NCBI GenBank assembly: GCA_965242695.1
Contig: CBDESU010000002.1
Coordinates: 1 to 64,000, forward strand
From: Cenarchaeum sp.
Lineage (GTDB): Archaea > Thermoproteota > Nitrososphaeria > Nitrososphaerales > Nitrosopumilaceae
Reading direction: 5' to 3'
DNA length: 64,000 nucleotides
Shown: positions 1-64,000 of the stretch, in pieces
How the letters are laid out: each line of letters begins with the position of its first letter
Position numbering within the stretch: position 1 is the first letter of the stretch
Made by a program: the position numbers and the translations under genes
Notes under the pieces: generated by a model
Database searches by the model: none
What the model was told of the DNA's origin: nothing
What the model saw: only the letters and a program-made list of their open reading frames with translations

Positions 1-3000
1 CCGCAGGGCGGCGGCATCATCATGACCATGACCGACCTTGCGATGAACGTCGATCCGACAGACGAGGACACTTGGACGTTTGATACCACGGGCAACCAAG
101 CTGCCTACTACCGCATCTTTAACGATGATGGTGAGAGACAGTATCCAGGAATGCCTAGAACTGATGATAACCTTAATGACGCGGTTGACCGTGAACTCCA
201 GGGAATTGACGATAACCTATATCTGACAATCGATCGTAATGCAGAGAATGCGGAAAATCCCGCTGTCGAGATAAAAAGACAGAAGGATGGCAACCAGAAC
301 GACGGCCTCACGATAGCTGAAATAAACAGTGCCGGTGGCGTAGCTGCCATGGAACACATCGTCACCTTCATTGAGACGGGATCAAACACCGGTGTATTCA
401 CCAACACAGACAGTGACAGTGACACGCCCAACATTCTGGTTAGCGAAAATGCCGAGAGGGGAACCTCTGCGGTCGTTGACCACAACGACAGTAGTCAGTC
501 CATAGTGGTGGGCAGCTCCTTTGCAACCATAACGCTAGACGACGATGCAGTCGGCGGCGTGTGGAATTCTGGCGAAGAGATACCCGTCACGCTCACGGAT
601 GCGGATATTAACCGCAAGGCCATGGCAGATGAGGACATTGACGTGAGTGATTCCACCTTCACAATAATCCCAAGCGTGCGAATCGGCTCGCCGATTACGC
701 TAGCAGGGACCATAAACGGTGACAAGGGAATGGTGACGATAGGAACCAGCACGATGCCGAATAAGATGATGCTCAACTTTAGCGACAATGACAATGACAA
801 TGACGATCAGTTTACCGTAGATGCGTTCAGCGACGTAGCTCGCTTGAACCCCCCTGCGATGACCACTGACGACATAGTGACATTCAAGGCAGTGACGACG
901 GGCAAGGAGCTCCTGTCGTTCCTCAAGAACGACACGGCACAGCCCGCGGACATGGTGAACATAAAGCCCAAGCCAGCAACGTTTCAGTTCCTAAACTTTG
1001 ACGTTGGCTCGATCGGAAAGGTAAGCAGCGTAATGTTCCAGTGGAAGAACACAACCGACAGTGAGGTACAGAACCAAGAAATCAAAAACCAAAAAGGCGA
1101 GTCAATCACGGGTAGCGATGGTCTTGTGGACATAACTAATGTGACTCTAACCAATATTGCAGATACGGATACTGCGCAAGTCGACATAGTGTTGGACTTT
1201 GCAAGTACCGATTTCAAGAAAGGAGATGCGTATCCCGTTGTAGTCGACCTCTTTAGCTTTGGCCAAAAAGGCGACGGTGTTGCCCCTGGTGACAGGATCA
1301 ACAACGCCATCTATAGGCTTGAGCTGGAGGAGAGCGGCGACAACACCGGCGTGTTTGAGGGCACGATGGAGTACATCATGCTCAACCAGATCAACGTCCG
1401 GCAAGCTTCCACCTACGAGGACATCGACCCCATAAGCGACGCAGTCGTTATGATTGTGCACAACGACATGACCGACGAGGACTCTGTCCGCGTCAACTAC
1501 CTAGACCTGGGCGCCGACGGCGTTGCGACGCAGATCGCCGACCAGGTAGAGGCACCTACGACATCGGGCTCGGTCTCGTTCGACGCCGACAACTACAAGG
1601 TGGCCGACACGGTCACTGTGACCCTAGAAGACGCCGACATGAACACTGCTGTCGAGACGATCGAGATCTACACGGTCGTGACTCAGACTTATGCTTCGAA
1701 GAATGCCGATGGAAAGGACATTACTGTCAACGATCCCGCCTTCGACATGGTAGGTGTGGGGGAATATGGCAGGGCCGGCGGCATCGCCAGCGGCGACGCC
1801 CTTGGCCGCGTCCTAGACATTACATTCGACGACCAGCTGTGGCTCAAGGGCTGCGGCATCAGCGGCGACAACGGCCTCGCCTCGACCGGCTTTACACTGA
1901 TCGAGACGGGCGCTGACACAGGCGTCTTTACCGGCGACTTCCAGATTCCGTTGCAGTACTGCCACAGGGTTGGCAACACGATGGAAGCCAGGTCTACCAC
2001 CGGCGTCGACATGGAGGTCAACTATGTCGACTATCGGGATGCATCCGGCGAGACCATTGAGGTCGGCGACAGCGCCGGCGTCAGGGCCAACACTGGCTCC
2101 GTAAACCTAGACAGGACAGTTTACCCTGTTCCGTTTGGGACTCCTGCCAACTTTGCAGGACAGAACCTGCAGGGCGCGTCGATTTTCCCGATCCATGCGA
2201 CGGGAATCCTCAACAACCAGCTTGTACCCGGCACTTACATTCCCAACGGAGACCTTACGATCCACGTGCGCATCAACGATCCGGACTTTGATGTCTCGGC
2301 CAGCGGCGAGGACTCGATTGCGGTAAACGTGCCACGCGGCATGCAGACTGCATCGAGCCCGAACCTTGAGCACGGCCCACTCAAAGTCACGATATCGAGG
2401 GGCGCATCGTCGGTGATCGTGGCGACCGCCGGCGGCGAATCGTCCAACGACGGCCGCATTACCACCTTGGGAGCCACGACTTCCGTCCAGAACGGCCAGC
2501 TTGTCACTACACTGTTTGATGACGTCAGGGTCTACGATCCAAACCTGAAATATCCTAACAACACAGAAATTCCGCGCACTCTGCAGCCTATAACTAGGGA
2601 ACTTGGGCCGATCACCGAGATCGCGCCCGACGCGGGCATATTCGAGCTCGACCTGACCCTGAGGTACACCGATGGGCCGGCTGGGCCGCAATGCCCGAAC
2701 ACTGTCAACTTTGACGGACTCGGCGGCAGAGCCGACGGCAACACGGCGGACGTAAGGTTCACCGATACTGTGTCCCGCCACTGCATACAGCAGGGCGACA
2801 TCATCACCGTAGAGTACACCGACCCGACCGACTCGTCGGGCAATCCGAACACCGTGACCGACTCGGCCACGTTCGACCTGCGCAACGGCGTCCTCCAGTC
2901 CGACAAGTCCGTCTACATCATCGGCCAGGACATGATCCTGACGCTGATCGAGCCGGACCTCGACCTGGAGAGCGACGAGGCCGAGACGTACGATCTCGAC

Positions 3001-4392
3001 CTGATCGAGTGGGACTCTGACGCGGCCGGCCTTACCATGGGCAACATCGGCGGCGGCAACTTCGATCCCGAGCCTTCCGACCTGAGGGAGACCGGCGACA
3101 GCACTGGAATATTCCAGGTTGTAGTCGAGATACCCGAGGCGTTCGGCAACAACCGCGTAGAGCGGGGCGAGGAGATCGAACTGGAGTACATCGACTACGG
3201 GCCGTCCGGAGCCGACTACGTCGGCGACGACACCGAGGACATCAACCTGACCGTCTTCACCTCCAACTTTGGGGCAACGATCGAGCTGGACCAGAAGGTC
3301 TACACGTGGACCGACAAGGTCTACATTACGATCGTCGCGCCCGACCACAACTTCGACTCGGACCTTGTCGACGAGATCGGCGAGACGCCTAACGACCCGA
3401 TCAGGGTCTCTACGCGTAGCGCCGAGCTCGAACGCTACCGCCTCGTCGAGACTGGAACCGACACCGGCATATTCGCCGGCGAGGTGATCCTGACCGGCTT
3501 TGCCCACGACGCGGACGGCGACACGACCACGGGTGACCGTGGACTTGATGTTGTCGACACGGAGGCATCCGGCAGCGGTCCGACCGACGGCAAGCTTCCG
3601 ACGGGCGACGACGACGGCATTACCGTGTCGTTCGAGTTCTCCGAGGACGAGACCGTCGTGCAGACGGCGCTTGTGCGCTGGAGCATCGGCGAGGTGCAGT
3701 GGCTAGAGACCAGCTACCCGGCCCAGGGCACGGGCATCGTCAGGGTCATCGACCCCGACATGAACCTAGACCCCGAGGCCGTAGACAACTTCGGCATCGA
3801 CGTGTACTCGGACTCGGACTCGGGAGGCATCGACCTCACCGTGACCGAGACCAACGAGGCCACGGGCGTGTTCGAGGGGACGGTCTTCTTCACCACGACG
3901 GACGAGTCGTCGGGCCACAGGCTGCGCGTCGCCGAGGGCGACACGATCACGGCCGAGTACACCGACGGCACGCTCCCGAACCCGTACAGCACCAACGACG
4001 ACATTGACGTGACGGCAGCCGCAATCATCGGCACGATCGTGCCTCCGCTCGAGAGGGCGCCGGTCTCGAACGCCCGGGTAGTCGATTCCTTCGGGAACAC
4101 GCTATCCTCGGTGTCCGTGGACCAGCAGGTGCAGATAACGGCCGACGTGATCAACGGGCAGGACCGGACGCAGTCGTTCGCGTACCTTGTCCAGATACAG
4201 GATGCCAACGGCGTCACCGTCTCGCTCTCGTGGATAGAGGGCTCGCTCAATCCGGGCCAGTCCCTCTCGCCAGCGCAGTCTTGGACGCCCGACATGCCAG
4301 GCTCGTACACCGCAACGGTGTTCGTCTGGGAGTCGGTCGACAACCCGACCGCGCTGTCTCCGCCGGGCACCGTAACGGTCAACGTAAGGTAG
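1..4392 (+). CDS. S-layer protein (Nitrosopumilus-type SlaA-like), copy A, 5'-truncated by window edge
   Basis: Very acidic protein of >1450 aa with repeated 'ETG.DTGVF.G' Ig-like strand motifs and the thaumarchaeal C-terminus 'YLVQIQDANGVTVSLSWIEG..LSPAQSWTP...YTATVFVWESVDNPTALSP'. Bases 1-21 (PQGGGII) align with internal residue ~230 of copy B, so the true start lies upstream of the window. Confidence 0.88.
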   Translation, partial: PQGGGIIMTMTDLAMNVDPTDEDTWTFDTTGNQAAYYRIFNDDGERQYPGMPRTDDNLNDAVDRELQGIDDNLYLTIDRNAENAENPAVEIKRQKDGNQNDGLTIAEINSAGGVAAMEHIVTFIETGSNTGVFTNTDSDSDTPNILVSENAERGTSAVVDHNDSSQSIVVGSSFATITLDDDAVGGVWNSGEEIPVTLTDADINRKAMADEDIDVSDSTFTIIPSVRIGSPITLAGTINGDKGMVTIGTSTMPNKMMLNFSDNDNDNDDQFTVDAFSDVARLNPPAMTTDDIVTFKAVTTGKELLSFLKNDTAQPADMVNIKPKPATFQFLNFDVGSIGKVSSVMFQWKNTTDSEVQNQEIKNQKGESITGSDGLVDITNVTLTNIADTDTAQVDIVLDFASTDFKKGDAYPVVVDLFSFGQKGDGVAPGDRINNAIYRLELEESGDNTGVFEGTMEYIMLNQINVRQASTYEDIDPISDAVVMIVHNDMTDEDSVRVNYLDLGADGVATQIADQVEAPTTSGSVSFDADNYKVADTVTVTLEDADMNTAVETIEIYTVVTQTYASKNADGKDITVNDPAFDMVGVGEYGRAGGIASGDALGRVLDITFDDQLWLKGCGISGDNGLASTGFTLIETGADTGVFTGDFQIPLQYCHRVGNTMEARSTTGVDMEVNYVDYRDASGETIEVGDSAGVRANTGSVNLDRTVYPVPFGTPANFAGQNLQGASIFPIHATGILNNQLVPGTYIPNGDLTIHVRINDPDFDVSASGEDSIAVNVPRGMQTASSPNLEHGPLKVTISRGASSVIVATAGGESSNDGRITTLGATTSVQNGQLVTTLFDDVRVYDPNLKYPNNTEIPRTLQPITRELGPITEIAPDAGIFELDLTLRYTDGPAGPQCPNTVNFDGLGGRADGNTADVRFTDTVSRHCIQQGDIITVEYTDPTDSSGNPNTVTDSATFDLRNGVLQSDKSVYIIGQDMILTLIEPDLDLESDEAETYDLDLIEWDSDAAGLTMGNIGGGNFDPEPSDLRETGDSTGIFQVVVEIPEAFGNNRVERGEEIELEYIDYGPSGADYVGDDTEDINLTVFTSNFGATIELDQKVYTWTDKVYITIVAPDHNFDSDLVDEIGETPNDPIRVSTRSAELERYRLVETGTDTGIFAGEVILTGFAHDADGDTTTGDRGLDVVDTEASGSGPTDGKLPTGDDDGITVSFEFSEDETVVQTALVRWSIGEVQWLETSYPAQGTGIVRVIDPDMNLDPEAVDNFGIDVYSDSDSGGIDLTVTETNEATGVFEGTVFFTTTDESSGHRLRVAEGDTITAEYTDGTLPNPYSTNDDIDVTAAAIIGTIVPPLERAPVSNARVVDSFGNTLSSVSVDQQVQITADVINGQDRTQSFAYLVQIQDANGVTVSLSWIEGSLNPGQSLSPAQSWTPDMPGSYTATVFVWESVDNPTALSPPGTVTVNVR

Positions 4393-4467
4393 ACGACAAA
4401 AGATACTAGTTTCACTTTCCTTTTTTCATTTTTTTAAATCCTTCTTCGTGGGGGATGCTGTGCCCCC
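2778..4467 (+). repeat. Left arm of ~1.7-kb inverted repeat (S-layer 3' half + 3' UTR)
   Basis: Reverse complement matches 7547-9242 almost base for base, apart from a short variable patch near 3530-3580. The match continues ~75 nt past the stop codon (gatactagtttcac...gggggatgctgtgccccc). Confidence 0.92.
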
Positions 4468-4469
4468 AC
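4405..4469 (+). terminator. Archaeal oligo-T terminator with downstream hairpin
   Basis: T-rich tract (tttccttttttcattttttt) directly after the S-layer stop, followed by the stem-loop gtggggg-atgctgtg-cccccac. Confidence 0.7.
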
Positions 4470-5022
4470 ATGCACGTCATGTTTGATATGGGCCAACTGT
4501 GAGATACATGATGTTGCCAAGTCGTTGACCTGCCCAGTCTCGGGAAGTGCCCCGCTGCCTGTTGACGAGTCCCGACCGGCCACCGCACCGCTGTCGCTGC
4601 CCCCTGACGAGGGCAGCGGGCGGAATACCGTCGAGTGTCGATCTATATGGCATCCGGACATGTCGTGCCTTGTCAAGCGGCGCACGGCCGCGGATGATCC
4701 GTTGGTTATCCGTCCCCCGCTTAGCAGGCGCAGTGTAGGTTGGTTCCGATCGACAATGGCGGTGCACGACCACCGCATGCCTCCGAGAGTCCCGTTGTCC
4801 CTGCACCCGGTAAGAGACCGACATGAACGCAACCGTTCCGCCGCTATAGGGGGCAGGCCGCCTGTTCGGACGCCTGTCGGGACGTTTGTCGCCGAGTGCA
4901 CCCCGCCTGTCCCCGACCCCTAGGCGCCGTGCGTTCCCGTGCTGGCGCGCGGGCTTGCACGGCTTGTGATTTTTCGTCCTGCCGGGCGCCAGGGCCCTGA
5001 TGGCGCCCGTGCCATGTGCATG

Positions 5023-5808
5023 TCATCTGCTACCAGGTACCGCTGCGCGGGCGGTGGCCGCCCATGCGGCCGCCGCATTGCCTGCAGCTGTGGCGAATTC
5101 AGTCCATGCATCCGCCGCCGCGGACGTTTCCTTCGCACCGGCATCCGCCGCCGCCGCTGCGTCCTTCATCGCCGCTATTGCCTGCTTATCTGCCTCGGCC
5201 GCATCGGCGGCCACCGGAACCAGGTCTATCCGCACCCCCGCACTCGCCGCCGCCGCCGCATGCATGGCCGCGGCGGCGGCGGCGGCCGCAACCGACGCTG
5301 CGCGGGATGCCGCCGCATCAGCCGCCTGCTCATCCGCCGCTGCGCGGGATGCCGCTGCCGCTGCGCGGGATGCCGCTGCCGCTGCCGACGCATCCGCCTC
5401 TTCCTTTGCCGCCGCCGCCTGCGCGTCAGCGGCCCGCACCGCGGCCTGCTCTTCCTTCGCCGCCGTCCCGTGCGCGCTTGCCCGCGTTATCGCCGCCGCC
5501 GCCGCGTGGCGCGCATTGGATCGCAGTTCATACTCCGCCGCTTGTCGCTCGTACTCCGCCGCCGCCTTGTACGCCACCACTGCCAGTTCGTGCGCCATTG
5601 CCGCGCGGCCATCGGCTAGACGCGCCGCGCGGCCATCGGCTAGACGCGCCGCACCGGCCATGTCGTCAGCAACCGCCCGGTGCGCGACGGCCCGTTCGTA
5701 TGCCGCCGTTGCCCTATGCGCCGCTACTGCCGCCCGGTGCGCGACGGCGGCCGCCGCCGCCCATGCCGCCGCTGCGCCACCCGCCAACGCATCTGCCGCT
5801 AATGCCAT
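5023..5808 (-). CDS. Ala-rich low-complexity helical hypothetical protein
   Basis: ORF with a TATA-like ttaaaa ~25 nt upstream of ATG 5808. Contains short tandem repeats (AAASRAA, ARLADGRA). Confidence 0.45.
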   Translation of the reverse strand: MALAADALAGGAAAAWAAAAAVAHRAAVAAHRATAAYERAVAHRAVADDMAGAARLADGRAARLADGRAAMAHELAVVAYKAAAEYERQAAEYELRSNARHAAAAAITRASAHGTAAKEEQAAVRAADAQAAAAKEEADASAAAAASRAAAAASRAAADEQAADAAASRAASVAAAAAAAAMHAAAAASAGVRIDLVPVAADAAEADKQAIAAMKDAAAAADAGAKETSAAADAWTEFATAAGNAAAAWAATARAAVPGSR

Positions 5809-5921
5809 CAAAGTGCCGCATGGGTTGTATGTTTTAACCTTGACGCTGTGCCCGCGTGCTCGCATGCGGTGCAGTTTGAGCACCATGTTTGGACTGCAGG
5901 TTGGCGGCACCTAGATGATTG

Positions 5922-6323
5922 TCACTGTGCCGCTTGCATGGGCATGCGGCATTCTCTTGTCGCCGCACGTGCCTCGTCTGCCGCCGCCCGCGCCGCCCGC
6001 GCGGCGGCGCGGGCGGCCTCTATTATGCCGGCGTCGGCGGCGGGTGGTGACCCGCGAGACGGCGCGGCAACATAAAGGGCGGCCTGTTCGGCCTCGTCGG
6101 CGGCCTGTTCGGCCTCGTCGGCGGCACTCTTGGAGTTCCGCCACGCCAGGTGCGCGACGGCCTGTTCGGTGCGCTCAATGCTGGCGTCGATGGTCTTGCC
6201 GCTGCCGAGTGTTATCATCATCTCAACGGCGCGCGTTGCGGCGGCGGCTGATGCGGCAGCGACCCCATATGCGGTCGCACGGTCCGTAGCATCTTTGGCC
6301 GCGGCGCGCCGCGCGTCGTCCAT
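5922..6323 (-). CDS. Ala-rich hypothetical protein
   Basis: TATA-like ttaagta ~25 nt upstream of ATG. Internal 21-bp duplication (ADEAEQA x2). Shares an 'AVAH' motif with the neighbouring ORF. Confidence 0.45.
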   Translation of the reverse strand: MDDARRAAAKDATDRATAYGVAAASAAAATRAVEMMITLGSGKTIDASIERTEQAVAHLAWRNSKSAADEAEQAADEAEQAALYVAAPSRGSPPAADAGIIEAARAAARAARAAADEARAATRECRMPMQAAQ

Positions 6324-6650
6324 GCCGCGCGCACGCGCCGACGCTACTTAACTGCTTCGGCCCGCGCGGCCGCATGTGCGGAGGGCTTTGGGCTTACGCA
6401 CTTGTGCCCGGCGGGCGCCCCGGCGCCCGCGGCGGCCATCCGCATGCTCCTTCAACGGGCCGCCGCCCGCTACCTGTCCTCCGCTCCGCCTCTGGGGTGC
6501 CGCACCCGTGCCGGCAGGTGCGTCCCGAGGGTGCCGAACGGGCGCCAACGCTTAGCGGCTCCAGACAGCATTAAAAACACCCGTAGGCCGCCTGCTCGCG
6601 ATGGCGGGCCAGCACAGCTGGGGCGAGGCTGGTCCCGGGGGCGATCAGAC

Positions 6651-7058
6651 ATGGGCGACATGGGCGCGATCACCACCAGCCTTCACCTCGCCTCAGAGCT
6701 CCTCCGGCCGTACATGGCGACCCTAAAAGATGCCAGGTCGCGCGGCGGCTTTACAGAGCGGCAGGACGAAGTCCAGAGCCTCTTGGACGTCCTCGTTCCG
6801 ATGAGCCTCCACCTCCGGGACATGTCCTGCTTTAACCTTGGCATTGACGGCGAGAGGATGTCAGAATTCCTGCGCCGCCGTCACCGCGAGGGCTGGCCTG
6901 CAGCTAGGGACGACATCATCTCGCTCGCCTTGAGGCTCGAAAAAAGCGGCGGTTCCAAGGCGGCCCTCTCGGGGAAGGATATGTCCGTCCTTGACGGCGT
7001 GGCCGTGTCCCTCGACAGTGTGTGCTCGTATCTGTACAGGAAGACGCGCCGGAGATGA
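6651..7058 (+). CDS. Hypothetical helical protein
   Basis: Normal-composition segment of ORF 6402-7058 (MGDMGAITTSLHLASELL...). Its stop overlaps the next ATG (ATGA). Confidence 0.55.
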   Translation: MGDMGAITTSLHLASELLRPYMATLKDARSRGGFTERQDEVQSLLDVLVPMSLHLRDMSCFNLGIDGERMSEFLRRRHREGWPAARDDIISLALRLEKSGGSKAALSGKDMSVLDGVAVSLDSVCSYLYRKTRRR

Positions 7059-7264
7059 ACGTGGAATATCTGAGGCGCACGATCCGCGATCAGATCGACA
7101 GGGCGCAGTCGCTAGCGGATGGGATCCCGCGCAGGTCCGGGCATGCCGTCTTGGGGCGCTTGGCCGCCTCGTGCAGGGCCGCACTGGAAGGGGGGGGGCG
7201 CAGCCGTTCAACGCCGGAACACGCCCACTGGCGCATGAATGCGGGCGCTGCGGATGAAGGATGA
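7055..7264 (+). CDS. Small hypothetical protein, possibly degraded downstream of a G9 tract
   Basis: ATGA overlap with the previous gene. N-terminus MNVEYLRRTIRDQIDRAQSLAD looks protein-like; sequence after the G run at 7190-7198 does not. Confidence 0.35.
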   Translation: MNVEYLRRTIRDQIDRAQSLADGIPRRSGHAVLGRLAASCRAALEGGGRSRSTPEHAHWRMNAGAADEG

Positions 7265-7546
7265 GGAGATGCGATGGTACGGGTGTGCAGTGATCCCCTG
7301 CTAGAGTACGACCACGCCTTTCCGCCTCTGACGGCCGAGAGGCTGCCGAGTCTGTAATTCCGGTTCGGCCGATCGGGCCGAGAGCTATTCCAACGAGAAG
7401 GACGCAAGACAGGGACTGCCACATGCCGTCTCCCTTTTGAACAATGCCGGCGGGGTTTTCCAGGGCGAGGGTGACGCGGACTTCAGTCCTGAACAGAAAC
7501 TCGTCGCCAAGCCGCCCCCTGCACCACATCCATGTGCATCACAGGC

Positions 7547-9242
7547 GGGGGCACAGCATCCCCCACAAAGAAGGATTCAAAAAAATGAAAAAAGGAAAAG
7601 TGAAACTAGTATCTGTGTGTGTTGTCTACCTTACGTTGACCGTTACGGTGCCCGGCGGAGACAGCGCGGTCGGGTTGTCGACCGACTCCCAGACGAACAC
7701 CGTTGCGGTGTACGAGCCTGGCATGTCGGGCGTCCAAGACTGCGCTGGCGAGAGGGACTGGCCCGGATTGAGCGAGCCCTCTATCCACGAGAGCGAGACG
7801 GTGACGCCGTTGGCATCCTGTATCTGGACAAGGTACGCGAACGACTGCGTCCGGTCCTGCCCGTTGATCACGTCGGCCGTTATCTGCACCTGCTGGTCCA
7901 CGGACACCGAGGATAGCGTGTTCCCGAAGGAGTCTACCACCCTGGCGTTCGAGACCGGCGCCCTCTCGAGCGGAGGCACGATCGTGCCGATGATTGCGGC
8001 TGCCGTTACGTCAATGTCGTCGTTGGTGCTGTACGGGTTCGGGAGCGTGCCGTCGGTGTACTCGGCCGTTATCGTGTCGCCCTCGGCGACGCGCAGCCTG
8101 TGGCCCGACGACTCGTCCGTTGTGGTGAAGAAGACCGTCCCCTCGAACACGCCCGTGGCCTCGTTGGTCTCGGTCACGGTGAGGTCGATGCCTCCCGAGT
8201 CCGAGTCCGAGTACACGTCGATGCCGAAGTTGTCCACGGCCTCGGGGTCTAGGTTCATGTCGGGGTCGATGACCCTGACGATGCCCGTTCCCTGTGCCGG
8301 GTAGCTCGTCTCTAGCCACTGCACCTCGCCGATGCTCCAGCGCACTAGCGCCGTCGTCACGACGGTCTCGTCCTCGGAGAACTCGAACGACACGGTAATG
8401 CCGTCGTCGTCTCCCGTCGGAAGCTTGCCGTCGGTCGGGCCGGTGCCGGACGCTGGGGTGTTGACGATGTCGTAGCCGTTGGTGCCCGTTGTGGTGTCGC
8501 CGTCCGCGTCGTGGCTGAAGCCGGTCAGGATCACCTCGCCGGCGAATATGCCGGTGTCGGTGCCCGTCTCGACCAGGCGGTACTGCTCGAGCTCGGCGCT
8601 CCTCGTGGAGACCCTGATCGGGTCGCTAGAGGTCTCGCCGATCTCGTCGACGAGGTCCGAGTCGAAGTTGTGGTCCGGCGCGACGATCGTGATGTAGACC
8701 TTGTCGGTCCATGTGTAGACCTTCTGGTCCAGCTCGATAGTCGCACCAAAGTTGGAGGTGAAGACGGTCAGGTTGATGTCCTCGGTGTCGTCGCCAACGT
8801 AGTCGGCGCCAGACGGGCCAAAGTCGGTGTACTCGAGCTCGATCTCCTCGCCCCGCTCTACGCGGTTGTTGTTGAACGCCTCGGGTATCTCGACTACAAC
8901 CTGGAATATACCAGTGCTGTCGCCGGTCTCCCTCAGGTCGGAAGGCTCGGGGTCGAACACGGCGCCGCCGCCAAGGTTGCCCATGGTAAGGCCGGCCGCG
9001 TCGGAGTCCCACTCGATCAGGTCGAGATCGTACGTCTCGGCCTCGTCGCTCTCCAAGTCGAGATCCGGCTCGATCAGCGTCAGGATCATGTCCTGGCCGA
9101 TGATGTAGACGGACTTGTCGGACTGGAGGACGCCGTTGCGCAGGTCGAACGTGGCCGAGTCGGTCACGGTGTTCGGGTTGCCCGACGAGTCGGTCGGGTC
9201 GGTGTACTCTACGGTCAGAATGTCGCCCTGCTGTATGCAGTG
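7547..9242 (-). repeat. Right arm of ~1.7-kb inverted repeat
   Basis: Near-identical reverse complement of 2778-4467. Confidence 0.92.
7575..7612 (-). terminator. Oligo-T terminator of S-layer copy B
   Basis: A-rich tract aaaaaaatgaaaaaaggaaaagtgaaa on the + strand immediately after the minus-strand stop. Confidence 0.7.
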
Positions 9243-12200
9243 GGTCGGAACGTTGTCGGTAAACCTGTTCTGGGCTGCAGTGCCGTCGCTACCGTCGAGC
9301 GCCTGGAAGACGCTCGTTGTCGGACACTGCGAGCCGGACGGCCCGTCGGTGTACCTCAGGACCAGGTCTAGCTCGAATATGCCCGCGTCGGGGGCGATCT
9401 CGGTGATTGGACCAAGTTCCCTCGTCATGGACTCGCCGGTAGAGACTATCTCGTTGAGCGTGACTTGCCGCGATATGAACTGCGCCGGATCGGTGTCCGG
9501 AACCTGTTCTATGATGTTGGCAGTGCCCAAGGTCGTGATTCGTCCATCGTTAGCCTCTGGACCGCCCGCAGTGCCGACTATGACGCTGGATGCGCCCCTC
9601 GAGACCGTAATCTTGAGAGGCCCATGCGTGCTCACGCCGTTGCGTTCTACGGTCGTCTCTATCTTGTCCTCGCCGCTTGCCGAGACATCAAAGTCCGGGT
9701 CGTTGATGCGCACGTGGATTGTCAGGTCGCCGTTGGGCAGGAACGTGCCCGCCGCGGGCCAAGTTCCGAGCCCGGTCGCGTGGATCGGGAACACGGATGC
9801 GCCCTGAGGCGGGTTGCCGCCGTAGTCGGCCGGTACGCCGAACGGAACCGGGTATACGGTCCTGTCTAGGCTCACCGTGCCGGTGTTGGCCCTGATGCCG
9901 GCGCTGTCGCCGACCTCTAGGGTCTCGCCAGAGGCGTCGCGGTAGTCAACATAGTTGACCTCCATGTCGACGCCGGTGGTGGACCTGGCCTCTGCCGCGT
10001 TGTTGCCAAGCCTGTGGCAGTACTGCAACGGGATCTGGAAGTCGCCGGTAAAGACGCCCGTGTCAGATCCCGTCTCGATCAGCGTAAAGCCGGTAGCGCC
10101 GAGGCCGTTGTCAACACTGGCATCTATTGGAGTTCTATCCTCCCCTAGGGCGGGATCTCCAACCATGCAGCCTTCGAGCCACAGCTGGTCGTCGAACGTA
10201 ATGTCCAAGACGCGGCCGAACGACTCGCGGGCGCTGTTGAGGCCGTAGCCGTCAACGCCGACCATGTCATATGCCGGATCGTCAGGGGTGTCCACAACGG
10301 TGTAGATCTCGATCGTCTCGACATCTACGTTGAGGTCGGCATCTTCCAGCGTCACGGTGACCGTGTCGGCCACCTTGTAGTTGTCGGCATCGAACGAGAC
10401 CGAACCAGATGTCGTCGGAGCCTCTACCTGGTCGGCGATCTGCGTCGCAACGCCATCGGCGCCCAGGTCTCGGTAGTTGACGCGCACAGAGTCCTCGTCG
10501 GTGAGGTCGTTGTGCACTATCAGGTTGATCGTGTCGCTGATCGTGTCAAGGTTATCTAGGTATGTGTTGCGATCGCGGACGTTGATCTGGTTGAGCATCG
10601 TGTACTCCATCGTGCCCTCAAACACGCCAGTGTTGTCGCCGCTCTCCTCCAGCTCCAGCCGGTAGATGGCGTTGTTGATCCGCTCGCTGGCGGCAACGCC
10701 GTCGCCCATCTGGCCAAAGCTAAAGAGATCGACTGCGACGGGGTATGTCATGCCGTTATCAAGAGTGGCGCTTCCAAAGTCCAGCATTATGTCGACAGAC
10801 TCAGCATCTGCGAGTCTGCTGACATCAACACTGGTTATGTCCACAAGGCCTTGGTTGCTACCCCTGACGTTCGGTATGTTGATACTCTGCGCAGTGCCGT
10901 TGTTCCACTGGAACTCTGCGCTGCGAAGATCGCCGATTGAGCGAACGTCGAAGTTGAGGAACTGGAACGTGGCAGAGGGATAGCTTACACCTATGAGGCT
11001 GCCGTCCCTGTAGACCTTGTTGTTTTCCTCGTCAGCAAGGAACGAGTCAAGCGCTTCACCGGTAGTCACTCCCTCGAACGTGACAGTGCTGTCGCCGGTC
11101 GCGTTAAGCGTAAGCCTAGCGACGTCACTGAACAAGTCGACTGCAAACGTACCGTTGTTGCCTGCTAGTGGCCTGTCCCCTACCATGGCAGAGGTGGCGC
11201 CGGCGAGCGTGATCGGCGAGCCGATACGCACGCTTGGAATTATCGTGAAGTCTGGATCGCTCACGGTAATGTCTTCGTCGTTCATGGCCTTCCGGTTTAC
11301 GTCTGCATCCGTCAGTGTGACGGGTATCTCCTCGCCAGAGTTCCACACGCCGCCGACTGCATCGTCGTCGAGCGTTATGGTTCCAAAGGCGTGACCCACC
11401 ACCACGGACTGGATGGCGTCGTTGTGGTCAACGACGGCAGAGGTTCCCCTCTTTGCCATGTCGCTGACGACGACGTTGGGGGTGTCACTGTCACTGTCGG
11501 TGTTCGTGAACACGCCGCTGTTTGATCCCGTCTCGATAAATGTGACTATGTATTCCATGGCACCTACACCGGTGCTAGGAATGCCATCGGAGTTCTGGTT
11601 GCCACCTTTCTGCTCCATGATCATTACTGCGTCATTTTCAGCACCTTCCGCATTGCGGTTGATCGTCAGATATAGATTGTCGTCAATCCCAGCAAGATCG
11701 CGATTAATTGCGTCAGGATCAGTATTGGGTGTTGCATCGCCGTCGTCGTCAAAGACATAGTAGTATGCCCCTTGGCTACCGGTAGTGTCAAACGTCCAAG
11801 TGTCCTCGTCCGTCGGATCCACGTTCATTGCAAGGTCGGTCATGGTCATGATGACGCCGCCGCCCTGCGGATACCTGTCGCGGCCCAGCTCCAAGCCGGT
11901 GCCGTACTCGTCAGGATCGCTGTCGTAGTAGAGGGTGACGCTCTGTGTGTTGCCACCCTTCTGATACTCTACGACGATGTCGGTCTCGTCGTCAAATCCA
12001 TACACCTGTATAAAGGGCCAGTCATTCACATCTGCAAGGTTGATGCTCCCAGTGTTGCCGGGAGCCGCCGTGTTGGCGGCCTTGTCGGTTCGGATGACCG
12101 GGTGATTGCCCTCGCGGGCGCAGAAGACATCGTCCGTGCCATATGTAGGCACACCAATGTCGCATGTGGGGTCGCCATAGTCTATGGCGCCAGAAGTGTC

Positions 12201-12551
12201 TGCATCCATAATGTTAGCATGTGCAAAGTACCCGTACCAGTTGCCGTCGTTGCCCTGGACCATCCTCAGCTGGTCGCCGTCAACCTCGACGCGAGGCTCG
12301 GCCGACGGAATGTCGTCGGCATCGCCGCGGAAGTTGATGTCGGAGTCGCGAACGACTACCTCCACCACGTTGAGGCCGCTGAAGACGTTGTCAAAGGCGC
12401 TGTTCTCGGCGGACACGTACAGGTTGTTGTCGTTGCTCGACTGGGCCGCGGCCTCCGGGATCGCTCCCGGTATGGCGAACGTGACCCCGCCGGCCACCAT
12501 GATGGTGGCTAGTATGATACTAGTAAGTTTCCTGTGTATTTCGTTTTTCAT
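7626..12551 (-). CDS. S-layer protein (Nitrosopumilus-type SlaA-like), copy B, complete
   Basis: 1641 aa. Signal peptide MKNEIHRKLTSIILATIMVAGGVTFAIPG, then 'NLYVSAENS.FDN.FSG..VVEVVV.D' typical of thaumarchaeal S-layer proteins. Very acidic; same C-terminus as copy A. Confidence 0.9.
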   Translation of the reverse strand: MKNEIHRKLTSIILATIMVAGGVTFAIPGAIPEAAAQSSNDNNLYVSAENSAFDNVFSGLNVVEVVVRDSDINFRGDADDIPSAEPRVEVDGDQLRMVQGNDGNWYGYFAHANIMDADTSGAIDYGDPTCDIGVPTYGTDDVFCAREGNHPVIRTDKAANTAAPGNTGSINLADVNDWPFIQVYGFDDETDIVVEYQKGGNTQSVTLYYDSDPDEYGTGLELGRDRYPQGGGVIMTMTDLAMNVDPTDEDTWTFDTTGSQGAYYYVFDDDGDATPNTDPDAINRDLAGIDDNLYLTINRNAEGAENDAVMIMEQKGGNQNSDGIPSTGVGAMEYIVTFIETGSNSGVFTNTDSDSDTPNVVVSDMAKRGTSAVVDHNDAIQSVVVGHAFGTITLDDDAVGGVWNSGEEIPVTLTDADVNRKAMNDEDITVSDPDFTIIPSVRIGSPITLAGATSAMVGDRPLAGNNGTFAVDLFSDVARLTLNATGDSTVTFEGVTTGEALDSFLADEENNKVYRDGSLIGVSYPSATFQFLNFDVRSIGDLRSAEFQWNNGTAQSINIPNVRGSNQGLVDITSVDVSRLADAESVDIMLDFGSATLDNGMTYPVAVDLFSFGQMGDGVAASERINNAIYRLELEESGDNTGVFEGTMEYTMLNQINVRDRNTYLDNLDTISDTINLIVHNDLTDEDSVRVNYRDLGADGVATQIADQVEAPTTSGSVSFDADNYKVADTVTVTLEDADLNVDVETIEIYTVVDTPDDPAYDMVGVDGYGLNSARESFGRVLDITFDDQLWLEGCMVGDPALGEDRTPIDASVDNGLGATGFTLIETGSDTGVFTGDFQIPLQYCHRLGNNAAEARSTTGVDMEVNYVDYRDASGETLEVGDSAGIRANTGTVSLDRTVYPVPFGVPADYGGNPPQGASVFPIHATGLGTWPAAGTFLPNGDLTIHVRINDPDFDVSASGEDKIETTVERNGVSTHGPLKITVSRGASSVIVGTAGGPEANDGRITTLGTANIIEQVPDTDPAQFISRQVTLNEIVSTGESMTRELGPITEIAPDAGIFELDLVLRYTDGPSGSQCPTTSVFQALDGSDGTAAQNRFTDNVPTHCIQQGDILTVEYTDPTDSSGNPNTVTDSATFDLRNGVLQSDKSVYIIGQDMILTLIEPDLDLESDEAETYDLDLIEWDSDAAGLTMGNLGGGAVFDPEPSDLRETGDSTGIFQVVVEIPEAFNNNRVERGEEIELEYTDFGPSGADYVGDDTEDINLTVFTSNFGATIELDQKVYTWTDKVYITIVAPDHNFDSDLVDEIGETSSDPIRVSTRSAELEQYRLVETGTDTGIFAGEVILTGFSHDADGDTTTGTNGYDIVNTPASGTGPTDGKLPTGDDDGITVSFEFSEDETVVTTALVRWSIGEVQWLETSYPAQGTGIVRVIDPDMNLDPEAVDNFGIDVYSDSDSGGIDLTVTETNEATGVFEGTVFFTTTDESSGHRLRVAEGDTITAEYTDGTLPNPYSTNDDIDVTAAAIIGTIVPPLERAPVSNARVVDSFGNTLSSVSVDQQVQITADVINGQDRTQSFAYLVQIQDANGVTVSLSWIEGSLNPGQSLSPAQSWTPDMPGSYTATVFVWESVDNPTALSPPGTVTVNVR

Positions 12552-12573
12552 TTCTTGCTACCACGCCCGAAAA

Positions 12574-12592
12574 CTAGTATATAACAATGATG
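12574..12592 (-). promoter_or_regulatory. TATA box of S-layer copy B
   Basis: TTATATA on the minus strand ~27 nt upstream of ATG 12551. Confidence 0.65.
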
Positions 12593-15093
12593 AACGAATC
12601 GTCCATGGCGGAAGCCTGGCCAGGGCGTGGGCCTTTTGACGCCCGTACGAGGGATTTTTTGCCCCCTATGGGGGCCGCATGCGAAAATCCTTACGCCGTA
12701 TGGCCGCCCGGCGGGGGATTTTTGACGGCTGTTGGGGGGGTCAAATCCGACCCCTAGGCGCGCCTGAAGAGGGGTTCTGGCGGCCCCCGCGGGAGACCCC
12801 CCCCCCCTGCACCGCGCGCCCGGCGCGGGCGGGGAGGCGGGGCGGCCGCCCCCTCTGCCCGGCGGCGGGGGAACGCCGCGGGGACGAGGCGGCAGGGGGT
12901 CGAAAACGGGCCTCTAGCGATCGCCTTTTTGGCGGGGCATGGCGGAGCGCATCGAGGCGGGACGTCATCGCCTCCGGGACCCCGCACGGCCGCCGCGGCG
13001 GCATCGCATGCCCGGCGCGGGGAGAGGCGCGGCCTGGCCGGCCAGGGCCCGCCGCGGCCGCGGGGCGGCAGGATGCGCATCGCGCTCCCCGGGCGCGCCG
13101 GCGCATCCCTGCGCGGCGGGGCCGCCCCGGTTCTATATGCGAATTTTATACATGGTTTACGGGGGACGGGATGCGCCGCACAAGGTCCGCGCCGCGCCGA
13201 AGTTTTGGGACGCGTGTGCCGGCCGCCCCGGCCGGAGCGGCGGCGCGATGGAGGACAGAGGCCCTTCGGCCGGGGCGGCCGCCCGCCGGGCCGCCCAGCA
13301 TCCCGCCCCCTCCGCAAGCGCATCGCATCCCCGAGGGCGCGGCCGGACTTTGCGGCACGGCGCCCTGGGCGCAGGGCCTGCGACGAGCCCCGCGGGCGCG
13401 TGGGCAGGCTGCCCGGGGGCGCCGGGCTGTTCCGGCACAGGACCCGCCCCGGGCCGCGGGCGGCGGGCGGCCAGTAGCGCCCCGGCCGCCGGCGAGTACG
13501 AGCCGCGCCTCCCGCCGCTCCACATGCAGCCGCCCCCCTCCCACATCGCTCCGCGCCGCTTCGCCCCACATGCCGTGCGCTGGAAGAGGCGGCGCACGCT
13601 CCGGCGCATGCGATGCGCAGTGCGCTCCGTCCCGCAGCCCGCGTTCCGCGCACATTCCGCGCGTCTGCCGGAGGCTGGGATGGGTGCCGCGCAGCGAACA
13701 GGCGGCGGCCCTCCGCGGCGAGCCGGCATCCCCAAGGGTGCCCGGCGCGCCGCGTCCCCTCCCGGCCAGGCGGATCGCCCCGGCAGCCCGGCCATCTCCG
13801 CCCGAAGGGGCCCCGCCGCCCTTGCCGCGGCGCGGCCCGGACGGGAACACAGGCGCCGGGGCCCTGACGGGAGCCCGCCGCCAAGGCCGGCGGACTCCCC
13901 GGCGCTGGACGAGACGGGACGCCCCTGCCTCCGGCTTTTGCAGGCCCGCCTGGCATCGCCGCCGGGGCCGCCCGGCCTGCGCGCAGCGAGCCCTGGATTG
14001 TCCCGGGCCCGGCAGGGCTGCCCCGACCGCCGGCGATGCGGGCGCCGCGGCGGAGGCGCACCGCCTGCGATACCATGCACGCTGCGCCGGGCTCGACGGC
14101 CGGGACGGCGCGCATCGGCGGGGCAGGACGGGCAGCCGGCCCGGGCAAGATGGCGGCCGGGACGGCGCATCCCGCGGCGTCCCGCATCCAGGGCGCATCT
14201 CCAAGCCTCCGCGCATGCCTGCCGCCGCATCAGCTGCACTCCGTGCGGCCAGGCATCCGCCCGGCCCGCCCGCGGAGCCCCTGCTGCGGGGCCCGCCGCA
14301 CATGCCGTCCCGCGGGGCCGAAGTGTGCACCAGCACCTGCCGGGGCGGCCTCGAAGTCTCTTGTTCCGTCGGACGCCCCCGCCGCCGTCATGTCCATCCC
14401 GGCGCCGCGCCATCGCCGCCGCCGCGGGGCGCGCCCCGGCCCGCTCCACTGCAGCAGCCGCTCCGCAGCTGTTGCCTCTCCGCTGCCGCCGCCGCCGGCA
14501 GTGACGAAGCCTGCCCATGGCGGCCCGGCGCACAGGACGCGCACGGGCTCGGAGCGGGCGCGGCGGCGGTGCCGCGTCGCAGCGCCCGCATGGCAGACCT
14601 CGACGGAATCGGCGCAGTGCACGGGCCGCATCCGGCGGCCCGCATCGCTCGCTTCGCGCCCGGGGCCGCCCCTCCCTCCCCCGCCGTCCCGGCAGGCGGA
14701 GGGGGAGGGGGAGCGCCATGGCATGCCTAGGGCGCCGGCCAGGCAGGCGCGGCCTGGCAGTTCCGCCCCGGCGCCCCGCACGTTCAGGCTTGACGGAGGA
14801 CGGGACTCAACGCGGGCGCCGGCAGGTCGACGGAGGAAGGACAGGACGGGCCGGCCTGCGCGCAGGGGGACGGCGCACCGGCCGTTGTCGCCGCCCGCCA
14901 TGCCTGGGCGGGACATGCCACCCGCTGTTCAAGCGGCGCGAGGCGGCGCGGCCCCGGCACAGGCCCATGCCGGCTCGCCGTGGCAGGGCCGCACTCCGCC
15001 GATTGCCCGGTTGCGGTGCACCCTCCCCGTCCTTCCAACATGATTGTCCCCGCCGCCTAGCCTCCCTTCCCGGCAGGCCCGCGGCGGCCCCGG

Positions 15094-16116
15094 CTAGGGC
15101 ATGTTGCCGAACCCTAGCACGTGCCGGCTGCCGCGCCCGCGGCCGCCGCGGCCGCGCTTCACATGGTCGAGTATTGACGCGGCCCACTTGCCAAGGACGT
15201 TGTCGTCGTCGGGCGCGCCCCGCATGCTGCGCTCGCGGTATGAGGGAGGCAGATCTTTGAGCGCCCGCCGGAGCAGTCTCAAAGCCTCATCGCGGCTCCA
15301 TCGGACGCCTCCCGCCGTCATGATCCTCTCGGCGCTGCCCCCGTCCGATCCCCCTGCGGCAGTCCCGCCGCGGCCGGCCCCTGCCGCACCCGTCCCGGCG
15401 CTGCCCCCGTCCGATCCCCCTGCGGCAGTCCCGCCGCGGCCGGCCCCTGCCGCACCCGTCCCGGAGCGGCCACCGACAACTACGAAGCCTGCCCGGGGCG
15501 GGTGGGCGCACAGGGCACGCGCGGGCTGGGCGTAAACGCGCCAGCGCCGCGCCGCAGCACTGCCCGCGCTGTCGCTCTTGACGGGGACCGACGCCGTGCA
15601 CGGGCAGCATCCGTCGACATGAATCGTCCGCGTACACTCCCCAAAGGGGTTGCCCCTCTGCGGCCACTGGCGACCGGCGGCAAGGAGCGGCACGACAAGG
15701 TCCCAGGCGTCGACCAGGCAGGTGCGGTCGAGCAGGCCCGCCCGGACATCCCACATGTCCCGGTTGGTCTCGACGGCGGGCAGGACATAGAACGCCGACC
15801 CCGGCGGGTAGCGGAGGAGGGTGCAGAACTGGCCCGTCTCTATGCAGAAGGACGCCGCGCGGCCCTTGGGCTTGTGGGGCCGCTTGAACTGTAGCACGGC
15901 GTAGCGGCCCGGAGACAGGCGCGCGGCCGCGTCAAAGCCGAGTTTGTGCTCTTCGGGCTGCGTGGGCAGCGTTATCGTGACCCATCTTTCGGGCAGGCAC
16001 CTCTGCCTTTCGATGCAGGCTGCCAGGTACCGCAGTATGTTCGCCTCGAGGCCGGCCTCGCTCGGCGTCGATTCCGCAAGCCCTGCAAGGGTGCGGCTGG
16101 ACCGGCGGCCTGCCAT
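15094..16116 (-). CDS. Putative PD-(D/E)XK restriction-endonuclease-fold protein
   Basis: N-terminal pattern 'SE...EE..LGFD......Y.VLQFKR' fits an E...D...QxK nuclease core. TATA-like ttatat ~27 nt upstream. Confidence 0.55.
   Translation of the reverse strand: MAGRRSSRTLAGLAESTPSEAGLEANILRYLAACIERQRCLPERWVTITLPTQPEEHKLGFDAAARLSPGRYAVLQFKRPHKPKGRAASFCIETGQFCTLLRYPPGSAFYVLPAVETNRDMWDVRAGLLDRTCLVDAWDLVVPLLAAGRQWPQRGNPFGECTRTIHVDGCCPCTASVPVKSDSAGSAAARRWRVYAQPARALCAHPPRAGFVVVGGRSGTGAAGAGRGGTAAGGSDGGSAGTGAAGAGRGGTAAGGSDGGSAERIMTAGGVRWSRDEALRLLRRALKDLPPSYRERSMRGAPDDDNVLGKWAASILDHVKRGRGGRGRGSRHVLGFGNMP
15331..15464. repeat. 66-bp tandem repeat x2 (in-frame Gly/Ala linker)
   Basis: ggcgctgcccccgtccgatccccctgcggcag... 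at 15331 and 15397; encodes GTGAAGAGRGGTAAGGSDGGSA twice. Confidence 0.9.
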
Positions 16117-16556
16117 CGTTCAGGGCGGACAGGGGGATCGATATAAGACGACAAGCGGGCTGGGCCGGCAGGGGCCGCGCCAGAGGGGGGCAAGACGCCG
16201 GCCGCTGCCCGCATTGACGGTGCGCAGATCCGGCGGCAGGGGCCAGGAACCGCAGGGCGGCAGGGGCGCGGCGGAGCCCCGCCCACGCGCACGCGGGCGG
16301 CCCGCTCCACGCGGCGGCCGCCGCCGCCGGCCCCGTCGACAGGTCCTTCGAGCGGCTCGACGGCGGGCGTCCCAGCACCCTTGGCACGCCCATGCGCGAG
16401 GCGCCGCCGCCGGCGCACAGGAGCGGGATGCCCAAGCCAGGCGATGGCGTCTAGGGAGGCCTAGGGGCGTCGTGCGCCTGCGCACGGCAGCCGGGGGCCG
16501 CTGCTTTCTGCACACGGCACGGGATCGCATTGCGCACAAATGACATATACCGGCGC

Positions 16557-17057
16557 ATGGCTGGCCCGAGCGTGAGCAACATGCTGAAAGGGGCCGGGAC
16601 GCCGCCGGAGGATGCGCCGGCTCCCGTGGGGGGCGCCGGCCGGGGCCGGCAGGCGGCTGCGGAACGGCAGGACGCCGCGGACGCCAGGCTGATCGCGGCC
16701 GTGGAGGCGGAGAGGGCGTACTGGGCAAAGCGAGGCCCCATAGAGCATCAAAAGATGCAGCTAGAGGCGCAGCTAGAGGAAAACAGAAAGTACCGCCTAG
16801 AGTACAACCACAACCACATGATCGAGGTCGACGAGGACTCGGACCGAACCACCCTGCTCGACATCGAATGGTACGACGCGGGCACTACAGGCGACGTCTA
16901 CCTTCCGGGGGTGCACGCCCGCAGCGGCGTCAAGCCGTCGCCCATTACTCCCGGGGAGATTCCCCATCCGAGCGAGCGGGCGCGCGTCATACGAAAGGGA
17001 TCGTGCGCCTGCGACTGCTGCGCGACTAGGTCCGCGGCGGATGTCCTGGCGCCCTGA
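16557..17057 (+). CDS. Hypothetical protein with C-terminal CxCxCC motif
   Basis: Protein-like composition (QKMQLEAQLEENRKYRLEY) and a CACDCC motif. Start uncertain. Confidence 0.55.
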   Translation: MAGPSVSNMLKGAGTPPEDAPAPVGGAGRGRQAAAERQDAADARLIAAVEAERAYWAKRGPIEHQKMQLEAQLEENRKYRLEYNHNHMIEVDEDSDRTTLLDIEWYDAGTTGDVYLPGVHARSGVKPSPITPGEIPHPSERARVIRKGSCACDCCATRSAADVLAP

Positions 17058-17088
17058 TCGGCGGCAGGCCTCGGCGATGATGCCCGTC

Positions 17089-17946
17089 CTACGCATGTCG
17101 GGTGCGATCCGGGCCGCGGGCAAGGCGCCTTGCCGTGTCGTACGCGGCGAGCGCATCGCCGTGCCGGCCGAGGGCGGCGAGCGCATCGCCGCGCCCGGCA
17201 TGCGCCGCGGCGCTCCCCCCGTCGATCCCGACGGCCGAATCGTACGCGGCGAGCGCATCGCCGTGCCGGCCGAGCGCTGCGCACGAGATCCCCATGTAGA
17301 CGAGCATTGCGGGCGCGGGGGGCTCCGCGCCGGCCGCCCTGCACCGGCGGATGACGGACTCGTGCAGCTCGCGCGCGATCCGGGAGCGGCCGGGCAGCCG
17401 CGCCATCGCGCGGGCCTTTGCAGAGTCCATCATGACCTGGACCGGCGGGCTGTCCCTGAACGCGCCCCGGGCGAATTCCTCGACGCCGCGATGGGCCTTT
17501 GCCAAGTCGAGGGTCGCATCGCCCTCCCCGTGGACCACCATGTTGCGCTGGCCCATGACGTCCGTTAGGATCTCCGCCACGCCCCCCTTCAGCGCGGCGC
17601 TGGCCCCGCACTTGTCGAGGATGGAGCGGACGTCGCTGATGGTCGAGACGTTCAGGCTGGCCGCAACGGCGCCTCCCCAGCCTCCGCGCCGGGCGGAGTC
17701 AAAGGGGACGCGCCGCATGATCAGCTCCATCGAGTCGTCGTCGGGGTTGGCGTCCAGGTACACCTCCAGCAGGCGCCTGCACACCTCCTCGATCACCGTC
17801 GCGAGCCTGATGATGACTAGGTTGCGTATGTCGGGGTCGGCGCTTGCGAGTAGCGGGAGGATCCGGTACAGCCTGACGGCGGCGCCTTCCAGCCTGTCGC
17901 GAGGCAGCCTTGCGACCGATCGCGCCATGATTCTTCGCCTTCCCAT
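17089..17946 (-). CDS. HEPN-domain + TPR protein
   Basis: 'LVIIRLATVIEE' and R-X4-H motif 'QRNMVVHG' in the N-terminal half. C-terminal 'ALGRHGDALAAYD' is repeated with 102-bp (34-aa) spacing, the TPR period. Start 17946 or 17928. Confidence 0.65.
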   Translation of the reverse strand: MGRRRIMARSVARLPRDRLEGAAVRLYRILPLLASADPDIRNLVIIRLATVIEEVCRRLLEVYLDANPDDDSMELIMRRVPFDSARRGGWGGAVAASLNVSTISDVRSILDKCGASAALKGGVAEILTDVMGQRNMVVHGEGDATLDLAKAHRGVEEFARGAFRDSPPVQVMMDSAKARAMARLPGRSRIARELHESVIRRCRAAGAEPPAPAMLVYMGISCAALGRHGDALAAYDSAVGIDGGSAAAHAGRGDALAALGRHGDALAAYDTARRLARGPDRTRHA

Positions 17947-18073
17947 GCCGGGCCGAGCGGTGGCGTGCATACAACCTTTGAGTACGATTTTCAAGCTTTG
18001 CGATGCATGCGAACAGGTCGACAGGCCGGTTGACGCCTAGGGGTCCCGATGAGGGTGGACAGGGGCCCAAGCA

Positions 18074-18163
18074 GGCGCCCCCGATCGGCCTCCCGAACCA
18101 CGCCCGGCGCCCCCGATCGGCCGCAGGAGCCCAGGCAGGCGCCCCCGATCGGCCGCAGGAGCC
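18074..18163. repeat. 32-bp-period direct repeat x3
   Basis: ggcgcccccgatcggcc at 18074, 18106 and 18138, between divergent genes. Confidence 0.8.
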
Positions 18164-18257
18164 GCGCCAGGGCGATCGCCGGCGTCGAATTGTCGGCGGA
18201 ATTGTCGATAGGCCTGCGCCTGCGGCACAGTAGCCGCGCCCGCCGCGGGATTGCGGC

Positions 18258-18728
18258 ATGAGGCACCTGCCGGACGGCAGGACGTCGGCCGTCATGATGC
18301 GCCCCGCCTGCCCGCGCGCCCTCGAGGCGGCATTCTGCGAGCCGCCCGGCAGGGAGGGCAGGGCGCTGCGCGCCAAGCTCGGAAGGCTCGTCGATGAGGT
18401 CTGCGGCCTCTGCGGGACCGCATCCGATGCCCTCAAGTGCTGCGCCCTCGTCGAGGCAGGCCTGCGGGGCGGCCGCGCAGCTGAGATCGCCGCCATGCGG
18501 GCCGGGCTTGCGCGCTGCAGGGACCGCCCGGAGGCGGTGCTTGCCCAGATATCGGAGATCGGGCGCAGGCTTGCCGGGCACGAGGGAGGGCACAACCCCG
18601 ACGGCATGGTGCTGATCGCGGCCCTCAGGTCCGAGGTGTCGGGGCTGCGCAAGCTGGTCAAGTACTGCGAGAACCCGAACAGCCGCCGGGGCATGCCGTC
18701 CCCGCTCAGGGGCGGGACAAGAAGCTAG
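18258..18728 (+). CDS. Hypothetical helical protein
   Basis: 156-aa ORF with amphipathic helices; no recognised motif. Confidence 0.45.
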   Translation: MRHLPDGRTSAVMMRPACPRALEAAFCEPPGREGRALRAKLGRLVDEVCGLCGTASDALKCCALVEAGLRGGRAAEIAAMRAGLARCRDRPEAVLAQISEIGRRLAGHEGGHNPDGMVLIAALRSEVSGLRKLVKYCENPNSRRGMPSPLRGGTRS

Positions 18729-19073
18729 GCGAGGAGATCGCCAGATCGCGCCGCCCCCGGCCCCGGCGCTGTCGGCACGCGGGCAGTTCCAATCTGGCGC
18801 CCATGGGTCACTAATCCCAATGCCAATGCCATGTCCGGCCGCCCGCCGCTGGCCCGAACCGCCTGCAGGGGCCGTGCGGCACGACTTGGAGGCATGCGGC
18901 GATCGCATTCTCGCATCTGTCCAGGACGCCGGCATCATGATCCACGACGGCCGTGCGGCCTCGCATGCCCGCATCGGCCACGCCCAGGCACGGGGGTCGA
19001 CCTGAGCACATGCCACACGACACGCTTGGCGCCCGGCCGCGGTTTTTAGTAGGGGCGCGGGCCGGGCGCAGGC

Positions 19074-19661
19074 ATGAATGCGGCGGAAGGCATGCTCGCA
19101 ACGTGCGGGCCGCTGCACAGGCTCGTCGTCCTGCTCGCCGCCTCCAACGGGGGCGAGGCGATCAGGGGCAGGACGAAGCTGCAAAAGATGGTGTTCATGC
19201 TGACCGAGGGGGAGGAGCAAGAGTACGGCCCGTGCGGGTACGATGCGGGCAGCGACGGCCCGCACAGCGGCATTGTCGACGAGGTGGCCGGCCGCCTGGA
19301 GGATGCGGGGATACTGCGCGCCGACGGCCGGGACATTGCCGTCACGCAGCTTGGCAGGGAGGTCGCCGGCAGGATCGCGGCGGAAGAGGACGGCCGCACG
19401 CTGGCCATGATCGGCAGGTACAAGGAGATGTTCAACGACATGACCGCCGACGAGCTTCTTGCGTACGTGTACTCTGCATACCCCGACACGGCGACAAGGT
19501 CGCCGGTGCACGACCGGATAGCATCCAGCATGGAGCTGCACGTCATGTCGATGCTGAAAAAGGAAAAGATCACGTCGGAGCGCGCATCCGAGCTTCTCGG
19601 CCGCCCCCTCGAGGATGTCCTGTGGCTGGCCGGCAGGATGCGCGTACGGACGCTGAGGTGA
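19074..19661 (+). CDS. YwgA/DUF4065-like antitoxin fused to UPF0175-like HTH
   Basis: 'IRGRTKLQKMVF', 'GPHS' and 'ELLAYVYSAYP' are YwgA/Panacea-like. C-terminal 'KITSERASELLGRPLEDV' is UPF0175-like. GTGA overlap with the next gene. Confidence 0.7.
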   Translation: MNAAEGMLATCGPLHRLVVLLAASNGGEAIRGRTKLQKMVFMLTEGEEQEYGPCGYDAGSDGPHSGIVDEVAGRLEDAGILRADGRDIAVTQLGREVAGRIAAEEDGRTLAMIGRYKEMFNDMTADELLAYVYSAYPDTATRSPVHDRIASSMELHVMSMLKKEKITSERASELLGRPLEDVLWLAGRMRVRTLR

Positions 19662-20158
19662 CCGCGCCCGAGGATAACGGATGCGCCTGCGCCGACTGCC
19701 GTCTTTACGGCCTTGGCCGCCCCGGCCTGATCGACCGCCTGCCTGAACCGGGGCGCGCGCCGGCCATTGCGGGGCATGCGGCAGGGTCCGGGCTGCGCAG
19801 CAGGGAGGCCCGGGAGGGGGCCGGGCGCACGGTGAGCGAGGGCAAGATCCGCATCTTCCCGGGCAGCACGGCCGCAGAGCTGCAGGGGATGAGGAGAGAG
19901 CTTCCCGCCCTGGGCCTGGGCGAGCGCGACACGCTGCTGCTGCACGGGAGGGTGCGCTCGCAGGGCAGGCCGCACTGCATGCTCGACGACAGGGACGCAA
20001 GGCGGGCCGCCAAGAGCCCTGGCATGCCGTTCACGGGGCTGCTCGGCCTGCTCTCGCTTCTCAAGGAGAGGGGGATCATCGGAGGGGCCGAGGCCGGCGA
20101 GATCGTCAAGGGACTGAGGCGCGCCGGCTTTTGGATGCCCGCGGACGCTGCCGTATGA
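19658..20158 (+). CDS. DUF3368-type PIN-domain protein, N-terminus degenerate
   Basis: 'LGLGERD', 'LDDRDARRAAK' and 'TGLLGLL...KERGII...L..AGFW' match the DUF3368/PIN C-terminal pattern. The first acidic PIN motif is not clear. Confidence 0.65.
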   Translation: MTAPEDNGCACADCRLYGLGRPGLIDRLPEPGRAPAIAGHAAGSGLRSREAREGAGRTVSEGKIRIFPGSTAAELQGMRRELPALGLGERDTLLLHGRVRSQGRPHCMLDDRDARRAAKSPGMPFTGLLGLLSLLKERGIIGGAEAGEIVKGLRRAGFWMPADAAV

Positions 20159-20624
20159 CGCGCGGCCGCGGGGCCGCATCGGAGGCAGAGATTCGCCCCG
20201 CTCCCGCCGGAGGCCTGCGGCGCGGGCGGTACGCGCTGTGGGGATTGGGCGGACGCCTGCCGTCCACGCAGCTAGCCGCAAGGCGGCGCGGGCGGGGGAA
20301 CCACCGGGCGCGTGCAGTTTGGATCGTGTGGCCCATGTTCGCAAAGACGGCAGGGCGGCGCGGGCGGGGGGGGGGGCTCCGGGCGCGTGCAGGGCAGCCG
20401 CATGCCCTGCTTGCCGTGGCGCCTGCCGCAAGCCGCCCTGCGAACGGCCCGTGCTGGGCGACGCGGCCTGCGGGTGTCGCGCGGGGTCGAGGCCCCCGTC
20501 CAAGGCGCGGCGCGTCGACATGCCCGCCGTCCTCTGGCGCCCTGGCGCGGGAGGAGTCGAACCGCGCAAGTTTGGGCCGCATCGCACATCCTAGCAGGCC
20601 GGCTCGCCCGGCGCAGCTTGCCCA

Positions 20625-20986
20625 TGCATCGGAGGGACGCAGAGGCCGCCAGAGCCGCGCCGCCTCTTCGGGCCTTGCGCAGATGTACCGCGTGTGGGGA
20701 GCCCCCCCCCCCCTGCCGGCCTCCCATGCCGCATCGCAGGCCTGCCCGGGGTCCCTGCCGTGCGCGACGATCCCGCCGCCGGCGACGGCGATCCACTCGC
20801 CCATGCACTTTTCCGCATCCTTGGGATCCATTGCGTTCAGGAAGTCCATGCTCTTCCTGGCGTTCTCGTCGATCTGCGTGCACTGCGTGGGATATCCGAC
20901 GCGCATGTCCCCGGGCGGTATGATCACGTCCCCCCAAACATGAGGGGACGTCCCTCGTCGGCGCGCCGGCCGCTCTCGTCCGCCAT
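20625..20986 (-). pseudogene. DUF5678-like cassette gene, frameshifted
   Basis: MADESGRRA then a frameshift into DVIIPPGDMRVGYP...MGEWIAVAGGGIVAHGRD; paralog of 40515-40862. Confidence 0.75.
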
Positions 20987-21059
20987 GCTCGGGCCGGGAC
21001 AGCCCCCTGTTTGAGCGGCGCGATCGGGCGCCGCGGGGGGCGTGCATGGCGCGCCCCGG

Positions 21060-21249
21060 CGCGGCCGGTTCGGGGGCCGATGGCTCAAACAGGGCGGGGC
21101 GGCCCGGCGAATCGATGGCAGGGGAGTCAGCCTGCGAGGGCGATGCCGGGCGCGCCTTTGAGACGGACGATGTCGAGGCGAGCCCGGACAGGGGGGAGTC
21201 AGCCTGCGAGGGCGATGCCGGGCGCGCGCTTACCTGGAGCGAGTCCGAG
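21060..21249 (+). repeat. ~190-bp direct repeat, copy 1 (5' part of antitoxin-like gene)
   Basis: Near-identical to ~22487-22676. Contains an internal duplication of ggggagtcagcctgcgagggcgatgccgggcgcgc. Confidence 0.85.
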
Positions 21250-21302
21250 ACTGGCGCGTCGGACATTTCACGGTTTATATTGACATCCCGCAGAGCCGTT
21301 GC

Positions 21303-21941
21303 GTGGTCGTGCGCCAAGAGGCCGCTAGGCAGGCGGCGGGGATGCTGCAGGACGCTGTGCAGGTGCCAAGTGGCGGGGGTGTGCCCCTCGGGCCGCGGCA
21401 GGCCGGCGCAGTGCCGGGCGGATCGCGCGCGATCATGCCTAGGCCGGGTAGCAGGTTTAGCGACGAAGAGCTGGGCGCCAGACTTGGCGTGCCCCTGGCG
21501 GGATACATACGCATCAGCCACGAGAACAGGTGCATCGCACTCGTGGACAGGCAGGATGGCGACCCATGGGACGGCAACATAGCCGTGTACGTAGGCCGGG
21601 AGATGCGCGGAGGCCAGCGGGCAGATCGGTCGACGGACGCCGACAGCCCTGATCTGCCCCTCTCGGAGGTGGAAGGGTACGCGGTGCTCGACTTTGCAAG
21701 GGAGGGCGGCATGCTCGTGCTGGACAGGGTCGCAGAGTGCGACTCGCTCAGCCTTGAGAAAAGGGACGGGCGGGACGTAGCCGTCTTCAAAACGAGGGCA
21801 GTCGACGGCGGGGCGTGTGATGACGAGGAACTGAACCCAGAGGTCGAGAGGGCGCTCCAGTCCATAGAGTCTGGAACGTTTGTTGGCAAGAGGTGCACTG
21901 TTGACGAGTATATCGGGCATGTCAAGAGGGTTGTGGAATAA
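21303..21941 (+). CDS. SRA-like domain fused to RelB-like antitoxin tail (paralog of 50103-50732)
   Basis: 'FSDEELGARLGVP..G.IRISHEN.CI.LVDR...Y.G' is shared with 50103-50732. Tail 'PEVERALQSIESG..VGKRCTVDEYI'. TATA tttatat at 21274. Confidence 0.65.
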   Translation: MVVRQEAARQAAGMLQDAVQVPSGGGVPLGPRQAGAVPGGSRAIMPRPGSRFSDEELGARLGVPLAGYIRISHENRCIALVDRQDGDPWDGNIAVYVGREMRGGQRADRSTDADSPDLPLSEVEGYAVLDFAREGGMLVLDRVAECDSLSLEKRDGRDVAVFKTRAVDGGACDDEELNPEVERALQSIESGTFVGKRCTVDEYIGHVKRVVE

Positions 21942-21982
21942 TGCCGCACTGGGAAATTGAGTACGATAACGGTTCTGTCTAA
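21941..21982 (+). pseudogene. Truncated RelE-like toxin (13 codons)
   Basis: TAATG overlap; MPHWEIEYDNGSV* resembles MPLWEVKNEG at 50732. Followed by unrelated AT-rich DNA. Confidence 0.6.
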
Positions 21983-22540
21983 TATTCGAGACTTGGTCTG
22001 ATCTTTAATTGAATACGCGGTCGCGTGGATCATCCACGTGGGTTGGTGCCATTTGCACTTTGACGTTGGAGTCGGTTTTGTGAAATGCGGGAAGCGATAT
22101 CTCTTTAAATTTTCCCTGTTCATTCATGTCGAATCTCATATATTGATTTGTTTGAGTTTGCCTAAACCCGTGCACCGGGCCTTGACACTAAAATTACCCC
22201 CTGGGCGTCGGCGGCACAATGTGTGAAACGATTCTGATCCACAGGTCAAAGCGCGGCGGAATCGCCGTGAAAAAAACGGGCGAGTGTGAATACGAGGCGC
22301 AGTCCAGTCCAAGGACACCGGGCGGTACAGAATCGCATACGTGCTCGGCAGGTGGTGCCGCAGTTGCAAGGCGTTCGCGCACACCAGCAGGGCGCGCATG
22401 GCGCGCGTTCGGGCCCCTGGCGCCGGGCGCGCCCCGGCCGCCCCGACGCGCGCGCCGCCTGCCAGGGCCCGAACGCGCGCCCCGGCACGGCCGGTTCGGG
22501 GGCCGACGGCTCAAATAGGGCGGGGCGGCCCGCCGAATCG

Positions 22541-22780
22541 ATGGCAGGGGAGTCAGCCTGCGAGGGCGATGCCGGGCGCGCCTTTGAGACGGACGATGTC
22601 GAGGCGAGCCCGGACAGGGGGGAGTCAGCCTGCGAAGACGATGCCGGGCGCGCGCTTACCTGGAGCGAGGCCGAGACCATGTCCATTCTTGCGGACCCCG
22701 ACTCGATGAGGTTGCTTGCAGAGAGCGATGCAGACATGCGGGCCGGACGGGTGTCGGTGTGGAAGCCGGAAGACATGTAG
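22541..22780 (+). CDS. Small Phd/YefM/RelB-like antitoxin (neutralising-tail type), no adjacent toxin seen
   Basis: 'ETMSILADPDSMRLLAESDADMRAGRV' matches the 'ETL.IL.DP..M..I.E...D..AGR' antitoxin tail pattern. Confidence 0.55.
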   Translation: MAGESACEGDAGRAFETDDVEASPDRGESACEDDAGRALTWSEAETMSILADPDSMRLLAESDADMRAGRVSVWKPEDM

Positions 22781-23284
22781 GATGGATTGGCGGCCGCACG
22801 GGCCGGCGCGTGCGGGCGCGGCCGAAAGGGGCAGGCCCGCGGCTGCGCAGGTGTGCGCGCCCGGGCTGCCGCCTGCGAGTCGATCCATGCGGCGGCCGTG
22901 CGTTCGCGGGCAGCCTCAAGGCGCCGTGCTGCATATCCAAGTGTTGGCGCCTGCGGCATAGCGGCACGCAGGCGCCAAGACGGCCCCTGTGCAGTACGTT
23001 GGAAGCCTGGATAGTCGCGGCGGGGGCTTCCGACAGATGCCCGGGGCAGCCTGGCGCGGCGGGCCCATGTTAGCCCGCCGCCGACGCGGCCCCCCTGCCC
23101 GTGCGCCGGTTGCGGCGCCTGCAGGACGCACCTTGGCGGCGACGGCCCCCGGTGCGAGGCCGCCCCGGATGCCGCGAGCGGCGCGGCGGCCGCAGGCGGG
23201 GGCGCACGGCGCGGCCTCGCGCCAAGCTTGGGCACCCCCAGCCGCCGGCCTGGCGGCGGGAGCGGCTCGCGCCGCAGGCGGAGC

Positions 23285-23757
23285 CTACTCCCGGGCCGTC
23301 CTTTCCATGGTCAGGGTCTGCCTGTAGTCGTCAAACTTGACCGAGTACTGGATAAAAACATTCGACCGCTCCACGACGATGAGCGGCCGGTTTCCAAGCT
23401 GGACAATGTCCTTTTCGGAGATAGATGCGAGGACTTTTCCCAGGTCGATCCTTAGTCCCTTGTACATGATCTCGATGCGCACAAGCGTTCGGTACACCTT
23501 GAACCGTCCGAACGGCGTCGCCAGTTCCGTTTTGGCAATCGCATCGAGGTCTATGCCGATCCAGTCGGCGCCTTTCTGGTGATGAACGTGTGGTCGGCGC
23601 CCGAGTCGGCCAGGGCCATGGCCCCGCAGGCGCTGTCGGATCCGCCCCGCCTTGCCGAACGGGCGTTGGCGATTCTGATCGGAATCCTCGGCCGCATCAC
23701 CGCGCGTGGAATGCCCCTGTCGTCCGCTTCGTAATCCTTGGCGTAGCCAAACGCCAT
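23285..23757 (-). pseudogene. Retropepsin-like aspartic protease, frameshifted
   Basis: LADSGAD motif present. A 1-nt deletion near 23570 (gaaaggcgccg vs gaaaggcggccg in the paralog) splits the ORF; the homologous upstream start is also lost. Confidence 0.8.
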
Positions 23758-23783
23758 TCAGTCCCGCGGCTTGCCTTTTGTCT

Positions 23784-24236
23784 CTATAGCCAACCCATCT
23801 CTGGGTATGCGCCCGGCTCGTCAATGTAGTACATGAACGGCTCCTTGCCCGACGCCGCCTTGATCGCATCCTTGAGCACCTTCCGGCCGTCCTTGCCGTG
23901 CGCGACGATCCTGCGCCCTTGTATGGCGATCCACCCCTCCCTGTACGGTTCCAGGTCGCACGGCAGCAGCTCTTCGCGAAACTCCACCTCTGGGACGCCC
24001 CTGTCGATCGACACAAGGCGGATCATGGGCCACCTGCCGGCGGCCCTGCGCCCCGCCTTGTTCACCGCCTCAACGTCGCTTCCGTGCGCCACGACGGACG
24101 AGCCGGATATGGCTATCCACTCGCCCCTGTACGGGGCCTTGTCCTTGAGCGTCATCGACTTCCAAAAGGCCCCTTCTTCCGGGCTGTCCGGCGTGAACCT
24201 CATGGGGGGGACGCTCTCTTCCTCTTCCAAGGACAT
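23784..24236 (-). CDS. Tandem DUF5678-like domain protein
   Basis: Two 'Y.G.WIAI.G..VAHG.D..V...A' units. Confidence 0.8.
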   Translation of the reverse strand: MSLEEEESVPPMRFTPDSPEEGAFWKSMTLKDKAPYRGEWIAISGSSVVAHGSDVEAVNKAGRRAAGRWPMIRLVSIDRGVPEVEFREELLPCDLEPYREGWIAIQGRRIVAHGKDGRKVLKDAIKAASGKEPFMYYIDEPGAYPEMGWL

Positions 24237-24453
24237 CGGGCCGCGGCCGCGGCGCTGGCAATTTAACCGCATCCTGCGGGTGGCCGCGAGGGCTCGGGTC
24301 TTGGGGCGGGCCGCGGCGGTCAGCTTGGCGGCGGCGCCGGATAAGAGGGTGCCAGGAGGAGGACGGGCCGTGTGCATGCCCGCCGCGCGGCCGGCGTGGC
24401 AGATGCCGCTGCCGGCCTGGCAGTCAGGAGCGCCCCGCGCCCGCAGGCCGGGC

Positions 24454-24960
24454 CTACTCCTGGGCCGTCCTTTCCATGGTCAGGATCTGCCTGTAGTCGT
24501 CAAACTTCATCGTATACTGGCTAAAGACGCTTGATCGCCCTGCGACGACATACGGCCGGTTCCCAAGCTGGACAACGTCCCTTTCGGGAATAGACGCGAG
24601 GACTTTTCCCAGGTCGATCCTCAGTCCCTTGTACAGGATCTCGATGCGCACAAGCGTTCGGTACACCTTGAACCGTCCGAACGGCGTCGCCAGTTCCGTT
24701 TTGGCAATCGCATCGAGGTCTATGCCGATCCAGTCGGCCGCCTTTCTGGTGATGAACGAATGGTCGGCGTCCGAGTCGGCCAGGGCCTCGGCCCTGTAGC
24801 CGCTGTCGGATCCGCCCCTCCTTGCCGAACGGACGTTGCTGATTCTGATCGGTATCCTCGGCCGCATCACCGTGCGTGGAATGCCCTTGTCGTCCGCTTC
24901 GTAATCATTGGTGTAGCCAAACGCCATTCGATCCCACGGCTTGCCTTTTGTCTCCGTCAT
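24454..24960 (-). CDS. Retropepsin-like aspartic protease with DSG>DSD change
   Basis: Full-length ORF with LADSDAD where paralogs have LADSGAD, and second motif VVAGRSSVF. Start overlaps the upstream stop. Confidence 0.8.
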   Translation of the reverse strand: MTETKGKPWDRMAFGYTNDYEADDKGIPRTVMRPRIPIRISNVRSARRGGSDSGYRAEALADSDADHSFITRKAADWIGIDLDAIAKTELATPFGRFKVYRTLVRIEILYKGLRIDLGKVLASIPERDVVQLGNRPYVVAGRSSVFSQYTMKFDDYRQILTMERTAQE

Positions 24961-25406
24961 AAGCCCATCACCAAGCACATGCCCGGCTTGTCTATGTAGT
25001 ACATGAACGACTCCTTGCCCGATGTCGCCTTGTGCGCCGCCTTGAGCACCTCCAGCTCGTCCTTGCCGTGCGCGACGATCCTGCGCCCGTGTATGGCTAT
25101 CCACCCCTCCCTGTACGGTTCTAGGTCGCACGGCAGCAGCTCTTCGCGAAACTCCATCTCTGGGACGCCCCTGTCGATCGACACAAGGCGGATCATGGGC
25201 CACCTGCCGGCCGCACGGCGCCCCGCCTTGTTCACCGCCTCAACGTCGCTTCCGTGCGCCACGATGGACGAGCCGGATATGGCTATCCACTCGCCCCTGT
25301 ACGGGGCCTTGTCCTTGAGCGTCATCGACTTCCAAAAGGCCTCTTCTTCCGGGCTGTCCGGCGTGAACCTCATGGGGGGGACGCTCTCTTCCTCTTCCAA
25401 GGACAT
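24957..25406 (-). CDS. Tandem DUF5678-like domain protein
   Basis: Same two-unit pattern; TTAAAT ~25 nt upstream of ATG. Confidence 0.8.
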   Translation of the reverse strand: MSLEEEESVPPMRFTPDSPEEEAFWKSMTLKDKAPYRGEWIAISGSSIVAHGSDVEAVNKAGRRAAGRWPMIRLVSIDRGVPEMEFREELLPCDLEPYREGWIAIHGRRIVAHGKDELEVLKAAHKATSGKESFMYYIDKPGMCLVMGL

Positions 25407-25715
25407 CGGGCCGCGGCCGCGGCGCTGCCGATTTAACTGTATCCTGCGGGAGGTATTCGGACGCCTCTGCCCTTTCGGCCGCAATGGCGGGGCGGGGCGG
25501 GCTACCGCAAGAGGGGAGGCGCACGGGGCGCCCGCCCGCCAACCGTGCACCGGGCGGGCCTTGCACGGCTGTCTCCCCCCGTCCCCCGTCCAGCCCAGGC
25601 CGGACGCGCGGCCGGCGGGGCGGATGCCGCTGCCGGCCTGGCAGGCAGGAGCGGCCCGGCGAGCCGAGCGCCCCCTCCCCGCCGTGGCGCCCGTGTCCGC
25701 GCCCGCAGGCGGAGC

Positions 25716-26220
25716 CTACTCCCGGGCCGCCTTTCCATAGTCAGGGTCCGCCTGTAGTCGTCAAACTTCATCGTATACTGGCTAAAGACGCTCGATCGCC
25801 CTGCGACGACATACGGCCGGTTCCCAAGCTGGACAATGTCCCTTTCGGGAATAGAGGCGGGGGCTTTTCCCAGGTCGATCCTCCGCCCCTTGTACAGGAT
25901 CGCGATGCGCACAAGCGTGCGGTACACCTTGAACCGTCCGAACGGCGTCGCCAGTTCCGTTTTGGCAATCGCATCGAGATCTATGCCGATCCAGTCGGCC
26001 GCCTCTCCGGTGATGAACGAATGTCGGCGCCCGAGTCGGCCAGGGCGGCGGCCCCGTAGCCGCTGTCGGATCCGCCCCTCCTTGCCGAACGGACGTTGGT
26101 GATTCTGATCGGAATCCTCGGTTGCAATACCCTGCGTGAAGTGCCCTTGTCGCCTGCATCGACATCCTTGAGGTAGTCGGATGTCATTCGATCCCACGGC
26201 CTGCCTTTTGTCTCCGTCAC
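25716..26220 (-). pseudogene. Retropepsin-like aspartic protease, two frameshifts
   Basis: LADSGAD followed by a frameshift near 26022, with a second 1-nt deletion near 25730. Confidence 0.8.
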
Positions 26221-26663
26221 AAGCCCATCACTAGGCACATTCCCGGCTTGTCTATGTAGTACATGAACGACTCCTTGCCCGACGTCGCCTTGTGCGCCGC
26301 CTTGAGCACCTCTAGCTCGTCCTTGCCGTGCGCGACGATCCTGCGCCCGTGTATGGCTATCCACCCCTCCCTGTACGGGTCTAGGTCGCACGGCATCAGC
26401 TCTTCGCGAAACTCTACCTCTGGGATGCCCCTGTCGATCGACACAAGGCGGATCATGGGCCACCTGCCGGCCGCCCGGCGCCCCGCTTTGTTCACCGTGT
26501 CAAGGTCGGCTCCGTGCGCCACGATGGACGAGCCGGATATGGCTATCCACTCGCCCCTGTACGGGGCCTTGTCCTTGAGCGTCATCGACTTCCAAAAGGC
26601 CTCTTCTTCCGGGCCGTTCGGAGCAAACCTCACGTTGGGAACCCCTTCCTCTTCCAAGGACAT
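26217..26663 (-). CDS. Tandem DUF5678-like domain protein
   Basis: Same two-unit pattern as the other array members. Confidence 0.8.
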   Translation of the reverse strand: MSLEEEGVPNVRFAPNGPEEEAFWKSMTLKDKAPYRGEWIAISGSSIVAHGADLDTVNKAGRRAAGRWPMIRLVSIDRGIPEVEFREELMPCDLDPYREGWIAIHGRRIVAHGKDELEVLKAAHKATSGKESFMYYIDKPGMCLVMGL

Positions 26664-26878
26664 TGGGGCGCGGCGCGGCGTTGCCGATTTAACTGTATCC
26701 TGCGGGAGGCTGCGAGGGCTCGGGTCGCGGGGCGGGCCGCGGCGGTCGGCTTGGCGGCGGCGCTCGATAAGAGGGTCCAGGGGAGGACGGGCCGCGTGCA
26801 TGCCCGCCGCGCGGCGGCCGGGGCGGATGCCGCTGCCGGCCTGGCAGGCATGAGCGCCCCGCGCCCGCAGGGCAGGGC

Positions 26879-27382
26879 CTACTCCCGAGCCGTCCTTTCC
26901 ATGGTCAGGGTCTGCCTGTAGTCGTCAAACTTCATCGTGTACTGGCTAAAGACGCTCGATCGCCCTACGACGACAAACGGTCGATGTCCAAGCTGGACAA
27001 TGTCTCTTTCGGGAATAGAGGCGGGGGCTTTTCCCAGGTCGACCCTTCGTCCCCTGTACAGGACCGCAGTGCGCACAAGCGTGCGGTACACCTTGAACCT
27101 TCCGAACGGCGTTGCCAGTTCCGCCCTGTCCTGCGCATCAAGGTTTATGCCGATCGCGTCGGCCGCCTCTCTGGTGATGAACGTATGGTCGGCGCCCGAG
27201 TCGGCCAGGGCGGCGGCCCCGTAGCCTCTGTCGGATCCGCCCCTCCTTGCCGAGCGGACGTTGGTGATTCTGATCGGAATTCTTGGCCGCATCACCGTGC
27301 GGGGATTGCCTTTTATATCCACATCGACATCCTTGGTGTAGGAGAACGTCATTCGATCCCACGGCTTGCCTTTTGTCTCCAT
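26879..27382 (-). CDS. Retropepsin-like (clan AA) aspartic protease, intact
   Basis: 'RPRIPIRI', catalytic 'ALADSGADHTFI' and second motif 'VVVGRSSVFSQY'. Confidence 0.82.
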   Translation of the reverse strand: METKGKPWDRMTFSYTKDVDVDIKGNPRTVMRPRIPIRITNVRSARRGGSDRGYGAAALADSGADHTFITREAADAIGINLDAQDRAELATPFGRFKVYRTLVRTAVLYRGRRVDLGKAPASIPERDIVQLGHRPFVVVGRSSVFSQYTMKFDDYRQTLTMERTARE

Positions 27383-27384
27383 TG

Positions 27385-27828
27385 TCAACCCATCACCGAG
27401 TATGCGCCGGGCTCGCCTATGCGGTACATGAACGGTTCCTTGCCCGACTCCGCCTTGAGCGCCGCCTTGAGCACCTCCCGCGCGTTCTTGCCGTGCGCGA
27501 CGATCCTGCGCCCGCGTATGGCTATCCACCCTCCCCTGTACGGGTCTAGGTCGCACGGCATCAGCTCCTCGTAAAACTCCATCTCTGGGAGGCCCCTGTC
27601 GATCGACACAAGGCGGATCATGGGCCACTCGCCGGCCGCCCGGCGCCCCGCCTTGTTCACCGTGTCAAGGTCGGCTCCGTGCGCCACGATGGACGAGCCG
27701 GATATGGCTATCCACTCGCCCCTGTACGGGGCCTTGTCCTTGAGCGTCATCGACTTCCAAAAGGCCTCTTCTTCCGGGCCGTTCGGAGCAAACCTCACGT
27801 TGGGAACCCCTTCCTCTTCCAAGGACAT
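27385..27828 (-). CDS. Tandem DUF5678-like domain protein
   Basis: Same two-unit pattern as the other array members. Confidence 0.8.
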   Translation of the reverse strand: MSLEEEGVPNVRFAPNGPEEEAFWKSMTLKDKAPYRGEWIAISGSSIVAHGADLDTVNKAGRRAAGEWPMIRLVSIDRGLPEMEFYEELMPCDLDPYRGGWIAIRGRRIVAHGKNAREVLKAALKAESGKEPFMYRIGEPGAYSVMG

Positions 27829-28387
27829 GGGGCCCGGCGCGGCGTTGCCGATTTAACTGTATCCTGCGGGAGGCTGCGAGGGCTCGGGTCGCGGGGCGGG
27901 CCGCGGCGGGCGACTTGGCGGCGGCGCTCGATAAGAGGGTGCCAGGGGAGGACGGGCTGCGTGCATGCCCGCCGCGCGGCGGCCGGGGCGGGACGCATCA
28001 GCCTGCTGCCAGCCCGCGGCGCCGGCAGGGAGGGGGGCAGAGGCCGAGGCCGGATCCTCCTCCTCCTCCTCCTCCCCCCTCCCCCGGCCTGCCGGCTCCC
28101 GCCATCCGGCGCCGCGGCTCCTTGCCCCGCCGCCGCGCCGGCCGCCGTTCTGCCGGACTTGGCCGCCCCGCCCTGATCCACTGCCTGCGCGAACCGGGGC
28201 ACGCGACGGCGCTGCCGGGTCTTGCCGCAGCATCCGGGCTGCGCGGCGGGGAGCTTCCCGGCAGCCCGCCGGCCGCCCCGGCCCCACGATCCCGTACGGC
28301 AGTGCAGAGGCGGGGCCGGGCAGGCCGGCGGTCGCGGCGGGCGCGGGCGCGGGATCCGGCGCCGGCGGCCGCCTTCCGGCGCCGCCG

Positions 28388-29869
28388 CTATCCCATCAGC
28401 AGGTACAGCCAGAGCGGGACGACGACCGTCCCGTCCCCGATCATCCCCGCGGTGTCGCGCGAGACGGCCACCGACAGCGGCGGGTCGAAGCGGCGCGAAA
28501 AGCGCAGCAGGCCCTCCAGGTCCGACCTGTCCACGCGCCGCTTGTACTTTATCCCTATCGGGACGGGGCCGCCGCGCAGCCTTATGACCTGGTCGACCTC
28601 GGCCCTGCCGCCGTTGTGCCAGTAGTGCGGCATGGTATCGGCCGATGCGGGCGCAAGCGCGCGCCACATACGCCTCGTGTGGTGGCCGGCGATCGTCTCG
28701 GCCATCATCCCGGCCTCTGCGGGATCGCCCGCCCCGTCCGGCCCCGTGTGGTGCGCGGTGGCGTTGCGCATGCCGACGTCGTTCACGTACGCCTTGCGCG
28801 GCCTGCGGCGGCGTATTGCGGGGCTCGGCGTGTAAAAGTCCGAGTACGACACGAGAAACGCGCGCTCCAAGAGGCCGCAGTACATGTCGATGGTGTCCTT
28901 TTTGACCCCGAGGCTGCTCGACATCGCGTCCTTGTTGATCATGCGCGGGGATCTCCACGAGATCTGGTAGAAGAGCCGGTTGAGGATGTCCGGCCGCCTC
29001 ACCCTGCCGGCCGCCACGACGTCCTTGTAGAGCGCAAGATCCCGGTACGCCCGGATCGCCTCGGCCCTGTAGGCGGGATCCGCGCTGCCGGCGACCCCGG
29101 GGTACCCCCCGTACGCCATGTACTCCGAGAGGTGCCGCAAGAGGCCGTCCTTGGCCATGGTGAGCCCCTCCAGGGCCCGCCGGACGCCCTCGTGGAACGG
29201 CCGCGCATCGCCGGCCGCCGCCGACTCGCCGAGGCTCCTGCGCATGTCCGTTCCGGCCGCCGCCAGCGCCTCTGCATGCCCCGGGTCCCTGAACTCGACA
29301 TAGTCGGCAAAGCCCATCGTGGCCACCTCTTGGTGCCACATCCGCCCGGCGAGCGGCTCGGACGAGCCGGCGGGCATGTCGACGCTTGACGATCCCGACA
29401 CGACGAACCTTATCGGGCAGGACTGGTCTACGAGGTTCTTGGCTGCGCGCTGCCAGTCGCCGGCCAGGCGGATCTCGTCGAGTATGGCGTATACGCTCCC
29501 CCCCAGATCGTGGAAGGACTCGCCGAGGATGCGGGTCACGTGCAGATTGAGCAGGCGCGGCAGGCTTCCCGCATCGGGAACAGGGCCCTGGTCGTCAAAT
29601 GTGAGGAACAGGACGCGCCGGGGATCGGTGCCGGACGAGATCAGGTGCTCGATCAGCTGGTGCAGCAGGGTCGTCTTGCCGACCTGCCTGGCGCCGAGGA
29701 TGCCCTGGACGGGCCGCTTGTCCAAATGGCTTACCATTGCATCGTAGTCGCGCAGCCTGAACGGGCGCCGCATCGCCGGCGGCACTACGCCCGTCGTCCA
29801 CCACGGATTCATTCGCCGCATGGCCACCAGCAGCGCCTCGTCGTCAATGTCGTCGCCGGCAGCGGCCAT
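28388..29869 (-). CDS. AAA_14 ATPase with DUF4143 C-terminal domain
   Basis: 'NPWW', Walker A GARQVGKT, Walker B AILDEI, 'SGSSS', 'YGGYP', 'K.YVNDVG.RN' and 'EVD...PI.IKY'. Confidence 0.88.
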   Translation of the reverse strand: MAAAGDDIDDEALLVAMRRMNPWWTTGVVPPAMRRPFRLRDYDAMVSHLDKRPVQGILGARQVGKTTLLHQLIEHLISSGTDPRRVLFLTFDDQGPVPDAGSLPRLLNLHVTRILGESFHDLGGSVYAILDEIRLAGDWQRAAKNLVDQSCPIRFVVSGSSSVDMPAGSSEPLAGRMWHQEVATMGFADYVEFRDPGHAEALAAAGTDMRRSLGESAAAGDARPFHEGVRRALEGLTMAKDGLLRHLSEYMAYGGYPGVAGSADPAYRAEAIRAYRDLALYKDVVAAGRVRRPDILNRLFYQISWRSPRMINKDAMSSSLGVKKDTIDMYCGLLERAFLVSYSDFYTPSPAIRRRRPRKAYVNDVGMRNATAHHTGPDGAGDPAEAGMMAETIAGHHTRRMWRALAPASADTMPHYWHNGGRAEVDQVIRLRGGPVPIGIKYKRRVDRSDLEGLLRFSRRFDPPLSVAVSRDTAGMIGDGTVVVPLWLYLLMG

Positions 29870-30532
29870 GCAGCGGGCGCCCTACATGGCCATACAAGTC
29901 TTTTAGGATTGCCTTAACCGGGCCTGCCTTATCCTATGCGGTGGGCTTAACATTGGGTGTAATGATCCTTGTACTGGGATGTACCGCGATGTGTGTGCGG
30001 GTTTAGAGGGACTTGTTCGCTCGGGGGTGCCGTTTCCAGAATCAAGGGCTTAAAACTGGCTGTTCAAAGGATATAAAAGGCTAAAAATGGGTTTTTTGTC
30101 GATTATGAAGGGCCTAAGTGCGGATTTTGTAGGGCGGCGTGAGCTTGACCTGACAGGCTGGCGAACGCGTCGGATCGTCGGTGCGTCCTGCGCATGATCG
30201 AGGAGCGTGCGGGTGCGGGGCGCAGTGGCGCTGCACTGCGTCCGCATATGGCGGCACGTCGTCCTGATCGCAGCCGCGGGGGCGCTGCAGGGCCGCGGCC
30301 GCCCTCCCTCCCGCCTCCTGCATGGAGCCCGCGGCGGCGCCGGCCGCGCCGCCGGTTCGGCGGCCTGCGGCCGCCTCCCGGCGCGGCAGGGCGGAGGAGG
30401 GGCCCAGAGTGCCGTCCGGAGCCTGGCGCGGCCGCGTGGGCCGTTGCCGGCCGCTGCCGGCCCCGCGCCCCCTGCGGCGCACCGGTGCGCGGGACGGTCG
30501 GGCAGCGCCCATGTCACGGGGCGCATGGCAGG

Positions 30533-30895
30533 TCATTGCTCTGGGACGTAGAGCGAGGGGATGCCGAACCACGGCACCTCTTCGGGCTTTGCGTAAATGT
30601 ACCGCATGTGGGGAGCCCCCTTGCCGGCCTCCCGTGCCGCATCGCAGACCTGCCCCGGATCCCTGCCGTGCGCCACGATTTCGCCGTCGGCCACGGCTAT
30701 CCACTCGCCCATGTACTTTTGCGCCTCTTCGGGCTTCATTGCGTTGAGGAATGCCAAGTTCTTCACGGCGCCCTCGTCGATCCCTGTGCACTGCGGGGGG
30801 TACCCGACGCGCATGTCCTCGGGCGATATGATCACGTCCCCTTCGGACATGAAGGGAGGTCTCGGCTCGGCGCCGGGGCCGTCGCTGTCCGCCAT
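30533..30895 (-). CDS. DUF5678-like protein (single domain); downstream protease decayed
   Basis: KYMGEWIAVADGEIVAHGRD; paralog of 40515-40862. Confidence 0.8.
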   Translation of the reverse strand: MADSDGPGAEPRPPFMSEGDVIISPEDMRVGYPPQCTGIDEGAVKNLAFLNAMKPEEAQKYMGEWIAVADGEIVAHGRDPGQVCDAAREAGKGAPHMRYIYAKPEEVPWFGIPSLYVPEQ

Positions 30896-31219
30896 GGGGG
30901 GCCGGAATCGCGCCCCTATTTGGGCGGCGCGATCGGGCGCAGTACGGGCGGCAGTGCGGAGTCGAGGCATCCGTCAGGGCCAAAGCGCGGGGCGCCGGCA
31001 GGTTTTGATCCTAAACGATGTGGTATGACTTCCTGCGCCGTCCGGCGGCTGGGCATGCCCACGCCGGCAGGCAGGCGTACGCAAGGAGGCGGCAACGGCG
31101 GCAGGGTGCGTGCCGCCAACAATCCCACCAAGGCATGTGTAGTGTACAGTGCGCAGGGTGCGCGACTGCTACCGTGTCTTGCGTCTGCGGTAGCGGTGCC
31201 ACGCATACGCTATGTCAGA

Positions 31220-31325
31220 GGGAACGAGGGCAGGTCGGCGGCAAGCGCTACTGCTACGCTCCGCGCGCAGCAGGGCCACCATCCTCCGAGGGGAACGAGG
31301 GCAGGTCGGCGGCAAGCGCTACTGC
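31220..31325. repeat. 35-bp perfect direct repeat x2 with 36-bp spacer
   Basis: gggaacgagggcaggtcggcggcaagcgctactgc at 31220 and 31291. Confidence 0.85.
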
Positions 31326-31457
31326 GGCTACAACAGTCGAACGCATGGCGCCCGGTACTGCGCCGCAGAGGCCGGCACGGCCGCCCGCCCGCCCGCTGCG
31401 GCCGCCGGACGGCCGGAAGATCGCATTGCATGCACTCGTGCCAGCGAGGGAGCATCC

Positions 31458-33857
31458 CTACGAGGCAAGGCGGAGCATCCCGCCCCGCTCCTCGACCCTT
31501 CCATTCTCCACAAGCGAAGAGACCGCATCGCGGACGATCCCCTTCAGCCCCCTGACCTGGTTGCGCGTGAACATCCTGGACAGGCGCCCGCTGGCGACCT
31601 CGACAAGGCGGCCCGAGTCCATGGCCGCCCCCTTTGACCGCAGCGCGGACAGGACGATCCTGCCGGCCAGAACGGCTGCCCGCCGCCTGCGCTGCCTCTG
31701 CTCGTCCATCCCATCCTTCCTGCATTCCCACCTGCCGTCCTCAAGCCCGGCGATCAGGCCATCGGATGCGAGGGCCGCCAGGACCAGGCCCACGTCCTTG
31801 ATGTCCCTCCCTGCTATCCCGGTCGCCCCGAGGATGCCGTCCATGTCCCACACCCTGGCCGGTTCGCCTAGCATGGTGTCGATTACGCGCCCGCGCATCG
31901 GGTACTTCCACTCCCCGTCGCATTCCGACTCGAGGCGGCCGGCGCGCTCTAGCTGCCCGAGCATGACCGACACGTGCACGCATGCGATGCGCTCGCCGCG
32001 CCGCGCCATCTCGGAGCGCACAAAGCGCGCGTTTATCGGGTGGTTGGCCGTACGCGCGCACTCTAGCACGAGCCGGTGCTGGCCGGCCAGGACGGCCCCG
32101 TACCTTTTCACATCCTCGGCCGCGTCGGCCCCCTCCCTGACCCAGAGAAGCGCGTTCCTGCCGTCAGGCCCCTCGGCCCTTGCAAATTCCCTGCCGTCCC
32201 TCAGGTAGCGCATCAGGACCGAGGCGGGAATGCGGCTCTCGGCCTCGGGCAGGTAGAGTACGTCCCGCCCCGACGCGTACCGCTCGGCGTCCGGCCTGAG
32301 CGCCGCCTCGAGGACCTTGCGCCCCCTGTCGGTCACCGACAGCACTCCCTCGTTGCGGCTCAGGAGCCCCTGCCGCTCCAGGCCGGCTGCAATGTGCGGG
32401 ACATCAAGCCGCCCGGATCCCGCGCCGCCGTCGCCGCCGTCCCGCTCGCCCCGCCAGTACCCCTCCAAGTCGAACTCGTGCTGGATGTCGGCGAGTAGGT
32501 TCTTGCGGTCGGCGCCGCCGCAACCCACCCACGAGGCCAGGGACGCGATGTCGGTGCGCTCTCCCGATGCGATGTCGCGCGCGGCGACCGGCAGGCCCTC
32601 GCCCGTCCTGTACTGCGACCAGGCGGCCCTCATGGCCGCTACCGTGTCAAGGAACGCACGCACGAGGCCGTCGCCATCGCCGTCGCCGCCTGCATGCCCG
32701 TACGCTGCGGCCCCCTCGTCGTCCGTGGTTAGGCACGCGGCGCGCCGCACGATCGACGCATAGTCCTTGCCGTATCGTGCGGCAAGGCCGCCTGCGCCCG
32801 CCCTGCCCCTCATGCGGACGTGCCCGATCAGGTCGTCCAGGACGGCCTCGCCGCTCTCGCACTCCTCAAAGTGCAGCAGCTCGAGGTACCTTGTCCGCGG
32901 GGATCCAGAGGCGGATGCCCTCAGGCGGGGCTGGTACCATGCGACGGCCAGGAACCGGCCTTGCATGCCGGCAGCCTGCAGGGCATCGCCGCCGTGCGGC
33001 AGGCCGTCGGGAGGTGGAGGGCTGCCGCCGGGGCGCAGCGCAGAGACCGCCTCGCCCCCCAGGCCCCTGAACGTGACCATCGAGTCGTCTAGGTCCTCGA
33101 CCGTGCCAGGCAGAATGACCGGCGCGCCCAGGCGCTGCCACGAGTCGTCCTGGACGGATGCTATTTCGCAAAAGGCGTCCATCTCGAGCGAGTTCGAGAG
33201 CGCATCCAAGTCGGACGCCGAGGCCTTTAGAAAGTCCCAGTCGCCAAGGCACGGGGTGCGGCCGGGCAGAGGGGCGGCTTCGGTACTGGATACGCAGTGC
33301 AGGCGGTTTGTCAGCGGCATCGGCGTCGCGGGGCCGATCCGGCAAAAGCCGAGCGGGATGGCCTCGGCCACATCTTGCGGCGCGCGCACCGACATGCACG
33401 TCCCGAGGGAGGGCACGACCGCAGAGATTACGGTTCGAGGGCCAGCGCCAACGTCCGGCGGAGACGACTTTTTGAACACCCAAGAGTCAAAGTGCGCGGT
33501 GCTCGCGCCGGCATCGCGTACTTTGACGAGGTAGCGGGCCGCGCTCCTGGCGCAGCCTAGGAATACGTCGTCGAACGCCCGCGGCGTCTCGCATGTGAGC
33601 CGCGCCTCGGCAAGCCAGCCGCACGCCTCGGCCATCCGATCCCTTGTCGTGCCCGCGCCCTCGGCATCCTCGTGCCGCACGTCGGCGGGGTCCCTGTCGA
33701 GCAGCAGCCTGGCGTTGCCCGTCGTCAAGACCATTGCGGCGTAGATGTTGGAGAGCTGCGCGCGCAGCGATCGCTCGCTGAACAGCCACGGAGCGCCGTC
33801 GGAAGGGTCGCCGCCGTGCCCGCCGCTGCCGTCGGCATCGCCGCCCCCGCCGGCCAT
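31458..33857 (-). CDS. Large hypothetical protein with several C-terminal winged-helix-like repeats
   Basis: 799 aa. 'LERQGLL.....VTDRG', 'LERAGRL', 'LASDGLI' and 'LVENGRV' look like wHTH recognition-helix/wing segments. Divergent from drmA. Confidence 0.7.
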   Translation of the reverse strand: MAGGGGDADGSGGHGGDPSDGAPWLFSERSLRAQLSNIYAAMVLTTGNARLLLDRDPADVRHEDAEGAGTTRDRMAEACGWLAEARLTCETPRAFDDVFLGCARSAARYLVKVRDAGASTAHFDSWVFKKSSPPDVGAGPRTVISAVVPSLGTCMSVRAPQDVAEAIPLGFCRIGPATPMPLTNRLHCVSSTEAAPLPGRTPCLGDWDFLKASASDLDALSNSLEMDAFCEIASVQDDSWQRLGAPVILPGTVEDLDDSMVTFRGLGGEAVSALRPGGSPPPPDGLPHGGDALQAAGMQGRFLAVAWYQPRLRASASGSPRTRYLELLHFEECESGEAVLDDLIGHVRMRGRAGAGGLAARYGKDYASIVRRAACLTTDDEGAAAYGHAGGDGDGDGLVRAFLDTVAAMRAAWSQYRTGEGLPVAARDIASGERTDIASLASWVGCGGADRKNLLADIQHEFDLEGYWRGERDGGDGGAGSGRLDVPHIAAGLERQGLLSRNEGVLSVTDRGRKVLEAALRPDAERYASGRDVLYLPEAESRIPASVLMRYLRDGREFARAEGPDGRNALLWVREGADAAEDVKRYGAVLAGQHRLVLECARTANHPINARFVRSEMARRGERIACVHVSVMLGQLERAGRLESECDGEWKYPMRGRVIDTMLGEPARVWDMDGILGATGIAGRDIKDVGLVLAALASDGLIAGLEDGRWECRKDGMDEQRQRRRRAAVLAGRIVLSALRSKGAAMDSGRLVEVASGRLSRMFTRNQVRGLKGIVRDAVSSLVENGRVEERGGMLRLAS

Positions 33858-33875
33858 CCTGGGAGGGGCCGGCGT

Positions 33876-33891
33876 TCAATGTTATATAGTA
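33876..33891. promoter_or_regulatory. Bidirectional TATA element
   Basis: A single ttatata in the 52-bp gap between ATG 33857 (-) and ATG 33910 (+). Confidence 0.6.
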
Positions 33892-33909
33892 GACGGCGCA
33901 GGCGCGGAC

Positions 33910-36900
33910 ATGCGGGACGTCATGGTGGCCGACCTTGTGGCCAACCTGCTGGGTCCCCGTGGCGGGCGCGAGGAGGAGATGGAAGAAAGCCCCGTCTTCG
34001 AGTACGTGACGGGCATTTTGGCCCCGATAGAGGGCGGCGGCGAGAAGGAGACGGGCGGCGGCGAGCCCGGCATGGAGGACGCCGAGAGTGGCGGCGGTGG
34101 AAGCACGTACGAGGGGGACGAGGAAGGGGCCGAGGATGAGGCGGCCGCTCCGATCGCCCCCGCATCCCTGCCGGCGTTAGACCCAAAGAGGATGCCGTCG
34201 TCGATGGGGATGACGTTCTACGCGCAGGCGGACGGGGCGCCGGGGATCGACGTGTGCGTCACGTGGGCCAGGTACGCAATGCATGACGGGAAATGGAGGC
34301 GCATGCCGCGGCACGCCATCCTGTCCACGGGGTGCGCGGAAGACGAGGTGCGCTGGCTAGGCGGCGACGGAGGCGAGGCGGAGGACCGCGGCAAGGCGGA
34401 GGTATCGGTCCACATACGGCCAAAGCAAGAGGACGGCCACGTGTCCGTCAGCATGTACGTGGTAAACAGGATGGGAGCCGGCGCCAGCGCCTCAGAGTCC
34501 GTCAAGTTCCACATCTTTCAGCCGCAGATCAGAGTGCTGTGCGGGGACGGCGCGCGGCTGGTGCCGCAGCCCGGAGCGCGCTCCGGCTCCGACGCGGACG
34601 AGGCAGAGCAGGAAATGCTCTACAGGGACAAGAGGGCGCTCGGAAAGGGGCACCTGACTTCTGTGGTGTGGAGGGAGATTGATCCAGAGTGCCTGCGCGG
34701 CGAGTCCGAGCCGGACAACCCAGAGTGCCTGCGGCGGCCGGGGTTCTCGTGGATAGACGGCGCAGGGCTAGCCGACGAGGACAGGGAGCGGTTCTCAAGG
34801 GCCGACATTAGGACAGAGTTCGTGCCCATGTATGCCGTCCCCGCCCCCGATGCTGACTACTGGCCCGGCGGCCCCGGCGACAGGCCGCGCCTTGAGGCGC
34901 GATTCTACTCGGATCTATTCAACCCGGACGACCTCAGGGGCGCCCTTGCCCCGCTTGCCGAAGCGTATGGAAAATGGGCCAGTGGCCTCGAGAAGGCGGC
35001 AGAAAGCGAAGGCGGCGGTGAGATCGTGGCGGATGCGATCAGGAAGGCCAGAGAGGTAGAGAGGAGGATAGTGAGCGGGATCGGCCTACTCTGCGCGGAC
35101 GACGACGCAAGGCTGGCGTTCTGCTTTGCGTGCCGCGCCATAGACATGCAGGTGTCGTGGTCCAAGGGGCCCGACGGCTTTGTATTCCGCCCATTCCAGC
35201 TTGCGTTCGTCCTGCTCAGCGCCGAGTCCGCGCTCAACCCAAAGTCGCAGGACAGGGAGGCGTGCGACCTGCTATGGGTCCCGACGGGGGCGGGAAAGAC
35301 CGAGGCGTACCTGGTGCTGGCGGCGATGGTCGCAGCGCATCGGCGCCTCAAGGCGAGGCACAAGATCACGAAGGACAGGTCGGGGGTCGGCGTGTCGGTG
35401 ATCAGCAGGTACACGCTGCGCCTCTTGACGATCCAGCAGTTTCGGAGGACGCTAGCGCTGTTTACCGCCATGGAGTGCCTCAGAGTGGACGGTATGGGTG
35501 CGGCAGACGGAGGCAAGAGAATAGGATGGAGGCCGCAGGGATGCGGCAGGGACGAGGAATTCCTCGGGGGCACGGCCAGGTTCTCCGTGGGCCTGTGGGC
35601 TGGCACCAGGGTCACCCCCAACTGGCTTGAAGACAGGGGGTTCAACCCGTCCACCAAGAAAAGGATATCAGGGGCCCTGACTCTACTCAGGGAGCCGGAC
35701 CGCCAAGGTACAGGCCATGGCGAATCGCACGGCGAGCCGGCGCAGGTTCTAGACTGCCCCGCCTGCGGATCCATACTCTCGCTCCCGACCGGCGGGCTGC
35801 GGCGGGGAAATACGACGCTTCACTACGCGATAAGGGTGTCCAGCGGCGCGGACGCCGCGGCGGCAATGTCTCCCCCGGACGGGGACGCGGTCGAGGCCGA
35901 CAGCCAGGACGTGCGGGGCGTGCGAGTCATGATGCGGCGCGTGCGAGGACAGATGTTCACGATGACGATCAGCCTAGGGATCAAAGCCCGCCTCGATCAC
36001 CGCGCTCTGCGCGAAGTGTGCGAAAAGGTGAGGCTGCACCTCAAGAAGCTGCATGTCGATATCGAGTACCTTTCGGCGAGGTCGCGCCCCGGCTATTTTT
36101 TCAAGAGGTATGGGGACAAGGTGTACGACTTCGAGGTGTTCTGCCCAAACGCCGCCTGCCCACTCAGGCGCGAGTGGGCCGCGGGGACGGCGTGCGGCAA
36201 CGCCAACGGGACCTCGGACGACGGCCATCTGGCCGCAAGCCAGGTACGGGGCGTTGACAGCCCCGACGGCAACCTGTTTGTCGACGTCAACGAGGCGTTT
36301 CGGATCGAGCGGCACATCTCCGACCGCGTGCCGATACCGGCGTTTACGGTCGACGAGCAGGTCTACGCGAACATTCCGACCATGATCGTGGGCACGGTCG
36401 ACAAGTTCGCCCGGATGCCGTTCGAGAGCAGGGCGGCCCAGCTCTTCGGCAACGTCGACCACTGCCACCATGTACGCGGGTACTACAGGCTGGCCGGGTC
36501 GGGGCATCCTGGACCGACGGGAAGAAAAAAGTCAGGCCTGCACTATGAAAAGCTCGAACGAAGGATAGAGCCACCCAACCTCATCATACAGGACGAGCTC
36601 CACCTGCTTGACGGTCCACTCGGGAGCATGGTCGGCATCTATGAGACGGCCGTCGATCGGCTCGCATCCGGAAAGACCTCGCCCATAAAGTACGTCGCGT
36701 CGACGGCCACGACGAGGCGTGCCGACCAGCATGTCGGGGCGCTCTTTTCAAGGGACCTCGCGGTCTTTCCGCCGCAAGGCATCAGGGCAGGCGACAGGCC
36801 GTTCATAGGCGAGCCGGGCGGCGCCACGCCGCTCGACGAGTCGGGGCCCGGTAGACTCTACGTCGGCGTGTGGACGCCAGGCAGGGGGCCCCTCACCCCC

Positions 36901-37863
36901 CTAGTCCGCATATGGTCCAGGCTCGCCTGCTCGATTAACTGCAACGCAGACGACCCGAATGCCGACAAGTATTGGACTATAACGGGCTACTTTAGCAGCG
37001 TACGCGAGCTGGCCGAGGCCAGGTCGCTGTACAGGCAGAACATCCCGGAGCGGGCCCGCGACCTGCCGTGCGGGGACGGCCCGCGGGCGTTCGGCGAGGA
37101 TACGGCGCTAGAGCTGTCGGGCCGCACACCGTCGGCCGATCTTCCCGCATACCTGCGGCTGCTCGAGGGAGGTGAAAGAGAGGCGGCGCCAGAGGCGCTG
37201 TTCACGACATCCATGTTTGGGACGGGCATCGACGTCTCGAGGATAAGCACCATGGTCGTCGCCGGCCAGCCCAAGACGCAGTCCGCGTACATACAGGCCA
37301 CGGGCAGGGTGGGCCGCACCAGGGGGGCGATCGTCGTCACGCTCCACAAGCCAGGCAGGCCGCGCGACCTCAACCACTACGAGCTCTTTGCGCGATACCA
37401 CATGCAGCTGCACAGGTTCGTCGAGCCGCCCACGGCGTTTCCGTTTGCAGCCGGCGTCATGGAGCATGCGGCGGGGCCTGTCATGGTCGGGCTGCTGCGC
37501 AACATGAGGGGGCTTGACGCATGGGCGCCAAAAGACAGCGGCGCACTGGAGGCCAAGACAAGGCAGGGCGACATGGATGCGGTCAGGGCGATGCTGTCCG
37601 GGCGGGCGGCGGCGCAGCCTGAGCGCAAGCGCCCCGATCCTGCAGACGTCTCGAGTGCGACAGGGCTGGGAACGGGGAGATGGAGCTCGGCGGCCGGCAG
37701 GTTCGCCGATCTGTCGTACTACGAGTACGCCTGGCGCGGCGATCCAAAGAAACACGTCGTACTAGGAAGCCCCGCGCACAAAAAGGCGGACAAGAGTGGC
37801 GTGTTTGAGGATGTGCCAAACTCGATGCGGAGCGTCGAGGAGGAGGCGGTGTTCGAGGCATGA
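33910..37863 (+). CDS. drmA: DISARM-type SF2 helicase DrmA
   Basis: 'LLGP', 'Y.TGIL.P', 'LLWVPTGAGKTEAYL', 'RYTLRLLTIQQF.R', 'GTVDKFA', 'LIIQDELHLLDGPLGSMVGIYE' and 'YIQATGRVGR'. Confidence 0.85.
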   Translation: MRDVMVADLVANLLGPRGGREEEMEESPVFEYVTGILAPIEGGGEKETGGGEPGMEDAESGGGGSTYEGDEEGAEDEAAAPIAPASLPALDPKRMPSSMGMTFYAQADGAPGIDVCVTWARYAMHDGKWRRMPRHAILSTGCAEDEVRWLGGDGGEAEDRGKAEVSVHIRPKQEDGHVSVSMYVVNRMGAGASASESVKFHIFQPQIRVLCGDGARLVPQPGARSGSDADEAEQEMLYRDKRALGKGHLTSVVWREIDPECLRGESEPDNPECLRRPGFSWIDGAGLADEDRERFSRADIRTEFVPMYAVPAPDADYWPGGPGDRPRLEARFYSDLFNPDDLRGALAPLAEAYGKWASGLEKAAESEGGGEIVADAIRKAREVERRIVSGIGLLCADDDARLAFCFACRAIDMQVSWSKGPDGFVFRPFQLAFVLLSAESALNPKSQDREACDLLWVPTGAGKTEAYLVLAAMVAAHRRLKARHKITKDRSGVGVSVISRYTLRLLTIQQFRRTLALFTAMECLRVDGMGAADGGKRIGWRPQGCGRDEEFLGGTARFSVGLWAGTRVTPNWLEDRGFNPSTKKRISGALTLLREPDRQGTGHGESHGEPAQVLDCPACGSILSLPTGGLRRGNTTLHYAIRVSSGADAAAAMSPPDGDAVEADSQDVRGVRVMMRRVRGQMFTMTISLGIKARLDHRALREVCEKVRLHLKKLHVDIEYLSARSRPGYFFKRYGDKVYDFEVFCPNAACPLRREWAAGTACGNANGTSDDGHLAASQVRGVDSPDGNLFVDVNEAFRIERHISDRVPIPAFTVDEQVYANIPTMIVGTVDKFARMPFESRAAQLFGNVDHCHHVRGYYRLAGSGHPGPTGRKKSGLHYEKLERRIEPPNLIIQDELHLLDGPLGSMVGIYETAVDRLASGKTSPIKYVASTATTRRADQHVGALFSRDLAVFPPQGIRAGDRPFIGEPGGATPLDESGPGRLYVGVWTPGRGPLTPLVRIWSRLACSINCNADDPNADKYWTITGYFSSVRELAEARSLYRQNIPERARDLPCGDGPRAFGEDTALELSGRTPSADLPAYLRLLEGGEREAAPEALFTTSMFGTGIDVSRISTMVVAGQPKTQSAYIQATGRVGRTRGAIVVTLHKPGRPRDLNHYELFARYHMQLHRFVEPPTAFPFAAGVMEHAAGPVMVGLLRNMRGLDAWAPKDSGALEAKTRQGDMDAVRAMLSGRAAAQPERKRPDPADVSSATGLGTGRWSSAAGRFADLSYYEYAWRGDPKKHVVLGSPAHKKADKSGVFEDVPNSMRSVEEEAVFEA

Positions 37864-39692
37864 CGGGCAAACTGATGGTGCGGCCCTCGCAGTTTATACT
37901 GACGTATGGGCCAGGGGCCCTGCTGGAGGGACCCGACGGCCCTAGGCTCGTACGGGACGCCGGTATCGGCCTGTTCTCCGAGCACGGGGGAAAGGATCCG
38001 AACCAGTACAGGATAGACGACGACAGGATGTCAAGGGGACTCCTTGGCGGAGCCAAGATATACCGCCTGCCGACAGAGTCCGAGACGGGCGAGGGCGAGC
38101 CGTACAGGACGATGGAGTTTCCCAGGTGGAAGCTCTGCCTCAACCGGCACGGGAAGGGAGGGGACTACCTCCTGCACAGGAGGCAGTCGTGCCCCGACTG
38201 CGGGGAAGACAGGTGGCAGGGCGCCATCAGATTCGTCGTAGCCTGCAGTGAAGGCCACTTGGACGAGCTCAACTGGGACTATGTCGTGCACCGCAAGTCG
38301 GGCCATGCGGTCGACACGTCAAAGCACAGGATAGTCGAGGGGGAGGCCTTTTACTGGCACCGCCGCGGCGGCGCGCTCGGCGACATCGTAATAAGGTGCT
38401 ACTACCGCGACCAGTGCCATGCGCAGGCAAACCTAGGCGAGGTGTACTACCGAGCCCACCCATGCAGCGGCCGCCACCCGCACACGGAGGTTACAAGCCC
38501 TCCCACCAGGCCGATGAACTGCAAGGCGTCCGCCCGCGTGGTGCCGCGCCAGTCGGCCGCCCTGAGGATAGCCGAGACCAGGACTCTGCTGTCCATACGG
38601 CCTGTCACAGAGGTGCATACGCTGCTCCAAGACGATGCCCTCAAGGGCGCCATAGCCCAAGAGAGGGCGCACGGTGAGATCGATGCAGAGGGGTTCAAGA
38701 GAATCGTCGGCATACAGGAGGAGACGGGCAACATAGGCGCCGACACGAGGTACAAGCTCCTCGATGCTCCGTGGAGCGTCGTGGAGGATGCCCTAGGCTA
38801 CCTTGCAAAGCGCGACCTGACGACGTATGATGCGCTGATCAAAGACGAGCTGGCGGGCCTCCTGCTGGCATCTCTGCACGGGGCGCCGCCGCAAGGATCG
38901 CCCGACACGGACGGAGTCAAGCATGTCCTTGAAGTCAGGCCCGACAGCAGCGAGGTGCTTGATGCGGGCGGCGCCCTGATGCGCGTCACACCGGTTCAAA
39001 AGCTCAGGACGGTCACCGTGCAAAAGGGGTTTAGGCGAGGCGTGGGCGGGTGGGAGTCGCTCCCCGAGCTGGTCGACGTGTCGTTTGCCAGGGGAGGCAA
39101 GAGGTGGTACCCGGGCGTCGAGTACATGGGCGAGGGCATATTCATGCGGCTCGAGGAGAACGACGGCTGGGCTAGCATGCAGGCGGACGGAGCGCCCGGC
39201 ACATGGCTCGACATGCTCAAGGGGCACGACCGCAAGCGCTACCCGTCTCATGTGTTCAGGGACGACGGCGCGAGGGAGGAGATGCACCCCGGCTTTGTCT
39301 GGTGGCACACGCTGGCCCACCTTCTGGTGCGCACCATCGGCGAGCATTCGGGATATGCGGCAGCGGCGATCAGGGAGAGGGTGTACTTTGAGCAGGACGA
39401 GAGCGGCGGGAAGTTCAGGGGCGGGTTGCTGCTGTACGCCACGCAGCCTGGCAGCGAGGGCACGATGGGAGGGCTGGTCGGCATGATGCCGCACATGAAG
39501 GGCCTGCTAGACGAGTCGTTCGAGAGGGGCAGGCTGTGCTCGGGCGACCCCCTGTGCAGCGAGAGCGAGCTCAAGGAAGGCGGCCACAACGGGGCGGCCT
39601 GCTACGCATGCCTTCTCAACTCGGAGACGTCGTGCGAGCACAGGAACATGTGGCTGGACAGGAACGTGCTCGGGCAGGGGCTGCGGTCGTAG
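37860..39692 (+). CDS. drmB: DISARM-type DrmB (DUF1998)
   Basis: 'RPSQFI.TYGPGA', 'RFVVAC.EGHLDE', 'HTLAHLL', 'GY....IRERVY', 'GTMGGL', 'CSGDPLC' and 'GAAC.AC....ETSCE.RN..LDR'. ATGA overlap with drmA. Confidence 0.88.
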   Translation: MTGKLMVRPSQFILTYGPGALLEGPDGPRLVRDAGIGLFSEHGGKDPNQYRIDDDRMSRGLLGGAKIYRLPTESETGEGEPYRTMEFPRWKLCLNRHGKGGDYLLHRRQSCPDCGEDRWQGAIRFVVACSEGHLDELNWDYVVHRKSGHAVDTSKHRIVEGEAFYWHRRGGALGDIVIRCYYRDQCHAQANLGEVYYRAHPCSGRHPHTEVTSPPTRPMNCKASARVVPRQSAALRIAETRTLLSIRPVTEVHTLLQDDALKGAIAQERAHGEIDAEGFKRIVGIQEETGNIGADTRYKLLDAPWSVVEDALGYLAKRDLTTYDALIKDELAGLLLASLHGAPPQGSPDTDGVKHVLEVRPDSSEVLDAGGALMRVTPVQKLRTVTVQKGFRRGVGGWESLPELVDVSFARGGKRWYPGVEYMGEGIFMRLEENDGWASMQADGAPGTWLDMLKGHDRKRYPSHVFRDDGAREEMHPGFVWWHTLAHLLVRTIGEHSGYAAAAIRERVYFEQDESGGKFRGGLLLYATQPGSEGTMGGLVGMMPHMKGLLDESFERGRLCSGDPLCSESELKEGGHNGAACYACLLNSETSCEHRNMWLDRNVLGQGLRS

Positions 39693-39994
39693 AGAAGAGG
39701 GTAGCGGGGCAATATCCCGTGCTGTGAGGGGCATCTGCCCGCTTGCCGCTCCCGACGCCTTGTGCAGCCATCCGGAGCTGGAGTTCACACTGCAGTACCG
39801 CTCGCCACCGCGCCATCGTGCCGTGTAAAATGAAACCCTGTAAAGCGAAGTACGGCATGTATAGGATCGGCGGACGGAGGCTCTGACATCAAGAGTCCGT
39901 CTGAGTGTCTGTTTGTGGCATCCCATGCAGATGCTTGTACTTACTGAAAGCACAGTCGGAGATCATGCAATTGCCGGGCACAGGTGGTGGCATC

Positions 39995-40531
39995 CTACCC
40001 AATATTCGTACTGATGCCAGCCCGCGGCAACCCAATCCAAAACTCCTCATTCGAGTGGTCTATGTACACGCGGGCCCTGTCGAAAAAGCCGTTCAGTCCA
40101 AGCAGAAGCGGGTGGCCTATGTCCGGATCCCGCGACCATGGCGTGTCAGGGACGATGACTTTGGACACGCCTATGTCAAACCACGCTTCGTAGCACTGGA
40201 TCTCCATGCCCACCATTGCATAGTACGCCCAAAACAACCCCGACGCGCTGTACGCCTTGTGTCGCGTGCCCTTATCGATCGGTATGCCCCGGTCCTGGAG
40301 CAACCACATTGGCATTGCCGGCATATCTGCCCCAGTGTCCAGCAGTCCGTCGGCCTGGACGTTGTGCTTGCCCTGCCCGGGAAGGCTGTCCATAGGCCTT
40401 GGGCTAACTGTAAGGGCAGCCCGGCGAACTGATACAGGCGCACCGCCTCCCCGTGACGGTACCGACACGCTTCGATACTTAAGCCGCATCCACGACGAGG
40501 GGAAGTGTGGCTGGTCACTGCTTTGGAACAT
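39995..40531 (-). CDS. Retropepsin-like aspartic protease, intact
   Basis: Catalytic LLDTGAD and second motif LLLGLNGFFD. Start overlaps the upstream gene by 17 nt. Confidence 0.85.
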   Translation of the reverse strand: MFQSSDQPHFPSSWMRLKYRSVSVPSRGGGAPVSVRRAALTVSPRPMDSLPGQGKHNVQADGLLDTGADMPAMPMWLLQDRGIPIDKGTRHKAYSASGLFWAYYAMVGMEIQCYEAWFDIGVSKVIVPDTPWSRDPDIGHPLLLGLNGFFDRARVYIDHSNEEFWIGLPRAGISTNIG

Positions 40532-40862
40532 AGAGCCAAGGCACCTCCTCGGGCTTTGCATAGATGTACCGCATGTGAGGACCTCCCTTGCCGGCTTTGC
40601 GCCCCTCTTGGCAGACCAGCCCCGGGTCTTTGCCGTGCGCTACGATTTCGCCGTCGGCCACGGCTATCCACTCGCCCATGTATTTTTGTGCCTCCTCGGG
40701 CTTCATTGCGTTGAGGAATGCCAGGTTCTTCACGGCGCCCTCGTCGATCTGCGTGCACTGCGGGGGGTATCCGACGCGCACGTCCTCGGGCGATATGATC
40801 ACGTCCCCCTCAAGCATGGGTGGAAGGCCTGTCCCAAGGCGCCGGCCGGTATCGTCTGCCAT
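40515..40862 (-). CDS. DUF5678-like protein
   Basis: KYMGEWIAVADGEIVAHGKD; TTAAATA ~25 nt upstream. Confidence 0.82.
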   Translation of the reverse strand: MADDTGRRLGTGLPPMLEGDVIISPEDVRVGYPPQCTQIDEGAVKNLAFLNAMKPEEAQKYMGEWIAVADGEIVAHGKDPGLVCQEGRKAGKGGPHMRYIYAKPEEVPWLYVPKQ

Positions 40863-41230
40863 TGTAAGGCGCAGAATAGCCCCTCTATTTAACCGGTGCG
40901 TCGGGCGCCGCACGGGCTACCCGGCCAGGCGCCCCGTCCGAGCCGCACCCGGGGCGCCGTGCCTTGTACACCTAAGCGCCGCGGTGCGGAGCCGGCGCGG
41001 GGCTAGTCCGAGGAGGATGTTCGCGCCGGCGGGCGGCGCGGCAAGGATACAGCATCCACAAACGAGGGGTGCAAGGGTTCGCCGCCGCGGCCCGCTCTCG
41101 TGACGGCAACGCCTCGCATGCGCCAAGAGGCGGAGGCCCGGCTTCTAGCCGATCCGGTCCCGTGCCCCTGTGGTGCATCGGCGCGTAGTGACAGTCAAAC
41201 CGCGCCCACATCATGGAAGTGTACGGCCGG

Positions 41231-41599
41231 TCATTGCCTTGGGACGTAGAGCCAGCCGCTGCCGAGCCAAGGCACCTCTTCGGGCCTTGCATAGATGTAC
41301 TCCACGTGGGGGCACCCCTTGCCGGCCTTCCACCCGGCCTCGCAGACCTGCATGGGATCCTCGCCGTGCGCTACGATTCCACCGCCGGCCACGGCTATCC
41401 ACTCGCCCATGTACTTTTGGGCCTCCTCGGGCGTCATTGCGTTGAGGAAGTCCATGTCCTTCTTGGCGCCCTCGTCGATCTCCGTGCACTGCGGGGGGTA
41501 TCCGACGCGCATCTCCTCGGGCGGTATGTACCGGACTTTGCCTAGGCCTGGTATGGGAGGAAGCGGCGGCCCGGCGCGCCTGTCGTTCTCGTTCGCCAT
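41231..41599 (-). CDS. DUF5678-like protein; downstream protease decayed
   Basis: KYMGEWIAVAGGGIVAHGED. Confidence 0.8.
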   Translation of the reverse strand: MANENDRRAGPPLPPIPGLGKVRYIPPEEMRVGYPPQCTEIDEGAKKDMDFLNAMTPEEAQKYMGEWIAVAGGGIVAHGEDPMQVCEAGWKAGKGCPHVEYIYARPEEVPWLGSGWLYVPRQ

Positions 41600-41867
41600 T
41601 GCGGGGCTAGAATCGCGCCCCCATTTAGGCAGTTTGATCAGGCGCCGCGGGAGGGGGCGCCCCTGCGCCCATGCCGAGGCCCCGCCCGGGCCCCCGCAGC
41701 GCCCCGATGCCGTGTACGCCTGGGCAATGCGGGGCTGTTGCGCGCCAAGCGGCGGCAGGCTACTGCGCGCCGGCAGTCGGGCCCAACGAGGCAACGGATG
41801 CGGCGGCGAGCAGAGTGCCGGCAGACACCCGCTGCTCGCAGCGGCACGCCGCCCGCCCCCGTTCTCG

Positions 41868-42360
41868 TCACTGTCCTGTGGGCATCTCAAGCCGAAACCC
41901 CATCGGGCGGTCGATGGGCATGCAAGCCCTGTCGAAAAAGCCGCCGAGTCCAAGCAAGAGCGGGGATGGTGAGCCCGGATCCCGCGGCCGCGGCGTGCCG
42001 GGGACAGGGGCGTCGGACGTGCCGATGTCGCGCCATGTGCCGTTGCGCCGTGCGCCCAGAGTGCCCTGCCGCACCGCATATCCTCCGCAGCGCGCCCTTG
42101 TCGATCAGAGCGTCCGGCCGCCGGGGCGGCCGCACGGTCAGTGCCGGCGCAACCGCGCCGGCGTGCATCTGCCCGCCGGCGGGCCGGCCGGCCGGGCGGC
42201 TGCGCTTACACGGTTTGGGAGCCCGTCCGGGAACCTAGCGCGAACCGCTGGGGCCGCCCCAGCCGCTGCCGGCCCGCCGCCTCCCGGCGACGGCACTGTC
42301 ATATTCGGGCAGCCAAGGTGCATTGCACGACGAGGGAAGGTGTGGCGGTCACTGCTCTGG
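41868..42360 (-). pseudogene. Decayed aspartic protease
   Basis: Remnant 'DIG...VP.TP..RDP....LLLGLGGFFDR' aligns to 39995-40531; catalytic motif lost. Confidence 0.7.
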
Positions 42361-42696
42361 GACGTAGAGCCAGGGCACCTCTTCCGGCGTTGCGTAAATG
42401 TAACGCATGTGGGGACATCCCTTGCCCGCCTTCCACCCTGCCTCGCAGGTCTGTATAGGATCCCTGCCGTGCGCGACGATTCCACCGCCGGCCACTGCGA
42501 TCCACTCGCCCATGTACTTTTCGGCCTCCTTGGGCGTCATCGCATTGAGAAACTCCATGTCCTTCTCGGCGCTCTCGTCGATCTCTGTGCACTGCGGCGG
42601 ATTCCCGACGCGCACATCCTCGGGCGATATGATCACGTCCCCTTCGGACATGAAGGGAAGTCTCGGCTCGGCGCGCCTGTCGCCGTCGTCCGCCAT
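42349..42696 (-). CDS. DUF5678-like protein
   Basis: KYMGEWIAVAGGGIVAHGRD. Confidence 0.8.
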   Translation of the reverse strand: MADDGDRRAEPRLPFMSEGDVIISPEDVRVGNPPQCTEIDESAEKDMEFLNAMTPKEAEKYMGEWIAVAGGGIVAHGRDPIQTCEAGWKAGKGCPHMRYIYATPEEVPWLYVPEQ

Positions 42697-42817
42697 GCCG
42701 GGGCGCCGATTCCCCCTTATTTGAACGGTGCGGCCGGGCGCCGCAGGGAGGCGGATACGCGGGGCGCGGCTCTTGCCCGAGCCGCGACGCAGGGCGCCGC
42801 CTGTCCCATTCCCGCGG

Positions 42818-43332
42818 CTAGGCCACGGGCAGCTCGAGCCAAGACTCTTCCCTCGAGTGGTTGATGCACATGTTGACCCTGTCAAAAAAGCCGTCGAGTC
42901 CGAGCAGGAGCGGGCGGCGGATGCCCGGGTCCCGCGACCACGGCGTGTCGGGTACAAGGACGTTGCCACGCCGATGTCGATCCACGATCTGCCGCACAGG
43001 ATCTCCATGCCCAGCTGTGCTACGTAGGCCCAAAATTGCCCGGAGGCGCTGTACATCTTCCGCCGCGTGCCCTCGTCGATTGGAATTCCCAGCTCCTGAA
43101 ACAGCCAGAAGGGCGCCGCCGGCGCATCTGCCCCGGTGTCCAGCGCCGCGTCTGTCAAGATATCCGGTTCGGCTAGCCCGGGGGCGCTGTTCGGGGGCCT
43201 GGGTCGAACCAAGAGGGCCGGCTTCCTAACCAATGCCAGCCCGGTGCTCCCCGCCAACGGCACCGTCACATTCATGTAGTCGAATCGCATCCACGCCAAG
43301 GGGAGGCGCGGCAGGTCATTCCTTTGGAACAT
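42818..43332 (-). pseudogene. Aspartic protease, single frameshift
   Basis: ALDTGAD present; a frameshift near 42965 separates it from VLVPDTPWSRDP...LLLGLDGFFDR. Confidence 0.8.
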
Positions 43333-43669
43333 AGAGCCAAGGCACCTCGTCGGGCCTTGCATAGATGTAGCGCATGTGCAGGGCCCCCTTGCCGGCCTTG
43401 CGCCCCTCTTTGCAGACCTGCCTCGGATCCTCGCCGTGCGCGACGATTCCCCCGCCGGCCACGGCTATCCACTCTCCCATGTACTTTTCGGCCTCCTTGG
43501 GCGTCATTGCATTGAGGAACTCTAGGCCCTTCTTGGCGTTCTCGTCGATCTGCGTGCACGACGGCGGGTATCCGACTCGCATGTCCTCGGGCGCTATGTA
43601 CCGTGCCTCGGCAAGGCCTGGTACGGGGGGAAGGGACGGCATGGTGTGCCGGCCGTTGTTGTCTGCCAT
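43316..43669 (-). CDS. DUF5678-like protein
   Basis: KYMGEWIAVAGGGIVAHGED. Confidence 0.8.
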   Translation of the reverse strand: MADNNGRHTMPSLPPVPGLAEARYIAPEDMRVGYPPSCTQIDENAKKGLEFLNAMTPKEAEKYMGEWIAVAGGGIVAHGEDPRQVCKEGRKAGKGALHMRYIYARPDEVPWLYVPKE

Positions 43670-43889
43670 TGCGGGGACTAGAATCGCGCCCCTATTTTGG
43701 TAGCTCGATCAGGCGCCGCGGGGCGAGCCCTGCGCCCATGCCCGACCCCCGCCCGGGTGCCGCAACGTCCCGATGCCCTATGCGATAGGCGACGCAATGC
43801 CGAGCCGCTGCGGGTGCCAAGCGGGGGCAGGTTACCGCGCCCCGGCAGGCAGGCGCATCGGGGCGGCGAACGCGGGCCGCCCTCGCAAC

Positions 43890-44033
43890 GACAGGGCTGC
43901 GCTGCGCCAAGAGGCGGGGCTTGGCGCCTGCCGATGCCAGCCCGTTGCCGTCCAGCGACGGCACCCTTACATTCATGTAGCCGAACCGCATCCATGCCAA
44001 GTCGAGGTGCGGCCGGTCGTCACTTTGGGACAT
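43890..44033 (-). pseudogene. Truncated aspartic protease N-terminus
   Basis: MSQSDDRPHLDLAWMRFGYMNVRVP aligns with paralog N-termini; similarity stops before the DTG motif. Confidence 0.65.
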
Positions 44034-44370
44034 AGAGCCAAGGCACCTCTTCAGGCTTTGCGTAAATGTACCGTATGTATATGCTTCCCTTTCCGGCCTT
44101 CCGCCCCTCTTGGCAGACCTGGTGGGGGCCTTCGCAGTGCGCGACGATTTCCCCGTCGTACACGGCTATCCACTGGCCCATGTACTTTTCCGCCTCCTTG
44201 GGCGTCATTGCGTTGAGGAAATCTAGGTTCTTCTTGGCGCCCTTGTCGATCCGTATGCGCGGCGGACGGTATCCGGCGCGCGTGTCCTCGTCCGGCGCGC
44301 CCAAGGCCTCGTCGGGTGCGAATATGGAAGGAAGCCACGGCGCGGGGCGCTCGTTGTCAGTGTCCGCCAT
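44020..44370 (-). CDS. DUF5678-like protein
   Basis: KYMGQWIAVYDGEIVAHCEG; TTTATATA upstream. Confidence 0.8.
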   Translation of the reverse strand: MADTDNERPAPWLPSIFAPDEALGAPDEDTRAGYRPPRIRIDKGAKKNLDFLNAMTPKEAEKYMGQWIAVYDGEIVAHCEGPHQVCQEGRKAGKGSIYIRYIYAKPEEVPWLYVPK

Positions 44371-44579
44371 TGGTAGCGGTGAACCGCCCCTGTATATAAA
44401 CAGCGCGATTGGACGCAGCGGGGCCTCGGGCACGGCTCGGAGCCGGGTGATCCCGCGTCTGGCCGCAACACGGCATGCTCCGGCCCGAGACGACACGGCG
44501 CGGCGCCCCCTGCGACCGTTCGGAGGCATGTGTATGCCACGCGCCGGCAGGCAGACAGGAAAGCGCACGCAGTGCGGCG

Positions 44580-47420
44580 CTACACCCGGATGATGCCCAT
44601 GGATACGAGGAGTCCAATGCCGCGTGCAAACGCCTCGTCCGAGACCAGGCCGTCGGCCCACCGCTTGGCCCCGGCCTTGACCCACTGAGGTATGGCCGGC
44701 GGTCCGCCGTCCGCGCCGCCCTCGGCCCCGTCCGCCTGGCGGACCTGAACAATCCCGTTCTGGATCATGTACTCTATTCCCCGGACAAACGCCTCGTCCG
44801 AGACCAGGCCGTCGGCCCACCACCCGGCGCTCGCCTTTATCCAGGCAGGAACCACAGCCTGTCCGGCGCCGGGCCCCGGTTGCGAGGATGCGGCGTACGG
44901 GCGTGGCGAGGCGGCGCCGGCGGGGCCCAAAGATGCCGGCGCGGCCCCGTCCGGCGCGCCCTCGTAGAACCTGCTCTTGTACTCGACGGGGTTGTTGGGA
45001 ACCGCAAACCCGTCCGTCCCGTACATCTGCGCCACGGCCGCCGCGTTGAGGTCCGATGGAACTCCAGACTCTGGGCCAGGCCCGGGGCACGTGGCGCGGC
45101 CGTCCTCTGCGCTGCACATCAAGTCGCCGGCCTTGTTGAACGTGTGGCCGAGCCCGACCGCATGTATGAACTCGTGTGCGGCCGTTTCGGACGCATCGGA
45201 CCGGGACACCGGACTTCCGCCGCTCGTGGTGCATACGACGGTCTGCACCGTCTTTGGCGGGTCGGAGTGGAGCTCCGACCGTCCCGAATACTCGTCAAGG
45301 CATCCGGCATCGCCCTCGTGACTGATCAAGTTCACAATCACGTCGGGGCGCCCGTCAAAGAATGGGTCGCCCGGCTCGACGACCGAGAACGTCACGCCCC
45401 AGTCGCCGCCGTACCTGCCCTCCATCGCCGATGTCCACGTCAGTATCCCCTCCTGTACAGGCACGATGTACCGCCTTGCATCGCCGGGGCCGTCGGGGCT
45501 CGGCACTATCGCCACGTGCGGCCGCCCCGGCATGGCCTGCGAATAGTGCATCTCCATGTACGCGGTTCCGTCCCCCCAGCGGCCGTAGGCGCCGCCAGGA
45601 TCGCCGCCGCGTCCTTCGCTCACGGCAATCTCGACGGTGCCGGTGCACATGCCCCCAAAGTCGAACGTTGGGCCCTCGTCGCACGTGGTCTGGCGGTAGA
45701 ACCTGTCGCTGCCCTCAAACACCGCGTACACGTCCGCCGTACGGTCCGCATCAACGCGGCTCGCAAACCAGTTGGCTGCAAACCGCCCGTCGGCGCCGAC
45801 GTAGGCTGCCGCCAGCAGGTCGTCCGGGTTGAGCATATCCTCGTCCATGATGTACACCTTTGCGCCCTCGGTCTCGTGCCCGTCCAGGGCCAGGGTGCCG
45901 GTGAACATGACGACATCGCCCTCGGCGACGCTGCGCGGGAACGGGTCGAAGCGTATGTCGCCGCCGTACTTTAGGACGGCCATCTCCTGCCGCGCCGTCT
46001 GCGACTTTTCGTAGCCGCCAGCCCCGCCAAACTCGGCGTACACGTCAAAGTCCGTCTCGACCAGGCCGGGCGAGGCGGTCCACCTTACGGCAAACCCGCC
46101 GTCGGGGCCCGTCCAGCCGCTCCCGAGCAGCTGGTCGGGCTTTAGCGGATCGTCCTCCTTGATCTTCACGACGGCGCCCTCCAACGGCAGGTTCGCATGC
46201 AGGAGCCGCCCCGTGAATGCGACCGTGTCGCCGACGTAGGCCGCACGCGGCAGCGCGTCCAGCTCGAGGGACGTCGGGTAGGTCGGGGCGGGGGCGACCA
46301 CGATCGCGCGGCGGGAGGTCGTGGACGGGCCGTGCAGGGCGTCGCCGTCGTACTCGGCGTACACGTCTAGCTCGGTCTCGACCAGCCCCTGCTCGGCGGC
46401 CCATGGTATGGAGAAGCGGCCGTCGGGGCCGGTGCGGCCGTGCGCCAAGAGGTCGTCGGGGCGGAGCAGGTCGTCGTCCTTTATCTCGATGAGCGCGCCT
46501 GCCACAGGGCGGCCACCCGACAGGAGCGCACCCTCGAAGGTTACCGTCTGCCCCTCTTGGACGTAGCCCGGGACGGGGCCGAGCGACAGCTGCGTGGGGC
46601 GGGTCGAGTCGGGCGGCCCGGCAACCGCCACGCTGTAGGTGCGGCTGCGCGACTCGGACAGGGAGGCGGTCCCCTCGAACGCGGCGTAGATGTCCCACGC
46701 GCCGCCGCCGCCCCGCTCCGAGGCGGTCCATGCCCCGCGGAACGTGCCGTCCTCGCCGGTGGTAAGGTATCCGAGCGTGTCGTCGAACCCAAAGTCGACG
46801 TCGTCCTTGATCTCTATCGAGGCGCCCTTGACGGCGTACCCGTCCGAGTCGGACAGCCAGCCGTAGAGCTCGACGGCGTCGCCGGCGGTAGCCGTCGAGG
46901 GCAGGGGCTCGAGGTGGAGATTGGTACCGCGCTTGGCCGGTGCCGTCGGCGCGGGGGCATCCACGACGACGACGCTGTAGGTGCGGCTGCGCGACTCGGA
47001 CAGGGAGGCGGTCCCCTCGAACGCGGCGTAGATGTCCCACGCGCCGCCGCCGCCCCGCTCCGAGGCGGTCCATGCCCCGCGGAACGTGCCGTCCTCGCCG
47101 GTGGTAAGGTATCCGAGCGTGTCGTCGAACCCAAAGTCGACGTCGTCCTTGATCTCTATCGAGGCGCCCTCGACGGCGTACCCGTCCGAGTCAGACAGCC
47201 AGCCGTAGAGCTCGACGGCGTCGCCGGCGGTAGCCGTCAAGGGCAGGGGCTCGAGGTGGAGGTGGGTGTAGCTGTACGCGTGTGCCGGCTCGACCGCAGG
47301 CGAGGCGATTGCAACGACAACGGCCGCCGCCGCAAGCAGGGGCAGGGCATGTCCCCCATGCCCGACCCCCCACGCATTCCAAAGATGCAGCATCCCGCTC
47401 CGCCTGCCTGCCGGCGCCAC
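44580..47420 (-). CDS. Secreted/surface zinc metalloprotease (metzincin/matrixin-like) with five Ig-like repeats and two thaumarchaeal C-terminal domains
   Basis: Hydrophobic signal segment, repeats of 'GA.I.IKDD...D..L....TG.DG.F...W', HEFIHAVGLGH + LM (HEXXHXXGXXH and Met-turn), and 'P.W.K..A.WWADGLVSDEAF' x2. Start uncertain. Confidence 0.85.
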   Translation of the reverse strand: MAPAGRRSGMLHLWNAWGVGHGGHALPLLAAAAVVVAIASPAVEPAHAYSYTHLHLEPLPLTATAGDAVELYGWLSDSDGYAVEGASIEIKDDVDFGFDDTLGYLTTGEDGTFRGAWTASERGGGGAWDIYAAFEGTASLSESRSRTYSVVVVDAPAPTAPAKRGTNLHLEPLPSTATAGDAVELYGWLSDSDGYAVKGASIEIKDDVDFGFDDTLGYLTTGEDGTFRGAWTASERGGGGAWDIYAAFEGTASLSESRSRTYSVAVAGPPDSTRPTQLSLGPVPGYVQEGQTVTFEGALLSGGRPVAGALIEIKDDDLLRPDDLLAHGRTGPDGRFSIPWAAEQGLVETELDVYAEYDGDALHGPSTTSRRAIVVAPAPTYPTSLELDALPRAAYVGDTVAFTGRLLHANLPLEGAVVKIKEDDPLKPDQLLGSGWTGPDGGFAVRWTASPGLVETDFDVYAEFGGAGGYEKSQTARQEMAVLKYGGDIRFDPFPRSVAEGDVVMFTGTLALDGHETEGAKVYIMDEDMLNPDDLLAAAYVGADGRFAANWFASRVDADRTADVYAVFEGSDRFYRQTTCDEGPTFDFGGMCTGTVEIAVSEGRGGDPGGAYGRWGDGTAYMEMHYSQAMPGRPHVAIVPSPDGPGDARRYIVPVQEGILTWTSAMEGRYGGDWGVTFSVVEPGDPFFDGRPDVIVNLISHEGDAGCLDEYSGRSELHSDPPKTVQTVVCTTSGGSPVSRSDASETAAHEFIHAVGLGHTFNKAGDLMCSAEDGRATCPGPGPESGVPSDLNAAAVAQMYGTDGFAVPNNPVEYKSRFYEGAPDGAAPASLGPAGAASPRPYAASSQPGPGAGQAVVPAWIKASAGWWADGLVSDEAFVRGIEYMIQNGIVQVRQADGAEGGADGGPPAIPQWVKAGAKRWADGLVSDEAFARGIGLLVSMGIIRV
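46631..47261. repeat. Near-identical intragenic duplication, 342-bp period
   Basis: 46631-46919 and 46973-47261 differ at only a few bases. Confidence 0.92.
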
Positions 47421-47426
47421 GGGCAG

Positions 47427-47627
47427 CTAGTCCTTAAGCGCTACGGCCGCGGCGCGGCGCACTGAAGCGGGCAGTGCGGACTCACGGCGCCGGCCAGCGG
47501 CTATGCAGACCATCTTGGCAAGCGGGCTCGCAATCCCGGCGCCGCCCAGCGACGGCACTCTCACACTTGGGTACTCAAACCGTATCCACGACGGAGGGAA
47601 GTGCGGCCGGTAGTCACTTTGGTACAT
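47427..47627 (-). pseudogene. Truncated aspartic protease N-terminus
   Basis: MYQSDYRPHFPPSWIRFEYPSVRVP aligns with the protease starting at 40531; ends before the catalytic motif. Confidence 0.65.
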
Positions 47628-47958
47628 AGAGCCAAGGCACCTCCTCGGGCTTCGCATAGATGTAGCGCATATGCAGGGCCCCCTTGCCGGCCTTGCGTCC
47701 CTCTTCGCAGACCTGCTCGGGATCCTCGCCGTGCGCTACGATTCCGCCGCCGGCCACGGCTATCCACTCTCCCATGTACTTTTCCGCCTCCTTTGACGTC
47801 ATTGCGTTGAGGAATTCTAGGCCCTTCTTGGCGTTCTCGTCGATCTGCGTGCACTGCGGGGGGTATCCGACGCGCATGTCCTCGGGCGCTATGATCACGT
47901 CTCCTTCAAACATAGGTGGTAGTCCCACGCCGGCGCGCCGGCCGTTCTCGTCCGCCAT
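47614..47958 (-). CDS. DUF5678-like protein
   Basis: KYMGEWIAVAGGGIVAHGED. Confidence 0.8.
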   Translation of the reverse strand: MADENGRRAGVGLPPMFEGDVIIAPEDMRVGYPPQCTQIDENAKKGLEFLNAMTSKEAEKYMGEWIAVAGGGIVAHGEDPEQVCEEGRKAGKGALHMRYIYAKPEEVPWLYVPK

Positions 47959-48915
47959 AGCAGGGCGGCGATCCCCCCTTATTTAGACGGTCCGGCGGGG
48001 CGCCGCGTGGGCGCAGCCTGTCCAAGCGCCCCGTCCGAGTCGCCCCGCGCGGCGCAGCGGCCTTGTGCGCCCCGAGTGCCGCTGTGCAGAGCCGGCACGG
48101 CGCCAAGAGGCGACAGGACGGCTCGCGCCGGCGGGCAGGCGCGGCAAGGGGACGGCGGCCGCAAACGAGGGGCCGCAAGGGTTTGCAGGCGCGGCGCGCC
48201 CTCGCGACGGCAGCGCCGCGCATGCGCCAAGAGGTCGAGGCCCGGCGCCCATCCGATGCCGGTCCCGTGCCCCCCATCCCCACTGCGGCGCATCGGTGCG
48301 CTGGGACGGTCGGGCCGCTCCCGCATCATGGGAGCGTATGCAGGTCATTGCTCTGGGGCGTAGAACGAGGGGATATCGAGTCCGAACAGGCAGGCCCTCT
48401 GCGCCTCCGCGCCGACGCGCGGCGCGCCACCCGCTGCCGACACCGGCATAGTGGCAAGGGCTGGGGCGGCGGATCAGGCGGCGGCAGACGAGGTGCGAAC
48501 AGCAACAAGGGCATGCGGCGCGCCCATGCTCGCGGCGCAGTGAAAACCATCGATCCACTATTCATCCTCCCGTCCAAACATCGAAGCCCAAACCTGCGCC
48601 GCAGGCGGACGCGCAGGCGGGACATCAAGGTCAAAACTTGCAAGCCAGGCGGCCGGACATTGGCATTGGCGGCGGATACGCGGACAGGCGGCCGCTCATT
48701 GGACTGCAGCTGCGCACAAGCGGGCCGCGGATGCGCCAGTCGGTGGAGGCGGCATGGATCATGCGGCGCGTCCGGCCGACGGCGGGCGCGCAGCGCGCCG
48801 GCTGTGGCCTTGCCAATCCCTTCAATCCCCCACACGACTATCGCGCCCGTCATGCCGCCGGGTGGGCGCCGGATGCGGGGGTTGTGTTAATATGCGCGAG
48901 AGGCCGCGGCGGGCC

Positions 48916-49734
48916 GTGGGGGACAGGCTGCGCCAGGAGGTTGCGCACGACAGCTCTGCGGCTAGCGGGCGGCGCGGCTTGGATCGCGCAGGACGCATGG
49001 CCTCAGACGCGCACCGCGGTTCCGACGCAGCGGCGGCCGCGCTTCCAAGGGAGGGCGAGAAGTTTACCGAGGGCCAGATGGTCGAGAGGTTTGGCACCTC
49101 GCCGCCTGGCGGCATACGATTAAGCAAGATATCGAGCGACATAATTCTTGTCCGCAGCGCAGACGTCCCAAATCACTGCGATGACGGCGATCCTGGAGAC
49201 TGCATCTACCATGGCGGCTACGCCGAGGAGCATGCCGACCGGATGATCGACTGGCGCAACAAGGCGCTGAGCGAATCGGGAAAAAACGGCAACCGTGTGC
49301 TGCTTTTTGCCAAAGACGGCGACAAGCTCGTGTTCCACGGCTGCGTCGAATGCGCGGGGTGGGAGCACGGGAACGTCCCGAACCGCGGCAAGGCAGTCAC
49401 CTTCAAAATGAGGCGGATCGGCAGTGCGGCGGCGCGTCCCGCGGGCCCTGCAAGGTACGCCACAGCCGTGAAGATTGCCAGGGACGAGGACGGCGGGTAC
49501 GTTGCTACCGCCCCCGCACTGCCGGCCTGCATATCCCAAGGCGAGACGAGGGCAGAGGCCCAAGAAAACTTGGCAGAGGCCATATCGCTGTATTTGGAGT
49601 ATCATTTGGAAGGCAAAGAGGACTTTTCGCCCGATCTTCCCGCCTCTCTTGACGTTGCCAGTATCCATGTGGACGGGGGCAGTGTCGACACAAGGATTGC
49701 CACTGTGCCGCATTCACGTCCTCGGGCGGTGTGA
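48916..49734 (+). CDS. SRA-like domain fused to HicB-family antitoxin
   Basis: N-terminal 'GGIRLS....IILV......DD......IY.GG......N.AL......RVLLF.K.....F.G.VE...V.FKM' is SRA-like. C-terminal 'DEDGGYVA..PALPACISQGETRAEA.ENL.EAI.LYLE' is a clear HicB pattern. Start uncertain. Confidence 0.75.
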   Translation: MGDRLRQEVAHDSSAASGRRGLDRAGRMASDAHRGSDAAAAALPREGEKFTEGQMVERFGTSPPGGIRLSKISSDIILVRSADVPNHCDDGDPGDCIYHGGYAEEHADRMIDWRNKALSESGKNGNRVLLFAKDGDKLVFHGCVECAGWEHGNVPNRGKAVTFKMRRIGSAAARPAGPARYATAVKIARDEDGGYVATAPALPACISQGETRAEAQENLAEAISLYLEYHLEGKEDFSPDLPASLDVASIHVDGGSVDTRIATVPHSRPRAV

Positions 49735-49807
49735 CCGCGTCCCCTTCAGGCACGGGCGGCATCGCCTCGCCGCCTCGCCGGCGCGCCGGCCGTTCTCGCC
49801 CGCCATG
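49714..49807 (-). pseudogene. 5' remnant of a DUF5678-like gene (3' remnant at ~48345-48385)
   Basis: MAGENGRRAG / MPPVPEGDAVTPPEDV match paralog N-termini. 'ctacgccccagagcaatga' near 48345-48365 matches the end of 30533-30895. Confidence 0.6.
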
Positions 49808-50102
49808 GCGGGGCGGCGATCCTCCCTTTGTTTAGCCGGCGCGAATGGGCCGCGCCGGCGGGGGCCTGCGCCCATGCCGAGACCCCGCCCTGCTGCCGCG
49901 GCGCTCCGATGCCTTGTACGCATGGGCGCCGCGGTGCCGAGCCGCTGCGGGCGCCAAGCGGGGGCAAGTTACCACTATCCGGCAGGCATGCGCACCGAGG
50001 CGGCGATGCGGCCGCCAGACAGGCGCGGTGCGCCGCCCGCGCCCGTCCCGCAGCTAGCCCGATCGCATCGTATATATAGCAACCTTGGGGGGCCCCGCCA
50101 GC

Positions 50103-50732
50103 ATGCGCCAAGAAGTCGTCCAAGAACCGGCTGAGGGGAGACCAGACTCTATGTCGGTGCTTGGTAGCGAAAAAATGGCGGGCGTTGTGTTGCACGGCTC
50201 GCACGCGGACATGCTTCAGCAGGGTAGCAAGTTCAGCGACGAGGAGCTCGGCGCGCGGCTCGGTGTGCCCACGACGGGTGGCATACGCGTCAGCCACGAG
50301 AACAAGTGCATAGTGCTTGTGGATCGCCTTGGCGGTGACGACACACGCGGGGGCAGTGTCGGCGACATAGTCAGGTACGCGGGGCAGGATCTTGGCGGAG
50401 GGGCGGAGGCGGACCAGGTGCTGGACGGCGCCAACCTAGACTTGGCCCTCTCAAAGGCTAGGGGGTATTCTGTGCTCGGCTTTTCAAGGGAGGGTGAAGG
50501 GTCGCTCGTGCTCGACAGGGTCGTAGAGTGCGACTCGCTTTGCTTCGAGAGGGGTGGCGGGCGCAACGTCATCGTTTTCAAAATGCGGGTTGTCGACGGT
50601 GGGGTAAGCGACTATGAAGGACCAAGCCCCGAGGTCGAAAGGGCGCTCCAGTCAATAGAAGCGGGGACATCTGCCGGCAAAAGGTACACGATTGACGAGT
50701 ACATTGAGTATATCAAGAAGGTTATGGGATAA
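50103..50732 (+). CDS. SRA-like domain fused to RelB-like antitoxin tail
   Basis: 'GGIRVS', 'YAGQ....DQ....N..L', 'VFKM', then tail 'PSPEVERALQSIEAG...GKRYTIDEYIEYIKK'. TATATA at 50071; TAATG overlap with the toxin gene. Confidence 0.72.
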   Translation: MRQEVVQEPAEGRPDSMSVLGSEKMAGVVLHGSHADMLQQGSKFSDEELGARLGVPTTGGIRVSHENKCIVLVDRLGGDDTRGGSVGDIVRYAGQDLGGGAEADQVLDGANLDLALSKARGYSVLGFSREGEGSLVLDRVVECDSLCFERGGGRNVIVFKMRVVDGGVSDYEGPSPEVERALQSIEAGTSAGKRYTIDEYIEYIKKVMG

Positions 50733-51022
50733 TGCCGCTGTGGGAGGTGAAGAACGAAGGTAGGATTGTCAAAGGGCTAAAAAACCTCAAGGGCAATACG
50801 ATGGTAATGAACAGTTTCGTCAGGCTTATGGAAGAGATAAAGTACTGCACAGACCCTTCCATCTTTGGCGAAAGAAAGCGCTGGAAGTACAAGTACTGCT
50901 ATGGAGTCCACCTTACGAGATCCATCAGTTTCATTTACAGGGTGGATTATGCATCCCACACGGTCTACGCTTTAGACATTGGCGATCACAAGTGGCTGTA
51001 TGGTCGGGACAGCCGTTCATGA
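50732..51022 (+). CDS. RelE/ParE-superfamily toxin
   Basis: 96 aa, basic; 'DP..FGE.K...YK..Y...L.....IYRVD....V..LDIGDHK.LY'. Confidence 0.78.
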   Translation: MPLWEVKNEGRIVKGLKNLKGNTMVMNSFVRLMEEIKYCTDPSIFGERKRWKYKYCYGVHLTRSISFIYRVDYASHTVYALDIGDHKWLYGRDSRS

Positions 51023-51372
51023 TCTTGGGGCGCCCCAGACCAGTAGCCCACTTTCTCGGTTCCTCGTGCGTTCAATTCTAGGCTGGCGTCGGAGTCGACC
51101 GTGGCATATCCCTCTCAAGCTGAAGAGCCGGGATTGGCGCCGCGCATCGCGCCCCGCCGACATGACCGCCCCGATGCGGCACGGCATGCCCACCCGCGAT
51201 GCCGGCATGCGGCCGGAACGCCCTGCGAAGGACGGGGCGGCCCGTCCGAGACCATGCAGGGCGCAGGGCGCCTGCCCGTTCCGCTGGCGCAGGGGCCGGC
51301 CGCGGGCGTTCATGCACGGCGGGCACCCGCGCGCGCATCGCACGCGGTAGCAGATCCTCGGGAGACATCCCG

Positions 51373-52089
51373 TCACCGGGCCGCCGGCATCCAGAGGCGC
51401 CTGGCGGCGGCCAGGTCAGAGTCGGCCCTGTCGGCAACGGCCCGGGCGGCGGAAACGGCCCCGTCGACGAGCTGCCCGGCCGAGACCGCCTGGACGGCGG
51501 CATCGGCGGCCGCCTCGGCGCCGCCGGCCTGCCGGGCCGCGGCCGCGGCCGCCGCGGCCGCCTGCGCGACCGCCCCTGCGGCCGAGTCAGCCGCGCGGGC
51601 GGCCGCGGCGGCAAGGACGCCGCCCCAGGGCATCTCGTCCACGGCACGGATCGACTCCTCTGCTACTGCGGATGCGACCTCGCCGGCGGCCAGAGCGGCC
51701 CTGCCCGGCGGCCCGGCGGCCGCGTCTTCCAGGTCACGTTCGCCGCGCGACTCTATGCCGTCCGCCGCCCTGCGGGCGGCATCGACAATCCTGCGGGTCA
51801 CGAGCGCGGCGGCCGCGGCATCGGTGGCGGCGCGGGCAAGCACGTAGTTTGCCCCGCCGCCCGCGGCCCCAGGGTCGACGCGGCACTTTTCCGCCTTGCG
51901 GGCCGCCTTGTAGGCGATTTCCGCTACAATGCCGGCCGCGCAGGCGGTTGCGAAGGCAGCGTCGGCGACCGCATCGCCCTCGGCACGGCCGCCGCTCGCA
52001 TCCATCGCCACGGCGCGCGCCGCGTCGCTCGCGCAGTCGGCTATCCCCCTGGCTTCTTCGTCAGCGGAATAGTCTACGACTGCGGACAA
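51373..52089 (-). CDS. Ala-rich hypothetical protein
   Basis: Helical Ala-rich ORF. A TATA-like gatata ~27 nt upstream suggests a TTG start at 52089. Confidence 0.4.
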   Translation of the reverse strand: MSAVVDYSADEEARGIADCASDAARAVAMDASGGRAEGDAVADAAFATACAAGIVAEIAYKAARKAEKCRVDPGAAGGGANYVLARAATDAAAAALVTRRIVDAARRAADGIESRGERDLEDAAAGPPGRAALAAGEVASAVAEESIRAVDEMPWGGVLAAAAARAADSAAGAVAQAAAAAAAAARQAGGAEAAADAAVQAVSAGQLVDGAVSAARAVADRADSDLAAARRLWMPAAR

Positions 52090-52203
52090 GACGGCCGGGC
52101 CTGCCGCTGCGCGCCTATATCCGCTGCCGCGCCGGCCTGCTGGCGAGGATGCGCCGGCATGCCCTGCGGGCATCCCACGAGACGCGTTTCGGCGCGCCGG
52201 CAG

Positions 52204-52229
52204 CCCCCCCCCCCCCCCCCCCCCCCCCC
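52204..52229. repeat. C26 homopolymer
   Basis: Run of 26 C. Confidence 0.9.
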
Positions 52230-52490
52230 GCCCGCCCAAGGCCGCGCAATAGGGGCTACAAAATTCCCCGCAGGGCCGCCGCGCGGTTCCGGACGCGCCG
52301 CCGCGGCCGCGCGTCTCATGCACCGTCCCCCTGCGGGCGACCGATCATTCACGCGGCAATGCACCCAGAGCCACTCGTTCCAAGCGTCCATTCCATCCCA
52401 TGTGCCAAGGCCTGCTTGCCGCCTCGCGCATGGGGAATTCGCAGTGGCTCGCATCAAATGGCATTTATGCGCCACGGGCGGCCCACGGCC

Positions 52491-53006
52491 ATGGGAGCGG
52501 GCGGCGGAAATGCGCGCGGCGGCGAGGCGGGTGCGCCGCCAAAGCCGGAGCGCGCTGCCGGAGGCGCGGGCCCCGCGGCGCACATGAGCGATGCCCTGGC
52601 CGCCGCGGCGGCCGGCGCCGAGCGCCCCACATGGGGGCTTGTCGAGACGCTGGACATTATGGCCGATGCGGATATGATGAGGCAGATTGCAGAGAGTGAG
52701 GAGGATAGGCGGGCGGGCAGGGTCGTGTCGCTGAAGGATTTCCTCAAGAAACTCGAGATTGAAGACAGGGAAGAAGGCGGCCGGCGGCGGGGCGCGGAGG
52801 CGGGCGTGAAAGGCGCATGCGATCCCGGCCTGGCGCTGCGAGTGCGGGCGCGGAGGGAAGAAACCGCGCCGGCGGGGCGTCAGGTGGATTCTGCCGCCAC
52901 GATGGATGACAAGGCAGCCACGGCCGGCGCAATTGCCGCGCGCACCGCGTCCCTGAGCCACGGGTGGGCCCGCTCCAGGTCGGCCACCGCAGGCGAGGCC
53001 GCATAG
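52491..53006 (+). CDS. Antitoxin-like protein (Phd/YefM/RelB-type tail), no adjacent toxin seen
   Basis: 'VETLDIMADADMMRQIAESEEDRRAGRVVSLKDFLKKL'. Start 52491 or 52584; 3' end overlaps the convergent gene. Confidence 0.5.
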   Translation: MGAGGGNARGGEAGAPPKPERAAGGAGPAAHMSDALAAAAAGAERPTWGLVETLDIMADADMMRQIAESEEDRRAGRVVSLKDFLKKLEIEDREEGGRRRGAEAGVKGACDPGLALRVRARREETAPAGRQVDSAATMDDKAATAGAIAARTASLSHGWARSRSATAGEAA

Positions 53007-54439
53007 TACGCGGCGCTGAGCGCCGAGAGGATCGGGGCTGCGTGCGAGGCGTCGGCCAGCGCCGCATCGCGCAGCTCGCGCAGCGCCTGCACCTGCGGCG
53101 CCAGCTCCGACCCGTACGCGGCCGTGGCCACAAGGCACCCGCCGCCCCCGCCAGGGGGATCGGAAGAGTCGGGCGGTAAGGGAGGGGGCGGCACTGGCCC
53201 TGCCTCCCCGCCCGCGGCATCGCCGCCGCCGGGGCCGGGCGGCGCGGCGGGCGACTGCCCCTCGCTTGCCGCCTCGCTTGCCGCGGCATCCTGCCGCTCC
53301 GGCGGCGCCCCGGGCGCCGCGCCCGGCTGCGCGGCCCCCGACGCAAGGTGCCTCTCTACGCAGCCCTCGTCGAGCCCGACGGCCGCGCAGATCGGCCCGT
53401 ACGCGGGGGCGTGGTTCTCGTCGTACCACTGCCGGTACGACTCGTCGGCCGCGTACCTGGCGATGTACGCAGAGGGGTCGAGCCCGCCGGCGAACGGGCC
53501 GGCGCCGCTCGGCGTCGCCGGCGATGCCTCCTGCGGGGCCGCATCGGGCGGCATCGGCGGCTGCGGCGGCGCGCCGCCGCCGGCGGCGGAGACGGCATCG
53601 CCGCCGTACGTCACGTACACGCGCTGCCCGGTGCACGAGTCGCCGACCCTGACGGTCTTCGAGTCGACCTGCAGCGAGCGGCCCTCCAGCGCGAATACGC
53701 GCAGCAGGAAAAAGTCCGGAATGTACGCGGCCTCGTATATGGCGCGTCCGGGCAGGTCCTGCACGGCCGCCGGCGCGGCGGCGACGCGGCCCTGGCCCGA
53801 GAACAGCTGCACGTCGTAGTCCCCGCCGATCGAGACGACCGCGCGCGTATAGTCCTCGCCGCAGTCCCAGGATACGGAGTATATGACGACGTCCTGCGAG
53901 CCCGACGGGGTCCCGGTGCGGCCGCCTCCTCCGCCCCCGCCTCCGCCTCCTCCGCCCCCTCCGCCTCCGACCACAAACGGCGGGGAAACCGCGGGAGGTG
54001 CGACGGGGACGGGAGGGGCGGGCGGGGGTTGAGGGGCGACGGGGGGCTCTGGAGGCGGGGGAGGAGGAGGCGGCGGCGGATCGGCATCGGGCGGCAGTAT
54101 GACGGCCGCGTTGGACTGCTCGCCGGTCGGCGAGGCGCCGCGCCCGTCCTGCGTCGCATTGCCGTCGCCTGGCGAGGGGGTTGCGCGCAGCCTGCCCTCC
54201 TCGGCCGCCGCCCCGGGCAGCGCAAACGGGCCGCGCGGCGCGGCGTCGCGCCCCTCTTCGGCCGGGCCGCCCGAGGGCGGCGCGGTGCCGGCGGCCAGGA
54301 AGAGCGCCAGCGCCAAGAGGGCCATGGCCGCAGCGGCCGCCATCGGGGCGCGGCGCAGGGGCGGCGGCAGCGGCCTGGAGGGTCGGGCAGTGCGCACGGC
54401 CGCCCGCGCTAGATGTGCCGCCCTAGTCATAGTTGCCAT
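52880..54439 (-). CDS. Pro/Gly-rich secreted protein with CFI-box-CTERM domain
   Basis: Hydrophobic signal 'MALLALALFLAAG', Pro and Gly tracts, 'DP..YI.RY..DE.Y..WYD', and C-terminal 'GGCLVATAAYGSELAPQVQ.LRELRD...YY..SP.VAD..R.HP'. Start uncertain. Confidence 0.75.
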   Translation of the reverse strand: MATMTRAAHLARAAVRTARPSRPLPPPLRRAPMAAAAAMALLALALFLAAGTAPPSGGPAEEGRDAAPRGPFALPGAAAEEGRLRATPSPGDGNATQDGRGASPTGEQSNAAVILPPDADPPPPPPPPPPEPPVAPQPPPAPPVPVAPPAVSPPFVVGGGGGGGGGGGGGGGGRTGTPSGSQDVVIYSVSWDCGEDYTRAVVSIGGDYDVQLFSGQGRVAAAPAAVQDLPGRAIYEAAYIPDFFLLRVFALEGRSLQVDSKTVRVGDSCTGQRVYVTYGGDAVSAAGGGAPPQPPMPPDAAPQEASPATPSGAGPFAGGLDPSAYIARYAADESYRQWYDENHAPAYGPICAAVGLDEGCVERHLASGAAQPGAAPGAPPERQDAAASEAASEGQSPAAPPGPGGGDAAGGEAGPVPPPPLPPDSSDPPGGGGGCLVATAAYGSELAPQVQALRELRDAALADASHAAPILSALSAAYYAASPAVADLERAHPWLRDAVRAAIAPAVAALSSIVAAEST

Positions 54440-54790
54440 CCCCGCGCCGGAGCGCCCCCTGCCTGCAAGCGCAATTGGCCATCCCGTAGCCGGGGCGTAT
54501 ATCAAGAGTCCCCATGCGGCCGGGGACTGGGCGGCAGGCCTGCACGGATGTCCCCGCCGTCTGTCGGGCGCAGAGCGCTGCGGCCTAGCTTGGGGGCGTG
54601 GGGGACGGGCCGGCACGGATGTCCCCACCCCGATGCGCCAGGCAGGCCGGCCATGGGCGCAGGCAGTGTGCCAGCCCGGCAGCCACCGCCGTTGCGCGGG
54701 ATTGCCACTTGCTCAAGCACATGGGACGACCTGTGCTACGCGTCAAGGCAGAAAACGTGGCTATTTATAGCGGTGATTGTGAGCCGGTTT

Positions 54791-55393
54791 GTGGTAGCGC
54801 AGGAGGCAGTCAGAGAGTCGGCGGGGGCAGCAGTAGTTGCGCATACGACCATTGCGGAAGAGGTCGGCACGCCTGCGCAGCAACGGCAGGCCCGTACCGT
54901 TGCAGCCAACGCCTCGGTTGCATCTAGGAGCGGCACTGCGTCGCAGGGCGCCCCTGACCGCGGCACAGTCGAGATGGTCGAGCGCGCCATATTCCTGCAC
55001 CACCCGTACGATAACAGGGAGCGCCTGCGCAGCATCCTGCCCAGGAAGACTAGCGTTGAGGCCCTCGATCGCGTGCTGGACCACCTAGAGCGCTCCGGAA
55101 GGATCGCCATCGACGGGGAGGCCATACGCTGGGCAGCAGAGGCGGACGGCGAGGCGGACGGCGCCCTAAAGGCCGACGACAAGTCGATACTCGCGGGCAC
55201 GAACCTCGAGTGGCTCGAAGAGGGCAAGCTGCCGACCGAGACGATCGGCGAGTACATTGTGAGGGTGACCAACGCCCACGAGCCTGGGTCGTGCACGGCA
55301 GAGGATGCAAAGGAATACGACGAGGATATGCGCCAAGCGGCAAGGGGCGTGTCATATACGCACGAGCAGGTTTGGAAAGAGTTCGGGCCATGA
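54791..55393 (+). CDS. wHTH-like protein with antitoxin-like C-terminal tail
   Basis: 'LDRVLDHLERSGRI' wHTH segment and tail 'EDMRQAARGVSYTHEQVWKEFG'. TATTTATA at 54762 supports a GTG start. Confidence 0.55.
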   Translation: MVAQEAVRESAGAAVVAHTTIAEEVGTPAQQRQARTVAANASVASRSGTASQGAPDRGTVEMVERAIFLHHPYDNRERLRSILPRKTSVEALDRVLDHLERSGRIAIDGEAIRWAAEADGEADGALKADDKSILAGTNLEWLEEGKLPTETIGEYIVRVTNAHEPGSCTAEDAKEYDEDMRQAARGVSYTHEQVWKEFGP

Positions 55394-55646
55394 CGCACAG
55401 TGCGGAACATGGACAAGATACCAAGGACGCTAGGCAATGCCAGCTGAGATGGTGGGAGGAACAAGCCGCGGCGATGGCTAGTTGATCCGTACCGGACAAC
55501 ACGCATGGCCGGGAGCATGCCCCGTGGGTGCCGGGCAAGCCCGGAGAGGGGCGCAACGCAAGGCGCTCCGCGCGCAGAGGCGGGCGCAGGATGCCTTTTT
55601 TGCCGCCGTAACGCGCATCGCCTAGCGCCGATCCCCCGCGCCGCCC

Positions 55647-57038
55647 CTACTCGACGTAGTGGTGGTGGACGAGGTTGTCGTAGAACCGCACCGACTTTAT
55701 GTTGACGAACTCCAGTATGCCGTACCGCGACAGCTCGCGCCCGAACCCGCTGTGCTTGATGCCGCCGAACGGTATGCGCGGGTCGGAGACGACGACGTTG
55801 TTGACGCTGACTATGCCAGACTCTATGCGCCGCGATATGCGCTCGGCCTTTGAGAGGTTCGTCGACCACACGCTCGCTCCGAGCCCGAACTCTATGTCGT
55901 TGGCCATGCGGACGGCCTCGCTCTCGTTGTCGACGACGGTGACCGGCGCGACCGGCCCGAACGTCTCCTCTCTTGCGATCCGCATATCCGGCGTGATCCC
56001 CGTGAGTATGGTCGGCTTGTAGTAGTAGCCGCGGCCGCCCGGGGGCTGGCCGCCGATGACGACGGATGCGCCCTTTGAGACGGCGTCGTCGACGATCGAC
56101 GATATCGACTCCAGGCCGTCCCTGCTCGCGAGCGGCCCGATGTCCGTGTCGGGCGACTCGGGGTCGCCTACTCGCAGCCGGGCCGCCTCCTTTGCAAACC
56201 TCTCTACGAACTCGTCGGCTACGTTGCGCACGACGAAGAACCGCTTTGATGCGATGCAGCTCTGCCCGCAGTTTATGAAGCGCCCCTTGACGGCGCCGGC
56301 GGCGGCCTTTTCGACGTTTGCGTCCTCGAGCACGATGAACGGGTCGCTGCCGCCGAGCTCCAGCACGCACTTCTTGAGGCTCGCCGATGCGCGCTGCGCT
56401 ACCTTTGCTCCGGCCCCCGTGCTGCCCGTGAACGTGACGGCGCTGACCGGCGAGTCGACGAGGTCGCCGGCCGACTCTACGCTGCCGACGACCGTCTGGA
56501 AGACGCCCTCGGGAAAGCCGGCCTCGGTGAACGCGCGCTCCATCTCGATGCCGCACTGCATCGAGACGCGGGACGGCTTCATGACGATGGTGTTGCCGGC
56601 CATGAGGCACGGCGCGGCGAAGCGCAGCGCCTGCCAGTACGGAAAGTTCCACGGCATTATCGAGCCGATGACGCCGAGCGGCTCGAACGTCAGAAAGCTC
56701 TTGCGGGCGTCGGTGTGGAGGACCTCTTCGTGGAGAAAGCTGTCGGCGTGGTCGGCGTAGAACTCTAGGGCCCACGCGCACTTTTCGACCTCGCCGACCG
56801 ACTCCTTGAGGACCTTGCCCATCTCGCGCGTCGCGACGCGCGCAAGCTCTTCCCTGTGCGACTTTAGGTACGAGACGAGGTTGTACACGTAGCTGCGCCG
56901 CTTCTCGATGTCCTTGCGCCACTCGAGGAACGCGCGGCGGGCCGTCTCGACGAGCTGGTTGACCTGCGCCGTCGTCATTGCGTCGTAGGTCTGGATGGGC
57001 TCCTCGGTCGCGGGGTTGACCGTCGTTATCTGGGGCAT
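55647..57038 (-). CDS. NAD(P)-dependent aldehyde dehydrogenase (succinate-semialdehyde dehydrogenase-like)
   Basis: MPWNFP, FTGSTGAG, LELGGSDP, catalytic NCGQSC, EETFGPV, PFGGIKHSGFGRE. Confidence 0.95.
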   Translation of the reverse strand: MPQITTVNPATEEPIQTYDAMTTAQVNQLVETARRAFLEWRKDIEKRRSYVYNLVSYLKSHREELARVATREMGKVLKESVGEVEKCAWALEFYADHADSFLHEEVLHTDARKSFLTFEPLGVIGSIMPWNFPYWQALRFAAPCLMAGNTIVMKPSRVSMQCGIEMERAFTEAGFPEGVFQTVVGSVESAGDLVDSPVSAVTFTGSTGAGAKVAQRASASLKKCVLELGGSDPFIVLEDANVEKAAAGAVKGRFINCGQSCIASKRFFVVRNVADEFVERFAKEAARLRVGDPESPDTDIGPLASRDGLESISSIVDDAVSKGASVVIGGQPPGGRGYYYKPTILTGITPDMRIAREETFGPVAPVTVVDNESEAVRMANDIEFGLGASVWSTNLSKAERISRRIESGIVSVNNVVVSDPRIPFGGIKHSGFGRELSRYGILEFVNIKSVRFYDNLVHHHYVE

Positions 57039-57191
57039 GCGCAGGGCGGGCGCGCAGGCCGGACAATTTAAGGTGTGGCGGGCGCTCCGTCGCGGCGGCC
57101 CAGAGGTCCTGCGCGGCGCGGCTTGCCGAGCGCGGGCGGAACGCCGAGCGCGGGACGGAGCGTTTAAGGCGGGCTGGCAACCACGCGCGGC

Positions 57192-57941
57192 ATGCAGGCG
57201 GGGCGGGAGCAGGAGGCAGGGCGGGCGGCGCATGGCAACGCCTGCCCCGCCGCAGCGGCCACAGACGGCAGGGCCGAGTTCAAGGAAAGGCTCGTGTCGC
57301 TCGTCGATCCGGCCGGCCTGATGGACATGGGGAGGTGCGGCAGGACCGCATCCCTCATGGAGAGCGAGTCCTCGCGGGCAGGGTACGCGGCCGGCGTGAG
57401 GATGTCGCGCCTCTGGGCAGCCATCTTTGCGGACATCGACTACATAGCCGGCATGCCAGTCGAGGACGGGGTGCTAGGCCACGCCTCTGTCGCCGTCCGG
57501 CACATGAAGGAGGTGCTCTTCGAGACGGCCGATGCGTACAGGGACGGCAGGGACGCGGAGCCGATTGCAGAGCTGGAACATGCCAGGGACGCGGTCGCGC
57601 TCCTCCGGGCCGAGGCAGACGAGTGCGCCGAGGCGGTGAGGGCCGCGGGCGGCCCGCCCGGCGCGTCCCTGCCCGACTCCGACAAGAAGCACATCGGCAG
57701 GGCCTGCAGGGATGTCATAAGAGATATTATTGAAAGGGTGCGCGCGGAGCGAAGGGAACTCGGGGAGGATCCCATATTCCCGCCAAAGCCCGGGCCGATC
57801 GAAGATCACTTCGGGGATGCAGACGACCCCAACCTTTCTGTGCTCGACTGGCTTGCCATGGAGAGGGGCGAGGGAGTTCCCGAAGGATACCATAGGGACG
57901 AGGTTGACGACGATGTGGTTGGGCGGCAAGGCAGGGACTAG
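57192..57941 (+). CDS. Hypothetical 249-aa protein, copy 1 (putative PIN partner)
   Basis: Highly similar to 58212-58961; TTTAAG ~25 nt upstream. Confidence 0.75.
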   Translation: MQAGREQEAGRAAHGNACPAAAATDGRAEFKERLVSLVDPAGLMDMGRCGRTASLMESESSRAGYAAGVRMSRLWAAIFADIDYIAGMPVEDGVLGHASVAVRHMKEVLFETADAYRDGRDAEPIAELEHARDAVALLRAEADECAEAVRAAGGPPGASLPDSDKKHIGRACRDVIRDIIERVRAERRELGEDPIFPPKPGPIEDHFGDADDPNLSVLDWLAMERGEGVPEGYHRDEVDDDVVGRQGRD

Positions 57942-58140
57942 GGGCGGCCTCGTAACAGAGTGATCGCGGCACTTACCTTTTGCGAAATGCACCACTTGGG
58001 AGCACCTAGGATGTTCGACGCGGCTAATAGGAGCAGGTGCAGTGTAATCACCTCGCGGCTGGCCATTATGTAGGCGCCGGTGCGGCGCGCCGGAAGGCAC
58101 TCCATCGCTGCGGCCGCGGGAGGGCAGGGGTAGCACAGCA
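57913..58140 (+). pseudogene. Decayed PIN toxin, copy 1
   Basis: Remnant 'VIAAL....MHHLGA.R.FDAA......TSRLAIM*' aligns to 58933-59556. Confidence 0.7.
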
Positions 58141-58211
58141 TGCCCCGCACTGCACGGCCCGCCTAGCGTGAGGCGGAATGTTTAAGAAGGGCAGGGCAGG
58201 CGGCGCGCGGC

Positions 58212-58961
58212 ATGCAGGCGGGGCAGGAACAGAAGGTAGGGCAGGCGGCGCGGCGCAGTGCCGGCTCCTCCGTAGCGGCCACGGATGGCAGGGCCGAGTT
58301 CAAGGAAAGGCTCGTGTCGCTCGTCGATCCGGCCGGCCTGATGGACATGGGGAGGTGCGGCAGGACGGCGGCCCTCATGGAGAGCGAGTCCTCGCGGGCA
58401 GGGTACGCGGCCGGCGTGAGGATGTCGCGCCTCTGGGCAGCCATCTTTGCAGACATCGACTACATAGCCGGCATGCCCGTCGAGGATGGGGTGCTAAGCG
58501 ATGCCTCTGTCGCCGTCCGGCACATGAAGGAGGTGCTATTCGCGATGTCCGATGCGTACAGGGACGGCAGGGATGCGGAGCCGATCGCAGATCTGGAAGA
58601 GGCCAGGGACGCGGTCGCGCTAATCCGGGCCGAGGCCGACGAGCGCGCCGAGGCGGTAAGGGCCGCGGGCGGCCCTCCCGGCGCGGCCCTCCCCGACTCC
58701 GACAAGAAGTACATTGGCAGGGCCTGCAGGGACGTTATAAGGGAGTATATTGAAAGGGTGCGCGCGGAGATGAGGGAGCTTGGCATCGATCCCATATTCC
58801 CGCCAAAGCCCAGGCCGATCGAGGAGTGTTTTGGGGACGCAGACGACCCCAACCTTTCGGTGTCCGACTGGCTCGACATGGAGAGGGGTAAAGGAACACC
58901 CGAAGGGTACCATTTGGACGAGGTTGACGACGATGGGGTTGGGCGGCAAGGCAAGGACTAA
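58212..58961 (+). CDS. Hypothetical 249-aa protein, copy 2 (putative PIN partner)
   Basis: Duplicate of 57192-57941; overlaps the start of the PIN gene. Confidence 0.75.
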   Translation: MQAGQEQKVGQAARRSAGSSVAATDGRAEFKERLVSLVDPAGLMDMGRCGRTAALMESESSRAGYAAGVRMSRLWAAIFADIDYIAGMPVEDGVLSDASVAVRHMKEVLFAMSDAYRDGRDAEPIADLEEARDAVALIRAEADERAEAVRAAGGPPGAALPDSDKKYIGRACRDVIREYIERVRAEMRELGIDPIFPPKPRPIEECFGDADDPNLSVSDWLDMERGKGTPEGYHLDEVDDDGVGRQGKD

Positions 58962-59556
58962 GGTCTACCTCGACAGCGGAGTGATCGCGGCACTTGCTCT
59001 TTTCTTCGACATGCACCACTTGGGCGCATTCAGGGTATTCGACGCGGCGAGGAAGTGCGGTTGTGAAATAGTCACCTCGCGGCTGGCCATTATGGAGGCG
59101 GTCAGCGTGGTGCGCCGGAGGACTGTAGAGGCGCACAAGCGGCGGTCTGAGAGCGGCTCGGATCTAGCAGGTGTGGAGGCGCACATGCGCGAAGCCGTGT
59201 CGAGGATGTTCGAGCTCGTGCGTGGCCTAGAAAATGCGGGCATCTTGAAAGTCGTGGAAATCGACGACAGGACCCTCGACCTTGCCCTCCTGCAGCGCAA
59301 GGTGGTCGAGCACGTAGGTCGGATCAGAGTGCCGGCCGCCGATGGCAAGAGGTTCCGGCACATTGGGATCGGGGCGTGCGACTGGCTGCACATTTGGATT
59401 GCCAAGTGCATCGACGCGGACGTGATCTGTACGACCGACGCGGCATTTGTCGAGATAGTTGGCAACGACGACGAGTTCGGCCACATTCAGGTGCAGATGA
59501 CGAACGGGCCGCTGATCGACCTGCTGGGCGGCGGCGGGGCCGGCGAGTCGGGCTAA
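58933..59556 (+). CDS. PIN-domain (VapC-like) nuclease
   Basis: 'VYLDSGV', 'TS.LAIME', 'D.LH..IA' and 'TTD..F' give the PIN acidic residue pattern. Confidence 0.8.
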   Translation: MGLGGKARTKVYLDSGVIAALALFFDMHHLGAFRVFDAARKCGCEIVTSRLAIMEAVSVVRRRTVEAHKRRSESGSDLAGVEAHMREAVSRMFELVRGLENAGILKVVEIDDRTLDLALLQRKVVEHVGRIRVPAADGKRFRHIGIGACDWLHIWIAKCIDADVICTTDAAFVEIVGNDDEFGHIQVQMTNGPLIDLLGGGGAGESG

Positions 59557-59707
59557 ACGCTGTGCGCGGATGCGATGCGCCCACGGTCCTAGTACGCAGG
59601 CCTGGTGGCGCACTGCCGCCAGCCCGGTCTAGCCGCAGAGCAAGAATTTGGCGGGCGGCGCCTGATCCTCCGCGCACGGCAGTCCGCCCGCGCCCCGCCC
59701 GCGCGGC

Positions 59708-60493
59708 CTACCCGAATAGTACTTCCTGCGCCAGGCAAAGCCTGCCCCGGACGGCGGCGGCCGACGCCGCCGCTCCCGCCCGTCCCGCAAACTCCTCGCT
59801 GCCGCGCAGGCGCTCAAACCGCGCCCCCACGTCCGCAGGGGGGCCGCCCGCGCTGCGGGCAAATGCGACGAATACAGAGTCGAGCAGCGGCATGCGCAGG
59901 CGCCCGCGCCCGTCGCCGAACGGCCGCGGTCCGAGCGCGGCGCGGACGTCCCGGCAGACGGCCGCAAACCTGCCGCGCTCCCCGTCCACAAACTCCCCGC
60001 CCGGGTCCCTGCGCCTTGCCATGAACCCGGACAGGAAGGCCCTCATCGGCGGCCCGTAGCCTGCGCCCTCGCGGAGCAGCGCCATGCAGCGAAGCACCGC
60101 CTCGACGTCCCGCATCTGCGGATCGGGGAGGGGCAGCCCGAGCACGTCCCTCCAGTCCTTGTCGAGGTTCATTTCCACAAGGGCATCGGCGAGGCCCCCC
60201 GCCAAGAGGCAGCTGCGGGCCTCCGGGGGTCCGGCGGGCCCGCCCGCCGTGTGGAGGAGCTCGAACATCTCGTGCATGGCCATGCCGCCGGCGTCCGCGT
60301 TCAGGAATATTACCGCCCTGAGCACCGCGCCCCTGAGCCTCTGCTGGTCGTCCTCGTCCAGGTCCCAGAACGTCCTGCCGCAGAGCCTGCTGGCCCTGTT
60401 GATCCCCGCAATGCGAAACCTCCCGCCGCCGCGGGGCGCGCTCCCGGGGTACCTGCGGTCCAGGCAGGAAAACACCGTCAAGGGGCGCTGCAC
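59708..60493 (-). pseudogene. DUF262 (GmrS/ParB-like) protein remnant
   Basis: 'QR.LT', 'GRTF.DL...DQ..L', 'EMFE.L.T.G....P.E.R' and 'RDVE.VLR..AL' are recognisable; the N-terminal QR/W and DGQQR motifs are degraded. Confidence 0.6.
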
Positions 60494-60804
60494 TGCTCGT
60501 TCAGGGCAGACGGGGTGACCGTGGCGTCGGTGCCGCAGGTCGCGGCGGACCTGTACGATGCGGGCGGGCCGTGCGTGGATGCCGCCGGGATGCTCGTCGA
60601 GAAGGTGAGGGATGCCGCCTTACGAGAGGCATGAGGCGGATATCTGGCGGCGGCGTCCGAGCCCGTGTCCTGCTCGGGGGTTGGCTGTTCACACGGCGGT
60701 CAACTCGGGGTCCGGCTTTAGAGTGCAGGTTCTGCCAGTCTCCCCCGAATACGGGCGGGCGGGGGCGAGCAATAAGATATACGGGCGCCCCGGAAGGCCG
60801 GGGC

Positions 60805-61350
60805 GTGCAGGGGAGCGGCGGAGCCTCTGGGGACGGCAAGGGCGGGGAGCGCGGGCCGCGGCTCGACAGGCGGGCCCTGCCGATGATCGTCGCGGCGGCC
60901 GCAATCGTGGCCGGCGGCATCGTGGTGTTCAACCTTCCCGATGCGCCGGGCGGAGGCGGCGTCGGTACGGCCCCGCCCATGGGCGGGCCGTCGGCGCCCG
61001 GCCTGCCAGTCTCGTCGGGCCCCGTCACCGTAATGCAGTACGGGCACCGCCTCGGCGACAGCGTGTTCGTCAACGTGGCAGGCCTCGCGCCCGGCGAGGC
61101 CGGCGCAATCGCGGTTCTCGCCCCCGACGGCACGGCGTACAGGCAGTACGAGTACGACGGTTCCGCCAAGGGGTCCTTCAACGTGTACTTTATGCCAGAC
61201 ACGTCGGCCCGGCTCGGCCTGTGCACGGCAGGCGACCTGGTCGGCACATGGACGGTCGTGTTCGCGGGAGGCGCATACCGGCCGCTCCAGTTCGCCGTGG
61301 TGGACGAGTGGGTTCCCGGCGCCGAGGATACGATCGGGGACGAGTGCTGA
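60805..61350 (+). CDS. Membrane-anchored hypothetical protein
   Basis: One TM helix (IVAAAAIVAGGIVVF) followed by a beta-rich domain 'FNVYF.P......C...DLVGTW.VVF.G..Y..L.F'. Confidence 0.7.
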   Translation: MQGSGGASGDGKGGERGPRLDRRALPMIVAAAAIVAGGIVVFNLPDAPGGGGVGTAPPMGGPSAPGLPVSSGPVTVMQYGHRLGDSVFVNVAGLAPGEAGAIAVLAPDGTAYRQYEYDGSAKGSFNVYFMPDTSARLGLCTAGDLVGTWTVVFAGGAYRPLQFAVVDEWVPGAEDTIGDEC

Positions 61351-61362
61351 CCGGCGGGGGCG

Positions 61363-61710
61363 CTACGGCCGCCGCCCGCCCGGCGCGTCCAGCCCGTTGT
61401 GGAAGCACGTCCGCTCGCCCATGTGGCAGGCCGGCCCCGCCGGCTCTACCTGGTAGATGACGGCGTCCGAGTCGCAGTCGACCAGGATGCGCCTTACGGC
61501 CTGCGTGTTGCCCGACTCCTCGCCCTTCATCCACAGCCTGCCGCGCGAGCGGCTCCAGAACCAGGACGATCGCGTCGAGGCGGTGCGCTCCAGCGACTCG
61601 CGGTTGGCGTAGGCGAGTGTGAGCACCTCTTTTGTTTTTGCGTCCTGGACGATGACGGGGACGAGGCCGCCGCCCTTGCCAAAGTCGATCTCGTCCAGCC
61701 TCTTTTCCAC
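61363..61710 (-). CDS. hisI: Phosphoribosyl-AMP cyclohydrolase
   Basis: GLVPVIVQD, FWSRSR..LW.KGE.SGN.Q, DCD.D, GPACH...TCF. Confidence 0.96.
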   Translation of the reverse strand: MEKRLDEIDFGKGGGLVPVIVQDAKTKEVLTLAYANRESLERTASTRSSWFWSRSRGRLWMKGEESGNTQAVRRILVDCDSDAVIYQVEPAGPACHMGERTCFHNGLDAPGGRRP

Positions 61711-62098
61711 GGGCGGGCCGGGCGGGCGGGCCGTAATATTTCATGGGGTACGGGGCGGCGATGCGGAGCCTGAGGGGCGCGTCCGCTCCCCGCGTCACCC
61801 GCGTCGGGCGGCATCCGCGGCGCGGGCGGCCGCACGTTTTGGCCCGGGCCGCGGCGCGCCAGCGGCGCCCCGCATCAAAGGGCAGGCGCATCTCGCCGGC
61901 AAGCCCCTCCGAACCGCTGTCGCATGCAGGTTCCGAGCGTCCCGTCCCGCGTCCGGCCCGCCTGCAGCACCGCCGATCGCCGGGCTGCGCATGCCTGGGG
62001 GTGGCGGCCCGCAGTCCAAGCCGCCCGTCCGCCGGAAAATCGGGCCGATGCGGCCACCCTACAGGCAATCTTTATCAACCCCCGATCGGCGGGCATGC

Positions 62099-62191
62099 CG
62101 GCGACGGCGGGAGTCGAACCCGCAAGGCACTTGGTTGTGCAAGTGCCGGCGTGGTATCAGCACGCTGGGCTACCGATTGCCCATCGTCGCC
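62099..62191 (-). tRNA. Non-canonical tRNA: GAU anticodon, long variable arm, G73
   Basis: Minus strand reads GGCGACG AT GGGC AATCGGTA GCCC A GCGTG CT-GAT-AC CACGC C GGCACTTG CACAAC CAAGTGCC TT GCGGG TTCGACT CCCGC CGTCGCC G. All five stems are fully Watson-Crick paired; CCA is not encoded. Confidence 0.85.
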
Positions 62192-62217
62192 ATTTTTGCC
62201 AACAGCAGATGATTGAC

Positions 62218-62240
62218 ATACCTTGCGGCAGGGTATAATA
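62218..62240 (-). promoter_or_regulatory. Candidate TATA (TATTATA) overlapping an imperfect palindrome upstream of the tRNA
   Basis: ATACCTTGC-G-GCAGGGTAT dyad at 62218-62236 adjoining the AT-rich element at 62234-62240. Confidence 0.4.
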
Positions 62241-62602
62241 CGGCATTTGGCGGGCCGGCGCCGCGCGGCGTGCGCAGCGGGGCGGGAAGGTTGGAGGAGG
62301 ATAATGCTGGCGGGCGGCGAATATCCTGCGCCCGTCGACGGGATGCGCCAGGCCCGCCCCATGCGGCGGCAAGGAGCGTGCCTGCCCAGGCATCCTGCGA
62401 GAGCCCGCCCCCCCCCATCCGCCCGCCCGCCGGCAGCTTGCCGCGGCACAGGGCCCCCGCAGGCGCGCAGGGGGATGCCCGGCGGTCGGCGCTCTGCACG
62501 TGCACGGGGCTGGGACGAGCCGAGCGCTGGCGCGCAGGCGGCACCCCCTTGCACGGCCGCACTGCATGATAGACATAATTGATCAGCGGGCCGCGGCCTG
62601 GC

Positions 62603-63451
62603 ATGGGCGGGCAGGGCGCGGTGGCCGTCGTCACCGGCGCCTCGTCGGGCATCGGCCTAGAGACGGCCCTGCTTCTGTCCGGCTCGGGCTATGCGGTGTA
62701 CGGCTGCTCGAGAAGCCCAGAAAGGATCAAGACGGCCGCGGCCGGCAGGGACGGCGGCGCCGGCATCAAGGCGGTCAAGATGGACGTAGACGACACGACG
62801 AGCGTCAACAGGGCCGTCGCCGGCGTGCTAGGCGAGGCCGACAGGATCGACGCGCTCGTCAACTGCGCAGGGTACGCCCAGATCGGGGCGATCGAGGACA
62901 TGACGATCGGCGAGATGAGGGGCAACATGGACACCAACTTTTTCGGGACCGTACGGGCTACAAAGGCCGTCGTCCCGGCCATGCGCAGGCAGGGGGGCGG
63001 CCGCATAGTCAACGTGAGCGCCGTGGCGGGGCGCACGGGGTTTGCGTTCGGGTCGGCGTACGTGGCCTCAAAGTTCGCCGTCGAGGGGCTGACCGAGTCG
63101 CTGCGGCACGAGCTGAGGCGGTTCGGCATACGGGTGTCGACCGTCGAGCCCGGGGTCGTCAGGACCGCGTTCCACGGCAGGATGGACACGAAGGCCCCAA
63201 AGGGCTCGCCGTACGCGGACATGGTGAAGAATCTGGTCAAGAGATCGGAGCGGCTGTACGCGAACGGGGCCGACCCCAAGGACGTGGCCCGGACCATACT
63301 CGAGGTGCTCGGCGAGGACGATCCGGCCCCGCGCTGCGCGGCAGGCAGGGACGCAAGGGAGCTCTTGGAGGAAAAGGCGAGGAGGACCGACGCGCAATTT
63401 GAAGAGTACGTGCAGGACATCTACGACGACGTCATGAAGCTTGGCGACTAG
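62603..63451 (+). CDS. Short-chain dehydrogenase/reductase (SDR)
   Basis: TGASSGIG, LVNCAG, catalytic YVASK, VEPG. Confidence 0.95.
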   Translation: MGGQGAVAVVTGASSGIGLETALLLSGSGYAVYGCSRSPERIKTAAAGRDGGAGIKAVKMDVDDTTSVNRAVAGVLGEADRIDALVNCAGYAQIGAIEDMTIGEMRGNMDTNFFGTVRATKAVVPAMRRQGGGRIVNVSAVAGRTGFAFGSAYVASKFAVEGLTESLRHELRRFGIRVSTVEPGVVRTAFHGRMDTKAPKGSPYADMVKNLVKRSERLYANGADPKDVARTILEVLGEDDPAPRCAAGRDARELLEEKARRTDAQFEEYVQDIYDDVMKLGD

Positions 63452-63485
63452 CGTGCGGGCCCCGGCCCGGCGGCCGGCTCTGGCC

Positions 63486-64000
63486 CTACGTCGGCGGCGG
63501 GACGCCGCCCGGATGCTGCTCGTCCTCGGCAGCGGCGCCGGCCGCGGATGTCACCCCTGCAGACTCGGCGAGGTCTGCATCCTTGAGGAACATCGCATGC
63601 GCCTCGGCCGCGTCCAGGCCCGGGTACAGCGAGCGGAGGCGGCCGCCCGACGACGGAACTCGCTCTGCCATCTGTCCGGCATCCGGCGCGGCCCCCAGGA
63701 TGCCGGAGAGCCGCCGGTAGTCCGATCCTAGCGCCTGGAGCGCCATGGTCCGGTCGTACTCTTCGGCGCTGGCAAACTCCGTCATTGTCCCGAACAGGCC
63801 CAGGTAGTACTCGATGCCGAGGCCCGACATGCTCCGCGCCTCGTCAAAGTGCGGCGCGCGGCCGAGCTCCCTCCTCATCCGCCGGTAGTCCCTGAACAGG
63901 GCCGCCTTGGTTACGGTCGTGTCTAGGCGGGACATGCGCCCGATGATCTCGTCGGCCGCCCCCTGGAATAGGCCGTAGCTCCCAAAGCACTCGGCATAGT
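63486..64000 (-). CDS. Homing-endonuclease-associated-repeat-like protein, 5'-truncated by window edge
   Basis: Frame is open to the window end; repeats 'Y...FGSY', 'DY.R....LGRAP' and 'YY..LFGT'. Confidence 0.5.
   Translation of the reverse strand, partial: YAECFGSYGLFQGAADEIIGRMSRLDTTVTKAALFRDYRRMRRELGRAPHFDEARSMSGLGIEYYLGLFGTMTEFASAEEYDRTMALQALGSDYRRLSGILGAAPDAGQMAERVPSSGGRLRSLYPGLDAAEAHAMFLKDADLAESAGVTSAAGAAAEDEQHPGGVPPPT

Follow-up and report, generated by a model that had tools for sequence, protein, structure and literature searches.

A DUF5678-retropepsin gene pair, expanded and decaying from the protease side in a sponge-dwelling Cenarchaeum: a candidate toxin-antitoxin-like module

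In the genome of a Cenarchaeum species, a small gene for a DUF5678 protein and the gene for a retropepsin-like protease behind it form a cassette that has expanded in two separate lineages and decays from the protease side. On balance, we favor the view, drawn from sequence and structure modelling, that the pair is a putative type II toxin-antitoxin (TA)-like module, in which the retropepsin would be harmful unless bound by DUF5678 and would represent a new kind of toxin. This reading gains support from the one-sided decay, from fusions of DUF5678 to antitoxin-type DNA-binding domains, and from a complex model that passed its controls. The copy-number expansion, its one-sided decay, and the fusions to antitoxin-type domains are new here; no description of the DUF5678-protease pair was found in the literature.

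Results

The cassette array

The window, i.e., the whole 64,000-nucleotide stretch analyzed, belongs to an ammonia-oxidising, sponge-dwelling archaeon and is present in sponge metagenomes. The first-pass annotation had described about 13 minus-strand cassettes with 11 intact first genes. As shown in Table 1, 12 DUF5678 genes were located at 20.7-48.0 kb together with one remnant, every copy on the minus strand, and 11/12 genes were intact, the exception being the 20.7-kb copy with a stop after 20 codons. The array exceeds chance expectation by a wide margin (own-HMM E 1e-26 to 1e-34). The two subfamilies also proved correct: a single-domain gene with a DTG protease and a double-domain gene with a DSG protease, the 12 genes comprising 8 single-domain and 4 double-domain ones (16 domains). 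The AT-rich, TATA-like box recurred about 30-24 nt 5' of the ATG in 13/13 copies, and the genes overlapped or abutted as claimed (spacing of -17 to +2 nt).

The array exists, but the number of working cassettes had been overstated, since an intact protease with canonical motifs was found in only 2/12 copies (P0001 and P0002). One of the other proteases was full length with DSD replacing DSG, three were frameshifted (23.3, 25.7, and 42.8 kb), five were present as remnants only (behind 30533, 41231, 42349, 44020, and 47614), and one copy had lost the integrity of both genes. Most window copies are decaying rather than active. In the same genome, 18 further family genes were located in 8 other clusters, and the family is not confined to the island.

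Table 1. Cassette genes, remnants, and context genes in the window
Feature	Position	Strand	Remark
Broken single-domain DUF5678 gene, no protease behind	20658..20986	-	ATG at 20986, core in other frame
DSG-type protease, frameshifted	23285..23787	-	frameshift also in independent contigs
Double-domain DUF5678 gene, intact, 150 aa	23784..24236	-	
Full-length DSD protease (DSG replaced), probably inactive	24454..24960	-	ATGA overlap with partner
Double-domain DUF5678 gene, intact, 149 aa	24957..25406	-	
DSG-type protease, frameshifted, approximate ends	25727..26220	-	
Double-domain DUF5678 gene, intact, 148 aa	26217..26663	-	
P0002, intact retropepsin-like protease, DSG motif, 167 aa	26879..27382	-	
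P0004, double-domain DUF5678, intact, 147 aa, partner of 26879-27382	27385..27828	-	
AAA_14 + DUF4143 ATPase (context)	28388..29869	-	PADLOC PDC-S01
Single-domain DUF5678 gene, intact, 120 aa; short protease remnant behind	30533..30895	-	
drmA helicase (context); true start probably further into frame	33745..37863	+	PADLOC E 0
drmB (context)	37860..39692	+	PADLOC E 7.5e-169
P0001, intact retropepsin-like protease, DTG at D65, 178 aa	39995..40531	-	17-nt partner overlap
P0003, single-domain DUF5678 gene, intact, 115 aa	40515..40862	-	
TATA-like box of P0003 copy, ~30-24 nt before ATG	40886..40892	-	spacing recurs, 13/13 copies
Single-domain DUF5678 gene, intact, 122 aa; protease lost	41231..41599	-	
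3' remnant, degraded protease belonging to 42349 copy	41880..42050	-	
Single-domain DUF5678 gene, intact, 115 aa	42349..42696	-	
DTG-type protease, frameshifted	42818..43332	-	frameshift absent from another study's contigs
Single-domain DUF5678 gene, intact, 117 aa	43316..43669	-	
Deleted protease, 5' remnant	43931..44033	-	
Single-domain DUF5678 gene, intact, 116 aa	44020..44370	-	
Deleted protease, 5' remnant	47535..47627	-	
Single-domain DUF5678 gene, intact, 114 aa	47614..47958	-	
13th copy, promoter + 5'-end remnant	49714..49806	-	

Identity of the two proteins

The domain calls held, DUF5678 by Pfam PF18929 and the protease by its retropepsin fold and motifs. In the HMM check, 16/16 DUF5678 domains exceeded the cut-off (23.2 bits; P0003, 41.2 bits; P0004, 62.1 bits), but support for the protease was modest, P0002 exceeding the Pfam Asp_protease_2 cut-off (E 2.4e-5) and P0001 falling below it (E 0.0084). 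The clan AA motifs, hydrophobic-hydrophobic-D(T/S)G and a second hydrophobic-hydrophobic-G, are intact in 2/12 window copies; in an alignment of 45 sequences, D65 and G145 were invariant and G67 nearly so. The single-lobe retropepsin fold was clear in the structure model (pLDDT 91.2), which matched FIV protease with a Z of 10.3, and the protease profile matched retroviral proteases at E 2e-7. The claim that the protease is cytoplasmic agreed with a rough check, in which no scored protease frame had a 17-residue hydropathy above 1.2 within its first 40 residues. Single-lobe clan AA proteases are, to our knowledge, common in prokaryotes, and nearly all of them have no assigned function.

DUF5678 is a family of 8739 clusters at 50% identity. 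Fold searches with the domain gave no match among solved folds and none to HicB, although it may still resemble the HicB N-terminal domain; hhalign against one HicB gave a probability of 1.9%. DUF5678 was also present in pandoraviruses and fused to a dUTPase-like protein, and one DUF5678 query had no match in plasmids and phages. No functional paper on DUF5678 was found in the literature searched.

Distribution and gene order

Across five genomes of the genus, the copy numbers were 30, 10, 0, 0, and 0, and the family was found in 39/201 genomes of the phylum. The proposed adjacency is conserved elsewhere: a protease homolog was directly 3' of DUF5678 in 31/44 other archaeal loci, being split or truncated in 7 of these 31, and no protease followed in the remaining 13/44. 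The protease was likewise directly behind DUF5678 in 11/16 metagenome loci. When loci were centered on the protease, DUF5678 lay 5' of it in 20/27, whether the partner was intact or not (2 of these 20 were also in the query alignment); the other 7/27, weaker protease matches, were without DUF5678, and one of them had another RHH-like gene upstream.

The modelled complex

Two protease and two partner chains were modelled together, and the complex scored 0.70 with a partner pLDDT of at least 70, the best of three controls scoring 0.02; the mark for such scores, roughly applicable here, was reached by 116/157 solved and 2/215 mismatched pairs. The three runs scored 0.44, 0.74, and 0.70 and may not have an interface in common. 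The pair modelling was far above its controls, but the runs disagreed on the contacts (agreement of at least 0%). The complex model speaks for a possible direct binding of protease and partner. The best modelled interface comprises protease residues 116-124, 151-152, 160-162, and 168-172, which lie apart from D65; next to the active site, residues 68-69 and 147 are contacted by a single partner copy.

With this interface away from D65, the model is equally compatible with activation and inhibition. DUF5678 may be an activator, adaptor, or sensor: attached to the outer face of the dimer, it would turn the protease on, by dimer stabilization or substrate delivery, in response to a cue such as a phage protein or the phosphorylation of a receiver domain. 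Retropepsins require dimerization, and the modelled contacts are on the outer hairpin and the C-terminal dimer strands, not on the dyad. Receiver-DUF5678 fusions were found in 3 of 22 longer proteins scanned, distant protease relatives match defense-linked models (see below), and RimB acts within a partner complex, according to the available text of PMC11957791. If DUF5678 were an activator and nothing else, however, damage to one gene should disable the system just as damage to the other would, whereas the partner alone was damaged in 0/40 cassettes; RHH and Phd-type fusions are, moreover, a repressor/antitoxin architecture. We consider activation unlikely.

Fusions and C-terminal tail of DUF5678

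Among the same 22 longer proteins, RHH_1 exceeded the cut-off in one, P0075, and three others had PhdYeFM (E 2.8e-5 and 9e-4) or RelB-like (8e-4) matches below the cut-off. An RHH-type domain was fused to, or just 5' of, DUF5678 in 5 archaeal loci with a protease behind (RHH_6 in 3/5, best E 1.2e-4). By Pfam, the DUF5678 copies of this genome have no DNA-binding domain, so any autoregulation here would not be of the usual type. At least 3 of the last 4 residues were hydrophobic in 98/147 family representatives, and such a C-terminal end suits retropepsin specificity.

Such a tail, being exposed, could also make DUF5678 the protease's own substrate or degron in an ImmA/ImmR-like, non-toxic switch, in which cleavage would inactivate the fused DNA-binding or receiver domain. 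The DNA-binding fusions and the protease-repressor precedent treated in the available text of PMC2701414 are in line with this. Nevertheless, most DUF5678 proteins, including all in this genome, carry no fused regulator, so that cleavage would lack an output, and the 30-fold expansion and one-sided decay are left unaccounted for; we regard a switch as distinctly improbable.

One-sided decay

Over 40 cassettes, 30 of this genome (G000) and 10 of a congener (G004), the protease alone was damaged in 21, both genes in 4, and the partner alone in none. This genome had 11 intact pairs, 2 further ones in which the usual start is damaged and an in-frame GTG is present, 15 cassettes with only the protease damaged or deleted, and 2 with both genes damaged; the congener, scored by eye on three-frame translations, had 2, 6, and 2 intact, protease-only, and both-damaged cassettes, respectively. 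The chance of zero partner-first lesions was 0.014-0.0003, assuming 12-16 independent lesions and a length-based partner-first probability of 30-40%; the copies are related, so the independent lesions may be fewer than counted. Two window frameshifts were the same in contigs of runs X1 and X3 and absent in another study's run. Because contigs of independent runs match the window at both, the lesions are real, and the two frameshifts are strain-variable.

In the available text of PMC13617665, validated Photorhabdus TA systems had 185 toxin-only, 186 both, and 8 antitoxin-only damaged cases. By analogy, one-sided protease loss is the decay pattern of validated TA systems as given there. The same pattern would be expected if the partner were just kept for a separate function.

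We give little credence to neutral amplification, in which a harmless operon copied in a duplication-prone genome now decays, the shorter promoter-proximal gene persisting while duplications are anchored at a GC-rich upstream repeat and deletions take the distal part: many small genes are tandemly duplicated in the genome, only 2/12 window copies are intact, and pairwise dN/dS is high (rough NG86; summed 0.79 for 376 partner pairs and 0.56 for 28 protease pairs), but dN/dS is below 1 for most close pairs, two separate lineages expanded, and polarity-free point lesions hit the protease (7 in this genome behind intact partners) and never a partner with an intact protease.

Neighborhood

The interleaved drmA, drmB, AAA_14-DUF4143, and HicB domain genes were found in the window as annotated. 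The defense-island reading fits the drmAB genes, but the other clusters adjoin housekeeping genes plus PIN, methylase, and IS genes; it is the weaker reading, and nothing ties the pair to phage. TA-family genes lay within about 1.5 kb of 9/42 other loci and IS/integrase genes in 3, a count from 150/180 ORFs with no background rate. PADLOC 2.0 gave no match for P0001-P0004 and no consistent match among 48 DUF5678 sequences, none of which was matched by a PDC model. Distant protease relatives matched PDC-M08B (7/45), PDC-M52B (6/45), and the type III CRISPR-linked aspartyl protease (2/45).

Discussion

The pair shares with type II TA systems (RHH-, Phd/YefM-, and AbrB-type antitoxins; available text of PMC2701414 and PMC13617665) two small coupled genes in conserved order with the partner first, patchy distribution, clustering, toxin-first decay, RHH/Phd-like domains on the partner in some relatives, and putative direct binding, here modelled. 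It differs in that the putative toxin is an aspartic protease, which is not among the toxins in the available text of PMC2701414 or TASmania (PMC6504116), and in that DUF5678 has no match among solved folds and its copies here lack a DNA-binding domain. Further points count against the TA reading: the 13/44 archaeal DUF5678 loci with no protease, the 7/27 protease matches with no DUF5678, the presence of DUF5678 in pandoraviruses and in fusions to receivers and a dUTPase-like protein, and the plasmid and phage search in which one DUF5678 query had no match.

Structurally, the protease came closest to APRc/RC1339 of Rickettsia conorii (PDB 5c9b; Z 10.5, rmsd 2.8 A over 118 residues, 19% identity); the FIV, RSV, and EIAV proteases were on a par with it. 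APRc is likewise a single-lobe D(T/S)G enzyme but, in the available text of PMC4140852, is membrane embedded with surface proteins as its targets, and it lacks a DUF5678 partner, whereas the window proteases are predicted to be soluble and cytoplasmic. RimB and RloA of Pseudomonas are single-lobe aspartic proteases in operons with partners, RimB being cytoplasmic; their partners are ATP-grasp ligases, however, their substrates are polyglutamate, and RloA is secreted (available text of PMC11957791 and PMC12239564), and they are structurally more distant (9g59, Z 6.2). The uncharacterized single-domain COG5550/TIGR03698 and COG3577/TIGR02281 peptidases, with no partner described in the available text of PMC2642776, belong to the same clan and match 5/45 and 3/45 aligned relatives, respectively (E <= 0.001). 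The window proteases match neither model usefully (TIGR02281 E 0.064): P0001 had no NCBIfam match to either, and P0002 reached 13.4 bits against a cut-off of 57.95. Saci_1895, which encodes an aspartic protease as an accessory to type III CRISPR loci in Sulfolobales (available text of PMC3973734), and PDC-M08B/PDC-M52B are defense-linked and have retropepsin domains; distant relatives match them weakly, but the window proteins have no match.

For the favored antitoxin-toxin reading, the following course may be proposed. The layout suggests that a leaderless transcript would start from the TATA box, with the DUF5678 protein made first and the protease then by translational coupling. The protease, by fold and motif, would be a cytoplasmic homodimeric clan AA enzyme, and two DUF5678 domains would bind its two-fold dimer; two domains per dimer, as modelled, would account for the recurrent tandem double-domain partner. 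The partner could keep the dimer inactive through an allosteric effect exerted at the outer hairpin and dimer sheet. Alternatively, its C-terminal tail, which is hydrophobic and conserved, could occupy the substrate cleft, for which one weak set of contacts speaks. A protease whose partner has been lost, degraded, or displaced would cut an essential protein and arrest the cell. Such a module would be addictive, could spread by local tandem and dispersed duplication starting from two separate lineages in this symbiont, and would always give up the protease before the partner, so that orphan partners stay behind and perhaps neutralize sister copies as well.

More tentatively, and at somewhat less than an even chance, the pair may stand for a very widespread, undescribed TA class. 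Its toxin would be an HIV-type aspartic protease and its antitoxin a natural inhibitor, of a fold absent among solved structures, acting like a propeptide in trans, with two domains clamping the dimer and the tail plugging the cleft. The inhibitor module would be fused to RHH, Phd, and receiver domains for repressor or kinase control, and the symbiont would keep a library of diverged orphan inhibitors.

Controls are built into the array: two intact pairs, each of its own lineage, a protease with a naturally occurring DSD motif, and orphan partners. If the antitoxin-toxin reading is true, clan AA single-lobe proteases and DUF5678 would gain a role at once, a protease would be added to the known type II toxins, and DUF5678 would be a naturally occurring protein that regulates a retropepsin.

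Organization of the DUF5678-protease array in the window

Because archaeal AmoA is encoded in the genome (3.89 Mb, two contigs, 96% complete; AmoA E 2e-118) and part of the window's stretch is present in public runs labelled 'sponge metagenome', the organism is judged from its genes to be an ammonia-oxidising archaeon and is most likely a sponge symbiont. The first-pass annotation had proposed about 13 cassettes, each consisting of a small gene (the partner) preceded by a TATA-like element and followed by a retropepsin-like protease gene. Iterated profiles on the six-frame genome recovered 8 single-domain and 4 double-domain DUF5678 genes in the window; these 12, together with the remnant of a 13th cassette, account for the proposed number. 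An AT-rich box was present approximately 30-24 nt upstream of each DUF5678 ATG. This spacing is that of a leaderless archaeal transcript. The whole genome contains 36 DUF5678 domains in 30 genes; the Pfam search likewise gave 36 domains.

Eleven of the 12 partners were intact, as annotated; however, the two-gene unit was kept less well on the protease side, where only 2 of 12 genes were intact. The others comprised one with DSD for DSG, three frameshifted genes, five remnants, and one gone along with a broken partner. Pfam assigned the partner P0003 and both halves of the partner P0004 to DUF5678, and the protease P0002 was over the Asp_protease_2 cut-off, but the protease P0001 fell under it. 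The drmA, drmB, and AAA_14-DUF4143 ATPase attributed to the island were recovered, as was a HicB domain (22 and 19 ORFs scanned); among the ORFs scanned in the window, no further DISARM genes were found. A phylogeny of 40 proteases placed the double-domain DSG proteins (4 rows, 100/100) close to proteins that are single-copy in family relatives, and joined the single-domain proteins (13 rows, 100/99) with those of the congener genome G004. This placement suggests that two cassette lineages expanded side by side.

Features of the window
Feature	Position	Strand	Remarks
Protease P0001 (DTG)	39995-40531	-	
Partner P0003, single-domain DUF5678	40515-40862	-	
Protease P0002 (DSG)	26879-27382	-	
Partner P0004, double-domain DUF5678	27385-27828	-	
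13th cassette remnant	49714-49806		promoter and 5' end only
Three related ORFs	21435-21941, 50085-50732, 48946-49734	+	shared domain without Pfam match
RelE-like ORF (by eye)	50732-51022		behind one of the three related ORFs; no Pfam match
35-36-base direct duplications flanking 35-36-base inserts	21121-21228, 22547-22654, 31220-31326		first two in a 203-base duplicate
Convergent large surface-protein-like ORFs	22-4392 (+), 7626-12551 (-)	+, -	92% identical over 1.9 kb; no Pfam match; third paralog at L061:93-5219
799-aa ORF	31458-33857	-	divergent from drmA; no Pfam or PADLOC match
946-aa Ig-repeat surface protein	44580-47420	-	inserted between two cassettes; upstream protease cut short there
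249-aa ORF of no known family, tandem duplicate (84% identical), then PIN-like ORF	57081-59556	+	tandem PIN pairs like this also in loci L057, L064

By eye, we take the three related ORFs to be SRA/YDG-like. The 21.4-kb and 50.2-kb ORFs are 70% alike; one of the three is fused to the HicB domain, and two end in an antitoxin-like tail.

Conservation of the gene order

Of 41 near relatives, 13 carried DUF5678, and of 201 genomes of the phylum, 39 did (this genome included in both counts); five genomes of the genus had 30, 10, 0, 0, and 0 copies. The adjacency of the two genes was kept elsewhere. Outside this genome and G004, a protease homolog lay directly behind DUF5678 on the same strand in 31 of 44 loci, 23 of these 31 proteases belonging to the search profile and the motif having first been found by pattern; 7 of the 31 were split or truncated, and 13 loci carried no protease. 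In the 16 metagenome loci, which are the basis for bacterial adjacency here, a protease followed DUF5678 in 11. From the protease side, DUF5678 was upstream in 20 of 27 loci (2 in the query), and the 7 loci without it were among the weaker matches. One DUF5678 query found no match in plasmids and phages, and viral contigs contained no DUF5678 locus. At locus L130, the gene upstream of a protease of this group, and overlapping it, is RHH-like and lacks DUF5678, possibly a swapped partner.

Within approximately 1.5 kb, TA-family genes occurred at 9 of 42 loci, IS/integrase genes at 3, and BrxL at 1 (150 of 180 ORFs; raw counts without background), where DUF4258, DUF2283, UPF0175, DUF7387, and DUF4145 were presumed to be TA-type. 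Other clusters in the genome adjoin PIN pairs, methylases, IS110, and an IrrE-like peptidase, as well as TBP, rpiA, an ammonium transporter, and amoA.

The protease and its DUF5678 partner

The protease was modelled as a single-lobe retropepsin (pLDDT 91.2), with the best structural match shared between APRc (Z 10.5; 118 residues at an rmsd of 2.8 A) and the FIV, RSV, and EIAV proteases. D65 and G145 were invariant among 45 sequences, and in the ESM Atlas the clusters related to P0002 were all aspartyl proteases. On a rough check, no N-terminal hydrophobic stretch was prominent in the proteases, consistent with the annotated lack of signal peptides. In the abstracts on APRc, RimB, and RloA, these characterised prokaryotic retropepsins differ from the window proteases in cell location and partners. 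P0001-P0004 matched no PADLOC model, and the PADLOC candidate proteins PDC-M08B and PDC-M52B were weakly matched by 7 and 6 of the 45 protease relatives, respectively. According to passages of PMC3973734, type III CRISPR loci of Sulfolobales come with an aspartic protease. The DUF5678-protease pair might conceivably have a role in phage defence.

The partner model (pLDDT 90.9) consists of two helices, a hairpin, a helix, and a strand. A comparison with 48,161 PDB representatives gave no clear match (best Z 3.7), and Foldseek gave nothing at E <= 0.001 in PDB or BFVD, which proves neither a new fold nor absence. The top BFVD rows, the nearest viral structures, were the pandoravirus DUF5678 proteins A0A2U7UG46 and A0A2U7UD66, and the ESM Atlas held no named DUF5678 relative. 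A likeness to HicB or RNase H1-L9 was unsupported in the structure search and the HicB profile alignment. At 50% identity, the family falls into 8739 clusters. Of the 147 representatives newly listed, 98 have at least three hydrophobic residues among the last four, and tandem repeats recur (ranking by score favours such proteins). Among 22 longer members picked by eye and scanned, RHH_1 was over the cut-off in 1, PhdYeFM (2) and RelB-like (1) domains were below it, and a receiver domain occurred in 3. At five archaeal loci, a DUF5678 with a protease behind it either is fused to an RHH-type domain or directly follows a gene for one. The search for longer proteins yielded no natural DUF5678-protease fusion, a weak negative, as known longer members were also missed. 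At L075:4562-5306, a 247-aa frame with a dUTPase-like start (by eye) and DUF5678 at its end lies directly before a DSG protease.

When two protease chains were modelled with two partner cores, the score was 0.70 (runs 0.44, 0.74, and 0.70), which was high against the best of three controls (0.02), but the runs disagreed on the contacts, agreeing in at least 0% of them (partner pLDDT at least 70). Of 157 solved pairs, 116 reached the score mark, as did 2 of the 215 mismatched ones; these counts apply only roughly to this model. We know of no similar complex. The model supports binding of the partner to the protease dimer. In the best run, partner residues 2-18 and 63-69 were placed on protease residues 116-124, 151-152, 160-162, and 168-172, and one partner copy also contributed tail residues 74 and 76 to the interface, which there included protease residues 68-69 and 147 as well. 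Since the modelled interface lies away from D65, the effect of the partner could have either sign, and DUF5678 might instead act as an activator or sensor for the protease, which we regard as unlikely. That DUF5678 is a substrate of the protease or part of a regulatory switch appears less likely again.

One-sided decay of the cassettes

Across the genome, 11 cassettes were intact and 2 had a damaged usual protease start but an in-frame GTG; the protease alone was lost or damaged in 15, both genes in 2, and the partner alone in none. The corresponding counts in G004, taken by eye, were 2 intact, 6 protease-only, 2 both, and 0 partner-only. The chance of zero partner-first cases was 0.014-0.0003, with assumed values of 12-16 independent lesions and a 30-40% partner length share, the copies being related. 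Deletion polarity does not account for the pattern, as seven point lesions in this genome sit in proteases behind intact partners; neutral amplification of the cassettes is quite improbable. For validated Photorhabdus TA systems, passages of PMC13617665 give losses of the toxin alone in 185 cases, of both genes in 186, and of the antitoxin alone in 8.

Contigs of the public run X1 (possibly the source sample) agree with the window across both the 23.6-kb and the 42.96-kb frameshift, and the letters of run X3 are identical; contigs of run X6, from another study, have neither frameshift, and its 23.6-kb contig could be a paralog. Assembly error was thus ruled out for two of the three frameshifts in the window, the 26.0-kb one lying outside this result. 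Since the frameshifts are found in X1 and X3 contigs and missing in X6 contigs, protease inactivation is recent and strain-variable. Positive selection on the paralogs is not claimed, NG86 being too rough for GC-rich paralogs, and low X6 cover over drmAB was not counted, as only contigs were at hand and the sole joint across has a 25-letter side.

A putative type II toxin-antitoxin-like pair

The layout, folds, motifs, conserved order, fusions, and decay pattern were established directly, and binding comes from the model. In gene layout and decay pattern, the pair agrees with type II TA systems. The DUF5678-protease pair is real, and with moderate confidence we consider it most likely to work like a type II TA system, as a putative member of that class. 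The free protease would be harmful to the cell and the partner would restrain it; loss or displacement of the partner would release the protease, the target of which may be an essential cytoplasmic protein.

A literature search, in which subscription journals were little covered, found no publication on the pair, which is unpublished within the literature searched. The term 'DUF5678' appeared only in unrelated plant-pathogen work (PMC12135032), and an aspartic-protease TA module was absent from passages, supplements apart, of PMC6393860, PMC4158269, PMC9425974, PMC6697440, PMC2701414, PMC6504116, PMC7848895, and PMC6790972. If the type II TA-like reading holds, the pair, not encountered in that literature, would be an addition to the type II toxin-antitoxin systems.

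Follow-up and report, generated by a model that had tools for sequence, protein, structure and literature searches.

Transfer RNAs in which the anticodon and the amino acid identity disagree are known from bacteria (allo-tRNAs), from nematodes (nev-tRNAs) and from some yeasts. Bacterial allo-tRNAs, described from Clostridia, Proteobacteria and Acidobacteria (Mukai et al. 2017, PMC5389517; PMC7609411), are extra genes beside a full canonical tRNA set, and they occur in multiple and sometimes damaged copies, some near mobile elements. They combine a long variable arm and G73, which is the SerRS identity set (PMC7609411), with non-Ser sense anticodons that include those of Leu and Ile, and their 12-bp acceptor branch is divided 8/4 or 9/3. 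Serylation has been demonstrated for some of them, and in E. coli those whose anticodon reads Leu codons insert Ser (PMC7609411, PMC5389517). Nematode nev-tRNAs (Hamashima et al. 2012, PMC3333845) place a class-I anticodon, Ile among others, on a class-II body. They coexist with canonical tRNAs in many copies within a single lineage, have Leu identity, are charged with Leu in vitro, and carry mainly the anticodons CCC and UAU. In CTG-clade yeasts and in Ascoidea (PMC6041473) a Ser-type tRNA bearing the Leu anticodon CAG takes the place of tRNA-Leu or competes with it, and CUG is reassigned or ambiguous genome-wide, as experiments have proven. The table of a 2014 review has no mismatched tRNAs for Archaea (PMC4033280), and our full-text literature searches found no report of an archaeal tRNA with mismatched anticodon and identity.

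We describe a gene from Cenarchaeum, an ammonia-oxidising archaeon that lives with sponges, located in a window of 64 000 nt (the whole stretch of DNA that was analysed), that carries the anticodon GAU on a class-II-type body, together with the gene family to which it belongs. As with allo-tRNAs, the family members of the host genome are extra genes beside the full canonical set, and the family has a long arm and G73 under non-Ser sense anticodons including Leu and Ile and comes in multiple and damaged copies, some near mobile elements. Unlike allo-tRNAs, they are archaeal, their anticodons are skewed toward A35 (Ile, Phe, Leu), and they have a conserved downstream TATA-like box; the acceptor branch of the candidate is 7/5 (or 8/5). 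With nev-tRNAs the family shares the class-II body with class-I anticodons including Ile, the coexistence with canonical tRNAs, the many copies and the single lineage, whereas nev-tRNAs are eukaryotic with Leu identity and the candidate is archaeal with G73. Two paralogs in the same genome carry the CAG anticodon of the yeast tRNA-Ser. Canonical archaeal tRNA-Ser resembles the family in G73, G1-C72, the long variable arm and the 7/5 geometry; the Cenarchaeum subfamily differs from it in an arm of 8 bp rather than 5-6 bp and in non-Ser anticodons. By analogy the candidate would work most like an allo-tRNA or a nev-tRNA, yet it is a member of neither group.

The candidate gene

The candidate is a class-II-type tRNA gene of 93 nt on the minus strand at 62099..62191, with G1 at 62191 and G73 at 62099. 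Its anticodon GAU, tRNA positions 34-36, was read directly from the sequence at 62156..62158 (minus strand), in the loop CUGAUAC. ARAGORN calls a tRNA-Ile(gat) at 62097-62192, and Rfam model RF00005 matches with 47.8 bits (gathering score 29, E 3e-9) over its complete model positions 1-71; run on all 64 kb at default settings, the Rfam search loses the gene at its speed filters. The acceptor stem, as read from the sequence, has 7 bp (GGCGACG/CGUCGCC) and is followed by A8 U9. The D arm has a 4-bp stem (GGGC/GCCC) and an 8-nt loop, AAUCGGUA; the anticodon stem has 5 bp (GCGUG/CACGC), with U33, A37 and C38 in its loop; and the T arm has a 5-bp stem (GCGGG/CCCGC) and the loop UUCGACU. The variable region of 25 nt (62124..62148, minus strand) consists of C44, an 8-bp stem GGCACUUG/CAAGUGCC closing a 6-nt loop CACAAC, and two unpaired U. 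The universal tertiary nucleotides are kept (G18 G19, U33, a purine at 37, and the UUCGA of the T loop). The acceptor/T geometry is 7/5 and would be 8/5 if U-1 paired with G73. An earlier, sequence-only reading of this DNA had proposed a 93-nt cloverleaf with fully paired stems, GG in the D loop, a TTCGACT T loop, A8, C38 and G73; the sequence shows each of these features, and the gene is on the minus strand.

The minimum-free-energy fold is the same cloverleaf at -50.3 kcal/mol; none of 200 shuffles was as good (z -5.4), and the cloverleaf including the 8-bp variable arm makes up 68% of the fold ensemble. A sequencing error in the anticodon, which the reading had named as a danger, is excluded. 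Contigs of three studies span the anticodon and a unique flank (from 61800 or 61844), with 0 differences in X1 record 1, 0 in X4 record 16 and 1 in X6 record 23, and since all three keep GAU beside the unique flank, GAU is no error. Where contigs have other letters at 62156 and 62158, they stem from paralogs.

Host genome and canonical tRNAs

The host genome (G000) has 3.89 Mb in two contigs (C1 and C2) and 67% G+C. No tmRNA was found in it, and several of its tRNA genes have introns. The archaeal host supposed earlier is a Cenarchaeum-like member of the Nitrososphaerota, judged from an aldehyde dehydrogenase encoded in the window whose closest match is an uncultured Cenarchaeum (83%), followed by other Nitrosopumilaceae. 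The window sequence occurs in sponge metagenomes.

ARAGORN with introns allowed gave 108 calls on the whole genome, mostly false, and we applied it to single loci only. The separate canonical tRNA-Ile(GAU) that the reading had called for lies at C1:253025-253113; it is a class-I tRNA of 54.8 bits with A73, a short variable loop (AGGCC) and a 14-nt intron after position 37. Because this gene exists elsewhere in the genome, the candidate is an additional GAU tRNA. The canonical tRNA-Ile(GAU) of a second family-bearing genome, G032, likewise has A73. The host also has a canonical tRNA-Phe(GAA), four tRNA-Leu (CAG, UAG, GAG and CAA, all A73) and four tRNA-Ser (G73); the canonical counterparts of GAU and GAA, Ile and Phe, both combine A73 with a short variable loop.

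A SerRS N-domain was matched once in each of four family-bearing genomes (G000, G004, G104 and G032) and once in the family-free G001, and the same 4-5 class Ia synthetase matches were found in the genomes with and without the family. Because these match sets are equal, none of the five genomes scanned has a dedicated synthetase paralog of the SerRS or class Ia type. In the host the SerRS N-domain match is at C1:80701-80997, and the LeuRS gene lies at C2:1296647-1298737.

Paralogs in Cenarchaeum

The sequence-only reading had treated the candidate as a single gene. It is instead one of a multi-copy family which, in the genus Cenarchaeum, mostly carries Leu anticodons. Four copies of its body are present in the host genome: the candidate (GAU), a tandem pair at C1:407285-407377 (CAG) and C1:407462-407554 (UAG), and a fourth at C2:1303050-1303142 (CAG). 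Their first 26 and last 25 nt are identical, whereas the best canonical host tRNA matches at only 15 of these 51 positions. All stems of the four are free of mismatches, and all four have G73. Seven copies are found in the sister species G004, a genome of 3.7 Mb from the same genus, with the anticodons GAG, GAU, UAG (two), AAG (two) and, in a damaged copy, GAG. No copies at this level were found in three further genomes of the genus.

Of the 318 pair cells in the alignment of the 11 copies from both species, 98.4% hold a standard pair, against 35-55% in slid-partner controls. Pair 27:43 is C:G in six copies and G:C in five, and the variable-arm pair 48:63 is A:U in four, G:C in four and unpaired in three. 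Compensatory changes affect 2 of the 29 pairs, a number not above that of shuffles (449/500), so the structural support rests mainly on conserved pairing. Variation is focused on positions 34 and 36 and on a hypervariable arm loop. All four bases occur at wobble position 34 in these near-identical copies, and A35 is fixed. A8 replaces U8 in 10 of the 11 copies, and A37 accompanies GAU in both Cenarchaeum GAU copies.

The bodies are near-identical between the two species, although coding DNA at the one locus compared, that of the short-chain dehydrogenase (SDR) and hisI, is only ~80% identical. Their GAU copies occupy non-orthologous sites, and each has the 27:43 pair of its own species. Either copies are homogenised within a genome with the anticodon kept, or GAU arose twice. 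This recurrence at non-orthologous sites with a species-specific pair argues that GAU is maintained or re-created and is no accident. Some copies are damaged: the G004 copy at 2562k has C33 and an altered 3' end, and in G104 two copies (L036 and L037) have broken D arms and a third (L039) has a 6-nt loop.

Distribution in the Nitrosopumilaceae

Two models were run over 151 Nitrosopumilaceae genomes: R1, built from the 11 copies, on which the candidate scores 115.5 bits, and the looser R2. With the latter we further searched a class-level sample in which 70 genomes come from other Nitrososphaeria families. Three unpublished genomes are among the 151, G115 and G116 in the sets of both models and G101 in that of R2, and they enter no statement other than these denominators. 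R2 is too general, and canonical tRNA-Ser(GCU) reaches ~61 bits; because of such scores its matches were inspected individually. Only top-scoring matches were inspected, so the census is a lower bound.

We found at least 43 non-canonical class-II genes, verified with ARAGORN, in at least 16 Nitrosopumilaceae genomes (G000, G004, G104, G120, G065, G032, G130, G097, G168, G090, G069, G021, G084, G023, G132 and G263) and in two MAG records found by pattern. All identifiable records that bear family members are MAGs. The distribution is patchy and leans to larger genomes. Among the 43 genes the anticodons are GAU (11), GAA (10), CAG, UAG and GAG (four each), UAA (three), AAG (two), and CAA, UUC, CGG and GGA (one each), with one unreadable; A35 is present in 39 of the 42 readable ones. 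G73 is present in 41 of 43 genes, the exceptions being A73 in L212 and a damaged copy in which the position is missing. GAU copies occur in nine genomes of five genera, on differing bodies. The bodies vary by genus, with acceptor stems GGCGACG, GUUGGCG, GGCGUGG and others, and the variable arm ranges from 4 to 9 bp. Some members in genus g18 (L216, L217) have both a Ser-type D arm and an encoded CCA. Homologues with compensatory changes in other Nitrosopumilaceae, which the reading had suggested looking for, exist; among the 11 Cenarchaeum copies the count of covarying pairs does not exceed that of shuffles.

No family member was found among the 18 top R2 loci of the 70 genomes from other Nitrososphaeria families; 17 of these loci are canonical tRNA-Ser and one is a tRNA-Asn with an inserted stretch. 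Two family members had no match in phage records. A T-arm/acceptor 25-mer had no exact match in genome contigs or in viral contigs, and a degenerate GTTGGCG-type pattern was found in five stretches of four genome-contig records and in no viral contig. Matches to a 19-mer in metagenome contigs (12 stretches) were rejected as chance, and none of them matched R1.

The candidate belongs to a previously undescribed family of non-canonical class-II tRNAs that is multi-copy and, as a lineage-restricted group, confined to Nitrosopumilaceae in the genomes searched. That the gene and its family exist, and that the candidate is a genuine, well-folded extra tRNA gene, is well supported.

Flanks and promoter-like boxes

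The conserved unit extends from ~-62 to +45, with unrelated sequence outside those limits. Flank alignments place a BRE/TATA-like box, AAGGTATGTCAA in the candidate (62213..62224, minus strand) and AAAAGGTATAAA in paralogs, at ~-33 to -22 from G1, a spacing equal to that of the TATA boxes in the upstream sequences of all host canonical tRNA genes. A second upstream box, CCGTATTATACC (62232..62243, minus strand; ~-52 to -41), is kept in 9 of 11 Cenarchaeum copies by eye. Between the boxes and the gene lies an A-rich leader, AAAAAU (62192..62197, minus strand), whose U-1 is invariant in all 11 copies and could pair with G73; in members from other genera position -1 is U or C, always pairable with G73. 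In some copies leader and trailer pair in single-sequence folds, inconsistently among copies.

Downstream, at +20 to +34, is a TATA-like box, GTTGATAAAGATTGC in the candidate (62065..62079, minus strand) and TTATAAAA(C/G) in paralogs and other genera. The TATA-like stretch, 20-35 nt past G73, reads GTTGATAAAG in the candidate and TTATAAAAC in most copies. No such box is present 3' of any canonical tRNA gene of the host genome.

On the plus strand, 62213-62239 holds a near-consensus TTGACA-15-TATAAT. The bacterial origin that this motif brought to mind is ruled out by the absence of a tmRNA, the archaeal intron-bearing tRNAs and the Nitrosopumilaceae relatives.

Genomic neighbourhood

The neighbours of the candidate are hisI (61363-61710, minus strand) on the downstream side, which has its own conserved promoter region, and the SDR gene (62579-63451, plus strand) on the other. 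Synteny is kept at this locus in G004, where the genes are ~80% identical in DNA, the spacer is ~330 nt shorter and no family copy is present; the G004 GAU copy sits at another locus. The two spacers are too diverged in alignment to fix insertion boundaries. Other host copies are found near synthetase genes, adjoining ThrRS and upstream of AlaRS/LeuRS, and one G004 copy is 3.8 kb from MetRS. IS66 transposases adjoin three G104 copies and one G004 copy, the G032 copies sit among accessory genes (Kelch, TPR, Fic, DUF3800), and a 2206-aa gene begins 170 nt past one G004 copy. No protein partner is conserved consistently across the loci examined, and no toxin-antitoxin link of the family was found here. 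The suggestion that the tRNA is a decoy for PIN or HEPN RNases encoded nearby gained no support, as neither PF01850 nor PF05168 has a match at E<=0.001 within the window; a 258-aa ORF 2.5 kb from the candidate has a PIN match below threshold.

Amino acid identity

The canonical tRNA-Ser and tRNA-Leu that we read in Nitrosopumilaceae follow one rule at the discriminator: every tRNA-Ser has G73 and every tRNA-Leu A73. Because of this difference Ser is favoured for the family. Archaeal and eukaryal LeuRS require A73, and changing A73 to G switches identity to Ser; archaeal LeuRS also reads bases at the tip of the variable arm. Set against the canonical archaeal tRNA-Ile(GAU), the candidate has a 25-nt variable region instead of a 4-5-nt loop, and G73 instead of A73. 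It has the G73 and long arm of an archaeal tRNA-Ser without the Ser-type D arm or similarity of body, and it lacks the A73 of an archaeal tRNA-Leu.

The Ser-like class-II body proposed in the sequence-only reading therefore stands in its long arm and G73, but the body is not a typical tRNA-Ser body. The D arm in Cenarchaeum is class-I-like, its stem being 4 bp and its loop 8 nt, where host tRNA-Ser has 3 bp and 11-12 nt, and the body departs from host tRNA-Ser also in A8, in A15/U48 and in the two unpaired bases 3' of the arm. The models do not separate Ser from Leu. R1 scores overlap (host tRNA-Ser 21.7-38 bits, host tRNA-Leu 20.5-32.6 bits), and R2 scores (tRNA-Ser 45-62 bits, tRNA-Leu 42-55 bits) appear to lean slightly to Ser, likewise without separating the two. 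From G73 and the long arm, the candidate probably has serine identity.

Mechanism and alternative explanations

The reading that we prefer, and hold tentatively, is that the candidate is an archaeal analogue of the allo-tRNAs that is serylated and misreads hydrophobic codons. The mechanism that we infer by analogy would run as follows. The archaeal-type promoter box of the candidate would drive its transcription, the RNA would go through the processing of other tRNAs, and CCA would be added post-transcriptionally. The single SerRS would charge it through G73 and the long variable arm, ignoring the anticodon. The charged tRNA would compete with canonical tRNA-Ile at AUC/AUU, its paralogs at CUN, and its relatives in other genera at UUY. 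The outcome would be the replacement of hydrophobic residues by Ser, at a low level or conditionally. Ser at Ile, Leu or Phe codons should be costly, which counts against missense reading.

A wider form of the proposal, which we consider rather unlikely, is that Nitrosopumilaceae, especially host-associated ones with enlarged genomes, keep Ser-accepting tRNAs for Ile, Phe and Leu (rarely Pro and Glu) codons. These would serve a programmed, probably conditional, hydrophobic-to-Ser mistranslation across the proteome, with an 8/5 branch possibly diverting them from normal elongation.

The main rival, possible if on the unlikely side, is that the gene is a tRNA-like module without a part in translation, carried in a dispersed and possibly mobile cassette of ~200 nt made up of the two upstream boxes, the tRNA and the downstream box. 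The RNA or DNA of such a cassette could have one of several uses: promoter or insulator, RNase P or RNase Z processing signal, target for integration, or decoy that draws enzymes which attack tRNAs. The sharp limits of flank conservation at ~-62 and +45 fit this idea, as does the downstream TATA-like box, common to genera and absent from canonical tRNA genes. So do the non-orthologous sites of the copies, with hisI-SDR syntenic in G004 and free of the unit, and the settings of several copies: the IS66 neighbours of three G104 copies and one in G004, the accessory genes in G032, and the 2206-aa gene 170 nt off in G004. The patchy distribution and the odd A8 and D arm point the same way. Yet the full cloverleaf and the anticodon-loop rules (U33, purine 37) are retained in most copies, and a position 34 that takes four bases beside a fixed A35 resembles decoding-related diversification. 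Nor were terminal repeats, target-site duplications or a consistently linked transposase seen at the copies, and neither phage records nor, with exact patterns, viral contigs gave a match.

Charging with leucine, as in nev-tRNAs, is improbable. The NAG paralogs would then be oddly shaped extra tRNA-Leu, and Ile codons would receive Leu from the GAU copy, a mild change. The Leu CUN anticodons of 9 of the 11 Cenarchaeum copies suit this idea, and host Leu(UAG) is second best under R1 (32.6 bits). A15/U48 and the two unpaired bases 3' of the arm resemble features of some tRNA-Leu. The nev-tRNAs themselves provide a precedent (PMC4033280, PMC3333845, PMC4300185). It has to contend with G73 in 41 of 43 family genes, where every canonical tRNA-Leu read has A73, and with a hypervariable arm-loop sequence.

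We give no more credit to decaying or neutral duplicates, that is, a tRNA pseudogene family without present function. Several copies are indeed damaged (G004 2562k; G104 L036, L037 and L039) and occurrence is patchy, but the candidate and three paralogs have no stem mismatch, the bodies are near-identical across two species whose coding DNA at SDR-hisI is ~80% identical, and there are compensatory changes as well as conserved promoters.

Very improbable is charging matched to the anticodon, by IleRS for GAU and PheRS for GAA, which would make these genes special-purpose isoacceptors, for example for non-ribosomal uses of aminoacyl-tRNA. The A35 skew (39/42) and the A37 that goes with GAU in both Cenarchaeum copies speak for it, but the canonical Ile and Phe counterparts have A73 and short loops, and no enzyme that uses aminoacyl-tRNA is consistently found beside the copies. 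Neither G73 nor a long arm is a known identity feature of IleRS or PheRS.

The least credible explanation is that the long arm is a non-canonical intron, spliced out to leave a class-I tRNA; precedent comes from the many non-canonical tRNA introns described for Thaumarchaeota (10.1101/614032), and if 41-44 paired with 61-64 instead, the 5-nt loop CGGUU would remain, but that pairing has three of four central pairs and no inner helix, breaks the anticodon and T stems, and is one of about a dozen equally poor motifs per sequence, a chance frequency. In agreement with the sequence-only reading, our own crude scripts found no credible bulge-helix-bulge around the arm, none having a full 4-bp helix with a flanking helix, at a strict setting under which the relaxed motif of the canonical Ile intron of the host goes undetected too. 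In the candidate the 8-bp helix of the arm runs on without bulges, arm length across the family (4 to 9 bp) follows no bulge pattern, and splicing would yield class-I tRNAs with Leu anticodons and G73 that match no known identity. From the motif search and the fold ensemble we judge such an intron unlikely.

Significance

Genes of this family are now labelled tRNA-Ile, tRNA-Phe or tRNA-Leu from the anticodon alone, a point for annotation. If the wider proposal of programmed mistranslation is true, Archaea would have their first natural missense-tRNA system, and a conserved, multi-copy archaeal family with its own promoters would place such code ambiguity in all three domains. Genetic-code engineering would gain new tRNA scaffolds from such a family, with archaeal identity rules and a very long arm, and tests of adaptive, regulated mistranslation in symbionts would have a definite list of genes to start from (43 so far).

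Detection of long-arm tRNA genes

The candidate, a G73 long-arm tRNA gene with anticodon GAU (window 62099-62191, minus strand), scored 47.8 bits against Rfam when a 501-nt stretch was searched, and the Rfam scan of the full window (1-64000) at the gathering threshold returned no tRNA at all, the candidate included. The speed filters of Rfam can hide long-arm tRNAs of this kind. Two other unusual tRNAs were met. One, from another family of Nitrososphaeria (L180, G186:C14:3705-3799), is a class-I tRNA-Asn(GUU) whose variable region is extended by ~27 nt of inserted sequence, probably a non-canonical intron. The other (L025, G158:C1:1908149-1908233) is a class-II tRNA with anticodon AAG and an encoded CCA; A34 is unusual in archaea. 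Because it has A73, it is left out of the family count.

Acceptor end

Position -1 is U or C in all copies examined (window 62192 in the candidate) and could pair with G73, which suggests, from sequence, that the acceptor stem may be 8 bp (8/5) in at least some family members. Three members (L019, L216 and L218) have 3′ ends of the form G-N-CCA, each with U at -1.

Flanking sequences

A TATA-like box (TTATAAAA / CTATAAAAAAG) lies 20-35 nt past the 3′ end of family tRNAs from several genera. It occurs at the candidate (window 62065-62079, minus strand) and in the 3′ flanks of eight further loci (L016, L017, L034, L035, L037, L038, L021 and L023), and has no counterpart in the 3′ flanks of the canonical tRNA genes of the window's genome. 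It may bind a protein or act as a promoter, either antisense or for the gene that follows. Upstream of the candidate, a perfect bacterial-type TTGACA/TATAAT pair with a 15-nt spacer (window 62213-62239, plus strand) overlaps the upstream boxes of the tRNA; the host being an archaeon, we regard this pair as coincidental.

IS66-family transposase genes adjoin three copies in G104, another genome with family members, and lie ~2.3 kb or less from one copy in the sister Cenarchaeum species (L017:1662-3095, L036:1618-2841, L038:2083-3087 and L163:16232-17884). At L036 the conserved downstream box is gone, its place taken by the insertion sequence, which directly borders the tRNA. The sister species also has a 2206-aa ORF with EPTP-repeat matches (L163:5939-12559), starting 170 nt 3′ of a family tRNA.

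Neighbouring synthetase genes

Aminoacyl-tRNA synthetase genes fall within ~4 kb of three of the nine family loci of the two Cenarchaeum genomes, against ~0.4 expected by chance on a rough estimate. In the window's genome, ThrRS (C1:407792-410101) lies 237 nt from the tandem tRNA pair (C1:407285-407377 and C1:407462-407554), in divergent orientation, and AlaRS (C2:1299451-1302294) and LeuRS (C2:1296647-1298737) are also near a family locus, as is MetRS in the sister species (L165:10160-12064). In G104 and G032, the class Ia synthetase genes are not linked to family loci in this way.

Possible exchange between copies

Loci L021 (genome G130) and L023 (G032) have orthologous flanking genes, with 77-81% amino-acid identity. 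Their family tRNAs match in the acceptor arm, the D arm and the T arm, whereas the anticodon arms (GAU versus GAA) and the variable arms are wholly unlike; the GAU version is found in G032 at another site, L129. Together, these differences and the GAU version at L129 point to exchange among copies of the family.
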